The notes under the pieces are model-generated. The model saw only the letters and a program-made list of their open reading frames with translations. It was not told where the DNA came from and did no database searches. Of a stretch of 64,000 nt of DNA, positions 1 through 64,000 are shown piece after piece. Position numbers and translations under genes: made by a program. Location: the NCBI GenBank assembly GCA_004431415.1, contig QPMI01000046.1, positions 62,001-126,000 on the forward strand. Direction: 5' to 3'. Each line of letters starts with the position of its first letter. The first letter of the stretch is position 1. Source of the stretch: Cyanophora paradoxa CCMP329. Its lineage: Eukaryota > Plantae > Glaucophyta.

Positions 1-3000
1 ACCTTGCCGTCGCCGATCACCGAGTAGCTCGCGGGCTGCCCGCGCGCGGACGGTTCCACGAGAGGCGGCCCGACGACCGAAGAGGCCCGGCGAGCTCGTC
101 AGCTGCAGGTTCGAGGGCGCCATGTCCGCGGGGCTCGCGGGCCCGCGCCGGAGCCGGCCGGGTACGAGGCGAGAGGCACGCTGTTGCTGGCGGGGCCCGC
201 GGGGCTGCCCGACGACGACAGCGGCACCACCGAGAAGTACGAGTTGGCCGCCGCGCTCGGGCTGAGGCCCTTGGGCGCGAAGGTGTTGACGCCCGACGGC
301 GAGGCCTTGGCAGTGGCGACCTGGCGGCCGTCCTGCAGTACGCCGAAGCTGCCGCGAAAAAGCGCGTCAGCGCCCGCAGAGACGGCCCCGCGCGCGAAAC
401 ACGGCTGCCGCACCTCGGGACGTTGCCGAGGCCGCTCGGCGTGGTCCACGCCAGCAGCGCGCTCGGGCTGGAGCCGGAGCCCGCCGGCGTCGACGTCAGC
501 GCGATGCCGGAGCTCGGGTCGCTCGGCAGCGAGGCCGCGAGCGGCGACGAGGCCGGGCCCGCGACGCCATTGCTGTCGAACGGCACCACCTGCAGGGTCG
601 AGGCGCCGCCGTTGGTCGGCAGGCCGGAGACCGGGACCGAGGTCTGGCCGCCGGGGACCGACGCGACGGGCTTGCCGTCCTTGAGGACGGTGTACGAGGC
701 GGGCGAGCCCGAGGCCGGGCGCTTCCACGAGAGGGTGGCGGAGCCGGGACCGCTGCCGTTGAAGCTGCTGAGGGCCAGGCTCGAGGGCGCGAGCGGGCTC
801 GGGGCGGGCGCGTCCACGCCAGAGCGGCGATGCCGGCACCAGGGCCAGACGAGGGCCCATACGGGCCCGCGCCAGGGCCACCGTAGCCGGGGGCGCCTGC
901 TCCGCTGTAGGCGGGCGCCGGGCCCGAGCCGCTGCTAGCCGTGTTCGAGGCCGGGCCCACCGCGCCGTTCGCCGCGACCGGCACAACCTGGTAGACGCTG
1001 CCGGGCTCGCCGCTCTTGGGCGAGACGTCGAACGTGGTCTGGTTGGCCGGGACGCTGCCGAGGACCTTGCCGTCGCCGATCACCGAGTAGCTCGCGGGGC
1101 TGCCCGCGCGCGGACGGTTCCACGAGAGGCGGCTCGACGAGAAGAGGCCCGGCGAGCTCGTCAGCTGCAGGTTCGAGGGCGCCATGTCCGCGGGGCTCGC
1201 GGGACCCGCGCCGGAGCCGGCCGGGTACGAGGCGAGAGGCACGCTGTTGCTGGCGGGGCCCGCGGGGCTGCCCGACGACGACAGCGGCACCACCGAGAAG
1301 TACGAGTTGGCCGCCGCGCTCGGGCTGAGGCCCTTGGGCGCGAAGGTGTTGACGCCCGACGGCGAGGCCTTGGCAGTGGCGACCTGGCGGCCGTCCTGCA
1401 GGACGCCGAAGCTGCCGCGAAAAAGCGCGTCAGCGCCCGCTGAGACGGCCCCGCGCGCGAAACACGGCTGCCGCACCTCGGGACGTTGCCGAGGCCGCTC
1501 GGCGTGGTCCACGCCAGCAGCGCGCTCGGGCTGGAGCCGGAGCCCGCCGGCGTCGACGTCAGCGCGATGCCGGAGCTCGGGTCGCTCGGCAGCGAGGCCG
1601 CGAGCGGCGACGAGGCCGGGCCCGCGACGCCGTTGCTGTCGAACGGCACCACCTGCAGGGTCGAGGCGCCGCCGTTGGTCGGCAGGCCAAGACCGGACCG
1701 AGGTCTGGCCGCCGGGGACCGCCGCGACGGGCTTGCCGTCCTTGAGGACGGTGTACGAGGCGGGCGAGCCCGAGGCCGGGCGCTTCCACGAGAGGGTTGC
1801 GGAGCCGGGGCCGCTGCCGTTGAAGCTGCTGAGGGCGAGGCTCGAGGGCGCGAGCGGGCTCGGGGCGGGCGCATCCACGCCAGAGCCGGCAATGCCGGCG
1901 CCGGGGCTCGACGGGCTGGCAGGGCCGAACGCGCACCGAAGCTGCCCGACCCGGACGGACCGCTCGGCGAGGTCGCGCGGCCGGCGCCATCGCCGCGCAG
2001 TTAGACGCCGAGGAATAAGGCCGTCCGATCCCGCCGGCGCGCCGCCGTACCGGCGCCGCTCAGGGCCGCCGCTCCGACGCCGGCGTACGGGCCAGGCCAT
2101 AGCCGGAGCCCGAGCTGGAAGCGAGGTTCGAGGCCGGGCCCACCGCGCCGTTCGCCGCGACCGGCATAACCTGGTAGACGCTGCCGGGCTCGCCGCTCTT
2201 GGGCGAGACGTCGAACGTGGTCTGGTTGGCCGGGACGCTGCGAGGACCTTGCCGTCGCCGATCACCGAGTAGCTCGCGGGGCTGCCCGCGCGCGGACGGT
2301 TCCACGAGAGGCGGCTCGACGAGAAGAGGCCCGGCGAGCTCGTCAGCTGCAGGTTCGAGGGCGCCATGTCCGCGGGGCTCGCGGGCCCGCGCCGGAGCCG
2401 GCCGGGTACGAGGCGAGAGGCACGCTGTTGCTGGCGGGGCCTGCGGGGCTGCCCGACGACGACAGCGGCACCACCGAGAAGTACGAGTTGGCGCCGCGCT
2501 CGGGCTGAGGCCCTTGGGCGCGAAGGTGTTGACGCCCGACGGCGAGGCCTTGGCAGTGGCGACCTGGCGGCCGTCCTGCAGGACGCCGAAGCTGCCGCGA
2601 AAAAGCGCGTCAGCGCCCGCAGAGACGGCCCGCGCGCGAAACACGGCTGCCGCACCTCGGGACGTTGCCGAGGCCGCTCGGCGTGGTCCACGCCAGCAGC
2701 GCGCTCGGGCTGGAGCCGGAGCCCGCCGGCGTCGACGTCAGCGCGATGCCGGAGCTCGGGTCGCTCGGCAGCGAGGCCGCGAGCGGCGACGAGGCCGGGC
2801 CGCGACGCCATTGCTGTCGAACGGCACCACCTGCAGGGTCGAGGCGCCGCCGTTGGTCGGCAGGCCGGAGACCGGGACCGAGGTCTGGCCGCCGGGGACC
2901 GACGCGACGGGCTTGCCGTCCTTGAGGACGGTGTACGAGGCGGGCGAGCCCGAGGCCGGGCGCTTCCACGAGAGGGTGGCGGAGCCGGGACCGCTGCCGT

Positions 3001-6000
3001 TGAAGCTGCTGAGGGCCAGGCTCGAGGGCGCGAGCGGGCTCGGGGCGGGCGCGTCCACGCCAGAGCCGGCGATGCCGGCGCCAGGACCAGTCGAGGGCCC
3101 ATACGGGCCCGCGCCAGGGCCACCGTAGCCGGGGGCGCCTGCTCCGCTGTAGGCGGGCGCCGGGCCCGAGCCGCTGCTAGCCGTGTTCGAGGCCGGGCCC
3201 ACCGCGCCGTTCGCCGCGACCGGCACAACCTGGTAGACGCTGCCGGGCTCGCCGCTCTTGGGCGAGACGTCGAACGTGGTCTGGTTGGCCGGGACGCTGT
3301 CGAGGACCTTGCCGTCGCCGATCACCGAGTAGCTCGCGGGGCTGCCCGCGCGCGGACGGTTCCACGAGAGGCGGCTCGACGAGAAGAGGCCCGGCGAGCT
3401 CGTCAGCTGCAGGTTCGAGGGCGCCATGTCCGCGGGGCTCGCGGGGCCCGCGCCGGAGCCGGCCGGGTACGAGGCGAGCGGCACGCTGTTGCTGGCGGGG
3501 CCCGCGGGGCTGCCCAACGACGACAGCGGCACCACCGAGAAGTACGAGTTGGCCGCCGCGCTCGGGCTGAGGCCCTTGGGCGCGAAGGTGTTGACGCCCG
3601 ACGGCGAGGCCTTGGCAGTGGCGACCTGGCGGCCGTCCTGCAGGACGCCGAAGCTGCCGCGAAAAAGCGCGTCAGCGCCCGCTGAGACGGCCCCGCGCGC
3701 GAAACACGGCTGCCGCACCTCGGGACGTTGCCGAGGCCGCTCGGCGTGGTCCACGCCAACAGCGCATTCGATCCAGCACCAGAGCTTGTCGACGTCAGCG
3801 CGATGCCGGAGCTCGGGTCGCTCGGCAGCGAAGCCGCGAGCGGCGACGAGGCCGGGCCCGCGACGCCATTGCTGTCGAACGGCACCACCTGCAGGGTCGA
3901 GGCGCCGCCGTTGGTCGGCAGGCCGGAGACAGGGACCGAGGTCTGGCCGCCGGGGACCGCCGCGACGGGCTTGCCGTCCTTGAGGACGGTGTACGAGGCG
4001 GGCGAGCCCGAGGCCGGGCGCTTCCACGAGAGGGTGGCGGAGCCGAGGCCGCTGCCGTTGAAGCTGCTGAGGCCCAGGCTCGAGGGGGCGAGCGGGCTCG
4101 GGGCGGGCGCATCCACGCCAGAGCCGGCAATGCCGGCGCCGGGGCCAGACGAGGGCCCATACGGATCAGCTGCAGCCCCGCCGTAGCCGGGAACGCTTGC
4201 TCCGCTGTAGGCGGGCGCCGGGCCGGAGCCGCTGCTAGCCGTGTTCGAGGCCGGGCCCACCGCGCCGTTCGCCGCGACCGGCACAACCTGGTAGACGCTG
4301 CCGGGCTCGCCGCTCTTGGGCGAGACGTCGAACGTGGTCTGGTTTGCCGGGACGCTGCCGAGGACCTTGCCGTCGCCGATCACCGAGTAGCTCGCGGGGC
4401 TGCCCGCGCGCGGACGGTTCCACGAGAGGCGGCTCGACGAGAAGAGGCCCGGCGAGCTCGTCAGCTGCAGGTTCGAGGGCGCCATGTCCGCGGGGCTCGC
4501 GGGGCCCGCGCCGGAGCCGGCCGGGTACGAGGCGAGAGGCACGCTGTTGCTGGCGGGGCCCGCGGGGCTGCCCGACGACGACAGCGGCACAACCGAGAAG
4601 TACGAGTTGGCCGCCGCGCTCGGGCTGAGGCCCTTGGGCGCGAAGGTGTTGACGCCCGACGGCGAGGCCTTGGCAGTGGCGACCTGGCGGCCGTCCTGCA
4701 GGACGCCGAAGCTGCCGCGAAAAAGCGCGTCAGCGCCCGCTGAGACGGCCCCACGCGCGAAACACGGCTGCCGCACCTTGGGACGTTGCCGAGGCCGCTC
4801 GGCGTGGTCCACGCCAGCAGCGCGCTCGGGCTGGAGCCGGAGCCCGCCGGCGTCGACGTCAGCGCGATGCCGGAGCTCGGGTCGCTCGGCAGCGAGGCCG
4901 CGAGCGGCGACGAGGCCGGGCCCGCGACGCCATTGCTGTCGAACGGCACCACCTGCAGGGTTGAGGCGCCGCCGTTGGTCGGCAGGCCGGAGACCGGGAC
5001 CGAGGTCTGGCCGCCGGGGACCGCCGCGACGGGCTTGCCGTCCTTGAGGACGGTGTACGAGGCGGGCGAGCCCGAGGCCGGGCGCTTCCACGAGAGGGTG
5101 GCGGAGCCGGGGCCGCTGCCGTTGAAGCTGCTGAGGCCCAGGCTCGAGGGGGCGAGCGGGCTCGGGGCGGGCGCGTCCACGCCAGAGCCGGCAATGCCGG
5201 CGCCGGGGCTCGACGGGCTGGCGGGGCCGAACGCGCCACCGAAGCTGCCGACCCGGACGGACCGCTCGGCGAGTCGCGCGGCCGGCGCCATCGCCGCGCA
5301 AGTTAGACGCCGAGGACCAAAGGCCATCCGATCCCGCCGGCGCGCCGCCGTACCCGGCGCCGCTCAGGGCCGCCGCTCCGATGCCGGCGTACGGGCCAGG
5401 CCCATAGCCGGAGCCCGAGCTGGAAGCGAGGTTCGAGGCCGGGCCCACCGCGCCGTTCGCCGCGACCGGCATAACCTGGTAGACGCTGCCGGGCTCGCCG
5501 CTCTTGGGCGAGACGTCGAACGTGGTCTGGTTGGCCGGGACGCTGCCGAGGACCTTGCCGTCGCCGATCACCGAGTAGCTCGCGGGGCTGCCCGCGCGCG
5601 GACGGTTCCACGAGAGGCGGCCCGACGACCCGAAGAGGCCCGGCGAGCTCGTCAGCTGCAGGTTCGAGGGCGCCATGTCCGCGGGGCTCGCGGGGCCCGC
5701 GCCGGAGCCGGCCGGGTACGAGGCGAGAGGCACGCTGTTGCTGGCGGGGCCCGCGGGGCTGCCCGACGACGACAGCGGCACCACCGAGAAGTACGAGTTG
5801 GCCGCCGCGCTCGGGCTGAGGCCCTTGGGCGCGAAGGTGTTGACGCCCGACGGCGAGGCCTTGGCAGTGGCGACCTGGCGGCCGTCCTGCAGTACGCCGA
5901 AGCTGCCGCGAAAAAGCGCGTCAGCGCCCGCAGAGACGGCCCCGCGCGCGAAACACGGCTGCCGCACCTCGGGACGTTGCCGAGGCCGCTCGGCGTGGTC

Positions 6001-9000
6001 CACGCCAGCAGCGCGCTCGGCTGGAGCCGGAGCCCGCCGGCGTCGACGTCAGCGCGATGCCGGAGCTCGGGTCGCTCGGCAGCGAGGCCGCGAGCGGCGA
6101 CGAGGCCGGGCCCGCGACGCCATTGCTGTCGAACGGCACCACCTGCAGGGTCGAGGCGCCGCCGTTGGTCGGCAGGCCGGAGACCGGACCGAGGTCTGGC
6201 CGCCGGGGACCGACGCGACGGGCTTGCCGTCCTTGAGGACGGTGTACGAGGCGGGCGAGCCGAGGCCGGGCGCTTCCACGAGAGGGTGGCGGAGCCGGGA
6301 CCGCTGCCGTTGAAGCTGCTGAGGGCCAGGCTCGAGGGCGCGAGCGGGCTCGGGGCGGGCGCGTCCACGCCAGAGCCGGCGATGCCGGCGCCAGGACCAG
6401 TCGAGGGCCCATACGGGCCCGCGCCAGGGCCACCGTAGCCGGGGGCGCCTGCTCCGCTGTAGGCGGGCGCCGGGCCCGAGCCGCTGCTAGCCGTGTTCGA
6501 GGCCGGGCCCACCGCGCCGTTCGCCGCGACCGGCACAACCTGGTAGACGCTGCCGGGCTCGCCGCTCTTGGGCGAGACGTCGAACGTGGTCTGGTTGGCC
6601 GGACGCTGCCGAGGACCTTGCCGTCGCCGATCACCGAGTAGCTCGCGGGGCTGCCCGCGCGCGGACGGTTCCACGAGAGGCGGCTCGACGAGAAGAGGCC
6701 CGGCGAGCTCGTCAGCTGCAGGTTCGAGGGCGCCATGTCCGCGGGGCTCGCGGGCCCGCGCCGGAGCCGGCCGGGTACGAGGCGAGAGGCACGCTGTTGC
6801 TGGCGGGGCCCGCGGGGCTGCCCGACGACGACAGCGGCACCACCGAGAAGTACGAGTTGGCCGCCGCGCTCGGGCTGAGGCCCTTGGGCGCGAAGGTGTT
6901 GACGCCCGACGGCGAGGCCTTGGCAGTGGCGACCTGGCGGCCGTCCTGCAGGACGCCGAAGCTGCCGCGAAAAAGCGCGTCAGCGCCCGCTGAGACGGCC
7001 CCGCGCGCGAAACACGGCTGCCGCACCTCGGGACGTTGCCGAGGCCGCTCGGCGTGGTCCACGCCAGCAGCGCGCTCGGGCTGGAGCCGGAGCCCGCCGG
7101 CGTCGACGTCAGCGCGATGCCGGAGCTCGGGTCGCTCGGCAGCGAGGCCGCGAGCGGCGACGAGGCCGGGCCCGCGACGCCGTTGCTGTCGAACGGCACC
7201 ACCTGCAGGGTCGAGGCGCCGCCGTTGGTCGGCAGGCCCAAGACCGGGACCGAGGTCTGGCCGCCGGGGACCGCCGCGACGGGCTTGCCGTCCTTGAGGA
7301 CGGTGTACGAGGCGGGCGAGCCCGAGGCCGGGCGCTTCCACGAGAGGGTTGCGGAGCCGGGGCCGCTGCCGTTGAAGCTGCTGAGGGCGAGGCTCGAGGG
7401 CGCGAGCGGGCTCGGGGCGGGCGCATCCACGCCAGAGCCGGCAATGCCGGCGCCGGGGCTCGACGGGCTGGCAGGGCCGAACGCGCCACCGAAGCTGCCC
7501 GACCCGGACGGACCGCTCGGCGAGGTCGCGCGGCCGGCGCCATCGCCGCGCAAGTTAGACGCCGAGGAATAAAGGCCGTCCGATCCCGCCGGCGCGCCGC
7601 CGTACCCGGCGCCGCTCAGGGCCGCCGCTCCGATGCCGGCGTACGGGCCAGGCCCATAGCCGGAGCCCGAGCTGGAAGCGGGGTTCGAGGCCGGGCCCAC
7701 CGCGCCGTTCGCCGCGACCGGCATAACCTGGTAGACGCTGCCGGGCTCGCCGCTCTTGGGCGAGACGTCGAACGTGGTCTGGTTGGCCGGGACGCTGCCG
7801 AGGACCTTGCCGTCGCCGATCACCGAGTAGCTCGCGGGGCTGCCCGCGCGCGGACGGTTCCACGAGAGGCGGCTCGACGAGAAGAGGCCCGGCGAGCTCG
7901 TCAGCTGCAGGTTCGAGGGCGCCATGTCCGCGGGGCTCGCGGGGCCCGCGCCGGAGCCGGCCGGGTACGAGGCGAGAGGCACGCTGTTGCTGGCGGGGCC
8001 TGCGGGGCTGCCCGACGACGACAGCGGCACCACCGAGAAGTACGAGTTGGCCGCCGCGCTCGGGCTGAGGCCCTTGGGCGCGAAGGTGTTGACGCCCGAC
8101 GGCGAGGCCTTGGCAGTGGCGACCTGGCGGCCGTCCTGCAGGACGCCGAAGCTGCCGCGAAAAAGCGCGTCAGCGCCCGCAGAGACGGCCCCGCGCGCGA
8201 AACACGGCTGCCGCACCTCGGGACGTTGCCGAGGCCGCTCGGCGTGGTCCACGCCAGCAGCGCGCTCGGGCTGGAGCCGGAGCCCGCCGGCGTCGACGTC
8301 AGCGCGATGCCGGAGCTCGGGTCGCTCGGCAGCGAGGCCGCGAGCGGCGACGAGGCCGGGCCCGCGACGCCATTGCTGTCGAACGGCACCACCTGCAGGG
8401 TCAAGGCGCCGCCGTTGGTCGGCAGGCCGGAGACCGGGACCGAGGTCTGGCCGCCGGGGACCGACGCGACGGGCTTGCCGTCCTTGAGGACGGTGTACGA
8501 GGCGGGCGAGCCCGAGGCCGGGCGCTTCCACGAGAGGGTGGCGGAGCCGGGACCGCTGCCGTTGAAGCTGCTGAGGGCCAGGCTCGAGGGCGCGAGCGGG
8601 CTCGGGGCGGGCGCGTCCACGCCAGAGCCGGCGATGCCGGCGCCAGGACCAGTCGAGGGCCCATACGGGCCCGCGCCAGGGCCACCGTAGCCGGGGCGCC
8701 TGCTCCGCTGTAGGCGGGCGCCGGGCCCGAGCCGCTGCTAGCCGTGTTCGAGGCCGGGCCCACCGCGCCGTTCGCCGCGACCGGCACAACCTGGTAGACG
8801 CTGCCGGGCTCGCCGCTCTTGGGCGAGACGTCGAACGTGGTCTGGTTGGCCGGGACGCTGTCGAGGACCTTGCCGTCGCCGATCACCGAGTAGCTCGCGG
8901 GCTGCCCGCGCGCGGACGGTTCCACGAGAGGCGGCTCGACGAGAAGAGGCCCGGCGAGCTCGTCAGCTGCAGGTTCGAGGGCGCCATGTCCGCGGGGCTC

Positions 9001-12000
9001 GCGGGGCCCGCGCCGGAGCCGGCCGGGTACGAGGCGAGCGGCACGCTGTTGCTGGCGGGGCCCGCGGGGCTGCCCAACGACGACAGCGGCACCACCGAGA
9101 AGTACGAGTTGGCCGCCGCGCTCGGGCTGAGGCCCTTGGGCGCGAAGGTGTTGACGCCCGACGGCGAGGCCTTGGCAGTGGCGACCTGGCGGCCGTCCTG
9201 CAGGACGCCGAAGCTGCCGCGAAAAAGCGCGTCAGCGCCCGCTGAGACGGCCCCGCGCGCGAAACACGGCTGCCGCACCTCGGGACGTTGCCGAGGCCGC
9301 TCGGCGTGGTCCACGCCAACAGCGCATTCGATCCAGCACCAGAGCTTGTCGACGTCAGCGCGATGCCGGAGCTCGGGTCGCTCGGCAGCGAAGCCGCGAG
9401 CGGCGACGAGGCCGGGCCCGCGACGCCATTGCTGTCGAACGGCACCACCTGCAGGGTCGAGGCGCCGCCGTTGGTCGGCAGGCCGGAGACAGGGACCGAG
9501 GTCTGGCCGCCGGGGACCGCCGCGACGGGCTTGCCGTCCTTGAGGACGGTGTACGAGGCGGGCGAGCCCGAGGCCGGGCGCTTCCACGAGAGGGTGGCGG
9601 AGCCGAGGCCGCTGCCGTTGAAGCTGCTGAGGCCCAGGCTCGAGGGGGCGAGCGGGCTCGGGGCGGGCGCATCCACGCCAGAGCCGGCAATGCCGGCGCC
9701 GGGGCTCGACGGGCTGGCGGGGCCGAACGCGCCACCGAAGCTGCCCGACCCGGACGGACCGCTCGGCGAGGTCGCGCGGCCGGCGCCATCGCCGCGCAAG
9801 TTAAACGCAGAGGAATACAGGCCGTCCGATCCCGCCGGCGCGCCGCCGTACCCGGCGCCGCTCAGGGCCGCCGCACCGACGCCGGCGTACGGGCCAGGCC
9901 CATAGCCGGAGCCCGAGCTGGAAGCGGGGTTCGAGGCCGGGCCCACCGCGCCGTTCGCCGCGACCGGCACAACCTGGTAGACGCTGCCGGGCTCGCCGCT
10001 CTTGGGCGAGACGTCGAACGTGGTCTGGTTGGCCGGGACGCTGCCGAGGACCTTGCCGTCGCCGATCACCGAGTAGCTCGCGGGGTTGCCCGCGCGCGGA
10101 CGGTTCCACGACAGGCGGCTCGACGAGAAGAGGCCCGGCGAGCTCGTCAGCTGCAGGTTCGAGGGCGCCATGTCCGCGGGGCTCGCGGGGCCCGCGCCGG
10201 AGCCGGCCGGGTACGAGGCGAGCGGCACGCTGTTGCTGGCGGGGCCCGCGGGGCTGCCCGACGACGACAGCGGCACAACCGAGAAGTACGAGTTGGCCGC
10301 CGCGCTCGGGCTGAGGCCCTTGGGCGCGAAGGTGTTGACGCCCGACGGCGAGGCCTTGGCAGTGGCGACCTGGCGGCCGTCCTGCAGGACGCCGAAGCTG
10401 CCGCGAAAAAGCGCGTCAGCGCCCGCAGAGACGGCCCCGCGCGCGAAACACGGCTGCCGCACCTCGGGACATTGCCGAGGCCGCTCGGCGTGGTCCACGC
10501 CAGCAGCGCGCTCGGGCTGGAGCCGGAGCCCGCCGGCGTCGACGTCAGCGCGATGCCGGAGCTCGGGTCGCTCGGCAGCGAGGCCGCGAGCGGCGACGAG
10601 GCCGGGCCCGCGACGCCGTTGCTGTCGAACGGCACCACCTGCAGGGTCGAGGCGCCGCCGTTGGTCGGCAGGCCCAAGACCGGGACCGAGGTCTGGCCGC
10701 CGGGGACCGACGCGACGGGCTTGCCGTCCTTGAGGACGGTGTACGAGGCCGGCGAGCCCGAGGCCGGGCGCTTCCACGAGAGGGTGGCGGAGCCGGGGCC
10801 GCTGCCGTTGAAGCTGCTGAGGGCCAGGCTAGACGGGGCGAGCGGGCTCGGGGCGGGCGCGTCCACGCCAGAGTTGGCGATGCCGGCACCAGGGCCAGAC
10901 GAGGGCCCATACGGGCCCGCGCCAGGGCCACCGTAGCCGGGGGCGCCTGCTCCGCTGTAGGCGGGCGCCGGGCCCGAGCCGCTGCTAGCCGTGTTCGAGG
11001 CCGGGCCCACCGCGCCGTTCGCCGCGACCGGCACAACCTGGTAGACGCTGCCGGCTCGCCGCTCTTGGGCGAGACGTCGAACGTGGTCTGGTTGGCCGGG
11101 ACGCTGCCGAGGACCTTGCCGTCGCCGATCACCGAGTAGCTCGCGGGGCTGCCCGCGCGCGGACGGTTCCACGAGAGGCGGCTCGACGAGAAGAGGCCCG
11201 GCGAGCTCGTCAGCTGCAGGTTCGAGGGCGCCATGTCCGCGGGGCTCGCGGGGCCCGCGCCGGAGCCGGTCGGGTACGAGGCGAGAGGCACGCTGTTGCT
11301 GGCGGGGCCCGCGGGGCTGCCCGACGACGACAGCGGCACCACCGAGAAGTACGAGTTGGCCGCCACGCTCGGGCTGAGGCCCTTGGGCGCGAAGGTGTTG
11401 ACGCCCGACGGCGAGGCCTTGGCAGTGGCGACCTGGCGGCCGTCCTGCAGGACGCCGAAGCTGCCGCGAAAAAGCGCGTCAGCGCCCGCAGAGCCGGCCA
11501 CGCGCGCGAGACACGGCTGCCGCACCTCGGGACGTTGCCGAGGCCGCTCGGCGTGGTCCACGCCAACAGCGCATTCGATCCAGCACCAGAGCTTGTCGAC
11601 GTCAGCGCGATGCCGGAGCTCGGGTCGCTCGGCAGCGAGGCCGCGAGCGGCGACGAGGCCGGGCCCGCGACGCCGTTGCTGTCGAACGGCACCACCTGCA
11701 GGGTCGAGGCGCCGCCGTTGGTCGGCAGGCCCAAGACCGGGACCGAGGTCTGGCCGCCGGGGACCGACGCGACGGGCTTGCCGTCCTTGAGGACGGTGTA
11801 CGAGGCGGGCGAGCCCGAGGCCGGGCGCTTCCACGAGAGGGTGGCGGAGCCGGGGCCGCTGCCGTTGAAGCTGCTGAGGGCCAGGCTCGAGGGGGCGAGC
11901 GGGCTCGGGGCGGGCGCGTCCATGCCAGAGCCGGCGATGCCGGCGCCAGGACCAGTCGAGGGCCCATACGGATCAGCCCCAGCGCCATTGTAGCCAGGGG

Positions 12001-15000
12001 CGCCTGCGCCGCTGTAGGCGGGCGCCGGGCCCGAGCCGCTGGTGGCAGTGTTCGAGGCCGGGCCCACCGCGCCGTTCGCCGCGACCGGCACAACCTGGTA
12101 GACGCTGCCGGGCTCGCCGCTCTTGGGCGAGACGTCGAACGTGGTCTGGTTGGCCGGGACGCTGCCGAGGACCTTGCCGTCGCCGATCACCGAGTAGCTC
12201 GCGGGGCTGCCCGCGCGCGGCGGGCTCCACGAGAGGCGGCCCGACGACCCGAAGAGGCCCGGCGAGCTCGTCAGCTGCAGGTTCGAGGGCGCCATGTCCG
12301 CGGGGCTTGCGGGGCCCGCGCTGGAGCCGGCTGGGTACGAGGCGAGCGGCACGCTGTTGCTGGCGGGGCCCGCGGGGCTGCCCGACGACGACAGCGGCAC
12401 CACCGAGAAGTACGAGTTGGCCGCCGCGCTCGGGCTGAGGCCCTTGGGCGCGAAGGTGTTGACGCCCGACGGCGAGGCCTTGGCAGTGGCGACCTGGCGG
12501 CCGTCCTGCAGGACGCCGAAGCTGCCGCAAAAAAGCGCGTCACCGCCCGCAGAGCCGGCCACGCGCGCGAGACACGGCTGCCGCACCTCGGGACGTTGCC
12601 GAGCCCGCTCGGCGTGGTCCACGCCAGCAGAGCCCCTGGGCTCGAAACTGTACCGACTGGCGTCGACGTCAGCGCGATGCCAGAGCTCGGGTCGCTCGGC
12701 AGCGAGGCCGCGAGCGGCGACGAGGCAGGGCCCGCGACGCCATTGCTGTCGAACGGCACCACCTGCAGGGTCGAGGCGCCGCCGTTGGTCGGCAGGCCGG
12801 AGACCGGGGCCGAGGTCTGGCCGCCGGGGACCGACGCGACGGGCTTGCCGTCCTTGAGGACGGTGTACGAGGCGGGCGAGCCCGAGGCCGGGCGCTTCCA
12901 TGAGAGGGTGGCGGAGCCGGGGCCGCTGCCGTTGAAGCTGCTGAGGGCCAGGCTCGAGGGGGCGAGCGGGCTCGGGGCGGGGACGTTGGCGCCAGAGTTG
13001 GCGATGCCGGCGCCAGGGCCAGACGAGGGCCCGTACGGGTAAGAGGTTCCGAAGAGAGGTCCGTCTCCCGCCCCGTTGTACGGGCCAGGCGATGGGCCCG
13101 AGCCGCTGCTGGCCGGTTTGGAAGACGGGCCCGCGGTTCCAAAGCTGTCAAGGGGCACGACCTGGTAGACACTTCCGGGCTCGCCGCTCTTGGGCGAGAC
13201 CTCGAACGACGTTTGGATAGCAGGGACGGCCCCGAGGAACTGCCCATCGCCGACGACTGCGTAACTTGCGGGGTTGCCCGCGCGCGGTCGGCTCCATGAC
13301 AGAGTGCTGGAAGAGAAGAGGCCGGGTGCGCTTGTTAGCTGCAGGTTCGTCGGCATCATCTCCGCGGGGCTCGCAGGACCCGCTCCCGAGCCCGCTGCGT
13401 ACGAAGCAAGCGGAACGCTGTTGCTGCTCTGTCCAATCGGAGAGCCGTTCGGCGACAGGGGCACAACGGAGAAACGCGAAGTGGCGACTGCGCTCGGGGA
13501 AAGGCCCTTGACGGGGAAGGAATTCACGCCGGTCAACGACGGCGGTACCGACGCAATCTTATTCCCGTCTTGCATAACGGCGAAGCTGGTTGACGCGCAT
13601 TCGACTATCAGAGAATGCACGTTACAAAATACGTTAAAAAATCGCACCTTGCAAGACCACCAGCCTCAGAGCTAAGGGCAGCGGTGGGGGTGGTCCAAGA
13701 TAGTAGCGCGCTTGGGCTGGAGCCGGAGCCCGCCGGCGTCGACGTCAGCGCGATGCCGGAGCTCGGGTCGCTCGGCAGCGAGGCCGTGAGCGGCAACGAG
13801 GCCGGGCCCGCGACGCCGTTGCTGTCGAACGGCACCACCTGCAGGGTCGAGGCGCCGCCGTTGGTTGGCAGGCCGGAGACCGGGGCCGAGGTCTGGCCGC
13901 CGGGGACCGCCGCGACGGGCTTGCCGTCCTTGAGGACGGTGAACGAGGCGGGTGCTCCCTGGATGGGCCGGTTCCACGAGAGTGTGGCGGAGCCGGGGCC
14001 GCTGCCGTTGAAGCTGCTGAGGGCGAGGTTCGAGGGCGCGAGGGGGCTCGACGACGGCACTTCAACGCCGGAGCCAGCAATGCCCGCGCCGGGCCCGGCC
14101 GAGGGACTCAAAGGGCCGAACGGAACAGAGCTCGAGCGCGAGCCAGCACCCGGGGCGCCAGTGGTGGCAGAGTTGCCAGTGACAGGGCTCGAGGCGGGGC
14201 CGACGGCGCCGTTCGAGGCGACTGGCAGGACTTGGTACACGCTGCTTGGCGAAAGGTCGGGAACCTCCTGAGAGGTCTGGCTGGCCGGAACGGTGCCGAG
14301 GACCTTGCCGTTGCCTACGACAGCGTAGCTCGCGGGGCTGCCCGCGCGTGGCGGGCTCCACGAGAGGCGGCCCGAAGAGCCGAAGAGGCCCGGCGAGCTC
14401 GTCAGCTGCAGGTTCGAGGGCGCCATGTCCGCAGGGCTCGCGGGGCCCGCGCCGGAGCCGGCCGGGTACGAGGCGAGAGGCACGCTGTTGCTGGCGGGGC
14501 CCGCGGGGCTGCCCGACGACGACAGCGGCACCACCGAGAAGTACGAGTTGGCGGCCGCGCTCGGGCTGAGGCCCTTGGGCGCGAAGGTGTTGACGCCCGA
14601 CGGCGAGGCCTTGGCAGTGGCGACCTGGCGGCCGTCCTGCAGGACGCCGAAGCTGCCGCAAAAAAGCGCGTCAGCGTCCGCAGAGCCGGCCACGCGCGCG
14701 AAACACGGCTGCCGCACCTCGGGACGTTGCCGAGCCCGCTCGGCGTGGTCCACGCCAGCAGAGCCCCTGGGCTCGAAACTGTACCGACTGGCGTCGACGT
14801 CAGCGCGATGCCAGAGCTCGGGTCGCTCGGCAGCGAGGCCGCGAGCGGCGACGAGGCAGGGCCTGCGACGCCGTTGCTGTCGAACGGCACCACCTGCAGG
14901 GTCGAGGCGCCGCCGTTGGTCGGCAGGCCGGAGACCGGGACCGAGGTCTGGCCGCCGGGGACTGCCGCGACGGGCTTGCCGTCCTTGAGGACGGAGTACG

Positions 15001-18000
15001 CAGAGGGCGCTCCCTGGCTGGGCCGGTTCCACGAGAGTGTGGCGGAGCCGGGCCCGCTGCCGTTGAAGCTGCTGAGGGCGAGGTTCGAGGGCGCGAGCGG
15101 ATTCGCAGGGGGCAGGTTGACGTTCGAGCTGGCAATGCCCGCGCCAGGACCGGACGACGGGCCGTACGGAGTGGATGGTACGCCACGGGAATCCGAGCCG
15201 GCACCGTTGTACGGGCCGGGGGCCGGGCCAGATCCGCTGTTATTCGGGTTCGATGCTGGGCCGACCGCTCCGAACCGATCAAGCGGCACGACCTGGTAGA
15301 CACTGCCGGGCTCGCCGCTCTTGGGCGAGACGTCGAACGTTGTCTGAATAGCCGGGACGCTGCCGAGGACCTTGCCGTCGCCGAAGACCGCGTAGCTCGC
15401 GGGGTTGCCCGCGCGCGGACGACTCCACGACAAGGTGCTGGAGGAGAAGAGGCCGGGTGTGCTCGTCAGCTGCAGGTTCGACGGCGCCATGGCAGATGGG
15501 CTTGCTGGACCAGCGCCCGATCCTACCGGATAAGAGGCAAGCGGAACGCTGCTGCTGGCCGGTCCTGCGGGGCTGCCCGAAGGAGACAGCGGAACAACGG
15601 AGAAGAGCGATTTCGCGGCATTTGCGGGAGGCAGATTGCGCGAAGTGAATGTGTTGACGCCCGATGGTGAAGGCTGCACAGATGCGATCTTTTGGCCGTC
15701 TTGCATGACAGCATAGCTGCGCAAAAGAGCACACCAATCAATCAATCATTTGAATCAGTGTCTCTACATTTGAGAATCCCACCTCGACACGCCACCCTGG
15801 CCGGCGGGACTGGTCCACGACAGAAGAACGCTCGGGCTGGAGCCGGAGCCCGCCGGCGTCGACGTCAGCGCGATGCCGGAGCTCGGGTTGCTCGGCAGCG
15901 ACGCCGCGAGCGGCGACGAGGCCGGGCCCGCGACGCCGTTGTCGTCGAACGGCACCACCTGCAGGGTCGTAGCGCCGCCGTTGGTCGGCAGGCCCGAGAC
16001 CGGGGCCGAGGTCTGGCCGCCGGGGACCGCCGCGACGGGCTTGCCGTCCTTGAGGACGGTGTACGAGGCGGGCGAGCCGGAGGCCGGGCGGCTCCACGAG
16101 AGGGTGGCGGAGCCGGGGCCGCTGCCGTTGAAGCTGCTGAGGGCGAGGTTCGAGGGCGCGAGAGGATTCGACGGGGGCACATCGACGCCGGAGCCAGCAA
16201 TGCCCGCGCCGGGGCCAGAAGAGGGCCCGTATGTAGATGACGGGTCAGCGCTAACGGGCGCGCCGGCGCCAGTGCCGTTATACGGGCCAGGAGCCGGACC
16301 AGAGCTTGAAATCGGGCTGCTGGGAGGGCCAGCACTGCCGTAGCGGTCAATCGGGAGCACCTGGTAGACGCTGCCGGGATCGCCGCTCTTGGGCGAGACG
16401 TCGAATGTGGTCTGGTTGGCCGGGACGCTGCCGAGGACCTTGCCGTCGCCGACGACAGCGTAGCTCGCGGGGCTGCCCGCGCGCGGCGGGCTCCACGAGA
16501 GGCGGCCCGATGAGCCGAAGAGACCCGGAGAGCTCGTCAGCTGCATGTTCGAGGGCGCCATGTCCGCAGGGCTCGCAGGGCCCGCGCCCGAGCCGGCCGG
16601 GTACGAGGAGATCGGCACACTGTTGCTCGCCTGCCCAATAGGCGTGCCATTCGCAGACAGAGGCATGATCGAGAAGAGAGAGTCGCCGGCCGAGGGCGGG
16701 AGGCTCTTGATCGTGAAGGCATTGACACCCGTCGGGGACGGCGTTGCATTGGCCACCTTCACGCCGTCCTTCAGGACTGCGAAGCTGCAGCAAGAGCGGC
16801 GCCTCAGCAACAAAATTTCGGTAAACGTATTGGTTTAAAGTGATTCAGATGCGACGCTCACCCTGCAAGACCGCCCGCTCCCGGCTCGAGAGCTGCCGAC
16901 GGAGTCGTCCACGACAGAACGGCGCCGGGGTTCGTGGCAGGACCCGACATGGTCGAGGTGAGGGCGATGCCCGTCCGCGGGTCGCTGGGCAGGGTGGCGG
17001 AAAGCGGAGCAGAGGCGGGGCCTGCGACGCCGTTGCTGTCGAACGGCACCACCTGCAGGGTTGTGGCGCCACCGGTGTTTGGCAGGCCGGAGACGGGGAT
17101 GGAGGTCTGGTTGCCCGGGACACTGCCGATTGGCACGCCGCCCTTGAGGACGGTGTAGCTCGCCGGAACTCCCTTGTCTGGGCGGCTCCACGAAAGGGTG
17201 GCGGAACCGGGGCCACTGCCGTTGAAGCTGCTGAGGGCGAGATTCGACGGGGCGAGCGGGTTCGGGGGCTGTGCGCTGAGCCCAGAGCCGGCAATGCCCG
17301 CGCCAGGCGCCATCGTAGTGTTTGAAGGGCCGTAAGGTGTAGCGGAGGCACCGGAAGGATCGCTGCCGCTGACGGCCGGCTGTGACGCAGGGCCGGTGGA
17401 GCCGAGGCGGTCGACTGGCAGGACCTGGTAGACGCTGCCGGGCTTCGGAGAGACCTCGTAGGCCGTCTGATTGGCGGGAACCGTGCCGGTAACCTTGCCA
17501 TCCTCCGCCACGGCATAGCTCGCCGGGTAGCCGGCCGCCGGCGGGCTCCACGAGAGACGGCCCGACGAGCCGAAGAGGCCCGGCGTGCTCGTGAGCTGCA
17601 CGTTGGAGGGCATCATAGCCGTCTGAGGCGCCGGGCCCGCGCCCGAGCCGACGGGGTACGAGAGCAGGGGCACGCTGCTGCTGGCGGGGCCGATGATGTC
17701 GCCGGCGGGCGAGATGGGCGCAACGGAGAAGAGGGACTCGGCGACGGTGCTGCTCGGCAGGTTCTTTGCGGTGAACGAGTTGATGCCGGAGGGCGACGGC
17801 TTGACGGTGCCGATCTGGCGGCCGTCCTGCAGCACGGCGTACCTGGCGAGAGGCCGGAATTCGAAGTCAGCCGTCAAAACGTTGACCTCACATGCTCGCT
17901 AACATCTAGCGCTAGCACTGTTTTGCGGGCGAATTCGCACCCTGGAGGGCCGCCGGCGCCGGGCTGGAGGTCGCTCGCGGGAGTGGTCCAGGAAAGAAGC

Positions 18001-19330
18001 GCGCTCGGGTTGCTCGGGTTGCCGATGGGCGTCGAGGTGAGGGCGATGCCGGAGCTCGGGTCGCGCGGCAGGACGCTGGCAAGCGGCGACGAGGCCGGGC
18101 CCGCGTAGCCCTTCTCGTCGAACGGAATGACCTGCAGGGTCGATGGGCTGCCGTTGGTCGGCAGGTCGGAGACCGGGATCGATGTCTGGCTGCCAGGCAC
18201 GCTGCCGATGGGCTTCCCGTTCTGAAGAACGGTGTAGCTGTTGGGAGTGCCGTTCTGGGGCGGGCGCCACGAGAGGGTGGCGGAGCCGGGGCCGCTGCCG
18301 TTGAAGCTGCTGAGGGCGAGGTCCGAGGGCGCGAGCGGGCTCGCTGGCATTCCCTCGACGGCAGAGCCGGCAATGCCCGCGCCTGGGCCGATGAGCGGGT
18401 TGTAAGGGCCAGGAGCGCCCATCCCGGGATCGCCCGACGTGGGCAGCGACGGAGGGCCGACGTTGCCGAAGCGGTCGATGGGGAGGACCTGGAACACCTT
18501 GCCGCCGCGCGGCGCGTCGGCGGAGGTCGCGCTACCCGAAACAGTGCCCACGATCTCGCCATCGCTGACGATCCCGTAGCTGGCCGGGCTCCCGCTGGCA
18601 GGGCGGTTCCAGGAGAGCTTCCCGGAGCTGAACATGCCGGGGGCGCTGGTCAGCTGCAGGCCCGTCGACGCCATGGACGGCTGGCTGGCGTTCGGGCCCG
18701 CGCCGGAGCCGACGGAGTACGAAGTCAATGGAGCCTTGCCGCTCGGGGCGCCGATGACCTCGCCGCTGGGCGAGATGGGCGCCACGGAGAACGCCGCTTC
18801 CTCGCCGGGGTTATAGCCGGGGTTCCGGACCGTGTAGGTGTTCAGGCCGCTCGGCGTCGGGCTCGGGGGCTTGACCACGCCGACCTGCTGGCCGTCACGC
18901 AGAATCGCGTAGCCGCCGATGCCGCCCGCAGCGCCGGTGGCAGGCGTGTTCCAGGCGAGATGGCCGCTGGGGTTCGGGCCGGGGCCCATCGGCTGAGCCG
19001 TGAGCGCGATGCCACTGTTCGGGTCCTTGGGAAGGGCCGTCGTGAGGGGGTGCGACGGGGGGCCGGCGACGCCGTTCTCGTCGAATGGAACGAGCTGCAG
19101 CTTCGTGGGCTTGCCGTTGGTTGGAAGGCCGGAGAGCGGGTACTCCGTGCGGTTGCCGGGGGCGGTGCCGATGGGCTCGCCGTCGCGGAGGACGTTGTAG
19201 CCGGCGGGCTGGCCCGCCAGCGGCGGCGTCCAGGTGAGCTTGCCCGAGCCGGGGCCCTTCTCGCCGGCGCTCGTGAGGGAGAGGTTCGACGGGGCGAGCG
19301 GGCTCGGGGCCGGCGCCTCCAGCCCGGAGC
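1..19330 (-). repeat. Coding tandem array of at least 18 units (about 1060 or 1190 bp), each encoding three Ser/Gly/Pro-rich FN3-like modules
   Basis: Recurring motifs LSWKRPASGSPASYTVLKDGK...LQVVPFDSNGVAGPAS, LAWTTP...SFGVLQDG...FSVVPLS and LSWNRP...SYSVIGDG...YQVVPVAANGAVGPAS fit the FN3 pattern W-x-x-P...Y-x-V...V-x-A/P...G-x-x-S. Units are near-identical from 1 to ~12.9 kb and increasingly diverged towards 19.3 kb. Confidence 0.9.
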
Positions 19331-22300
19331 CCGGTAACCCTGCGCCCGACCCCGTCGGGTTGTAGGGCGTCTTCCCCAGGCCGCCGAGGTCCCGCGAGCG
19401 GACGCCGGCGCCCTCGCCGGTGCCCGTGCCCGTGCCAGTGCCCGTGTAGGGCTCGTACGGGGTCGTCGCCTTGCCCTTCGGGAAGATGCTGGGCACGCGG
19501 AGGGTGCCCTTCACGATCGCCGCGGTGAGGCCAGCGACGAGAAGACCGGCGGCGCCGATGCCGAACGCGAGCGGCAGGATGTGCGACATCTGCGACAGGA
19601 CCACGTTACAAATAAAATCAATCCTGTGAATACGAGCGCATGGGGCACCTGGTTGCTGTTGCCCTGGCCACGATCACCATCTTGCGGCGGGAGCTCGCTA
19701 ATGCCAGCGGCGAATGCCGGCTGGCCTGCCGAGAAGTAGTTCGGGATAATTTGGCCAAGGGTGAACTGCGCGATGATATTAGAGACAGTTTGCATTTCGA
19801 CATTGACGCAGGATGGGGCTTCAGACTTGCCGTGGTCTGCGCACAAAATGAATTAAATAAAAAACAGCGCGTCCGCATGTGCGAATGGCAGACGACGCAC
19901 CAAATGCGTGCAGAATCCACGAGCATACCAGATACCCTACGTTGAAGTGGAACGTGCTCATGAGAAGGCGTCTCATTTTGCATTCAATAAAAAATGTTGC
20001 ACATTACGCTGGAAGAGATCTCCGGCATTTGTCGCCATAGGGTCGGGGTTCTCCGCATCGCCGAGCTAAAGCGATCGCGATTAGGCATCGGATCTTCAAT
20101 CACTTGATAGAGGTGCCAACGGTCACGCACCCACATGTTGATCTTCGGCTTGTAACGCGTCTGGCACGGCTCCCAGCTACTGGAGGTCTCGTTCCAGAAG
20201 ATGAGGAACTGTTGCTCCGTTGGCATCGTTGTTTGAGTGATGGGGTACGGGATTTCGATGATGATCGGCTTGGAGTCCGCGAGGCCGTCAATGCGGAAGC
20301 CGAGCACCTGATCATGAGCGCGAAAATCTGTCAGCCGTCCGTCTGGAAGACACTCTGAACTGAAACGTTTGAAGTGCACCGAAATGTCGACGAAGCCGCC
20401 CGTGATCTTGACTGCACCCGCAACTGTGCCTCCAGAGGGACCCCTCCAAACGGGCGGGAAGGGCGAGACCTCCATGTTGAGAATGGAAACGCCGAATCTG
20501 GCTTCCAAGTAAGGCAGGGGCTGATGAGAACACTTGAGAAAAAGGAGAGGAGAGATTGGATTTAGATTCGGTAACATATCCGTAAGAAAGAAATATCTGA
20601 TACGGGTTATCGGCCGACTTGGCGAACCCGTCTTGGCCACCGTCCTTGGGTACAAAGTCGCGAACTTCGAAAGGCAGCTTGACCAGGGCGGGGTTCACGC
20701 CCTCTCCGCCGGCTTTAGTGGGGATGTCGTAGTAGACTCTGCCAGGAATTGCGATTGCGGGCGATCAAAAAATGCGCCGGGCGATCTCGAGCAAAAGAAA
20801 TGAAAAAAGCAATTGCAGACTGCACCTGATGTCAGTAAAGCAAACTGCGCGAAAAGCCAGATTGCAATTGTTATTTTATGCGCGATTGTTATGGAGGAAG
20901 CATAACGCACTTTTTCCGGCAGTCTATCGAGTCCAAGCATTGAGAGTAGTCAATGTCAGCCACGTTTACGGCAGAAGGAGAAGCAGCCATGCGATATCTC
21001 ACCACAGCTGCCGCTTCAGCAGCGGCATTACGCAGACCATCCTCACAACCGCGGCAGCTACGCAAGAGGGATTTTTAGGATTAGGAAGACACCAACTGCA
21101 GCTGCACAAAGCCGTACTTGGCGAGGGCGCCCTGGGGCGCCTTGATGAGGGTGTTGAGCAGGTTCGCGAGTGGGCTGCTTGACGACTCCGTCTGCCCGGT
21201 GAGGCCCGTGCCAGCGGTGCCGACCCAGTCCGGGCTCGCGATGGCCGCAGAGAGCTCTTCCGTGGTCTGATTGTGGGATTTAGCAACATCTCGCATTTAG
21301 ATTTCCAATTGCAAGGGTGATTTGAAAGCTAGGCGTTTGTATAATCAGATGATTGCGCTCCGCTTTCAGGAGGGGCACCTGCTCGAGGTAGACACTGAGG
21401 TCGAGCTCCAGGAAATCGCACGGGTCGAACGCCGGCTTGCAAGATGTGAGCTTTTGCAGCAGCGTCGAGTTGAGGAACCTGTAGCCAGTGAGCACAAAGC
21501 TACAGCGCCTGCGTTGCGCAGAGCTGGATGACAATGAGGCGCATGCGCACGAGCTCGAGACGGAGGCGAGTTTGGTGATGGCTGCCAGCGTGGCTGCCAG
21601 CTCCGGGTACGCGGTCGCGATGTCTCCGGTGGAGCTAGCGAGATTCTTGAGGCGATCAGCAGCGCTGGAGGCTGAGCACGCATCCGTGATCAGCTTATCC
21701 AAGCAAGGCGGCGGTCCTGCGTTCAGACATCAGGCACCGCGCGCGGTCGTCCCCGGCAGAACTCGTTTATAATTTGATACCTTTGCCGCGGAAGAACTCG
21801 CTCAGCGCGGCGATCGCGTCGCCCTCCAAGATCGTCTTCTCCTTCTCGGTGATCGTGCCCGCGGCGAAGCGCTCGCTGATCGAAGCCATGGTAGCGTCGT
21901 ACGTGGCGCACGCAACCGGAGGGTCGACGACCGTGATGGTGAGAGGGACGTCTGTTGTGCAAGATCGTCCACATGAGCGATAGACAAAGCATCGACTGAA
22001 GGTTCGGCACCGGAGCAGCCGCAGGCGTTGTTGGAGCAGATGGTCGCCGTGAGCTCGTGCGTGCCGACGGGGAAGACGTAGGCGGGGGTCATTACGTTGC
22101 TCTCCCCGGGCTTCACGAGGACCGCCTCCTTCAGCTGCGACAGGATCAGAGGATCGCCCGTTCCGCTTCGTAGACTTTCGCACCTTGAGCGAGTAGGAGA
22201 GCGGGAGCGCCGTCGCCGCATTGAAGGGCGGCTTCCAGTTCGAGCACGTGACGGTGAAGCTTGTGCTCATGAACGTACCCTGTGTTGGCGAGACAGTGCA

Positions 22301-25300
22301 TGTTCCCGGATCGACCGATGCAGGGGGACCGATGATTCGAATCGTGGCCTGATCGGAGACCGCGGGCAGAGTAGTTCCCGGATGGTTGGGGTCGGCGGCC
22401 GTCGCGGAGCAGCGCTGCAGAAAAGAAAGAAGAGCCCCTGTTAAAGACGATTTCGAGCAGTTTAATTGCCATTAAAAGTAAATCACTGACAATGACGTAT
22501 TCCTTATCTGCCGAAGAGAGTTGCGAAAAGGGTGCAAGGCGTCAGCAGCTCAAAGACAAGGTTCAAACAGCGACCGCAATCGTGGCTCACTGTACTCGAG
22601 GGCCGGGCGACTCTCCCGAGTGAAAATCAGGGAGTCGTCGACCTTTGACACAGCCTTGAAGTACCTGCGACATGTACGTGTAAAACTCGCGAACGCTCAT
22701 GCTCTTAAGATCACACTGAGGTGTCTTAACGGTGCCCGCAAAAAGCAACTAGGTCGGGCCTAGCTCCGACTGTACACAAGAATGCGCCAATTGCGATTGC
22801 GGGTTGCGCGCACGGGGAGAGGTCCGCCAGCACCGACTCGCCGTTCGGCGCGGACCAGGTCTGGACCGCGACGGTGGGGTAGGCGTCGTAGTTGGTGGCC
22901 GAGGACGTGCAGCGGGCCACGATGGTCTGGTTGACGCATACGCCGTCGGCGGCCCCAGGGGGCGGCGAGATCTCGACCTGGGTGAGTGCACAGCCCCGTC
23001 AGCTTGTTCGAAACAGCATCTATGCATTTTTTCTCTCCCGACGTATATATGCAATATTTAATACCGCACCTGGACCTTGACTTGCAGAGCGGGCACCGAG
23101 CCCGGGAGAGGGGAGGTAGTTGAGCCAGTAGGAGTTGGAGTGGGGACCCCTCCAGGCGTAACCCCTCCTCCTCCCGTATCCCCTCCGGGCGGTGGCGTAA
23201 CCCCTCCCGTATCCCCTCCGGGCGGTGGCGTAACCCCTCCTCCCGTATCCCCTCCGGGCGGTGGCGTAACCCCTCCCGTATCCCCTCCGGGTGGTGGTGT
23301 TGCCGCTGGCGTTGGTGTTGCCGGTAGGGCTCCTCCAGCAGGGCAGCTGACCACAAGAAAGTCCCTGCTGCTCTCGCGAAAACCGCCTACAGACATGTGC
23401 ATACGTAGTCATGTAAGAAAGCGACCGTCATTTGAGGGGTTTTAATTCGCAGTTCACCGCACCGAAACGATTTTTTGCACGGAAAAGCACGCGGTGCACA
23501 CGACCTGCTACGCAGTGTCTAGCCAGCCGAGTGGTAGTGACTGGGCCACCAAATGGCGCTGCAAGAGTGTTGAGGTTGAAGCTTGTCGCATCGCGGGAGA
23601 TATTTTTAATAATGTTGACGACGATCTCGTGATCGAGGGCGGCGTCCAAGTCCTTGTACTCCGGTTTCAGCGGATCTTTGGTGGTTGCCAGCGGCGTTTG
23701 TTTCAAATCTCGCAGCTGAGAGCAACGCTTAATGGCACGGTAGTGCATTTGAGTTGACTGACGCAAGCTAACCCTGACAATGAGCATGTCATAGCCGTGA
23801 GGCGTGTGGCGACCGTCGGTCGGATTCTCCCACTCAACAATGTAGTCGCTGCCGATGGGCTTCGGCTTCGGAGCTGCAAGCGAATGCATATGCATGGCTC
23901 ACATCAGAATGATTGACGCTCAGAGGTTTTTGCGAATGGCGTACCAGTCCAGCCTTCGAAGTCCGTCCACGCCGTCGCGTTGTTCTTGGAAAAGACGTAC
24001 GCGAATTGCACGCTGAAGCCATCTCTTGGGACGAGTGTCGCACCGTGCCGGTTTTTCCAGTCGAACCAGAGCTCAATCATGCTGATATCGTCCGCCTTGT
24101 CGCCCACATTCTGCTTTGTAGGGGGAGTTGCAATTGGGTCTACCATAACGTGATCCTTGTTGCGAGGGCTTCGGCCTGTCCCCGCCTTTGCAAGTGCCAG
24201 ACTGTGCTCCTCGCCGACAAGTCTGCAAGTATCCATGGGCGTACTCAAGCTTCGTCAAGAGTCTAGAATCTAGATCTAGAACGCACGCAATGTAGCAACG
24301 ATCTGCAAATAAAAGCGAGACTCAAGATTATATATCGAGGGCTACCAGAAAAGTTAGCTCACCAAGAATAAAGCCGCCAGCGCCCACGGCGGCAATGGTG
24401 TCGGTACCAGTCCCGCTAGGATGCTGAGATCCGGGCTGCCTCAAAATTTCGTTCTTGGTTGCTGTAGAGATTAGTGTGAGACCGTCGAATGTGCACGCTT
24501 TTCATTGCCATCGCGAGCAGTCATGATCAGCTGCAGCTCACCAAAATACTCTGCGTGCAAATCTCGTTAAAACATGATAAGTGGATGCCAATCAGTAAGT
24601 AGTGAAACGCACCCCCGTAGGTGTATGCTCCACCTCCCACGTATCCGGAGCTGTCCTCCGCCCACTTATTCACATCCCATTGCTGCCTATAAATACCGAT
24701 ACATCACTATTCTGCCATCGCACACAAGGACGGCAGATCTAGAGTATACCTCGAAGGACCCCAGTGCACGTAACTCTTGGAAAGACGATCGAGCCCCGCA
24801 GTATCCAGTGCTTTGGCGGCTGGCTCGTCTAATCCTGCCAGCGTCCCTGTAACGCTGCATGAGCAATTGAAGGGAATGACCGTTTGAAAACCGCTCGCCA
24901 AGTTGCTGATCGTTGTCGGGGTCGAGTCCACGCAAGTAATACTTGATGAATCTCTGGTACTGGAAGTCGTCGTCGCGCCCTACAAAATCGTGCTGGATGG
25001 TGACATCGATGTAGATCTGGAAGTGCTCATCGGTCTCGTGGAAGAAGTACCTGCACACGAGTCAGACGGCCATCATTTCACACTTGCACAGTGACACTCA
25101 AGCTAACGTTGTGGTGACGTTGATTCCTTCTCTCTTGCCGGCCGCATGCACGACCGTTATCCCATCGGGCTCCTTGATGGTTTTGATAATCTTCCCGGAC
25201 ATAGTACGCCTAGAGTCACTGGGCAGATTATCCGATTCCTGCAGACGCCGAACGGAGTCATGAACAAACCACGCCAATATCGATATATCGCCATTTGAAA

Positions 25301-28300
25301 TCGCACCATTAACGATCCGTAGCCAGTATGCTTGAGTTGTTCAAACCCAAATTGCACGGTTGTCATTCCGAGGCCCCAGCCTTCAACCTGATATAGACGG
25401 TCGAATCACTCTATAGAAAAAAATCTAGTCCATAGACGTTGTTGAACCGCAATGACGCACAGGGAATCCTTGGGTCTGCGGACAGCACGTGCACGTTTCA
25501 GACCAGGCGGATAAATGCAGTCTAAACAACCACGAATACGCACAATCAAGTCCTGGCGATGTGCGATTGAAGAATTCACGAACGGCTGTTAGTGAGCGCA
25601 CATTTGCAGAGAGATAGAGATCTAGAGATCGCGCGCACTCCGCAGTAGGGCATTTGTCTGAGTCGAATGACATCGAATCAGCTTAGATAATCGCGATCGT
25701 GAAAACAATGCGGGCTCACCGGCCTGTCTTGCAACCTGTGCCCTTCGAACAATCAGCCTCGTTGGCAATGTAGTCGTCGGACTCTGCTCGCAGGAGGATT
25801 GTGAGCCCAGAACTACATAGTGAGGCGCTAATAGAAGAAAGCGGAGAGGCAGCTGCAGCGTTGCGTACGAGGCCATGTGTTCCACTGACGAGCGCACACG
25901 TGCACGCGCATGGTTTCATGTGAATAAGGCGTTCGAATAGCTCAGGGCGCCGGCGGGTGAGACTTACCCCATCTCGATCCACGTCGACAAACAAGCCGAA
26001 CCCCGTGTATCGGTTCTGACTGTACCCGAAGGGCAGAGTTGGGCTGACGTTTGGGGCGTATTGCGCGCTGCCAATTGAGCCATCATATCCGTGAATCGCT
26101 GCCATTAAGTGCTTTCCGAAGACAAAGTAATCATTTAGATCTTGCGCGAAGCTGGTCGCTGCTCGCGCTGTTTGGATTCCAGCGTAGGTTGTTTTTACAA
26201 CGGTGCTGCGAATGCCTACGGAAGGCCCAACGAGATCCCAGCTGTGAAACGAGTTCGGCCAGGGGGGGGTACAGGGGGGGTACAGGGGGGGAGGGGCGGC
26301 CCGCGGGGGCCAGGGGCGCTGGGCCCTCGCGCCCCGGATCACGATGCCGCCGGCCGGGGCGGCGGCGGCGGGCGGCGGCGGCGCCGAGATCTTCCCCCTG
26401 CGCGGCGGGCCCGCGACGCTCCTCGGCGCCCTCGCGCTCGCCCTCAACCCGGGGCTCGGCGTCGGCGCCCTCTTCGGCATCCGCATGGACCCGTCGCAGT
26501 ACGCCGAGGTCGAGGTCGAGCCCGGCGCCATCCCGCTCGAGGCGTGCATCGCGGCCACCTCGGGCCTCGACGAGGTGGCCCCCATCTGCGTCTCCGACGA
26601 CGGGCGCTACCTGGTGGTCTGCTCGGACTGCGGCGACGTCGTGACCGTCTGCCGCGCGGAGGTGGTCGGGGACGTGGATATGTGGGCGGCGGCGCCGCCG
26701 CGCGTCGTGTACCGCCGCGTGGGGACCCTCAAGTTCTACATCGGCAACGAGGTCTTCGCCGGCGCCGCCGACGCGTTCCGCTCCTTCCGGTGCTGGGTCG
26801 TCGAGGAGCGCCGCGAGATCTACTTCGCCTGGAACAGGGAGAACGTGCGGATGTACAGGCTCCCGGGGCTGCTTGCGGCCGGTTAGGTAGTGGTCATGTA
26901 TCAATCAAAAACCACGCCGCGGTCGCGCCGGTAGCCCCCCGCTTTTCCGCTCCCACCGCCGCTGCTTGCGGGCCGCGGCGGCCCAGGCGATCGCCCCGGA
27001 GCCGAGCGCGAGGGCGACCATGGGGACCCAGGGGAGGGCCCCGCCCCCGGCGCGGAGGGCCCGCAGGTAGGTCGAGACCGGCGGCGGCCAGGCACTGGAG
27101 GAGGATGCGCTCGGGCGCCGAGTCGGCGTCGGAGGCGGAGGCGGAGGCGGAGCTCATGGGGGGGGGGGGGCGCGAGGTGCGACGTGAGATGTAGTAGGGG
27201 GAAAAATATCTCCTCCTCGATGAAAACGATGGCAGTTCCGCTCCCGACCCAGTTAGAGGGGGGGCTCCGGGCGCTCCTCGCCGCGCCCCCCCAAGAGTAC
27301 ACCCGGGCCTTCCAGTCCTTCATTCAGCTGCCTGGGTTCGCGGAGAACCAAGCCCTGATCCTGCGCCGCCTTGACAGGGAGGTCCGCAGCGCCAGAAACG
27401 ATGCCAAGAGATACGCAACAGAAGTCATCATCGGCCTGTTGAAGTCCGAAGAATACCGCAATCGGGCCGTAGTCGAGCGCACCGTCGAAGAGTTCATTAA
27501 GTCTGTAGCTTTCGGCGGGCCGCCCGAGCTGCTTCGGATTGCAGAGGGCCAGGATCCACTCGCGGGGTATGCGAGGATCACATTTGGAAGGCCCGGCTTT
27601 CTGCACGACAACAACTTCCACGGGGCGTTAGTGGCAAGTGCCGTGACATTCGCCCGCGTGCACCGGGTGCGCACCGACATCACATGGTCGCCGTGGGCAG
27701 TCGGTTGAATCCAGCTGACGAGCGGCTTATTATTTTTTTTCAATGCAGTAGTAACAGCAGAGACTACTATGGGGGCGATCTTTGGGACGCCCGGTGGCGA
27801 GCTGTTGGGCCTACTACACGAAAGGATACGCCCAAGGGAGAATGCAAGTCAGCTCCAACGGAAGTTTTTGAAGCCGGTTGAGCAGGCGGACCGGTACGAA
27901 CGGGGAGAACTCGTGCAAGACGATGATGCCCCCGATCGAATTGCAGCTTTCTGGAGAGGGTACGAGAAGGCTACCAACAGGCCCGTGCATGGGCGCATTG
28001 CCCTTCTAGCGGATAATCTCAATGCGGGTTTCGGCCTCCTTCAGGGGTTTGCAGACGCCGGGGACCAGGCATCGACCTGGACCGTCTTTAGAAATGGTGA
28101 ATTTGTCGAGGCGGTGTTCTTCGACCACCCGACGGCAGTTCCAACACCCCCCGCGGGGTACATGGACTGGCTGTGGGCGAAATCTGGGCACCGGCGCCGG
28201 CGCCGCAGCGCCTATTTTGACGACGACGACGACGACGGTGACGACCAGTCGAGAGAGCTGTTATTCAATATCCTGATCGGGAACATCGACGCGCTTGGGC

Positions 28301-31300
28301 GCTTGTTCCCAGTCGGCTCCGTTTCCGGCTTGCCCGAGATGTTGGGACGAGAAACCAACGAGGCCCTGGCCTTCATCGCCTGGATCCACCAGCCTGGTAA
28401 TGGGATTCGGCGTTGAGTGACCTGGCTTTCCTCAGCTGGAATGAACATTGACGGGGCGCCTTTTGTCGACCGGCGGAACTACGCCCGGTCGCGGCGGCCC
28501 CCGCCGCCGATAATGGCATTGGCCGGGTGTCTCTTCGTGTTAACTAGCGACGCAGCAGAGCTAGCTAGCAGGCTAGTAGCAGCGCTCGAGCTCAGGGCTA
28601 GCTGATCGCACGGGCTCCGAATCCAGGTCCCATAGGGCCCTAAAGGCTATAGCTAGCATGCCGGCCCGTCGCCGCACGCTGTACGTAGCATGCCTGGCTC
28701 TAGAGCCTCTTGCTAGCCCCGCCGCCCCCGGTACTGGCCGTCACCAAGGTGCTCGCAGCCCCCTTGCCAACAACGACTGTCACAGGTGGCAAATTGCCTG
28801 CCTCTGCATACTGGGAGGGCGTCAGCGGGGCGGGGCGGGGCGTCGGCGGGGCGGGGGCGGGGCGGGGCGGGGCGGGGGCGGGGCGGGCTAGAGCTAGCGG
28901 GGGCGGGGCGGGGCGGGCTAGAGCTAGCGGGGGCGGGCGGGGCGGGGCGTCGGCGGGGCGGGGCGGGGCGGGGCGGGCGGGGGCGGGGCGGGCTAGAGCT
29001 AGCGGGGCGGGGCGGGGCGGGCTAGAGCTAGCGGGGCGGGGCGGGGCGGGCTAGAGCTAGCGGGGGCGGGGCAGGGCGGGGCGAGACTATAGCTAGCGGG
29101 GGCGGGGCGGGGCGGGCTAGAGCTAGCGGGGGCGGGGCGGGCGGGGCGAGACTATAGCTAGCGGGGCGGGGCGGGCGGGGCGAGACTATAGCTAGCGGGG
29201 CGGGCGGGGCGGGGCGAGACTATAGCTAGCGGGGGCGGGGCGGGGCGGGCTAGAGCTAGCGGGGCGGGGCGGGCGAGACTATAGCTAGCGGGGGCGGGGC
29301 GGGGCGGGCTAGAGCTAGCGGGGGCGGGGCGGGGCGAGACTATAGCTAGCGGGGGCGGGGCGGGGCGGGCTAGAGCTAGCGGGGGCGGGGCGGGGCGAGA
29401 CTATAGCTAGCGGGGGCGGGGCGGGGCGGGCTAGAGCTAGCGGGGGCGGGGCGGGGCGAGACTATAGCTAGCGGGGGCGGGGCGGGGCGAGACTATAGCT
29501 AGCGGGGGCGGGGCGGGGCGGGGCGAGACTATAGCTAGCGGGGGCGGGGCGGGGCGGGCTAGAGCTAGCGGGGCGGGGCGGGGCGGGGCGCACTTCAGGC
29601 AGCAGGTTCCAGTAGCGAGTGGCGACCGAGCAGAAGTTGACGAGATCATCGAGGTTTAATAACTTGACAATGCGCAGGACGGCATCATCCGGCAACTGTG
29701 GCGCGTGAGAAGAAGAGATACTGTGCGCAAAGAAGAACGCACATCATCCATACACGGCGCATGCTGTGACCGCGAGAGGCGAGGGGTCAGAGAGGCAGGC
29801 AAGCGCGCGCCGCATGCCGCAAGCTGCTTCCGCACCATCTCGCCGGCCTCCGCCTGCGGCACGGCCGCACCGCCGGCGGCAGAACCGCTCTGAGGCCGGG
29901 AGCATCAGGGGAGGGAGAAGCGCGCGCAGAACGATGTTTGCGCACCCTCTGCTGCTCGTTCGTGTGCATCGCGGCCGCCGGCTCGCGCCCGGGCTGCAGC
30001 GGCGAACCGTCGTCATCGCCGGGAGGCTTCCTGGCCTGCACACGCTTCGAGCGCCTCGGCTCGAAGCCGGTATCCTCCTCCTTCTCCTCCCAGCGCCGCC
30101 GCTTCTCCGGCGGCATGATGCTGGTGCACGCGAGGGGTACAGGGATGCGCGCGCATCGACGTACCCCCGGCGACCGACTGACTCGCCGGCGGTGCAGCGA
30201 GCGCCCCCGATCTGGACAGCGGCCCGCGGTGCGAACGATGGCGAGTGCTTCCGTGCGCCAAACGTGCGCGCTGCAGATGACGAAACGGCGACGGAGCCCG
30301 AGCCGAGACGACGGCAGCACCGCCGCCATCGACTTGTTCACGGTGCGCGGCTGCCGATAGATAACCACGCGCCGAGGCCTCAGCCGGTGCCCCGCAGCCC
30401 CTGCCGCGCGACATCTTCTTCCGCATCGTGGCATTCTGTGCGAGCCCGCTCTACACGCTCTTCTGTGTGCTGGCCAGGGCGTGCAGAACGTTCCGAGATG
30501 CCGTGAGCGCTCAGCCAGCGGCGCCCGGGGCCCGCCCGCGCGCGCCGCGCGCGCTCATGCGACGACGCAGGCTCGGGCCTTCAGGGCGCCCCGCGTGATC
30601 TTCCGCGTCGAGTGCATGAAGTACCACCTGCCGTTCTCCGGCGATGTCGACATCCGCGTCGGCACCTTCCGCCAGGTGGGCGCGCCGCGCCCGCAGTGCG
30701 ACCCAGCTAGCTCATGGGGGCGCACAGGCCGTCGATGTTCTCCTCGGCCGCGTGCACATGTCGGCCGCCAGGTTTAAGAAGAAGAGGAGGACCGCGATGA
30801 AGCTCATCGTCTTCAAGCGCGACGTGGTCGAAGGCGACCCGGATCCACGCCGCTACGAGGCGAGAGGCCCCGCCCGACCCGCCCCCGCCAAGCCCGCCCC
30901 GCCCTGAGCGCCCGGCGGGCGCCAGGCTGTCAGCGCATACCTGCTCGAGGGCACCTTCACGGAGGTGACGGAGGTGGTCTTTTCCCTCGACCGCGTGGAG
31001 GGCGTCCTCGCCCACCTGCCCCGGTTCCTCCTCGCGAGGCGGCCCGGGTCGATCGAGATCCGCTTGACGCGCGAGGGCTTCACCGGCCGCGGCAGGCCCG
31101 CGGCCTTCGCCCTCGTTGAGTACCTCATTCGAGCCGCCGCCGCAAGCCGGGGGCCTGCGGCGCTCAACTTCAGCGTCAGCACGTGGGACTACACGACCGG
31201 CAGCCTCCCGCCGTTCATCGCCGCCGCGCAGGAGGACGACTACTTCATCGTGAACACCGGCCTCACCGGGCACAGCATCCCGTCCAACGCCATCAACAGG

Positions 31301-34300
31301 GTGCGCTCGGGCGGGCGGGCCCCGCGGGCGGGCCGCTAAGCTCGCTGCCGCAGCTCGGTTTCAGCATCGACGGCCCTGCGCGCCCACCGGCCCCGCCGCC
31401 TCCTCCTCCTCGACTGCGCCTCGCCCGTCGCGCCGCCCGCCCTTGCCGCCCTCGGCGCCAAGCACGTGTACTCCCCCCCCTCCGACGACTCCTCGTAGCC
31501 CGGCGCCCGCCCCCCGTTCCCCTCCCCCCGCAGCTTGGACCGAAGCTTGAGCCGACTTTCGATCTCACAGCACGACGAAGGGGTAGGGGAGGGGGGAGAG
31601 GCTGAGGGGCACCGAGACCTCCCGGCACTTGTACAGGATGAGCTGGCGGGGCGGGCGAGCGGCCATCGCAGCGAAGAGCTCGAACAGCGGCTCGGCGAGG
31701 CGCCCCATGTGCGCCCTGCGGCGGCGCGGGCGTGTGAGCAGCGGGCGGGCGGGCGGGCGGGCGGGCGGGCGGCGCAGCGCGGCTCGCCCGGCGACATAGA
31801 CGATGAGGGGGTGCGGGCACTCGAGGACGATGCGGCTGGCCGTGCGGATGATCAGGGGGGCTTCGGGCGCTGCAGTACGTGGCGCCCTGGGGGGCCACCC
31901 CGACGCAGCCCACCAGGGGCGTCTCCTTCCCCACGACGCACCAGCCCGGCTCGCACAGGCCCGTCTTGGTGCACTCCCAGCGCCTCACCCCCGTGGCGTT
32001 GGCGCACTGGATCTTCATCTCTCCCGGCTTGCAGCCGTTGAGGCAGAAGTCCCTCCTCGGCGTGCAGCGCGTCTCGTCGGCGCACCCCGTGATGGCGTAC
32101 TCGTCGGGGAGGCACCCGTTGTTGCAGCGGCGCAGGGGGCCCGCGCACGTGGTCTCGTCCGTGCACCCGCTGATGGGCCACTTCCCCGGCTCGCAGCGGT
32201 TGCCGCACAGCTTGTCGGCGCTGCAGACGGTCTCGTCCACGCACCCCTCGATCGGGGCCGTCCCCGGCTCGCACCCGCTGAAACACTCGCCCTTCCTGCT
32301 GCAGCGCGTCCCGTCGAGGCAGTCCTTCATCTCCACCTCGCCGGGCAGGCACTCGTTCTCGCACACCCCCGGCACCTCCGAGCACACCGTCCCGTCGAGG
32401 CAGCCGTCGATGGGGAAGAGGTGCGGGGGGCACCCGTCGAACCGCGAGCACTGGGTCGGGCAGCGCGGGTCCGCCATGTTGGGCGCGGCGGCGGGGCACC
32501 CGTTGCGGCAGATGTTCGGGTCGGCGCCGGCCGTCACGCACTCGCCGGCGGGGCTCGCCGGCGTCCGGCAGTTGTTGCGGACCGGGGCCGACGCGGGGCA
32601 CCCGTTGAGGCACACGTCGAGCCGGGGGCCTTCCGGCACGCACTCGCCGCACTGGTTCTTGATCGGGCGGTCGGTGGGGCAGCCGTTCCGGCACCCCCCC
32701 AGGGCGGTGGAGCCCGTGGGGACGCACTCGCCGCGGGGGTTGGCCGCCGTGACGCACCCGTTCCGCACGAAGTCGCGCGGGCAGCCCGTCGCCGCGCACG
32801 TCCCCTGCTCGAAGGAGCCCGCGGGGACGCACTCCTCGCAGTCGTCCTGCTCCTCCCCGGGGGGGCACGGCGTGCCGGACGCCTCTACCGACGCCGAGCT
32901 TGCGAAGAAGGACGCAACTCGCATTCTGAACAAGGCGATGTGGACGTCGCCAGACTCGGTCACCGTATCCACTGATACGACCTGGTTTGCTACCCTATAA
33001 TTCGGCATCAGCACCTTGTCGTGATCGGGCGGCAAGGAGTAGATCTCGAGGCGGATGCGGGCGAGCCGCCCTGCCGAGACGTCTGCAGGGGCGATGGGCC
33101 AGCCCTTGTAGTAATTCGAATTCGACGTCTCGTTGTATTTGACGAGCACGCTATTCTGCACGGTGGAGGTCTGCCCGCCACGGGAGTGAGTCAGGCTCCC
33201 CCCCCAGAGTGGAAACGGCTGGGAATCTTGAGTCGTCTTCAGAGACTCGAACCCCGCCCAATTCCAAGCATCGTTGATCGAGACCAGCATGCGGATCGCG
33301 CCGAGGGCGTCCGACACGTCCCTGTCGAGCATGCACCAGATGGAGACACGAACGACACGGTACTCGCTGAAGTAGTTGTGCGGGATAAGGAGGCTGCTCG
33401 CGTTGGGGGCCAGGTCACCCGCAGCAAGGAGGCGCTCGCCGACGGAGGGGCCGACGACGGGGCCCCGGACGATAAGACCCCCGTCGAGGAAGAGGTCGCC
33501 GTTGTTGGAGAAAGCGGCCTTGCCCCCCGCAAACGTCAGGGCAGTCGACGAGGGGATCCGCAGCCGCGCGTGGTGGCCGAACACGCCGCCTCCCACAAGC
33601 ACATTGAGGTCGGGCGAGTAGGCGGCGGCGCTGAAGTTGATTGGAGCCTCCATCTCGGTCCAGCTGATACCATCCGTGGGGCGCCAGTCCTCGGGGTCGA
33701 GCGCGAAGGAGTAGACGTAGATCGGGCGCTTGGGCACGGTGGTGTGGTGCTCCGACGCCCGGGGAGGGACCGCAATCACCCTGCAGGCCGCCCCCGCGGA
33801 CCCAGCGCTCCGGGACGACGGGTGGCCGGTCTCATACGCGGACGTCCGGGGCGGCCGCCTCGTGCGCATCGAGCTCGAGATCTACACTGTGCCCCCTTCG
33901 CACGCAGACACCGCCCTGGTTGGCATCCTTGTCGATACCCACAGCGTTGGACCCGACGAGGTCCCCTGTCACACCACCGGCCAGCTGGCCCTGTCCGCCT
34001 CTGCCACCCTCCTCCACGGGCTCCGCATCCAACCCTCGGCTGGGCGCAGGTTCCTTTCAGGCTCGTACTGCGTTTTGGGGCCATTGCCCGCCTGTTCCCG
34101 GGGACGGCGGGGGGCGTGCCGGACGCTTCAACTGATGCCGAGCTCGCGAGGAAGGATGCAACGCGGATCATGAACAAGGCGATGTGGACGTCGGCAAGCA
34201 GGTCGGGGCGGCTGCAGCCGGTTATTCAGCACGAATGGGGGACATGGATGAGGGCGAAATCAACACGCACATTCTCGGGAATGACATGGGCCGGTCCACC

Positions 34301-37300
34301 GCTTAATTGCTACTTTGCAGTGACGGCGAGGGGCGATGATGTTGAAGACGAATACTCAATCGCATCTGACATGTTCGTCCTGGGCAGCCGTGATGGAGGG
34401 CATTCGTGGGAGCCCACGGTTGAAGCCCGGCAAGGATGGGATGACAGCGATTTTAACCCAGAAGGATTCAGATGCATCGTTGCATCGGGAGATGGCCATG
34501 TCTTCGCCTTGAGTCATCCCACGAATTCCTACTGGGGATCCCAGCACCATGTCAAAATCATCGAGACTGTTGATGGGTCCACATGGTCGGTTGTCTCAAA
34601 CGTGACATGCTCGAGCAATGACGGTAATTATTATGAATCTTCCTATGCCATTTACAGGGTTCTCATCTATGTGCCCGAGCTGAAGGCAACTTTCTACTTT
34701 GACGACTACAATGCGTACAGGCGGTCTGATGGGGGGGAATGGGAGGGCGGGTCCCTCGTGGATGGTGTCGACGTAATTCGCTGGTGGGGTGCAACATCCA
34801 TCTTCTACTCCCCAGTGCTAAAGAAGCTCGTCGCCCTGTGTTCGTGGTTCGTACGCACGGAAAACCGCGGCCGGCTTGTGACGGGGCCGCCGGCTGGCAG
34901 GACTCGCCGGGGGCGGCGGCGGCCTGGGCGGAGTGCCCCCAGTGCCCCCGCGGCGTCTACAACTGCTGCCCCCCGCGCCCGCCCCAGCGCCTCGTCATCG
35001 AGCCGTGAGGGCGGGGCCTCTACCGCCGGGCCGCCGCGGCGGCGGCCGCCGCCGGGCGCTTCGGCGCCCCCCTCCGGCTCGCCGCCCGCTTGGCCCTCTT
35101 CGCCTGCTCCAGCTCCCGCACGCCCTCTAGTGTGTACTCGCTCAACCGGGCCCTCTGAAGAATCCTTTCCATAGCCTGCGTCGCCGCCCGCTGGGCCCTG
35201 AGCGCGGACCACTCGGGGTGCAGGCTGCGGACTCGCAGGTACTGCGCCAGGTACAGGTGCTGCAGGGCCGACTCGCTGAGGGCGCGGGGCCGCCGCGCGG
35301 GGGGGCGCTGGTAGGTCATGGCTGTTTATTTGCTGCGAGAAAAAACGGCGCCCTGCTCTAGTAAATTATCAGGACCAGGCCGTCGCCTCCGGTCCGCACG
35401 TTGTAAACCGTGGACCCCTTCCCGCACGGGGAGACGTAGTCCGGGTCTGTGGCGTTGCCGGGGGTGTCATATGAGGCGGCGGATGTCGTACCACCGGTCA
35501 CGACCGCGCTGCCGTAGTAGCTGGAGCCCCCGCCGCCGCCGTAGTAACCGCCACCGCCGCCGTAGTAGCCGCCGCCGCCACCGCCGCCGTCTGCCCCCGC
35601 GATGTCCCCTCCCGTGTACTTCGAGCCGGCTGTGCCGTTTGCCCCGGCGTCACCGCCTGCGGCCTGGGTGCCGCCGCCGCCCCCGGTTTTGGACATAATT
35701 ACTTGGATACCCGTCAGGCCGCCGCCGCCGCCGCCTCTCTGGAAGTAACCCCCGCATGCCCCACCGCCCGCCGTGATGATGTCGTCGGTGCCTCCCTGGA
35801 CCCGGATGGCGGACCGCCCGCCCCCGCTCCCGACGTTCGTCTGGGACGCCGTGCACCGCCCGCCCCCGCCGTAGGTCGCGAGGTGCGCGTTCGGGTTGGG
35901 CCTGCCGCCCTGCCCCACGATGATCACGTAGGTCGCCCCCGGCGTTATCAGCGGCTTCCACTGCTCAACGTCGCGCTGTCGCCGCTGCTCCTCCTCCTGC
36001 TGATGCTCCTGCTGCTGCATCGCGACGACGACGACGATGCGCGCGCGAGTCAGTTCGTTGTTGCGCTACCCCCCCCCACTCCCCCCCCCCTCCTGCATCA
36101 GTGTCGTCGTCAGCCGGCCAACCGGCAGCCGCACCGGGCGCAGACGCCGTGGTGTATGAGACATCCGACGAAGCCGGGCTACAGGATCGTCTTCAGCAGC
36201 ATCAGCAGCGGCGGCAGCATGCCGAGCGAAGTCGACGCTGAGGTGGTCAGGTTGGGACTGGTGCGCGCGATTCATCTGCCTGAATCCGCCATCCGCCTGA
36301 TGATGCACGCGCGCCGGCCCGCAGCCCCGTGCGGGGCGCCGACGGCAGCGTCGGGGGCGCGGCCGGGCGCGGCCCGGTCCGGATCCAGCGCCGCCTCGGG
36401 GCGGGTGCGACGACGGCCGCCGGGGAGGGTCGATCGGCGGTGATGGGGCCGTCGGCCGGCGGGCGCCACGGGCACCGGCGGCGGGGCGGGGCGGCGGGCG
36501 GGGCCGGGGCGGGCGGGGCGGGCGGCGATGACGGTCGTGATGTCGGCGGCGGGGAGGTGGGCGCCGGGGCGCCGGGTGCCGGGGGGCGGGGGCCGGGGCG
36601 GGCGGGACGGGGGCCGAGGGGCGGGCGGCGGGGACGGGCGGGGACGGGCGGGCGGGGGCCGGGCGGACGGGACGGGGGCCGAGGGGCGGGCGGCGGGGAC
36701 GGGGCGGGGACGGGCGGGCGGGGCCGGGGCGGACGGGACGGGGGCCGAGGGGCGGGCGGCGGGACGGGCGGGGGCGGGGGACGGGGCCGGGGCGGCGGGC
36801 GCCGGCTGCTGGGTTAGCGCCGGGCCGGCCGCGGGCCGGTGCCGGAGCGGCGGCCGGGCGGGCGCCGGGGCGGGAGCCGGGTCGAGGGCGGGGGTGGGGC
36901 CGGGGGCGCCGGGGTCCGGACCGACCTTGAGGCGGAGTTTCAAGTGGTTGGAGGCGGGGTCGGCGGCGGCAGGCGGGCCGGCGGGAGGCGACGGAGAGCG
37001 CGGGCGCTTTGCCGGGGGCGGCGCCGACAAGTTGAGGTTCCTGAAGATTTCCTCACGAAGGCGGCCCCGGCACGCTGTGCAGGAGGGGCTGCTGCCCCCG
37101 TCGAACCGGGAGCGCATCATCGCGCACCCCGTGACGTATTGGTCGATCATGTCCAGCATCGACTTGAACTGACCGGAGCAGTGCGCGTGCACGTGCTTTC
37201 CGCAGCGCACCCCCTTGCACCTGAGCATGAGGAGCACCAAGGAGGCGATGATGAACTGCGCCTCCCTCCGGTACCTGCTGGTGAACGTGGGCTCGCGGAT

Positions 37301-39123
37301 CTCCAACATCGCCCTGGAGCATGCGGCGGCCGAGGCGGCCGCGGGGCCGCAGGCGGCGGCCCCGTGGTGGGCGGCGGTCGCGGCGGCCCAGGCGCAGGGG
37401 GTCGCGGCGGGCGTGCCCCGCCTGCGGCGTGCACTGGGTCCAGGCGGCGTCCGACTCGTGCCTCGCCTGCCGCCTCGGCCGCGATGCGGCCCCGCGCTTC
37501 GGCGACCCGGGGCGGCACGCCGAGGAGGCTGCTGCCGTCGGGGATGCCCTCGCGGCCTCCGCCTGGCGCCCCGTCTCCCCCGACATCGTCTTTGCGGCGC
37601 GCGGCTCCTGTGCCCCCGGGAAAGGCGCCCTCTACCTCCCCGATTTCGTCTTCTCCCTCCCGCACGCTATCTTCTGCCTCGACATCCTCACCAACTGCCA
37701 CCGCGACGAGCCCCCCAGCTTCCGCGAGATGCGCGAGGACACCTACCAGAGCCTCACCACAATGGAGCGCCCCGTCGTCTTCCTGTACACCAACTTCGGC
37801 TCCTACTTGACCGCCGGCGCCCGCCTGCGACGTCAGGAGGACCCTCCCGGCACACGCTCTCTGCCATTTCGACCCCCCCCTATGCACTCGCCCGCCGCGC
37901 CGCTGAGAGGAAGCCTCAGCATCAATTACCCCCACATCTTCGTTCGTCAGCTGGAGGAGTCGGGCCTCCTCGCGGCCCTGCGCGCCCGCCCGCCCCGCCG
38001 CATCGTCATCGGAAGCTTCAAATCCTCCGCCGCGGCCGCGGCCGCCGCCTTCCCCAGCCTCCTCGCTCTCGGTGCCGAGGTTCAGCTAGCCGAGGTTGAG
38101 CTAGATTAGAGCCTTCTCCATTCATTCACGGCACATAAACAGCCCCTGTAAAGAAGGGATACCAGCGGGCGAGGACCCGGGCCCACCACGCGTGGGTCTC
38201 CGCCTCGGGCTCCTCCACGAGCGGCATGATGAATGCGGCAAGGGCGGGGGGCGGCGCAGGGTAGATCCCGTCCACGAGCGGAGCGCTGGGGGCCGGCCGA
38301 GTCGGAGAGCCTCTTCGGCGCCGTGCGGGCCAGCAGGCAGCAGTAGTTTAATGCCGTGTGATATCAAAACCAATCGCGTCACCTGCACCTCCCACTTTTT
38401 CCCAGCCAATATTATCCATGACCGCAACGGCCGCTGGGCGGGGCGTTTAAGTCGACCTGCGCCTACGGCACTTGCGGCTCTGGACGGCGGCCTTCTCCAT
38501 AATCGCTTCCTCGGCCGGCTCGAGTGCGCTCATCAGCTCCCTCTCGCGCCGCTCCTCCTTGATCTGGACGTGGGTCCTGCGCCGCTTCTTCTCGGGCGTG
38601 GGGGCGCGGGGGTCCTGGTCCTCGCACTCGGGGCGGGCGTTCGGGCGGTCGCAGTAGTAGCTGACGACGACGGGCCCGGCGCCGGCACTGCGGCGTTTGG
38701 CCTGGAGTTTGGCGGCGTCCATGCGGGCGAGGAGGCGGAGGGGAGTCAGGACGCGGGCGGGGTTGGGGCGGCAGCGGCCGCGGCGGCCGCGGCGACGGCG
38801 GCGGCCTCGAAGGCCGGCCCTGGCGCGGCGGCCCCGGCAGCCCCGGCAGCCCCGGCAGCCCGGCAGCTCCGGCCCCAGCCCCGGCCCGGCAGCAGTTGTG
38901 GGTGGCCCGATCCTGCAGCTGTGGCAGCAGGCCGCGGCGCCCGCTTCCACAACCATTGAGATCCTGCGACAAGCAGCCGTCGTTGGGCGGGCACGACAGC
39001 GTCCGTCAGCGAGGTCCAGCGTGGCTTGGCGGCGAGCCTGGCCGTCTCGATGTACATCGCCATGTCGGAGTCCTACCAGCTGCTGCTTGCGGGCGGGGCC
39101 ACGCCGCAGCTGGAGGAGCAGGA

Positions 39124-39165
<42 letters not shown>

Positions 39166-42100
39166 ACCGACGGGCAGCGCGGCTGCGGGCGCGGTCCCGC
39201 AGCCGGGGGAGGAGGCGGCGTCGGTGGCACCCCCCCGGCCGCGCGCCACGGAGTGCGTCAAATGCCGGGAGCGCCTCCCCGCGGTGGCCCTGGTCCCGTG
39301 CCGCCACGTCCCCGTCTGTGTCGAGTGCTGGGGCCCGCACGTGGCCGGGCGCACCTTCAGCGACGAGGGGGCGGGCATCGCCTGCCCCCACCCCGGCTGC
39401 GGCCTCCGCGTCGACGGCGCGCTTGTCGTGGTCCTGCCTTAGGCAGCTGCAGCGCGTGGTGTGTGTGTGTGTGTGTATTTAATTTTCCACTACAACACGG
39501 CGCTAGCTAGAAGCATCGATATCCGCTCTTCTTCGGCCGTGGCCCGCTCGAACTCCTGGCGCTCTTCCGCTGCCCTCGGCCCGTCATCGTCGTCGACTGT
39601 ACCGGAACCAAGGAGGCGGTGCAGGCGGTCGATGCTCACGGGTTTGTGGGGTAGGCCGTAGAGCAGGTGCCTGATGATGAACTGGCGCTCCTCAAGGAGG
39701 CGCTGAATGCGGGCGGGCGGCCGGCTGGAGTGTATCGCTTCCACCGCCCGCGGGCTCAGGAGGGTGGCGGAAGGGTGGCGCCACCCGACGTCCAGGGCGG
39801 ACCACCACGCCCCCGGGTTCGCCCGAATGAGGCTCGCGATGAGGGGCGTGCCCCACCTTTTCCGGCCGCCGAGCCGGGGGAGCCCGGGGGGGGGCCGGGG
39901 GGGGCCGCAGGGGGCCCGCCGGGGGGCCGGGGAGCCCGGGGGGGGGCCGTGAGGCCCGCCGGGGCCCGGGGAGCCCGGGGGGGGCCATGGGGCCCGCCGG
40001 GGGGCGACTGGTTCAGCCCCGCTGTGAAGGTCGACGGGTTGCGCACCGAGTAGCCTTTCGCAGTGCCAGGCTCCTTGGGCTGAATGGCTGCACAGGGAAT
40101 TAGGCAGGAGACTTTCTGAAGATTCCGTTGTGATTCACCTAGGTGTCCTCGGATCTGTTGTAATTCGCGAATCTGTCAGCTCGCGAATTCTAATAATAAA
40201 AAAACTAAGCTTCAAGTTCCAAGGCACCTCGAAAAGAGGCATGAACTGCTGGTGCTGGTGCTCTAGACAGTACCTGCAGCATCCCGCTCAGTCCTGGATC
40301 CAAAAACGCGACGAACACTCAAACGGACAAAGTCGTCTGCCAAGTAGGGCTTTCGTCCCATAGGCCGAAGCGCGTGTTGGCAGTTGGATCGAAAGGAGTG
40401 CCCGGTTTAGATGTCGAAGCGGTGGCCGGATACGCTCGAAGATTGTACTGGAGCTCCCTAGGCTTTTGTAAGGTATCATAACGGAGCGGACAAAGCAAGA
40501 GCTGACCCGGCGATGTGCCCTAGCCACCTTGGGAACGCCGAACCACCCGCCTTCACGTTCGGATAAAAAACAGAACTTGAATCGGGTAGAGTACGGCCTG
40601 GATGGCAAGGCTCGACACGCCGAAAACAGAAACATGCATCTACTCGACACTAGATGCGTACCAGTCTCTGATTTAAAAATCGGGTAGTTCGCGGCAGTGG
40701 AATGCCGCTCCCTGCATCGAAAATCGAATGCATTAATTCTCGTTGGTAGAGAAAAGAGTTTCGTGTAGCAAGCCTACGGACCCGAACCACTTGCTGAAGC
40801 CGAGTGCGAAATCTGCCACAATTGCAATGCGATATTGATGGGAAAACACAAAGCCAGGACAGAGAAGACGCACTATCCAATCCAGGGGCCGCGACCTTGT
40901 TCCAGCTCGGATCGTACGTTGTTGCGAGCTGCGATATAACTCAGAGTGCGCCATGCTTTTCGATTACGGTCGAAAACTGTGCGCACTGAAAACAAGCCTG
41001 TTGTAGAAGAAGAAGAACGCAAAGATGTCAAAGATGGCTTTCAAAAAAAGCGGGACAGAGGACAGAGGTGAAACACGGGACAGAGGTGAGCTCACCGTCT
41101 GTGACATCCGTACGCCGAATCCTGCACATGGTTTAAGTAGAGCTCTGTGCAGATCGCAAGCTTTTCGTACCTCAGGCACCACTGGAGTGCAGAATTCGAA
41201 GTCGCGTCGGCGTGGGTTATCACCGAGAAAACCAAGAGAGGAAAGGCACGCACTGCATCGTACACGAGAATTGGTTGATCGCATTCGACGTACACGTCAA
41301 GGGTTTTGCTTGTAGGGTCTGAATTGCGCATGCTGTGTCAAAATTCGAGAATTCGCGTGCTGGTGCAAGTTTGAAAGACAAGGGACCGACCTCGTTTGGT
41401 ACCATCTACGATCACATTTTGTTTGCAAATGCCGAAAAGCGGAAAATCCTTCGGGCGAGTCTTTCGCGGGCATGTGCATTAATTCCAATGCCGTGCTCGA
41501 CTGATTTGAAGGAAATGTGCATGTACGTGTACCTTATAAACACCGCTAACTTTCGTCGGCAGCTGGAAGGCCACCCCCACCTTCTCCTGTGCTTTGCACT
41601 CTTTCGCATACGCTGTCGTAACCGTCGTGGCGCAAGGCCAACCCTTTCCGCTGTCGCCACGATTCGATTTTACAATGGCAACCTGCAAAACCCGTACTTG
41701 GTCGAGAGACAGGCACGATCGCGAGAGCAAAGTTCATATATATATATATATATATATATCATCATGGGCACCCGAAATTCGAGGTTGGTAGGAATCGTGT
41801 CATTAAACCCTCCGGCTGTTTTGAATCCACTCTTTGTATCCGGAAAGAAAAGTCTGAAGACCTTCATTTCGATTTTGAAACAAGTGTGCATGTACATGTC
41901 TTAGCAACGCACGTGAAGTAGACAGAAGTGATGTTGATTGGCGCATTCATGTACCGCATACTGCGCGAAGATTTGAATAAATAGTATTGGCAAATAGGCT
42001 TCTAATTAAGCATGTCATTTTAGGCTTCCGAAAGCACAATTGTAAATTTACTTACCAGTAGAAGAAATCATCTGCAAGACGTCGAAGAGCAACGATTATG

Positions 42101-42849
42101 GGTATGGATGCAACCAATTTCCGAAATATCGATACTCACTTGTCGGTCCGCGGGCCTCGATGACCTTCCCATCTGCCTGGTGGGTCGCAGGTTCTCCCGT
42201 GTCCGCATCGGATAAGAGGCAGTATTGGTTGTAGCGATTTTGTGTATCCAATTCCCAGTAATTTCCAATTCGAGCTTGGTCTGCGCATGCGCATGCGCAG
42301 TGGTTATATTAAACGTTTTTAACACAGGAGTTGCTGGAGTGAAACGGGGCTAGGCGCACGCATGTAGTAGCTGCTCTCTTGCGAACTTTTCGTCAATCCC
42401 GCCGGTTCGCCGCCGGCCTTAGTGCCATCTCCCTTCAAGTAAGTCGAGATGATTGGCTTGTCGCCTGGTGCGCCGTCCGAGAAGCGGATGCCTGGTCGGC
42501 CCTGAACACCACTGCGCCGTCGCAATGCGCCAGCCAGATGAGCTATCGTCTAGAAAACCAAATTCTCGCGCTCCTCTATGTTCGCGCGCTCCTCTATGTT
42601 CGGAAGCTTATGCATGTTCGGAAGCATTTGCACGATGCACGGGCACAGAATTCGAAGCAAGATCTAGATCTAGAGGACGCACACGGGGCCCATGTCTCCA
42701 GCTGTGCGGGGATCTTGACCCGCCGCCGCGTGCGAGACGGACAACACGAACGCCGACGCGACGAAGATCGCCAAGATGATCGAGGCCAGGCCGCTGGGCC
42801 GCGGCCGGCCGGCGACCACGCGCCGGCAGGAGCCGGGCGCGCCCGCCAT
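1..42849 (-). CDS. Giant multi-exon single-pass membrane protein gene (signal peptide, FN3-like/REJ-like/GAIN-GPS-like ectodomain, TM, tandem FN3-like array); interrupted by the 26262-40004 insertion; 3' end lies beyond the window start
   Basis: ATG at 42849 gives MAGAPGSCRRVVAGRPRPSGLASIILAIFVASAFVLSVSHAAAG (signal-peptide-like). Co-oriented minus-strand exons with GT-AG introns continue to ~40002 and resume at ~26264 in frame. Intron 19590-19648 joins the upstream exons to the TM exon. Not all exon boundaries were resolved. Confidence 0.7.
349..413 (-). other. 65-nt phase-2 GT-AG intron, repeated in each homogenised array unit
   Basis: Minus strand GTGCGGCAG...GCTGAC(branch-like)...TTTTTCGCGGCAG. 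Removal joins GNVP-S-FGVLQDG and explains the frame switch in the ORF track in every unit. Confidence 0.9.
19512..19580 (-). other. Transmembrane helix of the giant protein
   Basis: ILPLAFGIGAAGLLVAGLTAAIV followed by basic residues KGTLRVPSIFPKGK (positive-inside pattern). Confidence 0.8.
19649..20530 (-). CDS. Exons encoding a degenerate GAIN-B/GPS-like membrane-proximal region
   Basis: IDGLADSKPIIIEIP...FLIFWNETSSSWEPC resembles the GAIN/GPS lead-in (PIxIxIP...FW...W..C). No canonical H-L-T/S cleavage motif is seen. Confidence 0.45.
21780..22420 (-). CDS. Exons encoding a REJ/PKD1-like module
   Basis: TSFTVTCSNWKPP...LPLSYSLK and AYVFPVGTHELTATIC resemble the REJ motifs T-x-F-x-x-x-C-x-x-W...PL-x-Y and LP-x-G... 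Confidence 0.55.
23150..23300 (-). repeat. Coding minisatellite, about 4 copies of TPPPGGDTGG(G)V (Pro/Thr/Gly linker)
   Basis: Direct repeats of ggcgtaacccctc(ctc)ccgtatcccctccgggcggt; ORF 23058-23402. Confidence 0.85.
26262..26291 (+). repeat. Left terminal repeat of the insert: (G7-8 TACA)x2 plus G7
   Basis: ggggggggtaca gggggggtaca ggggggg directly at the junction. Confidence 0.85.
26344..26886 (+). CDS. Hypothetical intronless protein, 180 aa (insert cargo)
   Basis: ATG-initiated ORF with strong GC3 bias and non-low-complexity sequence; no family recognised. Confidence 0.65.
   Translation: MPPAGAAAAGGGGAEIFPLRGGPATLLGALALALNPGLGVGALFGIRMDPSQYAEVEVEPGAIPLEACIAATSGLDEVAPICVSDDGRYLVVCSDCGDVVTVCRAEVVGDVDMWAAAPPRVVYRRVGTLKFYIGNEVFAGAADAFRSFRCWVVEERREIYFAWNRENVRMYRLPGLLAAG
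27220..28416 (+). CDS. Hypothetical protein, probably two exons (ORFs 27220-27708 and 27769-28416)
   Basis: Two co-oriented globular-looking ORFs separated by an intron-like stretch (gctgac branch motif, poly-T, tgcag at ~27714-27748); exact donor unresolved. Confidence 0.5.
28826..29590 (+). repeat. G-rich satellite: (GGGGC)n interspersed with GCTAGAGCTAGC and GAGACTATAGCTAGC units
   Basis: Directly visible ~760 bp array. Confidence 0.95.
29594..30116 (-). pseudogene. F-box gene 5' part (3 exons), apparently truncated after the F-box
   Basis: LPDDAVLRIVKLLNLDDLVNFCSVATRYWNL is an F-box pattern. ATG at 30116 (MPPEKRRRW...). A donor GT at 29593 leads into the satellite with no clear downstream exon. 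Confidence 0.65.
30278..31860 (+). CDS. Intron-containing hypothetical gene, 3' truncated by the fragment patchwork
   Basis: Exons join as ...VGTFRQ|AVDVLLG...PRRYE|AVSAYLLEG...NAINR|LGF, with a GC-AG intron at 30860-30925; start uncertain. Confidence 0.55.
31862..32868 (-). CDS. Cysteine-rich repeat protein fragment (CxNGC-P...GCxDxTxC repeats)
   Basis: About 335 codons of regular Cys repeats within ORF 31293-33869; intronless, with no native start or stop. Confidence 0.7.
32950..33673 (-). pseudogene. Fragment of a virus-like BNR/Asp-box (DGISWT) fibre-type protein
   Basis: DGISWTEMEAPINFSAAAYSPDLNVLVGGG...GDLFLDGGLIVRG...; a paralogous segment lies on the opposite strand at 33820-33906. 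Confidence 0.5.
33674..33752 (-). pseudogene. 26-codon fragment resembling the C-terminal motif of the NCLDV major capsid protein
   Basis: EHHTTVPKRPIYVYSFALDPEDWRPT matches the capsid motif HHT-x-x-P...I-x-x-YSFAL-x-PE-x-x-x-P-(S/T)G. Confidence 0.75.
34110..34865 (+). pseudogene. Fragment of a BNR/Asp-box beta-propeller protein (virus-like)
   Basis: SRDGGHSW, TVDGSTW and RSDGGEW Asp-box-like motifs, plus YSPVLKKLVAL; intronless, lower GC, no own start or stop. Confidence 0.6.
35020..35319 (-). CDS. Small basic hypothetical protein, 99 aa
   Basis: ATG preceded by A-rich AAATAAACAGCC; 38 bp downstream of the Gly-rich ORF stop (compact, virus-like spacing). Confidence 0.55.
   Translation of the reverse strand: MTYQRPPARRPRALSESALQHLYLAQYLRVRSLHPEWSALRAQRAATQAMERILQRARLSEYTLEGVRELEQAKRAKRAASRRGAPKRPAAAAAAAARR
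35358..35955 (-). CDS. Glycine-rich domain protein, C-terminal part (ALK/LTK-type Gly-rich domain, common in viral fibre proteins)
   Basis: TPGATYVIIVGQGG...GGGRSAIR...AGGG...GGGGYYGGGGG...GGGGSSY...GGDGLVLIIY*; the 5' end is fused to unrelated sequence. Confidence 0.75.
36272..37309 (-). CDS. Hypothetical protein with Cys/His-containing N-terminal region and Pro/Ala-rich repeat tail
   Basis: 345 aa ORF with CKGVRCGKHVHAHC...CTAC followed by PAARPSAPVP repeats. Confidence 0.45.
   Translation of the reverse strand: MLEIREPTFTSRYRREAQFIIASLVLLMLRCKGVRCGKHVHAHCSGQFKSMLDMIDQYVTGCAMMRSRFDGGSSPSCTACRGRLREEIFRNLNLSAPPPAKRPRSPSPPAGPPAAADPASNHLKLRLKVGPDPGAPGPTPALDPAPAPAPARPPLRHRPAAGPALTQQPAPAAPAPSPAPARPAARPSAPVPSAPAPPARPRPVPAARPSAPVPSARPPPARPRPSPPPAPRPPSRPPRPPPPGTRRPGAHLPAADITTVIAARPARPGPARRPAPPPVPVAPAGRRPHHRRSTLPGGRRRTRPEAALDPDRAAPGRAPDAAVGAPHGAAGRRACIIRRMADSGR
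37400..38109 (+). CDS. Zn-ribbon plus degenerate PD-(D/E)XK endonuclease-like protein (NCLDV-type)
   Basis: CPAC...CLAC, then YLPDFVFSLPHAIFCLDILTNCH...RPVVFLYTNFGSY, paralleling RPD...EVDExQH...P-x-VFIRFNPD-x-Y of giant-virus nucleases; start uncertain. Confidence 0.5.
38447..38722 (-). CDS. Small basic/charged hypothetical protein
   Basis: MDAAKLQAKRR...EKKRRRTHVQIKEERRERE; intronless. Confidence 0.35.
   Translation of the reverse strand: MDAAKLQAKRRSAGAGPVVVSYYCDRPNARPECEDQDPRAPTPEKKRRRTHVQIKEERRERELMSALEPAEEAIMEKAAVQSRKCRRRRST
39026..39442 (+). CDS. C3HC4 RING-finger protein (C-terminal RING)
   Basis: CVKC...LVPCRHVPVCVEC...CPHPGC...VVVLP*; true start uncertain. Confidence 0.8.
39490..39744 (-). 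CDS. Small hypothetical protein, ~84 aa, convergent with the RING gene
   Basis: Intronless ORF ending 47 bp from the RING stop across a (GT)n/AT-rich spacer. Confidence 0.4.
   Translation of the reverse strand: MEAIHSSRPPARIQRLLEERQFIIRHLLYGLPHKPVSIDRLHRLLGSGTVDDDDGPRAAEERQEFERATAEEERISMLLASAVL
39874..40004 (+). repeat. Right terminal repeat of the insert: three ~40-50 bp units CCGGGGAGCCCG8-9CC...GGCCCGCCG4-6
   Basis: Units at about 39874, 39927 and 39966; the last ends exactly at the junction G-run. Confidence 0.8.
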
Positions 42850-44924
42850 GGACGTGCGAGACCTCCGCCGATCAAGCCGCGCGCACTCCAACGCACGCGG
42901 GCCTGCAGCCAGCTACAGCTGCCCTAAGCCTGCTCAGCAGCTGCAGCTGCAGCTGATGCAGCTGATGTCGATATAAGGGGAGCGAACGCCCACGAGTTGC
43001 AGGGACCGTCGCACGGGCCAGTCTAGGCTAGGGCCGCTAGGCTACCCGACGACCTCTTACCGCACTACGGTAGTACCGTAGAGTCGGCGTAGACCCGTAG
43101 TACTGTACGTTCAACGGTTCTCGACTCTGAGAGACTCTGAGATCTGCAGGCCGCCTGACTCTAGAGGCTGCAGCTGAGGCCGTACCGCCGGCCCGCCGCG
43201 GCCGCCGGGCTTCTACTAGGCTAGCTTCTATCTTCGTACGCCGTGACGGTAGACTATCTACTAGTACTACGCCGTGTGACGGTACTACCGTTACAGTACC
43301 GTAATATAAGATGTCTAGACTCTAGAGTGTCTAGAGACTGTGGCCGGTAATTCACCAAAAAACATATTTCGGCAAAACCTGAAAAATGTGCCAAGATTGT
43401 GGTTCGTCGCCGAGTCGGCATCATATTTTCGGCAACACATGTACAGCCAGTCCGCCTAGGCGGCGGGTACGTTGATCCCTCTTCTGCCATACATCTGCAC
43501 AATTCTGGCACAATTTATAATTACAGCCGCTGAGCAATTACTAGTACAGTAGTAGTACTCAGTGATTGGTCATAGTCTGGTACCGGTATAGCTGGCCGAG
43601 GCTGCTGGACGAATGGGCTGCTCCCAATGTAACCAATCCCGGAGTCCGTGCTTTTTCGCGCGTCCGACGGTCTGATCATGATTATCACTGAGTATTGGTG
43701 CGATCATCGGATTCGGTCAATTTCGGTGGAATCGGTGCACGTGACCGCGCGCCGCGTACGGGCGGCGGCGTACCGTGCATGACTCAGTGACGGACCGGGA
43801 CCTCGGTGACTCGGCGTCGAGTCGGCGACGAGTACTAGTCGGCGACTCGGCGTGTGCAGCTGCAGCCTGCAGCCTGCAGCTGCAGGCTGCAGCCTGCAGG
43901 GCCATGTCACCGGCCCATGTGCACGTGCAGGCTGCAGCCTGCAGCTGGCCATGGCCATGGCTGCCGCAGTGCAGCCTGCGCTGGCAGCGCTTCTAGATCT
44001 CCGAGGCTCAGGGGGCTGACAGGGGCCCGGCTTCAAAAAAGCTTCGGGGCAACTTAAGCTTGGCAAGTTCGGGCCCGCGCCGCCGCGCGCGCGCGACTCC
44101 GGATCCCCGGGCCGCGAGGGCTGCCAGCATTATGGCAGCATAGCGCGTGGCGGGCGCAGCGCTAGCTATATAGCAGCCTGCGGCCGCGCGCAGCTACTAG
44201 CTCCGTATATACGCGGCCCGCGAGCGCCCGGCCTCGCCGCGGCCGAGTCGTTCCCTCGAGCTCGCGCTCGCGGCCCCGCCCCTCGCGATCGTCCGCGCGC
44301 CGTGCGAGGAATCGCCGAGGACACGGACGTGATCCTGAGCTCGATCACTCGCGCGATTGCAGCGCGCGCGGACGCAGCTGCAGCCTCAATCGCGAGAGGT
44401 CCATCGGCCGTCGCTGTGCCACGTCCGATGCCTCGCGGCGCACGATTGCAGTTGGCAAAGAGCTCGAGCGGGTGCATGCGGCTTTGCGGCGCCGACGGCG
44501 ACGCCGAGCGCAGCGGCTCGCCGCCTCTGGCCGAGGACGCGTGGCCGCGGGGCGCGGCGCTGGAGGCGGAGCGGGCGGCGCTGCTGCAGCGAGTGCGCGG
44601 GGCCCGGGGCGCTGCAACAGGGGAAGCCCGTCCTTTGGAAGAAGACTTCGCTTGCCCTCGCCGCCGACGACGTCCTCAAGCGCGGCGGCCTCCTTGACAA
44701 GCTTCTCAAGCTCGAAGCCGTAAGCGGCCCGCCCCGCTCCTAGCTCCCGTACCTTCCTCCCCTTCCCTCCCGCTCTTAGCACACCCCCCCCCCCCCCCCC
44801 CCCTCCCCCCCACACACACCTCGGGCCGCCCTCCCGCGGCCGCCCCGTCCCGCCCCGGCCGCCCCGCTACCTCCCTCCCCTCGAGCTCCACCCTCCCTCC
44901 CTCCCTCCCCCCTCTTCTCCCCCC

Positions 44925-45260
44925 CCTCCTAGGCCGCCCCTACCCCTAGGCCGACCCCTACCCTAGGCCGCCCCTATAGCTACCCTAGACCGCCCCTACG
45001 TCGCCCCCTACCCCTAGGCCGCCCCCTACCCCTAGGCCGCCCCCTAGGCCGCCCCCTACCGGTAGGGGTAGGGGGCGGCCTAGGGGTAGGGTAGGGGGCG
45101 GCCTAGGGGTAGCTATAGGGGCCGGCCTAGGGGGCGGCCTAGGGGTAGGGGTCGGCCTAGGGGTAGGGGGCGACCTAGGGGGCGGCCTAGGGGTTATTAA
45201 AGGGGCCGACCTAGGGGTAGGCCTACCCCTAGGCCGCCCCCTACCCTTAGGCCTACCCCA
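44925..45260. repeat. Imperfect palindrome built from CCTAGGCCGCCCCTACC units, centred near 45060
   Basis: C-rich units to the left and G-rich reverse complements to the right of cccctaccggtagggg. Confidence 0.9.
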
Positions 45261-48200
45261 ACGCGGAGGTGGACACGGAGTCCCGCGCCTCTCGCGCCCG
45301 CACTGCGCCCCGCGCCAAGACCGACTACGTGCCCACTGAGGAAGCCGAGATCGTCGAATTCGAAGCAGCTAGCTCTCTCTCACTGTTCTATGGTTTGTGC
45401 GCTCTAGCACCCCGCGCGACGTTCGCAGAGTCCTTCTGGCAACTAAGCATCATCTTCGACACCCGCGGAACGGTTTCGGGTCGCCGCTGACGTCGCCTTC
45501 GCTCCGAGCCGACGAACCCGCGAGGTCCGAGCCGATTCGCTGCGCCGTGCTCTCACAGGCTCTCCGCAGCATTTCACGGGGAGAACATACCTTCTCATAC
45601 ATTCGCGCACTGCGCCCTCGCCCGTCGCCTTCGCGCGGACCAGCTGCAGATCCTGTCAACGCAACCGCGACGTTTCGGTTTCCGGCGCCGGCGCGTATTC
45701 CGGCCTCACCCGTCGCCCTGATTCTTTCGGCAGTGCTTCGGAAGTCCTTACTGACGTTCTGAGTGCCATTAAGCTCGCCGGCGCGAGCCGTGTTCCTGAC
45801 CTGCTCATTCGCAAAATCCGTACCGGGATCTGTCCCGCGCAATACGTACCGGGATTTGTTCCGCGATTCTCATACCGGGATCAGTCCCGCGACGCTCCTG
45901 CGCAGACGCTTACGCTCATCCCATTCGCGCGCAAGCCTCGTACAGGGAACCGTCCCGCGCAACGCTTTCCCCTGCGCAGTTGCACGAATCTGACCCCCTA
46001 ACCACTCGCCCTCGTCCCGCCTGACTCCCTCACGGCCTCTTGCCGTCCCGCCCTGCGCCACGCCGCGCAGTCCGAGACGATTCGGTCTACCCTTTACGAC
46101 ATCTGGTGTCTTGTACCCCCTTCCGCGCCCAGCGCCCACCCCCCCTCGGCATTATCTGCCTTTCGCCCCCTGTCTGCCCCGCTCCACCAGAGCTCCTCCA
46201 GCTCCAGCTCGGGCTACACGAGCAGCTCCAGCAGCTCTTCGTCCTCCTCCTCAAGCCGCGGTGAGCGCGAGCGCCGCCGTAAACGACGGGATCGCAGAGA
46301 CAAGCGCCACGGCAAGAGGTCGAGCAAGAAGTCCCGCACCAGCCGCAGGGTCGCCGCCGCCCCGGGCGCCGCCGCCCCCGACGCCGCCGCCAACGCCGCC
46401 GCCAACGCCAACGTCCGTGCTGACGTCGACGCCAACGCCGACGCTGGCGCCCCACCCTCTTCTGCAAGGCCGGCTCCTCCCGTCCGCGACCGGCAACCTC
46501 ACCCAGCGGCGATCCCAGCCTACTTCAACGCCTCGCAGGACCCGCTGCCCTTTCCCGCGCTTCAGTACGCTTATGACGCTGACGGTCGCCTCGGGATTTT
46601 AGTTCCGCACGAAGAGAACGAAGGGGAGATCGGCGACCCCGTGCTGGCCTACGCAGCCGCGGCCTTCGGGATACCCCGCTCCGTCCTCCGTCCCGCGCCG
46701 ACGATGACATCCGCGCCATCAACCAGCGAGCTGGGCCGTTTGGCGTCGTTCTGGCAGCGGGGATGGACAATGTCTACGCCCAGTGCCTCGCGATCGACGT
46801 CATGACAGCCTGCAGCTGCAACGAGCGTCTCGAGGGCCTGGAGAACGACTTCAACGCCCTTCGAGCTGCCACCCCTCCCGCCCCCCTATTTGCTCCGCCG
46901 CCGCCTCTTTATAATTAGATCCGCCCGCTGAGCTAAGCCTGGTGCTTTCTAGCGCCCGGCCACTGCACGCCCACTCGCTCTAGTATCTTAAGAGGGCGTG
47001 TACAACAGCTGATCGACGACGATGCTGATCATGACCTTCGAATTCGCTCGCAGGCGAGCACGACGTCGCCCCCCAAGGCCAAGAAGCCCGTCCCCAAGAA
47101 GCCCAAGAAGTGAACGCGTCGTAGTCGGAGTCGGAGTCGGAGTCGGAGTTTTACCTTCGCACCTTTTCAATTTTACCTGCGCCTTCGCGCGCGTGCACTT
47201 TTCACCTTTTCACCTTTCATTTAACCTGTACAGCAGAGCTAGCAGAGCTGCTAGCGCTGTTTCAAGCAGATGTCACAGTATACAGTACCAGAGCAGTACT
47301 ATTTGGACAGTATCCTGATATCAACATGACATTATATATTATTGCAAGGGGGGAAAGAAGACCGAAGGTCTTCCCCCCTTGCTTCCCGTTCCCTCGCTTC
47401 AGCCAAAAGTTTTCTATGAGGCCGTTTTCGAGGTCCAGTTTGCAACGAAAATGTGCCGTTATTCGCGATCTGATTGGCTCGGTGGACCGGTCAGCTTTCG
47501 AGCTCGCGAGAGCTCTCTCGAACTCGCGAGAAGTGGTCTTCGAATTCCTTCCGATCCGCGGTTCTGCATGCCATGATGGAACCAGTTCTCCCTATATATA
47601 TAGCTAGCTGTCTCCTCTAGATTTCGGCTTCCTCGCAGTGCGTCGCGTACGCCTTGGGAACCAGTTCTCCCTAGCTGTCTCCTCTAGATTTCGGCTTCGT
47701 CGCAGAGCGTCGCGTACGCCTTGCTCTTCGTTGCGCGGTTCTGCATACAATCACAGTGCGTGTGTACTTCCTAGCTGTCTCCTCTAGATTTCCGCTTCGA
47801 ATTCCTTGCAGTGCGCCGCGTACGCCGCACGGTATCCGTGACGCCTGAACTACTTTTGACTGCATCAAGTTTGCACCGCAGCACTGCGTACCGAGCACGC
47901 GCCGCTGCGCGCAGCCGAGCACGCTGCCCGGCACTCGTGCTTGATAGAGCTTGCACCGCACTGCGGCAAAACCGCTTGCACCGCTGCCTATAGCTAGCTG
48001 CCGCAGTGCGCCGCTGATCGCAGCCGAGGACGCCAGGCCGTCCAGACTGTCATCTCTTGCTGCGCCGAATACGTCTGCGAAATCGAGTTTATACCGCAGT
48101 TTTGCGTGCGCCGCTGCCCGCAGCCGAGCACGTTGGCCGCGGCCCGGCCCGGCGCTTTTGTTGCGCTCGCGCGCGGTTGCCACTCCGCTGCACGGCTTCT

Positions 48201-49196
48201 CCGACTGGCGGCGGTGCTTGCTTCCGGCTACTAGGCTAGCAGCTTCGCGAGATTGCGCACTAGATGGGGCGGCGATCTAGATCTGCAGCCGCTTCTGTGC
48301 CCGGAGATGTCGTCCCTGGGCGAGATTTCCTGCCGTCGGACGCCCAATGCACGTTCTCATCGTCGTGCACTGGCGGAATTTGCTTACGTTGTCCGCCCGG
48401 AGTCCGTGAACACTTCTGCTATCGCAGAAGCTTGCTTCGTCATGTTCGGCAGCACAGTCGCAGCATCGCCACGCAGGGCACTTACAATTCAGCAGTGAGC
48501 ATGCGTGCGCAGTCTTCAGTTGGCGTGCAGCTGTCTGAAATTATATATATATATTGCATACACAGGTCGCCGCAGCTGAAGACCACAGAAGTCCTCCCAC
48601 AGGCTTATCGTCACATTTTCCTCTGGCGGTACCCTCTCGTTAATTGACATGCATATCCCGCCCGCATTGACGTGTACGCTCAGCCTGGAGCGTTTCAACT
48701 TCCTGAGAGGAACATTGGAGCAGAGCCGGCCCGTCAAATCAATCAGGTTTGCGATAGACTGATATATTCATTTCGAATAATGTTAATGACTTGTTCCTCC
48801 AGGCTTTGCCACCATCGTCGATCGCAGTGCGTGATGAAACTCAAGAGACTTAAAAAAGCTTATTCAAATTGCTGAAATGCTGTGCAGGAATTCTCAACCT
48901 CCTCGAAACGCGTGCGCTGCAATGGGAGATCAGCTGATCGTGTATCGTTTTCGGACGAAAACGATCTGAATCACGCGGACGAAAACGATCTGAATCACGC
49001 TGACTCAAGCCCCGAATTCCGCATTCCGAATTCTCAATCCCGAACTCATGGTCCCGATTTCCGCGAAAGCGAATGCGCATCCCGCGAAACTGAGCCATCC
49101 GTGAGCCGGGAAGTGCAACGGCTCGGTTTCCAACATCCCGGGCCGCATTGGAGAGCGGTGCGCCGTTTGGCACCTGGTCCTTAATGCTATCCCTCA

Positions 49197-49496
49197 GTGC
49201 GTTCGCATCAGATGTCGTGCAGCACCTGCAAACGGCTTTTCACAGACAAGTTCTCGTTCGACCGGCACATCGAGCGTGCGAAGTGCTCGCCGCAGGCTGT
49301 ACCTTCCGACATGTCTATTGCGGCAACGGCAGCGGTCGGCCAGTACCCGTGCAGGCAGTGCTCTATTATCTGTCCGTCGGCTCCTTCTCTTCGCCAGCAC
49401 GAGGCTGCACACGCCCGAGGTAATTTTTGTGATGTTTTCCTGAACCAGATCGATGTAGTGACGTTGCCCGCAATGCAGAGGCTGCGGAGGACGTAG
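49197..49496 (+). pseudogene. C2H2 zinc-finger exon inside the Helentron-like element
   Basis: CSTCKRLFTDKFSFDRH and YPCRQCSIICPSAPSLRQHEAAH. Confidence 0.7.
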
Positions 49497-49919
49497 TCGA
49501 GTCAGAATGCAGCAGCAGTTCGTCCGAGGAATTCGAAGAAGCCGACCCGGCGTTAGGCCGCCGGAAGCGAACGGCCAGACGGGCCACGCATAGCTGCGAT
49601 CATGAGGGCTGCGGCTGGAGCGGCGCTTCTGCATCCTCTCTGCGGAAGCACAAAGAGAAGAAGCACCCTCCAGGTGGATTCTATTTTCGTGGACATGTGG
49701 ATTCGGGATTCCCTCGCTAAATTGTCGATATCGCCGGTCAGATATCGCTCCTTGGGACGCACTGCCAGCTCTTACTACGACGTGGATGAAGACGTGGCCG
49801 CGAAACAGCACGTTTTGGACGTGCGCCTGCTGCGCGGAGTATCGGCCTGCCGCGGACTTCCCCAAATGCCCCTTCTTCCCTGCCTCGCTTGAGATCTTTA
49901 CTCCCCTCTGGGTGTACAA

Positions 49920-50987
49920 GTGAGCACTCCGAACCTATTCTACATTTCCATTGCGCAGCACTTATCTGGGTGCAGGGAGGATATCGAGGCGCCCCCACCG
50001 TGGCAGAAACAGCTTGGCGTCGAAAAACGCGAGGGCTCTCTGCTGCTGCCGCCGGCCTTTGAGCGCGTCACCGGAGCGGAAAGCCGGCCGGGCCTGCAGC
50101 AAATGCTAGCCGTACTCAAAGTCGAAGGCGACTCGGGCACCTTCGTCGAGTCGTGCCCTGGCAGGATGTGCAGCTGCAAGGTCGCCTGCAAATCGAACAT
50201 TCCGCACTTTAATTTCGTCTTTGCCAGCGCTGCATCCCCACCCTCAAATCGGGCGACACGCCTCGGAGGGTGCACGTGCGCCCGTCACCGTGACTCTGAA
50301 AGTGCGGCCCTGGCTCATTCGTCGCGCTCTCTTCTGGCTGAAAAAGGTTTGCGGCCCATTGTAATATTCTCTTTCATGATCAGGTGTTTGCAACAGCGGG
50401 TGAGACCTTGTGCGCGCGCTTCGCAGAACAATATTCTGTATAAAAACATCGACATCAGCGAGGAGAATTTGGCCACATACAATCGGAACGTCATGGTTGT
50501 CCCGCAGGCAGGCGACGTTGTGCATACAGCGGACGGGCCCGTCAATTCCTCCGAAATAATTGAGTCTGCGAAGCATTTGCCGCTCGACGAGGATCCCGAA
50601 GATGCAAAGACGGGTGCGCAAAGATTCAAAAAAGTGGACCGCCCTTACCTGACCTCTGTTCATGATTGCCACGGCAGGCCTGCAATCGAGGACCTCCACA
50701 TGGGAGTCCTCACGCGCATCCGAGACGCCGGCCTCGCGGATATCGAACTTCAAGACCTTGTCTACCAGATGCGCGGCGGGAGCGAGCAGCGCGCCAGCCG
50801 CGCGGCTCTGCAGGCGCTCGAGGCGGCGGGCCGCCTCACCATGCTCTCGCAGCAGGGCCCTCTTCAGGACCGGCGCCGCTGGCTGCCGCTCACCCGCACG
50901 GCCGACTTCCGCCCCGACCCCCTCCAGAAGGCCTGGATCGCCTACGTTTACGGCGAGCCCTCTGCAGACAGCACCATCATCTTTTAG
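49920..50987 (+). pseudogene. Remnant of the Helitron-type protein N-terminal region (DUF6570-like); Rep and helicase cores absent
   Basis: NNILYKNIDISEENL resembles the NNxLYxDIxI motif found upstream of Rep in Helitron-type proteins; no HUH or PIF1 motifs seen. Confidence 0.5.
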
Positions 50988-51342
50988 CCAGCTGTTCAGG
51001 GTTAGCGGTAGTCCGTGCGAACACAGTTCATGCGCAGCGTTTTTCCGCTCCAGAACAATCTTTCTTATACAGTGCGCTGAATTTGGCCTTTCGTTGAGCC
51101 TTTTCTTTATTCGGTTTGATCTCAGCGCCTGATTGGGTCTTTTCTACATCTGCTTATCGGGCCTTTTCTATTTTTTCAATCATAATCTGTGTTTATCTTT
51201 ACACTTCAACCTGCCGCGCGCACTGGGCCGGGGTCGATCTACATTTGCCCCGTGCATGTTCGTGCCACTACGACTCTTTCATTAGATCCCGGTTCCCCCC
51301 TTGCACCCCCGGCGCGCCAAAACGCGGCCGGGCCCCTAGTAT

Positions 51343-51508
51343 ATGACATTATCCTGGCATCTTTCTGACATTTTGGGATAATGTCGAGATAATGTCCAGA
51401 TAATGGAAGTTGCAAACATTTTAATGTCAGGATTATGTCAGGGCTGACAATAGTTATAGTGTCAGAATGATGCCCGGATAATGTCAGTTCTACCCCATTC
51501 TACTAGTG
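51343..51508 (+). mobile_element. CACTA/EnSpm-like right end with subterminal GATAATGTC/GACATTATC repeats
   Basis: Ends TTCTACTAGTG (reverse complement CACTAGTAGAA), with several subterminal motif copies in both orientations; no partner left end found. Confidence 0.5.
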
Positions 51509-52612
51509 CCCGGGGCGCTCCGCCGGTTCTTCTCCTGCGCGGCGGCGCTGAAGCGGAGCTCGCCGTAGGCGCGGCCCGGGCGGAGGAGGCCGATCGGGCC
51601 AGGCCGCGAAGAGCGAAGCCTCGCACCCCCGTCCCCGGCCGGCCCCGCCAGCGCCTCACGGCGCTGCGCGGGCATCGCAGGCGGAGGCCGGGCGCCTGCG
51701 GGGCGCGGCGGCGGCGGCGGCGCCGAGCTCGAGGCCGCAGCGCGGAGGAGGGCCGGGGCCAATGTCGCCCCGGCCGCCTTGACAGCCGCCGCCGCCTCCT
51801 CCGCGGCCGGCGCCGCCGCGCGCCCCGCTCGGCTCGGCAGCGGAGGCCCGGCGGCCTGTGCCGGCGGTGCTGGGGCGGCCGCCGGGCCGCCGGCCGCGAG
51901 GGCCCCCGGTACCGGTCGATGCCCGGCGCGGCATCCAAGAGACCCAAAGGGCGGGAGTCGGGGGGCGGGAGTCGGGGCGAGGGGGATGCCCTAGCCTCCG
52001 GCCGCCGGGGCTGCCCCCGGGCCCCCTGGCCGCCGGGCCTGCGCCCAGAGACCTGGCAGGCTGATGAGAAGGTCATCTTTGATCCAAGCGCTTCAGGCCC
52101 ATACAAACGGCCGCCGCGGTGTGCACCATCGGATTCGCCGCTCTCTCAAAGGGCGGGCAAAGTCCAACGGAGTCCTGAGCTCGAGGCGAAGGTCCGGTCC
52201 GGAGGGGCAGGGGGGTACGGGTATCTTGGACGCACCCCCACGACGTGCCGCACACCGTTCGATCGGGGATGACAAGGAGATTGCAGATCGGGGTGCCGGC
52301 GCCTCGAGCTCTGAGGGGGGCCGGGAAGAATCAACTTTCGGCCGACCACGTAGGCTTATAAAGGGCTTCAATACGAGTCAAATGAGCATAATCTCCGGCC
52401 CTGCGGAGCTCGAGGGGCGAAACGCAGGCCAGTAGCGACAGGCCTAGGGAAGGCAGACGATGGGGCTGAATATTATTAATCAAGCTTAAGCGGGAGAGGC
52501 AAAATTAGAAAATTAGCGGGAGAGGCAAGAGAAGGGTACACACGAGGAACGTTAACGTCACCATACACAAAATACTCGTTGCCAAAAACTATATATATAT
52601 ATATATATACGA

Positions 52613-54170
52613 TCTGACGGTCATTATTGCAAGGGGGGAAAGAAGACCGAAGGTCTTCCCCCCTTGCTTCCCGTTCCCTCGCTTCAGCCAAAAGTTTTCT
52701 ATGAGGCCGTTTGCGAGGTCCAGTATGCAACACGTGCACCAGAAAAAAATGGTGCTTTATTCGCGTTCCGATTGGCTGGGTGAACCGGTCAGCCCTCGAC
52801 TTTGGAGCGTCAAACTCGAGGGGAAAAAGTGGTTTTCGAGGGGAAAACCAGCTTCTGTCTCACGTGCACTCCTCTAGGCTCTAGCTACTGTATAGATCTG
52901 GGCTCTCCGGGCTTCTCCCTCGCGCGGCGCGGCGCTGCATCATAGCAACCAATTTTCCTTAGCTGTCTCCTCTAGTGTTAAAAATTCCCCTTCCTCGCAC
53001 TGCGCCGCGTACGCCGCACGGTCCGCTTGCGCTGTTGCCTAGCTACGTATCGGCCTTGGGGAAAGGAGAGGCCCTTAGGTCTGTGCCTATCTTGTGTCAA
53101 ACTTCAACTTGATTTTATAGACAAAATTTTTGGACCTAGGTACCCATTTTCGACCCTAGGGAGCACGATGGCGGCGCTACTTTTCAAATGTGACACCTCT
53201 AACAAGCACTAACAGCACGTACGAACGAAATTGTTCGCGTGAAGCCCGATCGCCATTGGCCAAAAAGCTCAATCGCCCCATTCACGGACAAGCGCAAATA
53301 TCATTGGCTTCCAGCTTGCTTCCCCTTCGCCGATGGAAATTGCAAAAAGCCTCTGTACCCGGCTGGTAGGCTGGAGTCACCGCGGCCGTGCACGTGACCG
53401 AGCCGCGCGCGTCACGCGTCGCTTCGCTCAGCTCAGAGTCACTGCAGCTGATATCGATATACGCGTACGATCGACTCGGTACGAGACCGCCACGCGCGCG
53501 GCGCGCGCGGCGTGGCGCAGTGGCGCACCGTGGCGCCGGCACGAATCGCTGGCGCTAGCTAGACCAAGCTACTAGGCTAGAAGCTACTAGGCTACTAGGC
53601 GGCGTACAGCCGCGTACTACGGTAGTCCTCTCCGGGCTCAACAGCTGCAGCAGTAAATATATATACTAGTAATAACCGCGCGCGGTTGCGGGCCCCCGTA
53701 CGCGTTCTAAAAACAAAGAGCGGCCACCCTCACGCCTTGAGTCCCCAAGACCCAAGGCCACTCCTGCTCCGCAGGGACTCGCTTGTATATATACGCCGCT
53801 GATCGCAGCCGAGCACTGCGGCACGCCCGGTCAGCACGCGGCCGACATCGAGCTGATACGTATATACCGCAGAACCGCGTGCGCGTGCCCGCAGCCGAGT
53901 ACGCCGGCCGGGCCGGGCGCGCGCGCAGTCGTGCTGCGCGTGGATGCGCAGCCAAGATTGAGTTTGCACCGCAAAACCGCTTGCGCCGCTGCCAAGCTGC
54001 GCCGCTGATCACAGCCGAGCTTGGCCGGCTGCCGGGGCGTGCAGACCGCTGGGCCGGGGTCGATCTAGATCTGCCCCGTGCATGTTCGTCCCACTACGAC
54101 TCTTTCATTAGATCCCGGTTCGAATTCCCCCCTTGCACCCCCGGCGCGCCAAACGCGGCCGGGCCACTAG
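52613..54170 (+). mobile_element. Second, shorter non-autonomous Helentron-like element of the same family
   Basis: Subterminal inverted repeats at 52628-52640 and 54125-54137; about 110 bp of 5' and 120 bp of 3' similarity to 47335-51339; ends hairpin plus CTAG|T; possible A|TC 5' end at 52613. Confidence 0.75.
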
Positions 54171-54696
54171 TACTATGATACGGCAATTTAAAACATCGGC
54201 TAAAATTAAAATGCAATCCTACAGTTCTGGGCCAGTTAACATTAACGTTGGGGGCCTAGTTCGAACCCACTGCCAGGCTGGGCCGAGGGGCCGGGCCAGA
54301 TCTAGACCCGGCGGCCGCCGGGGGGCCCGAGCCTCATGATCATACGCGGGGCCGAGGTGTCTGGCACAGCCTGGCCCAGTGGCAGTGGGCGATCTGATCA
54401 TCATCATGACATCATGATCACCGTGGCATCTGGCATGCATATGGCTCCCCCGGGCCGTGCACGTAGCCCCGCGGGACCGGGGGCCTCGGGCCTGGCCCTC
54501 TAGATCTGGCCCAGTACTAGTGGGCCCGAGTTTGGCCGTGGCACATCCACCGCGGCGCTTATCGAACAGCCAACATTAATATTTGAATCCACACATATGC
54601 ATCACCAACAAGCTCTCTAAATTTTAGACTCCGAAGTCTGGAGTCTGGCTGGACTCTGGACTCTGGATGCCGGAGCCCCAGATCGGGAGGCTACGG

Positions 54697-57600
54697 CTAG
54701 CGGCTGCGGAAGAACTGGGGCACAGCGGTGCCGGTGGAGGTGCGGTGCGCGCCCTGCGGGCCGGCCGAGTGGCTGCCCCGCGCAGCCTGCTCCTTAAGCC
54801 ACTTGCGCAGCTCCTCGAAGACCCCCTCGTACGGCGGGTAGTACACGTATCTGCCGCCCGCGCGCGTCAGCGGGGGTGGCAGGGGGCCGGCGGGGGGCGC
54901 GGCACGGCATTACCCGCGGTCAGGGATGACGGAGGGATCGATGTACGGGGCCGGGCCCCGGTTCGAGTAGTCCGGGCTCTGAGACTGCCCGTACCCCTGC
55001 TGCTGCTGCTGCTGGGCGTACGATTCGTACCCCGGCTGCTGCTGCTGCTGCTGCCGGCCGTAGGATTCGTACCCCTGCTGCTGGCCGTACGAATCGCCGT
55101 ACCCCTGCGCCTGCTGCTGCTGCTGCTGCTGCTGGCCGTAGCCGGCGTCGCTCTCGACGTAGCGGCTGGTGGCGGTGTCGGGGTCGAAGTAGTACCACTT
55201 GCCCACCGCGGCGTCCCAGTGGTACGCCCGCCCGTCGTTCGGCGGCGGCGGCGGCTGCTGCTGCGCCGCCGGCTGCGGCGGCTGCGGCGGCTGCGGCGCC
55301 GACCGCATCGCCGGCGCCCCGGGCGGCGCCGAGCGCATCTGGGGCGCCCCGGGGCGGGGCGCGCGGGGCGCCGGGCGGGGAGCGCGGGCGCCCATGGGGC
55401 CATCGGAGCCGGGGCAGCGTAGGCCGAGGCCGGCGGGGCGGCGAGGACCTCCCAGCGGACGCGGATGTGCGACTGGCGCCTCTGCAGCTCCTGCATCGAC
55501 ACCTGCGGGCCGGGAGGGTCGGGCTCCCGCCCCACGCCCCGGAGCGGGCGGGCGGGCGGGCGGGGGCACCTCGCCGGTGTCGCTGGTGCTGAGGGGGTGG
55601 ACGGCCTCGAGGGCCGGGGGCGCCCCGGGCCCCGCGCGCGCCTCGGAGAGCGGCAGCGCCGCCTCCCCCAGGTAGTCCTTCCCGATCAGGTCCTTGTCGA
55701 AGACCTGCGCGCGGCGCGGCGGGGCAGGGCGGGGCGCGGCGAGGTGAGCGCGGGGCGGGGCAAGGCAGGGCGGAGGAGCGGGGCGGGCCTTGACGAGGAC
55801 GACGTCCGAGGGGTCGTGGCCGCCCCGTGCCACTGCGCGGAGGGTGTGTGTGGGGGCGCCGGGGCGGCGCTCGGGGCGGGCGGGGCCGGACCCTGGAACT
55901 CGACGCGGTAGTTCCAGACGGGGTCCAGGCTGTTCGAGACCGCCGGGCTCGTCCCCACCTCCCTCCCGTTGTACGTCACCTGCCCCCGCGGTCAGCGCGG
56001 GGCGGGAGGCGGGGTCCGGGGCCCGGGGCGCGCGCGGGCGCGGTCGCTCGCCTGGACGAAGGGGTCGCTCTTGCCGTTGAGGTCGCGCGGGACGAGCCCG
56101 TGGCCCGAGAGGATCGTCAGCGCCACCGTCTCTCCGGCGCCCACCAGCCGCCCCGGCGCCTCCGCCGCCGGCGGCGGCGGCGGCTTCCACTGCGGCAGCC
56201 GCTGCGGCTGCGCCGGCGGCGGCGGCGGAGGCTGGTACCGCGGCTGCGGCGGCGGCGCCGGCGGCGACGGCTGCTGGTAGGCCGGCGGCGGCGGCGGCGG
56301 CGCCTGGCGCTGCTGGTAGGCGGGCGCCGGGGAGGGCTGCTGATAGGCCGGCGGCGGCGCGGGGGCCGGGTGCGGGGAGCGCGTCATGGACGGGGGCGGG
56401 CCGCCGAGGCGGGGGAGGGTGGTCCCGTACGGGGGCGGCGGCGGGGGCGGGCCCGGCGGCCGCAGGTGGTACGGGGGCGGCTGCGGCGTGGGGCCGGGGC
56501 CGTAGGCGCCGCCGTAGGGGTCCGGGCCCGGCGGGGGCGGCGGGCCGCCCTCCCACGTCTGCCGGAAGCCGCCGGCGGGAGGCGGCGAGAGCGCGCGGGC
56601 GGCCGGCGGCGGCGCCGCGAAGGAGCTGATGTTGACCGGCATCGCCCGGTGCTGCTGGGGCGGCGGCGGCGGCGTCTGCTGCGGCTGCTGGTAGTACGCG
56701 TCGGCGTACCCCTGCTGCTGCTGGCCGTAGTAGTCGTAGCCCTGCTGGTCGTAGTACTGCGGCTGCGGCTGCGGCGGCGGAGCGGCGCTGGCGGCGTCGG
56801 GGCCGCGTAGGCGGAGCGCTGGCGCGGCGGCGGCGGCTGGTACTGGACGGGCGGCGGCGGCGGCGGCGCGCGCGGCGGCGAGGCCCGCGGCGGGAGCGGC
56901 GCCGGCGCCGCAGGCGGCGGCTGCCCGTACGCATCGTCGCCGTAGTAGGATCCGGGCCCGAGCTGCGGCTACGCGCGCCCCGCCCGCCGCGGCGCGCGCG
57001 GTAGCGGTCGCGCTGCGGGCGCCGCAGCGTCAGCGGGGGCAGCGGAGGAAGGGGCCCCGGGGGGCGGGGCGGGGCGGGGCGGGGCGGGGCGCGCCTCCTC
57101 GTCGCTGTACTCGTCCGAGAAGACATCTTCGGTGTAGTCGTCGGGGATGCGGCCCCGCGAGCGCGGCCGCAGCCGCCCCGCGCTCCGCCGCCCCTCCTGC
57201 CGCCCCGCCCCGCTCAGCCAGACCGGGGCGCGGGGGGGGGGGGGGGGGGGAGGGGGTACCTGGAGCTCGGCGAGGCGGAGCTCGAGGCGGATGACGTGCT
57301 CGAGGAGGGCGCGCTCGAAGGTCGAGCCGGGGCCCCCGCGCCGTGCACGTTCACGTTGATCCCTCCGCCACCTGCCCGCCCCGCTCGCCCGCCCGCACGC
57401 CCGCCCGCACGCGCGCGCGCGCGCGCTCTCGCGCACCTCGCGGCGGCTGCGCGTGTCGAAGTCGCGGTCGCGGTCGCCGTAGCGGGAGCCCGTCTCCTCG
57501 TCCCCGCGCAGCGAGCGCCGGCTGCTCGCGCCCGCAGTGCCGGCGAGCGCGAGCGCGGCGGCGACCCCGCGTCCCGCAGCCGCCGGTCCGCCAGCGCCGA

Positions 57601-60600
57601 CGCCGCCTCCCGCCGCTCGCGCTCCCGCTGCCGGCGCGGCGCGGCGCGTCAGCGGCGCCGGCCTGCGGCTCCGGCGGCGGCGCCTGCGGACCTCGCGGTA
57701 GCGCTCTTCGAGGGCGCGGTCGGCGCGGTCGCGGTCGCTCAGGGCGCTGATGGGCGACGCGAAGCCCGAGCGGGCGCCCCCGCGGCGCCGCTCCTCCTCC
57801 TCGTCCTCGCTGCTGTCGCCCCCGCCGAAGAGGCCGGTGAAGAAGCCGCGGAAGCCCGGCTGCTGCAGCTGCTGCTCGGGGCGCGGCGAGCGGGCCCCGC
57901 GCAGCTCCAGCGGCTCCGGGTCCACCAGCTGCCCGCTCTGCGCACGCGCCGGCGCCGCGTCGTCGGCCCGGCCGGCGGGGCGGACGCGGGGCGGGGGCGC
58001 ACGGCGGGGCCGTGCGGGTGGTGGATTGGGGCCGGCGCGAGGCCGGTCGCCATGGAGGCGGCGAGCTTGGCCGCCAGGTCCGTCGCCCGCTGCGCCCCGC
58101 CCCGTCAGAGCGTGGCGGGCCGAAGGTGCGAGCGGGGCGGGGGGCGCCTGGTGGAACGAGGGGTCGTCCAGGGGCGTGAAGCCGTAGCAGAGGGAGCTGG
58201 AGAGGAGGGCCTTGGTCTCGGCGTCCGGCGGGGGCACCTGCAGCCGGCCGGCGCCGGCGCAGCACCCGCGCGTCAGCCTCGAGAAGCCTCGGGGGCGGCT
58301 CGGCGTGGAGGGCGGGGGCGGGGGCGGGCCTGCTCGCGGAGGGCGAAGAAGACGGGGATGTCGCGGATGAGGGCGATCTCGAGGTCGCGCCGGCACGCCG
58401 CCGAGCGCAGCGACGGGCCCGACACCACGAAGACCATCCCCCGCGCCGACTTGATCCGCTGCCGCCGGCGTCAGAGGGGCCCAGGGGGGCGGGGCGGGGC
58501 GGGGCGGGGCGGGGCGGGCCTGCTCGACGTCGGCCTTCTCGCGGCCGCGGGGCTCGCGGACCTCGTCGAGCCAGCAGGGGACCTTCCGCGCGAGCAGCGC
58601 GTCCCGCAGCCGCACCGCGAAGTCACGCAGCTCCGGCGGGTGCGCCGGCGCCACCACCACCGCCTGCTCCCCCCGCTCGGGCCGGCGCGTGGGAGGGGGA
58701 GGGCGGCCGCGCGGGCGCGCGGAAGGGCACCTCGCCGACGGGCTTGAGGGCGGGGCCGAGGCCCTCGGCGACGGCGCCCGGGCCGGCGCCAGCGAGCGCC
58801 CGCTGTACGCCCCCTCGTCGCGCCCGTCCAGCGCGAACTTGCTGCGCCGGCGTCGGCCCCGGCCCCTCGGGCCCCGCCCCCGCGCGGGTGCACCGGAAGG
58901 ACTCCTTGTTGGCGTCGCGGGCGGCGGCCTGCTCGCGGGCGAGGCGCAGCTGCTCGCGCTCCCGCTCCAGGCGCTCCGCGGCGAGCGCCGCCTCCTCCTC
59001 CAGCCGCTGCTCCTCGACCGGCGGCAGCGCGGAGCGCCCGAAGCTGGCGCGCGGGCGCGCCGGGGACTGCTCGGGCGCGGGGCGAGCCCGCTGAAGAGGC
59101 CGTCGCGGGGGTCCGCGAGGTCCACGGGGGCCTTCCCGTCCCGGTTCCGCACCGTCACGCTGCCCCGCCCCCGCCCCCGCCCGCGTCAGCCGGCCCCGCC
59201 CGCCTCGCGGCGCCGGCGCGAGGCGCACGAGGCGCCGGCGTCGAGGAGGAGCTTGACGACGTGGTTCTGGCGGAACTGCACGGCGCTGTGCAGCGGCGTG
59301 TTCCCCTGCAGGTCCTGCGCGTTCACCTCCGCGTTCCGCGCCACCAGCTGCGCCCCATCAGACTCGGCGCGGGGCGGGGCGGGGCGGGGCGGGGGGGCGG
59401 GCCTTCTGGACGATGGCGGGGTGTCCGGCCTTGGCGGCGTAGTGGAGCGGGGACTGCCCCGTGCGCTCGTTGGCGTGGCAGAGCGACTCGTGGTCGAGGC
59501 GGTCGATGAGGAACGAGGCGATCTCGCCGTGGCCCATCCGGATCGCCACGTCCAGCGCCGTGTCCGTCGCCGCGTCCTGCGCGCGGAAGCTTAGCACGCC
59601 CGCCCGCGGCTGGGCCGAGGGGCTTCCGGGGCGGCCGGCCGGCCCGACGGACCTCGCGGGAGAGGACGCAGCCGAGGTCGGCGAGGCCGCGGACGAGCTC
59701 GAGCGAGCCCGTGCGGACCGCCAGGTGCAGCAGCGGGTTCCCGTCCAGGTCCATCACCCCCGCCTGCCCCGAGGAGGCCGCGTGGGCCGGGGAGGGGGGG
59801 TGGGGGAAGGGAAGGAGAGGGGGGTACGCGCCTTCATGGAGACGAGGGCGGGGAGGGCGCCGGGGAAGCCGACGTCGGCGACGTCCTGCAGGAAGCGGAC
59901 CATGCCCTCCGACGAGAGGCGCGCGCCGCGGCGCACGTCCCGCAGCACCGCGTGCAGCTGCAGCAGCGCCTCCAACTCCCACGCCAGGCCCTCCAGCGTC
60001 GCCCCCCGCGGCCCGGCCGGCGGCGGCGCGATGGCGCCCGTCGCCCCGGGGCCGCCGTAGCCGCGGCCGGCGGTGCGCGGGTTGGGCGGGATCAGGTCCA
60101 GCTTGACGCAGGCCGTGTTGGTCCGCAGCGCGTCGACGACGGCGCGGACCGCCTTGCGGCCGAAGGCGTTCCCGCGCAGCATCAGCGCGTTGATCGCCTG
60201 GTTGGCACGAAGCATCTCCGCCAGCGCCCGCGTCCCTGCCCGGCGGCTCGGCTCGGCGGGGGCGGGGCGGCGGGGGCGGCGGCGGCGCACCGCTCGGGCC
60301 CTTGGCGCCGATGAAGTTGTAGGACATGTCGAGGATGGTCAGCGTCGTGTTGGTGCGCAGGGCGTCTGCGATCACGCGCGTCTCCTCGTCGTGGATCTGC
60401 CGGCGCGGTCGGCGGCGGCGGCCGAGGCGGCGGGGCGGGCCAGCGCACCGGCGCCGGGCCGTCGTACTCCTCGCGGTCCATCGCGAGCCACTCCGACTCG
60501 GCCAGGGCGAGCTCGCTCTTGTGCCCGCCCTGCTTCCAGTCGCGCAGGCCGAACGACGACGACTGCCGGAGCCTCAGCGGTGCGGCGCAAGGTCAGCGGC

Positions 60601-61357
60601 GGGGGTCTGTCGGACCAGGTTCAGAGAGGTGATCGAACGGTTGTTGCGCAGCACGTCGGCGAGCGCGGAGGCGGCGGTGAAGCAGCTGCGCGGAGGGCGC
60701 GAGGACACGTAAAGGAAAGAAAAGGAAGTGGTTGCGGGAAGAGGTCGCACATGCAGTTGCTCGACAGGTCGAGCACCTGGAGCGTCGAGTTCATCTGCAT
60801 GCCGCGGGCGAACTCCAGGACCTGCCAGCCCGCGGGGTCGGCTGCGCACGGAGCTTCGAACACGCGGGTCGGAGGGCTCACGGGCTTGTCGTAGAGCAGG
60901 TTGGGCTGTTCGTGGAGCTTCACATAGAATTCGTTTTCGATGGGGCGACCGTCGGGACCCGCGTCGGGCTGCTTGGCTTGAAGCTCAGGCTGCTTGAAGA
61001 TTAGCTGGGGCGGCGAGGGTGAGGCCGCGACTCTCACCATGCCGAATGCGCCCGAAAGATCGAGGAGCTTCACATTTCTGTTCGCCGAAAGAGCTGAGGG
61101 GCGGGGCCGTTAGCCGGCGGTCAGGGCCAAGCAGGCGGGCCGCTCGAACCTGCGCCGAGGCGCTTCCCAATCTCCGGGTCGCAGCTGCCGCGGGCGAGGC
61201 GGAGCGACTGGAGCGGCCCGTTTCGGGCGAGGTCCTCGGCGAGGCGGAGAAGTGCGTTTCTGTCGGGCGGCGACCGAGACAGGTCTAGCTCTGTCGGCTG
61301 CTCGAGGCCGATGGTCTGCGGGACCCCGCTGGCCCCGCCATACCACGCCGGCGGCAT
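54697..61357 (-). CDS. Multi-exon LRR (RNI-like), ankyrin, coiled-coil, TIR-like, Pro-rich, C2, OCRE-like protein
   Basis: LRR: NSTLQVLDLSSN, NTTLTILDMSYNFIG. ANK: GNPLLHLAV, GQSPLHYAA, GNTPLHSAV. TIR-like: FAVRLRDAL...CWLD...IKSARGMVFVVS...SAACRRDL. C2: DLNGKSDPFV...VFDKDLIGKDYLG. OCRE-like: YHWDAAVGKWYYFDP. Apparent frameshifts near 56.7-57 kb mean it could be two genes. Confidence 0.75.
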
Positions 61358-61447
61358 CGCTGAGCCGAGAGGCGTCGAATCAAGTGGCGTACCCCAAAAC
61401 CGAGTGACCAAGCCACAGCGAATACAGCCCGCGGCCTGAGCGAATAC
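61358..61447. promoter_or_regulatory. Putative compact bidirectional promoter
   Basis: Only 90 bp between divergent ATGs at 61357 (-) and 61448 (+). Confidence 0.5.
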
Positions 61448-63430
61448 ATGGACGCAACCGAGACCGCAACCGCGCTCGCTCGGCGGGCGCTCGAGCTCGA
61501 AGACTCCGACCCCGCCGAGGCGTCCGCTCTCTACGCGCAGGCGTCCTCGTACGCCGTGCGTGCCGCGGGTATGGAGCCTTCGCAGGATTGTCAGGCGCTC
61601 CTCGCCATCGCCAGCGACTCGTTCCGCGCACGCTCGGGCGTCGTCCGCGAGCGCGCCGCCGCCGCCGCCAGCCCGCAGCCGCAGGACGGCGCCCTATCGG
61701 GTCGCCCACAGGCACCCGCACAGCAGCCCCTGAGCGCCGAGCTGCCGCCTCTGAGCGGGGAAGAGGCCGAGGTGCGCTCCACTCTCTCTTTGCGCGCGCA
61801 TTTCGCACGATTGATGCTCACGACGTCGCAGATGGCCGAGGGGCTGCTCGCGAGCGTCCTCGAGCGGTCGGCAGAGCGCTCGCTCGAGGAGCGCCGCCCT
61901 CTCTTCTCGATCGCCCTCGCCCACGCGTGCGCGTCGCAGACGCCCGACGACGCGCTGGGGGGACGTCGCCGGCGCCTCCGAGGCGAAGGCGGCCCTGCAC
62001 GAGAGCGTCATCCTCCCCGCGCTCATGCGTGCGCCCTCGCTTCTTAATTTTCGCCGCCCGCTTCTCATTCGATGTCCTCCGCCTCTCTGACGGACGCATC
62101 GCCGGCCCCCGGCGGCCGCAGCGCACCTCTTCCGCGGCGTCCGCCAGCCGTGGCTCGGCGTGCTGATGCACGGGCCGCCGGGCACCGGCAAGACGCAGCT
62201 CGCGCGGTGCGGCGCGCCCCCTCGCCGCCGCCTCTGCGCCCGCGGAGGAGTGGCCCCGCGCAGGGCGACGGCCGCCGAGTCCGGCGCCTCCTTCTTCGCG
62301 ATCGGGCCCTCCGTTCTCATGTCCAAGTGGTGCGGAATCGCACCTCTCTTTAAGGCTTCCCGGCGCCCGAGGCCGACCTCCCCCGCGCGCAGGGCGGGGC
62401 AGAGCGAGCGGTGCGCCCCGAGCGGCTGCTCGCCGCTCAGCCTCCTCCACCGCCGCGCGCGCGCGCTCGCGCAGGCTCGTGCGGCTGCTGTTCCGCCTGG
62501 CGCGGGAGGAGGCCCCCTGCGTCGTCTTCTTCGACGCGCGCCCGCCCGCCCGCCGCGGGGCCGCGCAGCCTCCGTTCGAGGAGGGGCTGAGAGCGCGCGC
62601 CCGGCGCAGGAGGTGGACGCGCTGACGGGCTCGCGGGGCCGCGGGGGCGACGGCGACGGGGCCGGGGGCCGGCGCGTGCTCACCGAGCTCCTCATCCAGG
62701 CGCCCTCCCCCCGCCCGCTCGCTCGCTCCTCGAGTGCGCGCTACTCGCCTGCGCCTCAGATGTCGGGGCTGCGGCCGGAGGAGCGGGTGACGATCCTGGG
62801 GCCACGAACCGCCTCGAGGACATCGACCCGCCATCCTCCGGTCCGCCCCGCCCCCGCCCCCTCCCCAGCCCCGCGATCGCCTGATCCCCCCCCCCCCCCC
62901 CCCCCCCGTCCTCCCGGTTTTCCCCGCCCCCGTCGAAGGCGCTTCGAGCGGCGAGTCCTTGTACCCCTCCCGGACCTTTCCGCCCGCGAGGCCATCGTCC
63001 GGCGGTGCGCATACCCCTCCGCTCTGTGCAGCCACCTATCCCGTCACACTACCGCTCGTACCCTTCCGCAGGCTCCTGGCCGACCTGCCCTGCGACCCTG
63101 CGTTCGACGCGCGGTGCGGGCGGAGTATCATTTTTCAGGACCTGTGCCCCATTTTTCTGAATTTCATAGGTTTGTTGATCTTGTTGCCGTTGGGCAGGGC
63201 GCTGGCGACGGCAACCGACGGGTATTCTGGTGCTGGTGCTGCCCTCGGAGCCCCCGTGCTTTCTCCCGCTCCAGCAGTCTAACTTGAGCTTGCAATTGTG
63301 CCCTTCGCGCTCAGATTTGGAGTGCCTCGTCCGGGTACGTATACGTGATCTCTTCATTGCGAGCAACCCGGTGCCTCTTCAGCGTGTGAATCCGATGTGG
63401 TACCCGTGCAGGACGCTGTGATGGTTCGTC
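61448..63430 (+). CDS. MIT-domain AAA+ ATPase of the VPS4/katanin/spastin/fidgetin clade (many small exons; 3' end uncertain)
   Basis: MIT-like N-terminus; AKAALHESVILP; Walker A HGPPGTGKT; pore loop LMSKW-GQSE; Walker B VVFFD|EVD; TELLIQM; RFERRVLVPLPD; TDGYSG. Confidence 0.9.
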
Positions 63431-64000
63431 TGCCGAGCCGCATCCCTATGCCTGTCTGTACCCCCGGGCTTTGCTTCACCGTGCACGTAACCCTCCCTGC
63501 AGGAGCCCGTCCGCGAGCTCTCGGCTGCCTTTGCTGGTGCCAGTACCGTTGCGGGGGTATCGCATTCGGCGGCCGAGCCCCGCCCGACCCGTGCTGCCGA
63601 CTTCGAGGTCCCCCCCCCCCCCCCCCCCCCCCCGACCCCCCCCGCTCCCCTTCCAATTCTTTCCTACACCCTTAAGCTTACCCACCCCGCGCCGGCTGTG
63701 TGTGCGCACGCAGGCCGCACTGAGGCGAATCAAGCCAGCAGCGCATGCGCAGGCCGCAGCGTGACATTCATGTACGGGTGCATGTGTAAAACACTGTATT
63801 GGGACTGTTAACGTTGTCGCGGGCGAATTCGAAATCTGATATAATTAGGCGGCTGCCAGGCCTAGCTATATAGGCTGCAGCCTTTGTTGCCTTAGTAGTT
63901 AGACTGGGCCATTGGCCAATCATTCATGCTGAGACGGGCTGACGTCGTTGCGTAGCTAGTACTTAGTAGCGGGTTGGGTCAGTACCCCCCCGTTGTTCAG

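Follow-up and report, generated by a model that had tools for sequence, protein, structure and literature searches.

A predicted single-pass receptor family of Cyanophora paradoxa with a partial REJ match, a GPS-type motif and a giant array of FN3-like modules

Results

The stretch of DNA analysed here (the window, 64,000 nt) is eukaryotic, GC-rich and intron-dense. On its minus strand lies a receptor gene whose parts follow one another, as can be read directly, in the order hydrophobic N-terminus, REJ match, GPS-type motif, transmembrane (TM) helix and FN3 array; no array or ectodomain homology was found in the region from 42.9 to 64 kb. The gene opens with an ATG at 42849, and its first exon (42683..42849, minus strand) encodes a hydrophobic core with a Kyte-Doolittle 19-residue mean of 2.5; the signal peptide proposed in an earlier annotation of the bare DNA (hereafter the sequence-only reading) is thus upheld by hydropathy, as a prediction. 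There follow the predicted 5' ectodomain exons (40003..42682, minus strand; about 500 aa, about 17 short introns), which are taken from a self-trained parse; this automatic parse is provisional throughout, and it mis-parsed the GPS region. Donors of the form GTG[CA]G[TC] occur between 40003 and 42682 at 3.16 per kb on the minus strand, as against 1.40 on the plus strand. Two ORFs from this region gave no Pfam match, and the 5' ectodomain exons have no family match.

Further downstream, the provisional parse places the predicted middle ectodomain exons at 22415..26256 (minus strand); a Gly/Pro/Thr tandem repeat lies inside them at 23167-23297, and none of the four ORFs of this region matched a Pfam family. 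A REJ domain match was obtained on a single exon at 22169..22312 of the minus strand (PF02010, E 4.5e-9; 35.9 bits, cut-off 25). The match is partial, covering only profile positions 315-356 of 452 (42/452), and a PDB sequence search with the REJ ORF returned nothing. Neither lectin nor PKD domains were detected in the ectodomain when its ORFs were scanned singly. In the provisional model the ectodomain comprises about 1,900 aa with 47 Cys.

The 5' and middle exons are separated by a 13,746-nt insertion (26257..40002), on which the sequence-only reading was silent. Its GC content is 0.71, compared with 0.52 and 0.55 in the flanks, with jumps at about 26260 and 40000; it is flanked by a GCC direct repeat, and no terminal inverted repeat was found. 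The insertion contains virus-like and host-like ORFs, mostly intronless, among which Pfam recognised a Gly-rich ALK/LTK-type domain (E 2.6e-9), a RING domain (E 2.6e-6) and an F-box-like domain (E 5.4e-4). An 858-aa ORF combines Cys-rich repeats with a 27-residue piece of Capsid_NCLDV (E 0.0062, below the cut-off). The Pfam scan of the ORFs found no full major capsid protein, packaging ATPase, polymerase or integrase of the kind expected in a Polinton-like virus (PLV) or an endogenous NCLDV; divergent PLV proteins are poorly detected by Pfam. A phage collection and viral contigs held no relative of two of the insertion ORFs.

When the insertion is removed in silico, the last 5' exon continues into the first 3' exon without a stop in one of the three frames; with the insertion in place this frame stops at 39758. 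The alternative to read-through is a 59-nt intron at the insertion site. Evidence that the 5' exons belong to this gene comes from the self-trained parse and this one-in-three frame match; a homologue search with the exon just after the insertion found none among 136 candidates, and no paralogue covering the 5'-exon junction was found. Since strand, GC level and donor density are common to the 5' and 3' exons, a single interrupted gene is the likeliest reading, and we consider it probable. The sequence-only reading had treated positions 1-42849 as one gene. The order of the parts agrees with this, but an insertion with its own ORFs lies inside, and only part of the array is open in this assembly (see below). 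Because the insertion splits the ectodomain, the window copy is probably disabled and makes no full-length protein.

The TM exon and the array occupy the minus strand between 19589 and the edge of the window. In the array itself (1..19320, minus strand), which continues beyond the window, FN3-like modules are grouped into 18 A-B-C triplets, with Gly/Pro/Ser linkers. Counted by their motifs, 18 A, 18 B and 18 C modules start here, 54 in all, the last C being cut by the edge; the 18 units measure 963-1,190 nt, and all except the first have an intron at a fixed position within module B (17 introns, 62-98 nt). The exonic length is 18,443 nt, or about 6,150 codons. The first array exon, with the TM exon, is 100% identical to a public gene model of C. 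paradoxa, a glaucophyte (EukProt tig00000180_g13624, hereafter P0003; 1,216 aa), which contains no Cys. More than 50 Cys-free modules, over 6000 aa and running past the window, had been proposed; the count and length are confirmed, and the absence of Cys holds in P0003.

At the DNA level, units 7-18 are 94-100% identical, and it is to units of this similarity that frameshifts are confined. In this assembly 10 of the 17 complete array exons, including the first seven, are open in frame, the other seven being out of frame through 23 explicit one-base deletions and two more inferred from variant blocks. Homopolymer runs, which make up 48% of the bases, hold 22 of the 23 explicit deletions, and between exon 15 and its twin there are 2 substitutions but 10 deletions of a single base. 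These roughly 25 distal-repeat frameshifts look like long-read errors, as from an unpolished long-read consensus; the published C. paradoxa assembly is described as PacBio-based, with Quiver and Illumina correction (PMC6704402). Among the nine open internal exons, dN/dS lies between 0.20 and 0.46 in all 36 pairs (0.20-0.36 among distal open exons): the array is under purifying selection. The insertion and the seven out-of-frame exons might instead mark the locus as a decaying pseudogene, with the distal array as non-coding tandem DNA from which no giant protein was ever made. However, the homopolymer bias of the deletions, the near-identity of exon 15 to its twin, the low dN/dS of the distal exons and the existence of a 4,803-aa model with 41 modules (P0010) make this highly improbable, although the insertion may nonetheless have killed the window copy recently.

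Several lines of evidence assign the modules to the FN3 fold. Pfam fn3 scored 30.1 bits on the first array exon and 53.8 bits on P0003 (cut-off 25), whereas the next three exons, scanned singly, remained below the cut-off at 19.3-23.2 bits. AlphaFold2, run with a 7-row alignment, returned beta-strand domains with a low-confidence linker between them (mean pLDDT 61.8; 68-93 in the module A blocks). The best Foldseek matches (E 2.8e-11) were fibronectin, cytokine receptors, myosin-filament proteins and titin, and VIA superimposed the module A model on the FN3 domain of Robo3 with a Z of 12.4 and an rmsd of 1.9 over 92 aligned residues; for module A, the FN3-like fold (a seven-strand beta-sandwich) expected in the sequence-only reading was therefore recovered by prediction. 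Modules B and C have lower pLDDT and received structural matches only as parts of multi-domain alignments, in which the model range extends to 313-318; they align with module A at the L-x-W, Y/F and G-P-x-S positions. An HMM built from 180 non-Cyanophora domains gave 20-67 bits for 10 of 10 modules (20-45 for B and C) and at most -0.1 for reversed controls, the module A scores being circular because the 180 domains had been picked with module A1. The Atlas pointed to fn3/Ig-type clusters at 0.93-0.94, with a recognition value that it rates as weak.

A protein search against 1.84 billion representatives yielded 82 matches, of which the 12 with E below 1e-40 can all be assigned to C. paradoxa by their accession or the style of their id. 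The next matches are bacterial-type multi-FN3 proteins with 28-36% identity. The nearest non-Cyanophora relatives scanned carry carbohydrate-related or surface domains in addition to multiple FN3 and are usually extracellular; a bacterial origin of the FN3 module is possible. All paralogue evidence comes from public gene models, many of them fragments, with 3 to 41 modules each. A TM helix precedes the array in P0002, P0003, P0005, P0007, P0009, P0015, P0086 and P0087. Where the end of a paralogue is seen, the array is not followed by a catalytic or signalling domain, and no I-set or kinase match was found by Pfam in P0001-P0015. Other Pfam side matches on paralogues (SAMP2, MRP-S28, PA-IIL and others) were discarded, because they add up weak matches over repeats and no single stretch passes.

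The junction between ectodomain and membrane was assembled by hand. From 20496, a chain with six introns of 59-72 nt (five GT-AG, one GC-AG) runs stop-free and in frame into the TM exon. It comprises predicted GAIN subdomain B/GPS exons set by paralogue alignment (19901..20496, minus strand; F-W-N...W...C and C-T-H-L), a predicted 6-nt micro-exon encoding Thr-Thr (19831..19836, minus strand; flanking introns of 64 and 65 nt, the one after it GC-AG), and a 117-nt exon, phase 0 at both ends, with the last predicted GAIN strand and a stalk (19649..19765, minus strand). Once spliced as predicted, the chain reads F-W-N...W-E-P-C...C-T-H-L-T-T-F, and its C-T-H-L-T-T-F matches the paralogues P0005, P0009 and P0087. 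Both T-T residues come from the micro-exon, which would supply the GPS nucleophile; the residues for cleavage between Leu and Thr of H-L-T are thus predicted to be present only if it is spliced in. The spliced chain is identical to the N-terminus of P0009 at 98 of 190 aligned residues (score 401, shuffled maximum 58) and to P0005 at 47 of 101 (score 222, shuffled maximum 53), scores that are partly circular because the chain was set by hand against these paralogues. The pattern W, W, C, C and H-L-T, compared by eye with the GPS consensus, is kept in three paralogues. According to published work, the GPS motif forms the last five strands of its domain, with conserved Cys and Trp, is cut between the last two strands, and occurs in protists (PMC3321182).

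The sequence-only reading had called the ectodomain REJ/GAIN-like. The REJ part stands on its Pfam match, whereas the GAIN/GPS part is assigned by motif and paralogue alignment, with no Pfam GPS match at E 10 and no PDB sequence match. The GAIN fold combines a helical subdomain A with a 13-strand subdomain B. A model of the putative GAIN fragment of a paralogue (P0009, residues 1-132) was poor (pLDDT 47.3); GAIN proteins occupied 4 of its top 50 rows in a comparison with 48,161 chains (Z 4.1-4.7, rmsd 3.8-4.0, 93-105 aligned), the top structural row was a dextranase (Z 8.0), and Foldseek returned no match at E 0.001. The Atlas lead for this fragment was ZU5 at 0.88, and a protein search with P0009 residues 1-200 retrieved only P0009 itself.

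The models P0002, P0003 and P0086 start with the Met of the TM exon, as would be expected if two genes were present, one with the REJ/GPS exons and one in which the TM exon supplies an N-terminal signal anchor ahead of the array. However, only a 59-nt, phase-0 GT-AG interval separates the stalk exon from this Met, and P0005, P0009 and P0087, which lack a Met at this point, cross the junction: each carries C-T-H-L-T-T-F, TM and array in one gene model and ends in a short S-F-Y tail. We regard two separate genes as very unlikely, and even then the charge bias described below would place the array in the cytosol.

The TM helix itself (19512..19580, minus strand) has 23 residues and a hydropathy of 2.11. 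The next 15 residues contain 4 K/R and no D/E, and the previous 15 contain 1 K/R and 2 D/E, in line with the single helix and trailing basic residues noted at the outset. The helix is conserved in P0002, P0005 and P0009. Net charge is more positive after than before it in five of the six proteins compared (the window protein, P0002, P0005, P0009 and P0007), the exception by K/R count being P0015. Only one hydrophobic segment follows the GPS region, with no 7TM, and beyond it Pfam found fn3 alone, and no PLAT, in P0003, P0005 and P0009; the 11 TM helices and channel-like region of polycystin-1 are likewise absent. Peak hydropathy within the arrays of P0003, P0001 and P0010 is 1.08-1.21, as against 2.11 for the TM helix; windows of 1.73-1.79 in P0005, P0009 and P0015 are tentatively read as Ala/Gly/Val-rich strands or linkers. 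A second TM helix, which would reverse the topology, is absent from three paralogue models through to their ends.

Because three C. paradoxa models join GPS, TM and array without a second TM helix, and in another the same kind of TM-FN3 tail follows a different ectodomain, a cytoplasmic array is the most likely arrangement across the family, under the predicted N-out/C-in topology. A surface coat, mucocyst or hair protein, with the topology reversed and the array extracellular or lumenal, would fit the bacterial-type multi-FN3 relatives, the ambiguous TM charges of P0015 and the excess of N-glycosylation sequons over shuffles in P0003 and P0002. Nevertheless, 9 of 11 arrays show no such excess at p under 0.05 (the window array has 15 sequons against 9.1 expected, p 0.04, its repeats not being independent); the hydrophobic N-terminus, the REJ match, the Cys-containing GPS-type motif and all 47 Cys of the provisional ectodomain precede the TM helix, while P0003 lacks Cys; and the 4 K/R lie after the helix. 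An extracellular or lumenal array is therefore improbable.

Discussion

Taken together, these data point to the locus as one member of a family of single-pass membrane proteins in Cyanophora: a REJ match and a GPS-type motif precede its helix, and 54 or more FN3-like modules follow. The product is predicted to be a type I protein with the array in the cytosol, where it is likely to serve as a long structural tether beneath the cell surface; we give this reading as a whole a probability of about 0.55. The architecture as described we consider highly likely, and the tether function, given the uncertainty of the architecture, an even bet.

In this scheme the protein is predicted to enter the ER by its N-terminal signal and to stop at the single helix, leaving the array in the cytosol. 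Predicted autoproteolysis between Leu and Thr of H-L-T would produce a C-terminal fragment (one strand, stalk, TM helix and array) held non-covalently to the ectodomain. An FN3 domain measures about 4 nm, and the array would form a chain at least 200 nm long, like beads on a string, with stiff triplets and flexible Gly/Pro/Ser linkers of two lengths. It would bind the cortical skeleton (alveoli, epiplast plates, microtubules) at many repeated low-affinity sites, and could carry load inward from the ectodomain up to the point at which the GAIN joint comes apart. Such a force-limited joint would be analogous to the shear-release or force-limited joint model proposed for adhesion GPCRs and microbial MAIN proteins (PMC3321182, bioRxiv 10.64898/2026.05.12.724683).

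With the same predicted topology, the array might instead be a multivalent binding scaffold or a rigid spacer that bears no load, the GAIN joint serving only shedding or maturation. The modules are tightly joined within each triplet and under purifying selection, and the cytoplasmic FN3 domains of integrin beta-4 and RIM-BP are binding platforms; but the size of the array, its recent homogenised expansion and its alternating short and long linkers would better fit a length-setting tether, and we regard the scaffold as rather unlikely. The tether of the sequence-only reading agrees with the reading preferred here, whereas 'titin-like spring' is an analogy only. Titin has Ig domains, PEVK and a kinase, and no Ig, PEVK or kinase parts were seen here, the C-terminus of this copy lying outside the window. 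The titin A-band, twitchin and myosin-binding protein C are also very long cytosolic chains with FN3-containing super-repeats, and titin A84-A86 is among the Foldseek matches; however, titin-type proteins have no membrane anchor or ectodomain, whereas the window family has a TM helix and its sequence relatives are bacterial-type fn3 proteins, not titin.

The sequence-only reading held that REJ-GAIN proteins normally continue into multi-pass and PLAT regions. This is true of polycystin-1 (PC1), for which mechanosensing has been proposed and which, like Ectocarpus Esi0130_0068, shares a REJ and GPS ectodomain with the window protein; but PC1 has 11 TM helices, with PLAT after the first, and the Ectocarpus protein 6-7, whereas the window protein has one, and FN3 modules where PLAT would be. 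The rule does not extend to the sea urchin proteins SpREJ1, SpREJ8 and SpREJ9, which have REJ and a GPS before one TM helix and, like the window protein, lack the multi-pass part (PMC1934368). They differ in that the available text mentions no giant FN3 tail, and in that the REJ match of the window protein is partial, with no lectin or PKD domain detected. Because single-TM REJ-GPS proteins are already known, it is the tail and not the single helix that is the anomaly.

In adhesion GPCRs and microbial MAIN proteins, a GAIN-type joint that cleaves itself connects an adhesive ectodomain with an anchor, as is predicted here, but the window protein is without the 7TM region of the former, and the latter are described as wall-anchored with no cytoplasmic part. 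Membrane-anchored proteins with FN3 on the cytoplasmic side, as predicted here, include integrin beta-4 (1qg3) and FNDC3A/B; FNDC3B has nine FN3 domains and a C-terminal anchor, and an ER-bound cytoplasmic form of it is described (PMC12907209). Integrin beta-4 has four cytoplasmic FN3 domains and FNDC3 nine, against at least 54 in the window; FNDC3 is anchored C-terminally, and as described neither has REJ or GPS. Full-text searches outside subscription journals found neither a REJ/GPS-TM protein with a cytoplasmic FN3 array nor this family, although domain tables in supplements could list these models. The main text of PMC6704402 contains neither 'fibronectin' nor 'receptor'. Within the reach of these searches, the size of the FN3 tail is unprecedented.

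GAIN domains are also reported outside 7TM proteins in non-holozoans, and for those beyond adhesion GPCRs and polycystins little output is known. If the present reading is true, a GAIN-type joint, one helix and a structural cytosolic chain would constitute a new use of GAIN, transmitting force straight to the membrane skeleton. Glaucophytes hold a central place in the question of how plants arose, and the proteins described here would be candidates for the unexplained cortex of a wall-less member. Cyanophora has no wall, and its alveoli, sutures, epiplast plates and subtending microtubules have been described (PMC6212826, PMC6704402); alveoli, plates or sutures are only candidate locations for the family. 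The TM-array tail appears to have been reused behind another ectodomain, since in P0015 about 3,200 aa of TIG-like repeats precede the TM helix and related FN3 modules. It is tempting, but speculative and rather doubtful, to suppose that glaucophytes independently built a membrane-spanning mechanical linker of titin scale, in which interchangeable ectodomains (TIG, or a self-cleaving polycystin-like REJ-GAIN part without G protein or channel) are combined with at least 50 bacterial-type FN3 modules in the cytosol, acting as sutures or struts that run between the plasma membrane, the alveoli and the epiplast.

A second copy (g13646/g13647) lies on the same contig and may be the working one. Its model, P0086 (g13646), is identical to P0003 at 1,176 of 1,247 positions (94%) and is continued by P0001. 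Over 16900-26700, contigs of two sequencing runs (X1 and X2) span introns and are therefore DNA; X7 gave one 260-nt contig within an array exon and X8 none. A search of sequencing runs with 17000-26300 listed no RNA run, a result that carries no information on expression. Variant DNA contigs differ from the window in 18 synonymous and 5 non-synonymous codons, and they are most simply the second copy, since four of the five amino-acid differences are those of P0086. One X1 contig stops at 26235; the contig shown after it has a depth of 9.9 against 38.6, a contig depth not being a copy number.

Array and paralogues

Units 7-18 of the array (A-B-C triplets of FN3-like modules numbered from the TM side; window 1-12700) share 94-100% identity, introns included, and short and long linkers alternate across them in a higher-order pattern; this near-identity, together with the alternation, points to recent unequal crossing-over or else to partial assembly collapse. 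In the same receptor gene, a predicted 6-nt micro-exon (window 19831-19836) would encode the Thr nucleophile of the GPS-type motif and is directly followed by a GC-AG intron; its skipping would give an in-frame isoform that would be uncleavable. Among the Cyanophora paralogues, P0015 (tig00000396_g24884) carries TIG-like repeats that lack Cys and add up to ~3,200 aa, then one TM, after which come FN3 modules of the same family as the window array. This protein is predicted to place a giant repeat chain on either side of one membrane. A C-x-x-C ... A-A-M-L tail is conserved at the array ends (C-termini) of P0006, P0008 and P0013, where it is possibly a lipid anchor or a metal site.

Insertion and neighbouring features

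The GC-rich insertion (13.7 kb; window 26257-40002) is flanked by a GCC direct repeat. One of its ORFs joins Cys-rich repeats to a capsid-like fragment, and others are Gly-rich, RING and F-box-like; no integrase or polymerase was recognised among the ORFs scanned. It may be a non-autonomous mobile element of viral derivation. The F-box-like gene looks spliced in an otherwise intronless block, which suggests that the gene is captured host DNA. Its apparent intron houses GC-rich tandem repeats (~760 nt, 30-31-nt period; 28825-29590), and an 84-nt direct repeat (32869-32952 and 34113-34196; 86% identity between copies) also lies inside the insertion.

Elsewhere in the window, dispersed non-coding repeats (50-177 nt, 75-96% identity) are scattered over 47338-54178, and an intronless ORF of 364 aa lies at 49893-50987. 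Two intron-rich genes follow, at 59300-61100 (minus strand) and 62000-63000 (plus strand); judging by their motifs, the former looks like a gene for an LRR plus ankyrin protein and the latter like one for a spastin/VPS4-type AAA ATPase.

Follow-up and report, generated by a model that had tools for sequence, protein, structure and literature searches.

In the present study we analysed a 64,000-nucleotide stretch of Cyanophora paradoxa DNA (the window) and confirmed that a 13.7-kb block within it is a true insertion that interrupts an exon of a C. paradoxa gene. The element occupies positions 26262-40004 (13,743 bp, with the junction G8 on the left and the junction G6 on the right included), and host sequence runs up to 26261 (...GGCCA) and again from 40005 (CGACTG). 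A first-pass annotation had proposed these coordinates together with the minus-strand host peptides that flank the element, ...TFTAGLNQS(P) and WPNSFHSWDL..., and both were confirmed in the sequence. Large cargo elements that lack terminal inverted repeats (TIRs) are well known: fungi have Starships, and entire giant viruses occur as insertions. Algal cargo elements that are small and TIR-less would, however, escape protist genome screens based on TIRs or capsids. The element is relevant to the entry of giant-virus gene pieces into eukaryotic genomes and to their reshuffling there, and its exact ends and known empty site can serve as probes for a family and for an enzyme.

A 13.7-kb insertion in a host exon

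The interrupted exon is read from the minus strand. Its 5' half (40005-40087) starts at an acceptor at 40087 and is matched by several paralogues among the read contigs, and its 3' half (25968-26261) is followed by a donor after 25968. Rejoined with three G's, the exon measures 380 bp from canonical acceptor (40087) to canonical donor (25968). The reading frame is restored with 3 or 6 G's, as had been proposed, but 0, 9 and 12 G's are equally good (five of the 14 values tried), and therefore frame alone cannot fix the target. The host protein has no family match in Pfam, and the host exon has no relatives among 148 candidates of 180-2000 aa. Two runs guessed to be RNA gave no cover over the host exons at 24000-26197, which carries no evidential weight.

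The empty site is present in a paralogue. A contig of 8306 bp from run X1 aligns at 25000-25053 and at 40226-40274, and its two alignments lie 1,423 bp apart, which is 13,750 bp shorter than in the window (expected, 13,737-13,743 bp). The contig has identical length, depth and strand in the left- and right-junction comparisons. The expectation that the exon halves would be contiguous in a homologue was thus borne out by this contig.

Reads had also been expected to span the junctions, and for the left junction they do. Short-read contigs of both DNA runs compared bridge it (X1 at 26206-28700, X11 at 26222-26299), and the X11 record shows 0 differences to the window, whereby the left array is read-confirmed, though runs X1 and X11 are possibly not independent of the window's own source data. 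For the right junction, no bridging contig was seen among the matches listed (8 of 242 pieces, one run). Positions 39480-39860 have zero contig cover in one run, a gap for which filtering may account. The comparison covered the left-end region to 28.7 kb and the right-end region from 39.5 kb; each junction was compared on its own, and in these separate comparisons neither a locus-specific empty allele nor a circle junction was seen.

A 7351-bp contig aligns across the right junction (39989-40042) with 7 differences in 54 positions. Depth exceeds that of the listed records by about 200-300 at the left end and by 2,200-4,800 at 39872-39927; this excess comes from unlisted, mostly short records, for which G-rich noise or host paralogues may account. 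The 39-bp right units are covered at a depth of only 77-130. In 100-bp bins, GC content rises from 0.55 to 0.85 across the left junction and falls from 0.93 to 0.62 across the right, and overall it is 0.71 in the element and 0.55 and 0.52 in the flanks.

G-run arrays at the two termini

The first-pass annotation had described G-rich arrays on the same strand at both ends, and these are present, with unit sizes that needed correction. On the plus strand, the left terminal array (26262-26291) reads G8-TACA-G7-TACA-G7, that is, 2.6 copies of an 11-bp unit starting with G8, and the right terminal array (39877-40004) consists of three G-run units of 52, 39 and 37 bp, the last of which ends in the junction G6. 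The two element ends are the top two clusters of G≥6 runs on the plus strand of the whole 64 kb. Away from the termini, of 1,955 GGG sites in GC-rich parts only 30 and 33 have two G≥6 runs no more than 60 bp away on the side in question.

Additionally, both ends have a motif in common, GGCCCGC(C)G4-6CC, which occurs as a single left copy 36 bp inside the left end (26298-26311, plus strand) and in direct orientation as part of the right units. Its three matches in the 64 kb each lie less than 100 bp from a terminus, with 0.12 expected per 13.7 kb; it was picked post hoc, after inspection, and 3 of 100 window shuffles give at least three matches. Overall direct similarity between the ends is not above that of shuffles (49 of 200 reach the score). 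There are 43 ordinary G-quadruplex-type motifs on the plus strand of the element, and the ends are not singled out by them. From their sequence, the right array units can form small hairpins. The terminal arrays look dedicated rather than accidental.

The absence of TIRs, as first reported, stands up to shuffling: when the terminal 300 bp are aligned in inverted orientation, the top score is 26, a value that 163 of 200 shuffles reach. Similarly, no TSD with more than one base type is present, and only G's are duplicated. The left array has 0 matches in JGI metagenome contigs, and the joined right-end/left-end motif has 0 in viral contigs. The sole match to the left array among viral contigs was an AT-rich, phage-like contig of 33 kb that carries the same 11-mer at both its termini and was judged unrelated.

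Gene pieces carried by the element

About 15 gene pieces make up the cargo. They include genes for F-box, RING and Gly-rich proteins and a fragment of a giant-virus major capsid, along with orphans and one gene that an inversion has split. A mixture of host-like and virus-derived cargo had been anticipated, and the capsid fragment demonstrates the viral part. This fragment, of about 36 aa from the C-terminal part of a Nucleocytoviricota major capsid protein (33648-33755, minus strand), lies in a chimeric ORF (gene model P0002, 31896-33869, minus strand) that also contains a propeller/fibre-like stretch and Cys-rich repeats. It was identified by Pfam (Capsid_NCLDV, E=0.006), by PDB entry 8h2i (MCPv1, E=1.3e-4) and by sequence matches, 3 of 12 of which are capsid proteins (18 of 36 residues identical); identity to a capsid paralogue from a giant-virus MAG is 69% over 26 aa. 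In a self-comparison the chimeric ORF matched two paralogous pieces that are oriented oppositely to each other (33820-33963, plus; 34112-34192, minus), and by this evidence 33820-34192 is apparently a rearranged duplicate of pieces of that ORF. The remaining Nucleocytoviricota core genes were not found in the element, which holds the 36-aa capsid fragment alone. Giant-virus insertions are reported from C. paradoxa (10.1101/2025.04.15.648976).

Near the left end, three orphan frames follow one another on the plus strand. ORF1 (26344-26886, 180 aa) points inward from a start 82 bp inside the end and has two diverged DNA paralogues elsewhere, on one contig of 4055 bp and another of 5458 bp, with patches of roughly 87% identity; it found only itself among 1,273 candidates, and 0 of 554 pattern matches in metagenome contigs were confirmed. 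The 162-aa ORF (27220-27708) and ORF3 (27769-28416, 215 aa) have no family in Pfam, PHROGs or NCBIfam. ORF3 furthermore has no relative, its predicted fold has a pLDDT of 36, and 0 of its 58 pattern matches in viral contigs were confirmed. Beyond these lies the F-box gene (28519-29743, minus strand), whose F-box match (E=5.5e-4) is just below the Pfam cut-off. Its internal 30/61-bp array (approximately 28812-29595) likely sits in an expanded intron, and contigs of two runs guessed to be RNA cover 28519/28524-28700 with 0 differences. A further orphan gene without a Pfam family (30788-31339, plus strand) likely contains a GC-AG intron in host style at about 30866-30925. The likely introns on both strands would point to a DNA, rather than a spliced-RNA, intermediate.

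On the right side of the element, an ORF at 34.2-34.9 kb gave 49 pattern matches in viral contigs, 0 of them confirmed. The 99-aa orphan gene model P0017 (35020-35319, minus strand) is followed by a protein with an ALK/LTK-type glycine-rich domain (35358-36020, minus strand; PF12810, E=2.6e-9; three PHROG families). Two further pieces are related to the paralogue P0019, a Cys-rich gene tentatively labelled nuclease-like: the N-terminal part (37414-37845, plus strand; residues 45-190, 76% identity) and the C-terminal part (38460-38767, minus strand; residues 190-250, 79% identity). The pieces abut at residue 190 on opposite strands: an internal inversion, about 0.9 kb long, divides the gene, and C-runs mark the breakpoint. 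The fold of P0019 has a pLDDT of 36 and a structure search with the model returned nothing at E≤0.001, the DUF559 protein that it gave at E 0.56 carrying no weight; the nuclease label is therefore tentative. P0019 had 9 pattern matches in viral contigs, 0 confirmed, and none in phages. Finally, a RING finger (C3HC4) gene (39050-39442, plus strand; PF13920, E=3.8e-6) precedes an orphan reading frame that runs inward from the right end (39490-39870, minus strand), with no in-frame start codon seen inside the element and no family in Pfam, PHROGs or NCBIfam.

Mode of insertion and comparable systems

The element had been described as carrying no mobilase, and our scans agree. Searches inside it for a recombinase or for an HUH, DDE or RT protein gave none, with Pfam run on 39 frames in and around the element and PHROGs and NCBIfam on 19 frames each, and no recombinase was found in 25 further window frames. 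A motif scan for tyrosine recombinases gave one match, of low complexity, and four HUH-like triplets were found, 0 of them in family context, with no Rep. Walker A is absent in every frame, and there is no Pfam match to the capsid, ATPase, polymerase or integrase of Polinton-like viruses (PLVs), of which very divergent capsids may be missed by Pfam. Rfam gave 4 weak matches, all well under the gathering score and none a hammerhead, and a pseudo-LTR is absent. Cargo paralogues are present on other contigs; the ORF1-paralogue contigs extend approximately 0.9 and 2.4 kb beyond the expected left end, and the left array was unmatched at 85% among the matches listed. None of the cargo paralogues showed these paired ends in the filtered listings, beyond which lie a further 281 and 234 pieces. 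No such Cyanophora element was found in the literature covered, most subscription papers being outside its scope; the supplements of PMC6704402 and a methylation preprint might list the locus as a repeat or viral insertion.

We favour, at a little short of even confidence, a non-autonomous element that crossed over into the exon at a G core, in the manner of phaeovirus insertions, whose core is CC, or of Cryptons. The element is likely a passenger put in place by a recombinase encoded elsewhere. Its donor would have arisen, by reduction and loss of autonomy, from an element that is related to giant viruses and shuffles gene pieces. The donor would enter the exon as a circle, in which the junction of the right end with the left would create a donor site around a G-run core and the terminal arrays may serve as the enzyme's binding sites. 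The host target would be CCA-GGG-CGA, and the paralogue contig matches through its first two G's. One crossover between the joined ends and the host G-run would then suffice, with a tyrosine recombinase in trans as the likely catalyst. We counted for such a crossover the paralogue empty site, the lack of a TIR or of a TSD beyond the G's, the non-random ends, the capsid fragment together with the giant-virus insertions reported from this species, the likely introns and the phaeovirus and Crypton precedents; counted against it were the lack of a recombinase, of a second locus with such ends (the low depth over the right units included) and of an inverted repeat at the core, the shuffle-level direct similarity of the ends and the post hoc choice of the motif. 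A broader proposal, which we regard as doubtful, is a Cyanophora family of miniature, gene-shuffling satellites derived from giant viruses, which cross over at G-runs via tandem arrays with the recombinase of an integrating giant virus. If true, it would be a eukaryotic counterpart of the integrative elements that are phage satellites, moving host and viral gene pieces in an algal genome.

Starships are fungal elements whose defining gene, at the 5' end, encodes a captain recombinase (DUF3435). As far as the available descriptions go, the element resembles them in being large, cargo-carrying and TIR-less, with a recombinase-type insertion proposed here, but the captain is absent as first gene, the first ORF being the 180-aa orphan. 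Closer are the phaeovirus insertions of Ectocarpus, in which, according to the accessible text of PMC13236599, recombination takes place at a CC dinucleotide kept at both junctions and imperfect direct repeats occur at one end. One statement of the first-pass annotation has to be amended in this light: these insertions have a two-base C/G core with direct repeats at one end, and the crossover proposed here therefore has a close known counterpart. Shared features, within that text, are a Nucleocytoviricota link, precise insertion with only a tiny C/G core common to the two junctions, the lack of a TIR pair, direct repeats at an end and introns in element genes (likely here). The core is seen here as G-runs at both junctions, a contiguous paralogue and a frame restored by GGG. 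In contrast, phaeovirus insertions as described there measure about 350-400 kb and flank their core with an AT-rich inverted repeat, whereas the present element measures 13.7 kb, has long G-run arrays instead, yielded no tyrosine recombinase, carries a capsid fragment only among scrambled cargo and resides in a glaucophyte. Cryptons, in the available part of PMC3212892, have 4-6-bp direct repeats such as TATGG and no TIRs, and non-autonomous derivatives and a circle model, both also proposed here, are described for them. The element shares the lack of TIRs and short direct homology at both ends (here a G homopolymer), but differs in its homopolymer core and tandem arrays, and in having no YR gene among some 15 gene pieces in 13.7 kb.

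In one survey, PLVs of glaucophytes encode an rve integrase in 85 of 156 cases and a tyrosine recombinase in 0 of 156 (PMC12220804, Table S6, as available), and therefore would not be the source of an enzyme in trans. The element resembles PLVs, as far as the accessible parts of PMC12220804 and PMC10120064 describe them, in a length close to the lower limit of their 14-40 kb range, a GC shift against the flanks and fibre-like cargo, but lacks their TIRs and 5-6-bp TSD; PLV capsid, packaging ATPase, polymerase or primase-helicase, and integrase were not found in it with Pfam. Replitrons, in the available text of PMC10288648, likewise combine short direct terminal motifs, a purine-G target and no TIRs. 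Here only the G-runs are exactly terminal and the common motif lies inside the left end; the element is also far larger and has no Rep, and that text reports none in glaucophytes.

The main rival to integration by crossover is a one-off capture during break repair, in which a linear piece was patched into a break in the host G-run by G microhomology; we consider this rather unlikely. The piece would be a fragment, of host DNA or derived from a giant virus, that had broken at long G-run clusters; alternatively it would be a small linear replicon whose ends are G-rich. Slippage may have left the 11-bp repeats as scars. In favour of capture, homology does not stop at the G's but continues at either end into the array units, by CA ahead of the left run and by C behind the right one. 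Capture is also favoured by an interior patched together from fragments and inverted stretches that meet at C-runs, the absence of a mobilase, the single-copy appearance of the compared part and cargo paralogues with no left-array match among the matches listed. However, there is no apparent host loss if the target is GGG, the two ends have a motif in common, G-quadruplex-type motifs do not mark out the ends, and both ends would fall in G-run clusters by chance with a frequency of only about 1.5% x 1.7%, unless breakage prefers them. If it is one-off repair, the locus is a clean record of viral DNA disrupting a host gene, of modest interest.

We judge improbable a non-autonomous rolling-circle (HUH) element of Replitron or Helitron type that collects gene fragments. 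Fragment capture is typical of Helitrons and counts for it, as do the AG/GG that the left end follows and the hairpins of the right units. Replitrons, in the available text of PMC10288648, have short direct terminal repeats, an RG target and possibly variable TSDs, yet those described there are 0.9-3.6 kb long and were not detected in glaucophytes, and Helitrons target AT or TT, not a G-run. The element contains no Rep/HUH protein or RepHel, and with G-runs as target and at both ends it is not of Helitron type, as already stated in the first-pass annotation. Trans retrotransposition by a Penelope-like or non-LTR enzyme, with the minus strand as the RNA and the left 11-bp repeats as a 3' tail from re-priming on host CAGGG, has a slim chance. 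The repeat unit and the host end do match over 5 bases, and Penelope-like elements keep introns and can mobilise intron-containing host genes (PMC8557442, accessible part); against this are a length of 13.7 kb, genes and likely introns on both strands, a right array left unexplained and the absence of the Penelope-like hallmarks (RT, pseudo-LTR, hammerhead ribozyme) or of any Rfam match above chance. Slimmer still is the chance of a PLV or DDE element that decayed and lost its TIRs, of which no PLV hallmark gene or TIR remnant was found, or of a right junction that is misassembled or misplaced. For misassembly, no bridging of that junction was found among the matches listed and the 7351-bp contig at 39989-40042 is unexplained; against it, the left junction is bridged in two runs, and the paralogue spacing is within about 10 bp of the called length.

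The interrupted host exon and the ends of the element

The 13,743-bp element (26262-40004) is a real and precisely bounded insertion with unusual ends. On the minus strand the host exon reads ...TFTAGLNQS to 40005 and WPNSFHSWDL... from 26261, interrupted as the first-pass annotation had claimed. Once rejoined, the exon is framed by canonical splice sites, with the acceptor at 40087 and the donor after 25968. Its frame is restored with 3 or 6 G kept, as had been proposed, but equally with 0, 9 or 12 (multiples of three among the 14 values tried). The element has a GC content of 0.71, its two flanks 0.55 and 0.52, and the change is abrupt at each junction.

A paralogue of the host gene on an 8306-bp contig, identified as one record in both comparisons by length, depth and strand, aligns at 3815-3868 with window 25000-25053 and at 5291-5339 with window 40226-40274. 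The window exceeds this contig by 13,750 bp over that span, where 13,737-13,743 was expected. Because the contig lacks about the length of the insertion, the flanking exon halves are contiguous in a relative, bearing out the earlier proposal. Since a second paralogue contig aligns with 26206-26263, as far as two G's, a putative host target of three bases is favoured.

The left junction (about 26261/26262) was bridged by a contig in both DNA runs compared, although these runs may share their source with the window, and 99-100% of the words of 24000-28700 were present in 18 of the 24 listed runs. A single unbranched contig of depth 102 spans 26206-28700 beside a host contig of depth 118, from which we infer a single, fixed copy of this part. 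Spanning of the junctions, which the first-pass annotation set against a misassembly, was found on the left but not on the right (about 40004/40005), where none bridged exactly among 8 of 242 pieces listed for one run. The stretch 39480-39860 had no contig cover, possibly from filtering in the comparison. A 7351-bp contig of DNA run X1 aligned over the right junction (39989-40042) with 7 differences in 54 letters; it may represent a paralogue of the host gene in which a run of codons is C-rich, or else the paralogous site bearing a related end.

The ends themselves are special. The left end (26262-26291) is G8-TACA-G7-TACA-G7, and the right array (39877-40004) has three G-run units, then G6; these are the two densest clusters of runs of at least six G on the plus strand of the 64-kb window. 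At other GGG sites in GC-rich parts, two such runs lay within 60 bp after or before the site in only 30 and 33 of 1,955 cases. The motif GGCCCGC(C)G4-6CC, picked after inspection and matched as often in 3 of 100 shuffles, occurs three times in the window, all on one strand: one copy lies 36 bp in from the left terminus and two belong to the right array. As noted previously, there is no terminal inverted repeat (best score 26, equalled by 163 of 200 shuffles). The overall direct similarity of the ends is not significant (reached by 49 of 200 shuffles), the junctions carry no target duplication apart from G's, and an Rfam search gave no family above chance. Reading frames at both termini are directed inward.

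The interrupted gene (19700-26261 and 40005-42100, minus strand) is large and multi-exon, with GT-AG introns and several paralogues; family and relative searches assigned it to no family. Its GC content, 52-55%, is poor for the Cyanophora paradoxa genome, which is described as intron-rich with 67.6% GC (PMC6704402).

Cargo and its relatives

The element holds about 15 closely packed genes or gene pieces, likely with host-style introns on both strands. Those named by family are an F-box gene (weak), a RING gene and an ALK/LTK glycine-rich domain. The 3' end of the F-box gene is matched without differences by contigs from two runs presumed to be RNA, and its intron is likely the internal 30/61-bp array. 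At 28812-29595 an intron has seemingly grown to about 780 bp of these repeats, which combine the host intron 5' motif with an AGCTAG palindrome.

P0002, a chimeric ORF (31896-33869, minus strand) that a cluster look-up placed among the EukProt gene models of Cyanophora paradoxa, contains about 36 residues of a Nucleocytoviricota major capsid protein, from its C-terminal part. This supports the viral part of the proposed host- and virus-derived cargo. The inside of the element has been rearranged: a duplicate of P0002 lies in pieces of opposite orientations at 33.8-34.2 kb. P0019, a protein on another contig, aligns through residues 45-190 with 37414-37845 (plus strand) and through residues 190-250 with 38767-38585 (minus strand) at 76-79% identity; the gene is split by an internal inversion with C-runs at the break. 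The split gene presumably resembles Vsr-like nucleases of giant viruses, with catalytic positions altered, but searches by family, structure and fold gave no confirmation of this.

Family and motif searches found no mobilase in the element: no tyrosine recombinase, HUH, DDE, RT or ATPase protein came up. Nor did any come up in 25 further window frames, save one host AAA ATPase.

Two other contigs match ORF1, a 180-aa orphan (26344-26886, plus strand), at about 87% in patches, and one also matches sequence at 26953 with order kept; alignment pieces were assigned to these contigs by equal depth. By sequence similarity, diverged cargo relatives (of ORF1 and P0019) are present elsewhere in the genome. 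The ORF1-paralogue contigs run on for about 0.9 and 2.4 kb past the left-end equivalent, yet the left array was not among their matches listed at 85%, and depth over the 39-bp right units was only 77-130. Together these make a multi-copy family less likely while leaving room for one, the comparison being filtered and confined to listed matches, in which changed G-run lengths could fall under the threshold. Searches of public viral and metagenome contigs returned nothing related. A family that shares these paired ends and is moved by a recombinase of a giant virus is a lesser possibility.

Mode of insertion

We tentatively favour, at a little less than an even chance, a non-autonomous element inserted by a tyrosine-recombinase-type crossover with the enzyme supplied in trans. 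A putative circle would cross over at a short G core, with a presumed role for the arrays. This reading draws on the traces that such a crossover leaves, namely the clean insertion, the short G core as the only sequence common with the target and the direct-oriented repeats without terminal inverted repeats, and additionally on the giant-virus capsid piece. The element may resemble phaeovirus-type insertions in its way of working, with a tiny core and direct repeats; phaeovirus insertions are described as recombining at a CC dinucleotide, and one of their ends bears direct repeats that are imperfect (PMC13236599). It may likewise resemble Crypton-type insertions, for which 4-6-bp direct repeats are described (PMC3212892). 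Capture of a linear piece by repair at G microhomologies is a lesser but serious possibility. It agrees with there being one copy and with an interior pieced together from fragments, but accounts less well for paired special ends.

Both giant-virus insertions (10.1101/2025.04.15.648976) and PLVs (PMC12220804) are reported from Cyanophora paradoxa. Among glaucophyte PLVs in one survey, 85 of 156 carry an rve integrase and none a tyrosine recombinase (PMC12220804), so that the favoured crossover would need another source of enzyme. An HUH-type element is improbable, Penelope-type retrotransposition slightly more so, and an artefact or decayed PLV the least probable, the defining features of each being absent. 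Because a recombinase, core viral genes, terminal inverted repeats or Rep are lacking, the element falls outside every family tested, and the literature searched, with few subscription papers among it, described no such element for Cyanophora.

Other repeats and genes

An AT-rich phage-like contig (G001, 33,236 bp) opens (L001, 1-100) with the 11-bp G-run repeat of the left array, then CCTTTA repeats, and has the 11-bp motif at its other end as well; it is unrelated to the element and was probably broken at a repeat array. TAGGGG-type telomere-like repeats at 44920-45260 form a large palindrome; its centre is near 45060, and the C-rich half precedes the other. Split direct repeats (47338-48155 with 52623-53926; 51223-51346 with 54049-54178), 3-6 kb apart and 79-91% alike, are possibly relics of another mobile element; the frames between them had no family match. 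Host genes at 54600-63500 (C2/ankyrin/LRR-like by eye; AAA ATPase) have a GC content near 76% and numerous GC-AG introns, whose 5' starts are C-rich GCCCC repeats. A very long GC-rich gene (1-19590, minus strand), continuing beyond the window start, is made of repeats of about 1.1 kb that match fibronectin type III; the similarity of these repeats to each other rises with distance from the N-terminus.

Follow-up and report, generated by a model that had tools for sequence, protein, structure and literature searches.

How did a patchwork of gene pieces, one of them of a virus type, come to lie between spliced genes of the glaucophyte alga Cyanophora paradoxa? The locus lies within the 64,000-nucleotide stretch of contig QPMI01000046.1 that was analysed (hereafter the window), where seven intronless coding blocks adjoin one another in mixed orientation over ~4 kb, from 31863 to 35950 (Table 1). 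A preliminary description had already recognised abutting intronless pieces of either orientation here, and their places and strands were confirmed, with the count settling at seven instead of about eight. The wider question, whether accident or viral integration brings the DNA of giant viruses into the chromosomes of protists, is treated as open in the available text of PMC12210455 and PMC5294986.

Table 1. Pieces of the patch and its two flanks, in window coordinates
Feature	Position	Strand	Evidence
Left flank: 3' part of spliced host-family gene (intron ~31715-31786), cut by the patch	31565..31862	-	
Cys-rich repeat gene fragment, 336 aa, without start or stop, GC3 0.99	31863..32868	-	
84-bp copy A: conserved N-terminal module of Asp-box family, paralogue 2	32869..32952	+	Paralogy to 34113-34196
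DGISWT piece, ~242 aa: last propeller blades and C-terminal domain of paralogue 1, C-terminus cut	32950..33678	-	
Capsid piece: 27-aa fragment of NCLDV-type double jelly-roll major capsid protein	33674..33752	-	Pfam, PDB, viral loci
C-terminal domain of paralogue 2 (right end approximate)	33757..~34085	+	Alignment to end of DGISWT piece
Asp-box piece: N-terminal module copy B and Asp-box (BNR-like) propeller blades, paralogue 1	~34086..34861	+	
Compact block of three gene parts, ~1.1 kb	34877..~35950	mixed	
3' end of Cys-containing gene with own stop, GC3 0.98	34877..35008	+	
Complete 99-aa orphan gene, AT-rich spacer upstream	35020..35319	-	
3' gene part with glycine-rich domain and own stop	35358..35950	-	Pfam ALK_LTK_GRD
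Right flank: Gln/Glu-rich start that forms, in frame, a 220-aa chimeric ORF with the Gly-rich piece	35946..36020	-	

In every block the third-position GC exceeds that of the first and second positions in one frame, which is free of stops, and GC3 ranges from 0.62 to 1.00, a spread that allows more than one donor. A six-frame codon Viterbi model, trained on eight ORFs outside the patch and blind to joints that preserve codon phase, switches frame at 31866, ~33775 and ~34880, near joints of the preliminary description, and scores 34030-34646 as non-coding. That the pieces stay open while lacking starts and stops of their own is true of six blocks and fails for the compact block, which holds a complete gene and two own stops. 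No stop occurs in 4,011 coding bases, an outcome with a simulated chance of 0.10 at 2% and of 0.003 at 5% neutral change; this suggests a young event, and slow decay would explain the absence of stops less well than a single recent event. The ratio of observed to expected CpG is ~1 in patch and flanks alike. An assembly chimera was rejected, since in all three DNA runs, which are possibly the assembly's own source data, one unbranched contig spans 31779-36066 or further with no differing letter; read depth over the patch is close to that of its neighbours. These contigs enter the patch from the left flank and leave it on the right, beside spliced genes, and thus place the patch in the host chromosome and not in a contaminant.

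The last exon of the left flank resembles the C-terminus of the neighbouring gene at 37285-38106 (score 49; equalled in 0 of 3000 shuffles), and at the DNA level that gene matches the terminal exon of a spliced gene at 30199-31552 (87% over 38 bp), whose six spliced exons are covered by contigs from putative RNA runs. The right flank is possibly the 5' part of the same host gene whose 3' part forms the left flank: both outer joints encode Pro-Leu-Ile in the same codon phase and share an 8-mer with one mismatch, a likeness seen in 5.5% of random pairs and suggestive only. The right flank itself shows no similarity to the host gene family (p 0.43), and among 1,822 candidates no intact homologue of the left-flank gene was found. 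A target-site duplication at the outer joints was considered and rejected, as 19% of random pairs reach as high a score, and no joint leading from ~31860 to ~35950, as at an empty site, is among the matches listed (15 of 22 joints).

The patch had also been placed inside a larger element, which we could not substantiate. Polinton-like viruses, virophages and DNA transposons are recognised by terminal repeats together with a mobilising enzyme; no terminal repeats bracket the patch, and none of the 127 ORFs at 19.6-55 kb (70 aa or more, composition-filtered, a set that spliced genes can escape) belongs to a transposase, integrase or recombinase family. Other NCLDV hallmark families are likewise absent from these ORFs, and the patch contains one complete gene in 4.1 kb, not the long colinear run of whole genes with several hallmarks that marks a GEVE.

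By sequence similarity over 27 residues, one of the seven blocks is viral, coming from an NCLDV-type major capsid protein, and it thereby supplies hallmark-gene sequence, as expected of an NCLDV-derived endogenous viral element. It matches Pfam Capsid_NCLDV (PF04451) at E 5.2e-5, under the whole-protein cut-off, MCPv1 of PDB entry 8h2i at E 3.6e-4, and, at 48-68% identity, the capsid ORFs of all 33 viral loci picked by motif; in metagenomes a strict capsid motif gave 0 matches and a GC-rich one two distant matches. The fragment is too short for naming a family or for excluding small NCLDV relatives. Hence the term giant-virus-like can be kept for the capsid piece and not for the others, which have no virus-specific relative and gave no match in the 34 viral loci L001-L034 (low-complexity filtering on) or in L035-L036. 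The expectation that homology should stop at the junctions is likewise borne out at both edges of the 79-bp capsid piece and finds no virus-specific relative to act on elsewhere.

The capsid piece also provides the one inner joint, of six, for which a donor sequence allows a score. Another contig of the organism, 3,240 bp long, matches 33674-33731 at 93% (four differences), and the match ends at 33674, directly after the five bases (33674-33678) in which the end of the capsid piece overlaps the start of the DGISWT piece. Because the match stops there, the capsid donor and the Asp-box donor appear to share these five bases, and the capsid fragment was likely joined to an unrelated gene through 5-bp microhomology; this score comes from one contig of one run, matched by alignment only, and an aligner's end may slip by a base or two. 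With another copy of the capsid stretch among the organism's own contigs, an infecting virus as donor, as first proposed, is not supported over a resident endogenous copy. A motif common to the joints was also tried and dropped: the same 5-mer stands at three of eight joints, yet ~63% of random window pairs share at least five bases.

The blocks are no random draw, for four of the seven derive from a single Asp-box gene family, through two of its paralogues. Copy A of the 84-bp module is 86% identical to the start of the Asp-box piece, a paralogy that had been overlooked when the copy was first listed as an 80-bp piece, and the end of the DGISWT piece aligns with 33757-34085 at a score of 110 (maximum of 53 in 1000 shuffles). 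The Asp-box piece (GC3 0.62; left end approximate) has three xDGxxW motifs and an Atlas BNR/Asp-box score of 0.88, with all ten best matches in one clan, a lead only. We propose that 34086-34861 (+) and 33678-32950 (-), now 1.2 kb apart on opposite strands, are likely consecutive halves of one gene. The former ends (34856-34861 +), and the latter starts (33673-33678 -), with an identical 6-mer read in one codon phase, as expected in 2.7% of random in-frame 18x18 windows, although the 6-mer tests were chosen post hoc, with the motif already seen. Moreover, continuation into the DGISWT piece completes a blade that resembles the preceding one, which 32 of 6,506 other continuations from the patch match. 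An enrichment for virion-surface genes, as earlier suggested, is unsupported because these four blocks, coming from two paralogues, are not independent draws; the virion role itself is a guess.

Relatives of this family were not found beyond the organism. Among proteins of 425-2000 aa, one of 6,952 candidates matched the DGISWT piece, and it is the organism's own gene model; viral contigs, Atlas and phages gave none. The Asp-box piece has no sequence relative in proteins of 446-2000 aa, viral contigs, phages, PDB or prokaryote genomes, and none among 1.84 billion representatives, where only the final 254 aa of the 633-aa query frame belong to the actual piece, at reduced sensitivity. An alignment of the C-terminal pair found none in viral contigs or prokaryote genomes. 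The pattern-seeded homologue scans detect close relatives only, and single-sequence AlphaFold models reached pLDDT 30 and 38, too low to use.

The two copies of the conserved module, followed by different downstream parts, together with the inverted 6-mers around 33679-34855, could recall a shufflon-like invertible cassette that swaps fibre-gene ends through the 84-bp repeats. Such a system needs inverted crossover repeats and a site-specific recombinase; the 84-bp copies, however, are direct and have diverged at 12 of 84 positions, with most changes synonymous (nine synonymous against two non-synonymous codon differences in the + frame), no cassette has a terminal stop, no recombinase occurs among the 127 ORFs of 19.6-55 kb, and no joint of alternative orientation is among the matches listed for the three DNA runs. 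We regard this as the least probable of all the readings considered here.

For the remaining blocks the affinities are few. Pfam returned only beta-defensin, below cut-off, for the Cys-rich piece, which has no relative in viral contigs or PDB, and the 99-aa gene has none in Pfam, PHROG or viral contigs. The Gly-rich piece matches its Pfam domain at E 3.2e-9, above cut-off, as well as three PHROGs of unknown function and one distant viral-contig relative (L001, 49% over 57 aa). About 15 bases of unassigned filler lie left of 34877. Two NCBIfam matches (E 0.19-0.29) scored 10-11 bits where the cut-offs are 198 and 720, and were discarded as noise. Cellular genes could have supplied the Cys-rich, Gly-rich and Asp-box pieces.

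On the minus strand the capsid, DGISWT and Cys-rich pieces form one 862-aa frame, which passes through the antisense of the 84-bp piece and is annotated as a single gene (source gene model P0001). One may ask if the joints created a new functional chimeric gene, either this shared frame, with the gene model that uses it, or the 220-aa Gly-rich fusion. This seems very improbable to us: three of six same-strand joints are in frame where two are expected by chance, the frame starts in the antisense of another piece, its sole database match is the model itself, and GC-rich DNA stays open easily, with 114 ORFs of 50 aa or more in 10 kb. Three putative RNA runs of one study and a 2012 run gave no long contig on the patch, which is uninformative on expression either way.

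We lean, a little beyond even confidence, towards a single event in which end joining inserted viral DNA as a mosaic, as in complex numts and nupts. The host's end-joining repair would have ligated to one another short DNA pieces from an NCLDV-type virus, either incoming or present as an endogenous copy already in the genome, and sealed them, once, into a chromosome break. All of the pieces may come from one viral donor, mostly from one neighbourhood with two paralogous Asp-box genes, one of which would have been broken into halves that were then ligated to different partners and in opposite orientation. The joints would have used 0-6 bp of microhomology, and the insertion, probably recent and without function, would have split one host gene; the patch is most likely a functionless scar. 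The several non-adjacent donor fragments in mixed orientation are what such an insertion would leave. Of the origins first put forward, repair filler is the best reading, given the capsid piece fused by likely microhomology and the gene halves on opposite strands. The broader idea of shredded and ligated NCLDV DNA, as opposed to a colinear provirus, survives in its non-colinear joining, seen in the capsid fusion and the split gene, and not in a viral origin beyond the capsid piece.

A viral insert that was colinear at first and then scrambled in place, by inversions, deletions or replication template switches, would explain part of the same pattern. One inversion between the inverted 6-mers restores the split gene, so that in-place rearrangement accounts for that joint equally well; the pieces of both paralogues lie clustered, the 1.1-kb compact block is still colinear, and chimeric, duplicated and degraded viral regions have been described in Acanthamoeba, according to the available text of PMC12210455. 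After that inversion, however, five chimeric joints are left within 4 kb, serial decay must spare 4,011 coding bases from any stop or frameshift, and the 79-bp capsid and 84-bp paralogue scraps each require large flanking deletions. We therefore hold in-place scrambling to be unlikely, though it is the strongest of the alternatives.

The patch had further been imagined as an archive, in which the host purposely cuts and stores viral DNA as a template for antiviral small RNAs. In mosquitoes, piRNA clusters collect short viral fragments at one locus; unlike these, the patch has neither a retrotransposon context nor uniform antisense orientation. The glaucophyte host has homologues of Dicer, Argonaute and RdRP and produces many small RNAs from exons (PMC3700990, available text), and it methylates virus-derived genes (10.1101/2025.04.15.648976, available text). 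Double-stranded RNA would need complementary pieces, of which there is one pair, a distant one (73% over 59 bp). Against an archive, no joint repeat, leader or common motif exceeds chance, no enclosing element or second cargo copy was seen, and the pieces resemble one neighbourhood of one age, not serial infections. Deliberate storage finds no support in this locus and appears improbable, and slightly more so the idea that RNAi-feeding mosaics of fragmented giant-virus DNA serve as a heritable, sequence-specific memory in this lineage; if true, the archive would amount to a heritable giant-virus memory in an early-branching alga.

If the insertion arose by end joining, a young mosaic with sub-gene pieces is a direct footprint of the accidental route of viral DNA into chromosomes, and the likely donor copy within the same genome should make the remaining joints scorable. 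P0001 illustrates how gene finders come to annotate scars of this sort as chimeric orphan proteins.

Among known systems, the GEVEs and dispersed NCLDV insertions known from protists and algae are, in the available text of PMC12210455 and PMC5294986, runs of whole genes of up to hundreds of kb, and such sequences are reported from C. paradoxa itself in that of 10.1101/2025.04.15.648976. The patch shares with them an NCLDV hallmark among intronless orphan genes between spliced host genes, and differs in that its units, at 80-1,100 bp, are of sub-gene size and its sole hallmark is 27 residues long. With Polinton-like viruses and endogenous virophages (PMC10120064) it has in common compact intronless genes of virus type in a protist genome, whereas it lacks terminal inverted repeats, integrase, polymerase and ATPase, and its capsid is of the NCLDV type. 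The same source cautions that assembly artefacts are often behind fragmented viral genes; the joints of the patch, in contrast, are spanned by unbranched short-read contigs. A limited literature search found no case of microhomology-joined viral-DNA mosaics in algae. The closest likeness in size and make-up is to the complex or mosaic numts and nupts ('numins') of plants, whose joints are blunt or of short microhomology in the available text of PMC6215612. They have an organelle as donor where the patch likely has a large DNA virus, with one joint scored, and both are a few kb long and built from several short stretches of donor DNA that lie in mixed orientation.

Seven coding blocks adjoin from 31863 to ~35950, in the mixed orientation that the preliminary description had reported (strands -, +, -, -, +, + and a compact block of mixed strands), within window DNA that is GC-rich and eukaryotic, with short introns. 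A stop-free coding frame runs through every block, marked by a third-position GC of 0.62-1.00. Because this DNA holds 114 ORFs of at least 50 aa per 10 kb, open frames alone are a weak argument, and the case for a patchwork is carried by codon bias and paralogy. After training on 8 ORFs that lie beyond the patch, a codon model that is blind to phase-keeping joints and under-calls the low-GC Asp-box piece places frame switches at 31866, ~33775 and ~34880.

Coordinates of the patch and of other features in the window
Position	Strand	Feature
12600-19360	-	Long spliced gene of repeats (period ~1,065 bp, 70-85% alike)
21770-22471		REJ domain
~26270-26300		G-run repeats, just before the three orphan genes
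26344-28416	+	Three intronless orphan genes (180, 162, 215 aa; GC3 0.98, 0.74, 0.69), AT-rich spacers
28820-29590		Tandem array of two short palindromic units and GGGGC runs in alternation
30199-31552	+	Local spliced orphan family (C-terminal motif in common)
31293-33881	-	P0001, public gene model
31565-31862	-	Local spliced orphan family (same motif)
31863-32868	-	Cys-rich piece
32864-32876		Perfect 6-bp inverted repeat, 1-base loop, exactly at Cys-rich/84-bp joint; may reflect a fold-back or templated join
32869-32952	+	84-bp piece
32950-33678	-	DGISWT piece
33674-33752	-	79-bp capsid piece
33757-~34085	+	Paralogous C-terminal piece
~34086-34861	+	Asp-box piece
34877-35008	+	Compact block: gene X, 3' end
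35020-35319	-	Compact block: small 99-aa gene
35358-35950	-	Compact block: Gly-rich piece
37285-38106	+	Local spliced orphan family (same motif)
37414-37806 (part)		Further copy in DNA contigs, ~88%
44990-45295		Palindromic array of CCTAGG-based units; 90-bp arms 84% complementary
47338-47501 / 52623-52799		Dispersed direct repeat pair in lower-GC stretch (85%), starting with a hairpin
51223-51346 / 54049-54178		Dispersed direct repeat pair in lower-GC stretch (91%)

Short-read contigs span all eight joints in 3 of 3 DNA runs (possibly the source of the window sequence) with no differing letter, at depths over the patch of 56, 90 and 105 against 39-52, 58-90 and 61-84 in neighbouring contigs, depth not being copy number. 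An unbranched contig of 4.3-4.9 kb speaks against both a mis-join and a near-identical second copy of the patch. Caution over assembly artefacts is urged in PMC10120064, the available part of which does not name Cyanophora.

The 79-bp piece encodes part of a major capsid protein of NCLDV type (Pfam E 5.2e-5; PDB MCPv1 E 3.6e-4), with 48-68% identity to the capsid ORFs of 33 of 33 viral loci, themselves chosen by capsid motif; it cannot be assigned to a family. The Gly-rich piece carries PF12810, which is not diagnostic because the domain also occurs in three PHROGs and one AT-rich viral contig. Three xDGxxW motifs occur in the Asp-box piece, which also gave a BNR-clan lead of 0.88 (Atlas); no relative turned up for gene X, the small gene or the Cys-rich piece. 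At 86% identity, the 84-bp piece copies the start of the Asp-box piece (9 codon differences in the + frame are synonymous, 2 non-synonymous), and the piece at 33757-~34085 is paralogous to the end of the DGISWT piece (alignment score 110 against at most 53 for shuffles). Four blocks are thus members of one family, and the cargo comprises a single orphan Asp-box gene in two paralogous versions, a piece of capsid, one Cys-rich gene and a colinear block of 1.1 kb that holds compact, AT-spaced genes. The enrichment for virion-surface genes proposed earlier is thereby based on few independent draws, four blocks coming from two paralogues of one gene.

An identical 6-mer in the same codon phase ends the Asp-box piece (34856-34861, +) and starts the DGISWT piece (33673-33678, -). 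In tests both set after the motif was seen, 2.7% of trials with random in-frame windows shared such a 6-mer, and the Asp-box piece read into DGISWT completes a blade aligning with the preceding one, a score equalled by 32 of 6,506 other continuations. We infer that the two pieces are likely one gene, broken at the 6-mer. A single inversion between the inverted 6-mers restores this gene, as expected had a colinear insert been scrambled in place, but five chimeric joints are left once the inversion is undone, and we regard this main rival as possible though rather unlikely. A shufflon has little in its favour and is extremely improbable.

A separate 3,240-bp contig (depth 102) from X19, one sequencing run of the organism, differs at 4 positions from 33674-33731 (~93% identical), which points to a likely further copy of the capsid gene elsewhere in the organism and makes the contig a candidate donor or sister endogenous virus. 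Its match stops at 33674, where a capsid reading Pro-Thr-Gly, a conserved motif whose Gly had been included in the pattern used for searching, would diverge from the Asp-box gene, with 5 bases shared. This is the sole joint with evidence on both donors, based on one contig and its match coordinates.

EukProt model tig00000180_g13630.t1 is the sole database match to the patch; its style of name points to Cyanophora paradoxa, a glaucophyte, and literature on that host bears on the patch only if this holds. P0001 predicts a 732-aa protein that strings together the Cys-rich and DGISWT pieces, the capsid scrap, antisense DNA and a host intron left unspliced. That the patch is a new chimeric gene has little to recommend it, and we consider it highly improbable. 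Substitution-only simulations (400 runs per level) give 4,011 coding bases a chance of staying stop-free of 0.53, 0.10 and 0.003 at 0.5%, 2% and 5% neutral change; the patch is likely young, or else under selection, of which there is no other sign.

Both outer joints read Pro-Leu-Ile in phase (chance 5.5%); a single gene may hence have been split by the patch. On the left, the flank is formed by the spliced 3' end of a gene from the local family, one member of which (30199-31552) is covered in six exons by contigs of putative RNA runs; the right flank showed no similarity to this family. Target duplication at the outer joints was not significant (19% by chance), and no empty site occurred among the joints listed in run contigs. 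The enclosing element described earlier was not borne out: self-comparison found no terminal repeats around the region, and the families matched among 127 ORFs scanned in 19.6-55 kb were limited to REJ, F-box, Gly-rich and C2H2 zinc finger, with RING in a separate Pfam search. The three orphan genes, without a Pfam match, are possibly a second, colinear virus-like insert, and the dispersed repeat pairs are possibly ends of non-autonomous mobile elements.

We regard the patch as a real and probably young mosaic of sub-gene scale, in which one piece or more is of NCLDV type, and lean slightly towards a single complex insertion of virus DNA pieces. End joining would have strung together such pieces, present in the nucleus from infection or a resident endogenous copy, and a break would have been closed with them. 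An archive has little in its favour and is improbable; RNAi genes and exonic small RNAs are reported in C. paradoxa (PMC3700990, in part). The available parts of other sources describe methylated, silent GEVEs in C. paradoxa (10.1101/2025.04.15.648976), viral insertions in Acanthamoeba that are partial, duplicated or chimeric, the term 'microhomology' being absent there (PMC12210455), and active versus accidental integration left undecided (PMC5294986). A full-text search for microhomology-joined viral mosaics gave no such case among the matches listed, as far as these sources were available. For complex numts and nupts as large as this patch, the explanation given is likewise end joining, with blunt or short-microhomology joints (PMC6215612, in part). 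The patch extends two known kinds, complex insertions and endogenous giant-virus DNA: by the features tested it is not a GEVE, a PLV or a shufflon, but works like a mosaic numt.

Follow-up and report, generated by a model that had tools for sequence, protein, structure and literature searches.

A 79-bp remnant of a giant-virus major capsid gene among cut and inverted gene pieces in the genome of Cyanophora paradoxa

Giant-virus insertions and methylated viral genes have been reported for the glaucophyte Cyanophora paradoxa (Sarre et al. 2025, PMC12344493), and Mriyavirus-related regions have been reported for a glaucophyte assembly (bioRxiv 10.1101/2025.04.19.649669). In Acanthamoeba, silenced viral DNA undergoes deletion and recombination (Blais et al. 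2025, PMC12210455). A term search of PMC6704402 returned no occurrence of "virus", "viral" or "capsid", and a search of the open literature revealed no study of short, microhomology-associated inversions in GEVEs. The locus described here is a further instance of the known GEVE-type fossil, with an unusually legible record of breakage.

The window, i.e., the whole stretch of DNA that was analyzed, comprises 64,000 nucleotides of one C. paradoxa contig. A fragment of an NCLDV major capsid protein is located on its minus strand at positions 33674..33752, and it consists of 26 codons (33675-33752) and one shared G, together 79 bp. The translation of 33675-33752 is EHHTTVPKRPIYVYSFALDPEDWRPT, and DGISWT follows in the same frame. 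An earlier note, made from the sequence alone, had proposed a capsid identity that could be examined with the Capsid_NCLDV profile. This was confirmed, the match to PF04451 had an E-value of 6.7e-5 (23.1 bits, profile positions 110-135 of 196), and 18 of the 26 residues were identical to a giant-virus capsid. A better match to a cellular family was not found, as PF04451 was the sole Pfam family at E<=1. At E<=10 the PDB contained just two matches, 8h2i_bu, annotated as "MCPv1", with an E-value of 0.0018, and 8rbs, annotated as "Major capsid protein", with one of 0.89. With a profile of fetched capsids the fragment reached 32.9 bits among 1450 six-frame stretches of the window, while the best scores in 10 shuffles were 0.4-6.6 bits. 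This profile had been built from capsids selected by motif, and thus the Pfam match is the independent test. A second capsid piece was not detected by the capsid profile over the six frames of the window, the next match had an E-value of 2.6.

Known NCLDV capsids share the motif HHT..P...IYVYSFAL.PE...P with the fragment, which contains the C-terminal capsid motif HHT..P..IYxYSFAL.PE...P and covers only the above-mentioned part of the profile. The hallmark named in the earlier note, YSFALxPE...P(S/T)GxxNFSR, is therefore present in its front part, but the fragment is cut at 33674, before G-x-x-N-F-S-R. About 360 capsid codons are missing before the fragment and about 50 behind it, and it does not contain a full-length double jelly-roll. 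It is the remnant of an NCLDV major capsid gene and no member gene itself. The earlier note had also seen a meaning in the capture of one of the most conserved motifs; more simply, a conserved motif would be what stays recognizable. The GC-rich donor that had been proposed is supported by G or C at 26 of 26 third codon positions (GC3 1.00), but this is suggestive only, because a host-like fn3 gene also has a GC3 of 0.89.

The next question was whether the DNA is real. Twenty of the 24 runs listed, all from one organism, contain all sampled words of 32800-34900, and 18 were flagged as possible sources of the window DNA. Continuity of the mosaic around the fragment was examined for 32600-35100. 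The runs X3 and X9 each yielded one contig across this region with 0 differences from the window, and X2 yielded one contig across 32600-34922, also with 0 differences. Thus, the mosaic is present in single contigs of all three DNA runs, and because single contigs cross it without a difference in two of them, it is no assembly chimera. In addition, a second capsid copy was found on a separate contig in all three runs (869, 951 and 3240 nt), showing that related capsid DNA exists elsewhere in the same organism. It aligns to exactly 33674-33731 with four differences (54/58 identical). Its loose ends were read in X2 only, 30 letters per side, and translated by hand. Past 33674 it continues with GTLNFSRINE, the canonical capsid motif that is absent from the window. 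This continuation fixes the break at 33674, and the boundaries given in the earlier note were right. On the other side the second copy has DGGGDVRVIP where the fragment has EHHTTVP, and it may itself be a cut piece. The reading of the fragment as an assembly chimera or a chance motif could draw on its Pfam score, which lies below the whole-protein cut-off of 34.8 bits. However, identical single contigs were obtained from runs of 2012, 2019 and 2024 (two of them flagged as possible sources of the window DNA), and the second copy carries the downstream motif, so that this reading is largely refuted and retains hardly any probability.

The surroundings of the fragment were analyzed piece by piece. 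Piece A (31860..32867, minus strand) is a cysteine-rich repeat coding stretch in an open frame with a GC3 of 0.99 and a Pfam match that was sub-threshold only. It lies head to head with piece B (32869..32952, plus strand), which has 28 codons and ends with WTSP. Piece B is a paralog of 34113-34196 with 86% DNA identity, and their codon differences in the plus frame are nine synonymous and three non-synonymous ones, compared to seven against four in the antisense shadow frame. Piece C (32953..33590, minus strand) encodes a beta-rich and possibly fibre-like domain with a cut C-terminus; a database homolog was not found. It is a paralog of piece E on the opposite strand (46% identity over 48 aa, a score reached by 0 of 500 shuffles). 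Piece D (33591..33674, minus strand, left limit approximate) contains DGISW and one presumably propeller-like blade. It is followed by the capsid fragment, which lies head to head with piece E (33751..34077, plus strand), the back half of the domain paralogous to piece C. Piece F (34113..34880, plus strand) starts with a B-like linker, continues with a BNR/Asp-box propeller-like sequence, and is in a frame different from that of piece E, with the shift near 34075. In the Atlas, 34170-34880 as query gave values of 0.83-0.87, under 0.9; the top three clusters were viral and BNR families were lower. At these values the viral clusters nearest to piece F are a lead only. For D-C the Atlas contained no usable match, and a single-sequence AlphaFold prediction of 32871-33674 had a pLDDT of 29.8 and was set aside.

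From left to right, the order is thus A on the minus strand, B on the plus strand, C, D and the capsid fragment on the minus strand, and E and F on the plus strand. GC3 is 0.79 for B and 0.81 for D-C. The pieces contain no stop codons and show no CpG loss (o/e 0.96-1.44). To the right of the mosaic, on the minus strand, a small basic ORF of 99 aa with an AT-rich leader (35020..35319) belongs to no family, and a glycine-rich domain (PF12810, 35361..35960) has PHROG matches of unknown function (query 35361-36020); in total, one of eight proteins matched in PHROGs. The fragment had earlier been described as isolated and as captured. Neither term is supported, because the fragment is one of several adjoining pieces in a stretch with two inversions, and its neighbours to the left and to the right are cut genes as well.

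The first inversion is indicated by the ends of pieces B and D. Piece B ends with WTSP at 32952 on the plus strand, and piece D starts with DGISW at 33674 on the minus strand, 722 bp apart. We assume that WTSP is the first and DGISW the second half of an Asp-box. Such half-motifs are rare in the six frames of the window (two occurrences of W[TS]S.D and three of DG.[ST]W), and, judged from the sequence, the two are likely the halves of one Asp-box, which would mean that the segment 32953-33674 was flipped. The ends of this segment have a 2-bp inverted match. Piece D aligns to piece F just past the B-like part, with a score at chance level (reached by 183 of 500 shuffles), and an intact copy in which B is continuous to D was not found to confirm the continuity. 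The earlier note was correct that the capsid fragment is fused in frame to an unrelated piece. It had suggested ACGG as shared microhomology of this joint; these four letters are present, but the overlap is most likely only 1 bp, because piece D, if it once stood behind WTSP, had CCA and not ACG upstream. At the joints of the mosaic and of the inversions, 1-3 bp are in common.

The second inversion is 4 kb away and independent of the first. The front part of a gene (37414..37845, plus strand) corresponds to residues 45-190 of P0007 with 77% identity and has no Pfam match, and the back part (38585..38767, minus strand) corresponds to residues 190-250 with 79% identity. P0007 is a continuous paralog of the 37.4-kb ORF on another contig (tig00001375). 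The inversion (37845-38764) is clean, with a 3-bp inverted match at the breakpoints. Based on a motif, the split gene is presumably nuclease-like, and a second, convergent gene was probably split as well. Because this independent inversion splits a gene that has a continuous paralog, it supports the breakage mechanism proposed below. Both inversions lack recombinase-type sites (matches of 2-3 bp, identities of 15/40 and 11/40 across the ends), and a recombinase family was not detected among 100 selected frames. Thus, neither the inverted recombination sites nor the recombinase of a shufflon-type site-specific inversion system were found. A CRISPR-like spacer-capture array does not fit either, because no repeat flanked the capsid fragment in a self-comparison, and the 84-nt repeat of the mosaic is paralogous coding sequence. 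A RING finger ORF (39050-39442, PF13920, E 3.8e-6) adjoins the second inversion. The 10-mer ATAAACAGCC occurs at 35329 (minus strand), before the small basic ORF, and at 38135 (plus strand), inside the second inversion, and a sequence resembling TATCAA..AAACCA is located at 26899 and again at 38362; both are possible viral promoter or terminator motifs.

Taken together, the 79 bp derive from the major capsid gene of a giant virus, and there is a good probability that they are what survives of a virus genome that integrated into this alga and was then fragmented on site during the repair of DNA breaks. A GC-rich Nucleocytoviricota genome would have integrated, with the capsid gene between virion-type genes of the other strand. 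One complex event with three breaks, in the Asp-box, in piece C and in the capsid gene, would then have inverted the 722-bp D-C piece and removed what lay between C and the break in the capsid gene. In this way D would have become linked to the capsid gene through an overlap of 1 bp, and B to C through one of 2 bp. One such event is the simplest assumption, since nothing is missing at the B-D break, whereas the other partner has been exchanged. A further deletion would have taken the front of the capsid gene together with the front of piece E. CpG methylation may have silenced the insertion, leaving the breakage events unselected, and the scrambling would have produced the in-frame fusion incidentally. 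End-joining and template-switch repair are established pathways, and the joints would fit either of them. The lack of stop codons and of CpG loss argues for a recent event; a long methylated decay fits poorly, because both would be expected from it.

Alternatively, as the term "captured" would suggest, the 79 bp could have been copied as repair filler from a capsid gene elsewhere, either in another insertion or in a free virus. A joint at each end of the fragment, the lack of another capsid piece in the window and the related capsid copy in runs of the same organism are in accordance with such a templated insertion. However, the related copy, differing before the K codon, is not the template. 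Its depth explains the extra depth over the fragment in X2 and X3 (in X9, a single 21-nt joint piece contributes as well), and thus no closer donor was seen. In addition, the flanks of the fragment are cut gene pieces too. Templated insertion is, therefore, rather unlikely.

A close donor was also looked for by motif scans, which fetched 25 loci with 28 capsid motif rows, two of them cut by contig ends. Among these rows from the collections scanned, the best identities were 18/26 aa (L005) and 56/79 nt (L021), and no close donor was found. In the viral contigs scanned, no exact match of 38 nt was present, and a 44-aa protein search returned only the window's own gene model among six candidates. 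The metagenome capsids L018-L024 (382-556 aa where readable) have ALDPEDW.PTG in common with the fragment, and L005 has PKRPIYVYSFAL in common with it; neither L005 nor the L018-L024 group carries both motifs. Twenty-six residues are too few to place the donor in a tree.

A further alternative is scrambling inside the virus before integration, by shuffled virion or fibre genes or in a defective genome. The paralogous modules B/F and C/E side by side would agree with this, as would the lack of stop codons and of CpG loss. On the other hand, the capsid is essential in a free virus, so that a capsid gene of 26 codons would not be viable there, and recombinase-type inverted repeats are missing at the breakpoints, as described above. 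This scenario was thus judged to be improbable.

The cut pieces are also part of a chimeric open frame of 858 codons (31293..33869, minus strand), which runs through antisense E, the capsid fragment, D, C, antisense B and A. The EukProt model tig00000180_g13630.t1 of Cyanophora paradoxa (732 aa) uses most of this frame. A young, selected host gene made of viral parts would be in line with this model, with an upstream ATG and with the sense pieces of capsid, D-C and A in one frame without a stop. Yet only two frame coincidences are needed, which by chance occur about once in nine cases, and two antisense stretches lie inside the frame. The frame is, therefore, read as a by-product. Moreover, joints at the first G of a codon would favour in-frame joins, and the gene model forms a one-member cluster. 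No RNA run was among those listed as containing the locus, and run X22 does not cover the capsid fragment, neither of which is evidence on expression. A selected host gene has little probability, and the protein predicted for the alga is probably a composite of parts from broken genes.

The neighbouring pieces are presumably of viral origin as well. Viral-contig motif scans, phage tblastn and a protein search revealed no clear viral homolog of them, nor did two giant-virus records, which gave one weak glycine-rich match (E 0.0098). Another NCLDV hallmark was not detected among the 100 selected frames of the window, 99 of which were from 19.6-64 kb. Both results count against the reading as an integrated virus. 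The setting is eukaryotic, the window also contains fn3, REJ, F-box and C2H2 matches besides the EukProt model. Hence, a viral hallmark lies in eukaryote DNA as in a GEVE, but a GEVE-type cluster of multiple hallmark genes, extending over tens or hundreds of kb, was not detected among the selected frames. Compact, apparently intronless ORFs at 25719-28416, with AT-rich leaders at 27220 and 27769 and without a Pfam family, could represent the left portion of this viral remnant; a beta-rich ORF (25719-26270) lies within this stretch. Positions 1-19600 contain, on the minus strand, a tandem array of about 18 units, each 1.06-1.19 kb long and coding for fibronectin type III-like repeats, and several neighbours change frame. 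A GC-rich tandem repeat (28820-29590) with GGGCG runs and CTAG/TATAG cores adjoins an F-box fragment (29471-29743). Long imperfect palindromes with CCCTAGG-type repeats are located at 44993-45295, and dispersed repeats with 75-96% identity at 47338-48155 and 52623-54178 are possibly decayed non-coding mobile elements.

The fragment is a further trace, at the level of the capsid, that an unsampled GC-rich giant virus left in a glaucophyte, and it offers a single-base view of how an integrated virus can be dismantled. More speculatively, and with a low probability, the main way in which the alga disarms giant viruses after integration may be end-joining, with closely spaced, short-range inversions and deletions that disrupt genes before point mutations accumulate. 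Such shredding may be genome-wide, because the second capsid copy also lacks the usual HHT motif just upstream. If this were true, in-frame chimeras of viral modules would keep arising, and if the density of inversions holds across viral regions, the inactivation of endogenous giant viruses becomes directly testable.

The earlier conclusion that a giant virus infected this host is reasonable in view of the published insertions in C. paradoxa (PMC12344493). Those insertions represent giant-virus DNA in the nuclear genome of the same host. They were described at the level of genes and methylation, the word "capsid" does not occur in the main text, and the contig name of the window is absent from one supplement file, whereas a hallmark fragment of 26 codons is described here. 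The degraded insertions of Acanthamoeba (PMC12210455) are similar in that partial copies are scattered in the genome. The words "inversion" and "microhomology" do not occur in the main text of that study, in contrast to the sub-kilobase inversions with overlaps of 1-3 bp inside genes at the present locus. The GEVEs of Euglena gracilis (PMC12455990) are likewise eroded, with degradation by deletion and recombination as in Acanthamoeba, contain capsid genes and are thought to be unable to reactivate, but they span 86-311 kb with several hallmark genes, compared to about 10-14 kb with one capsid fragment in C. paradoxa.
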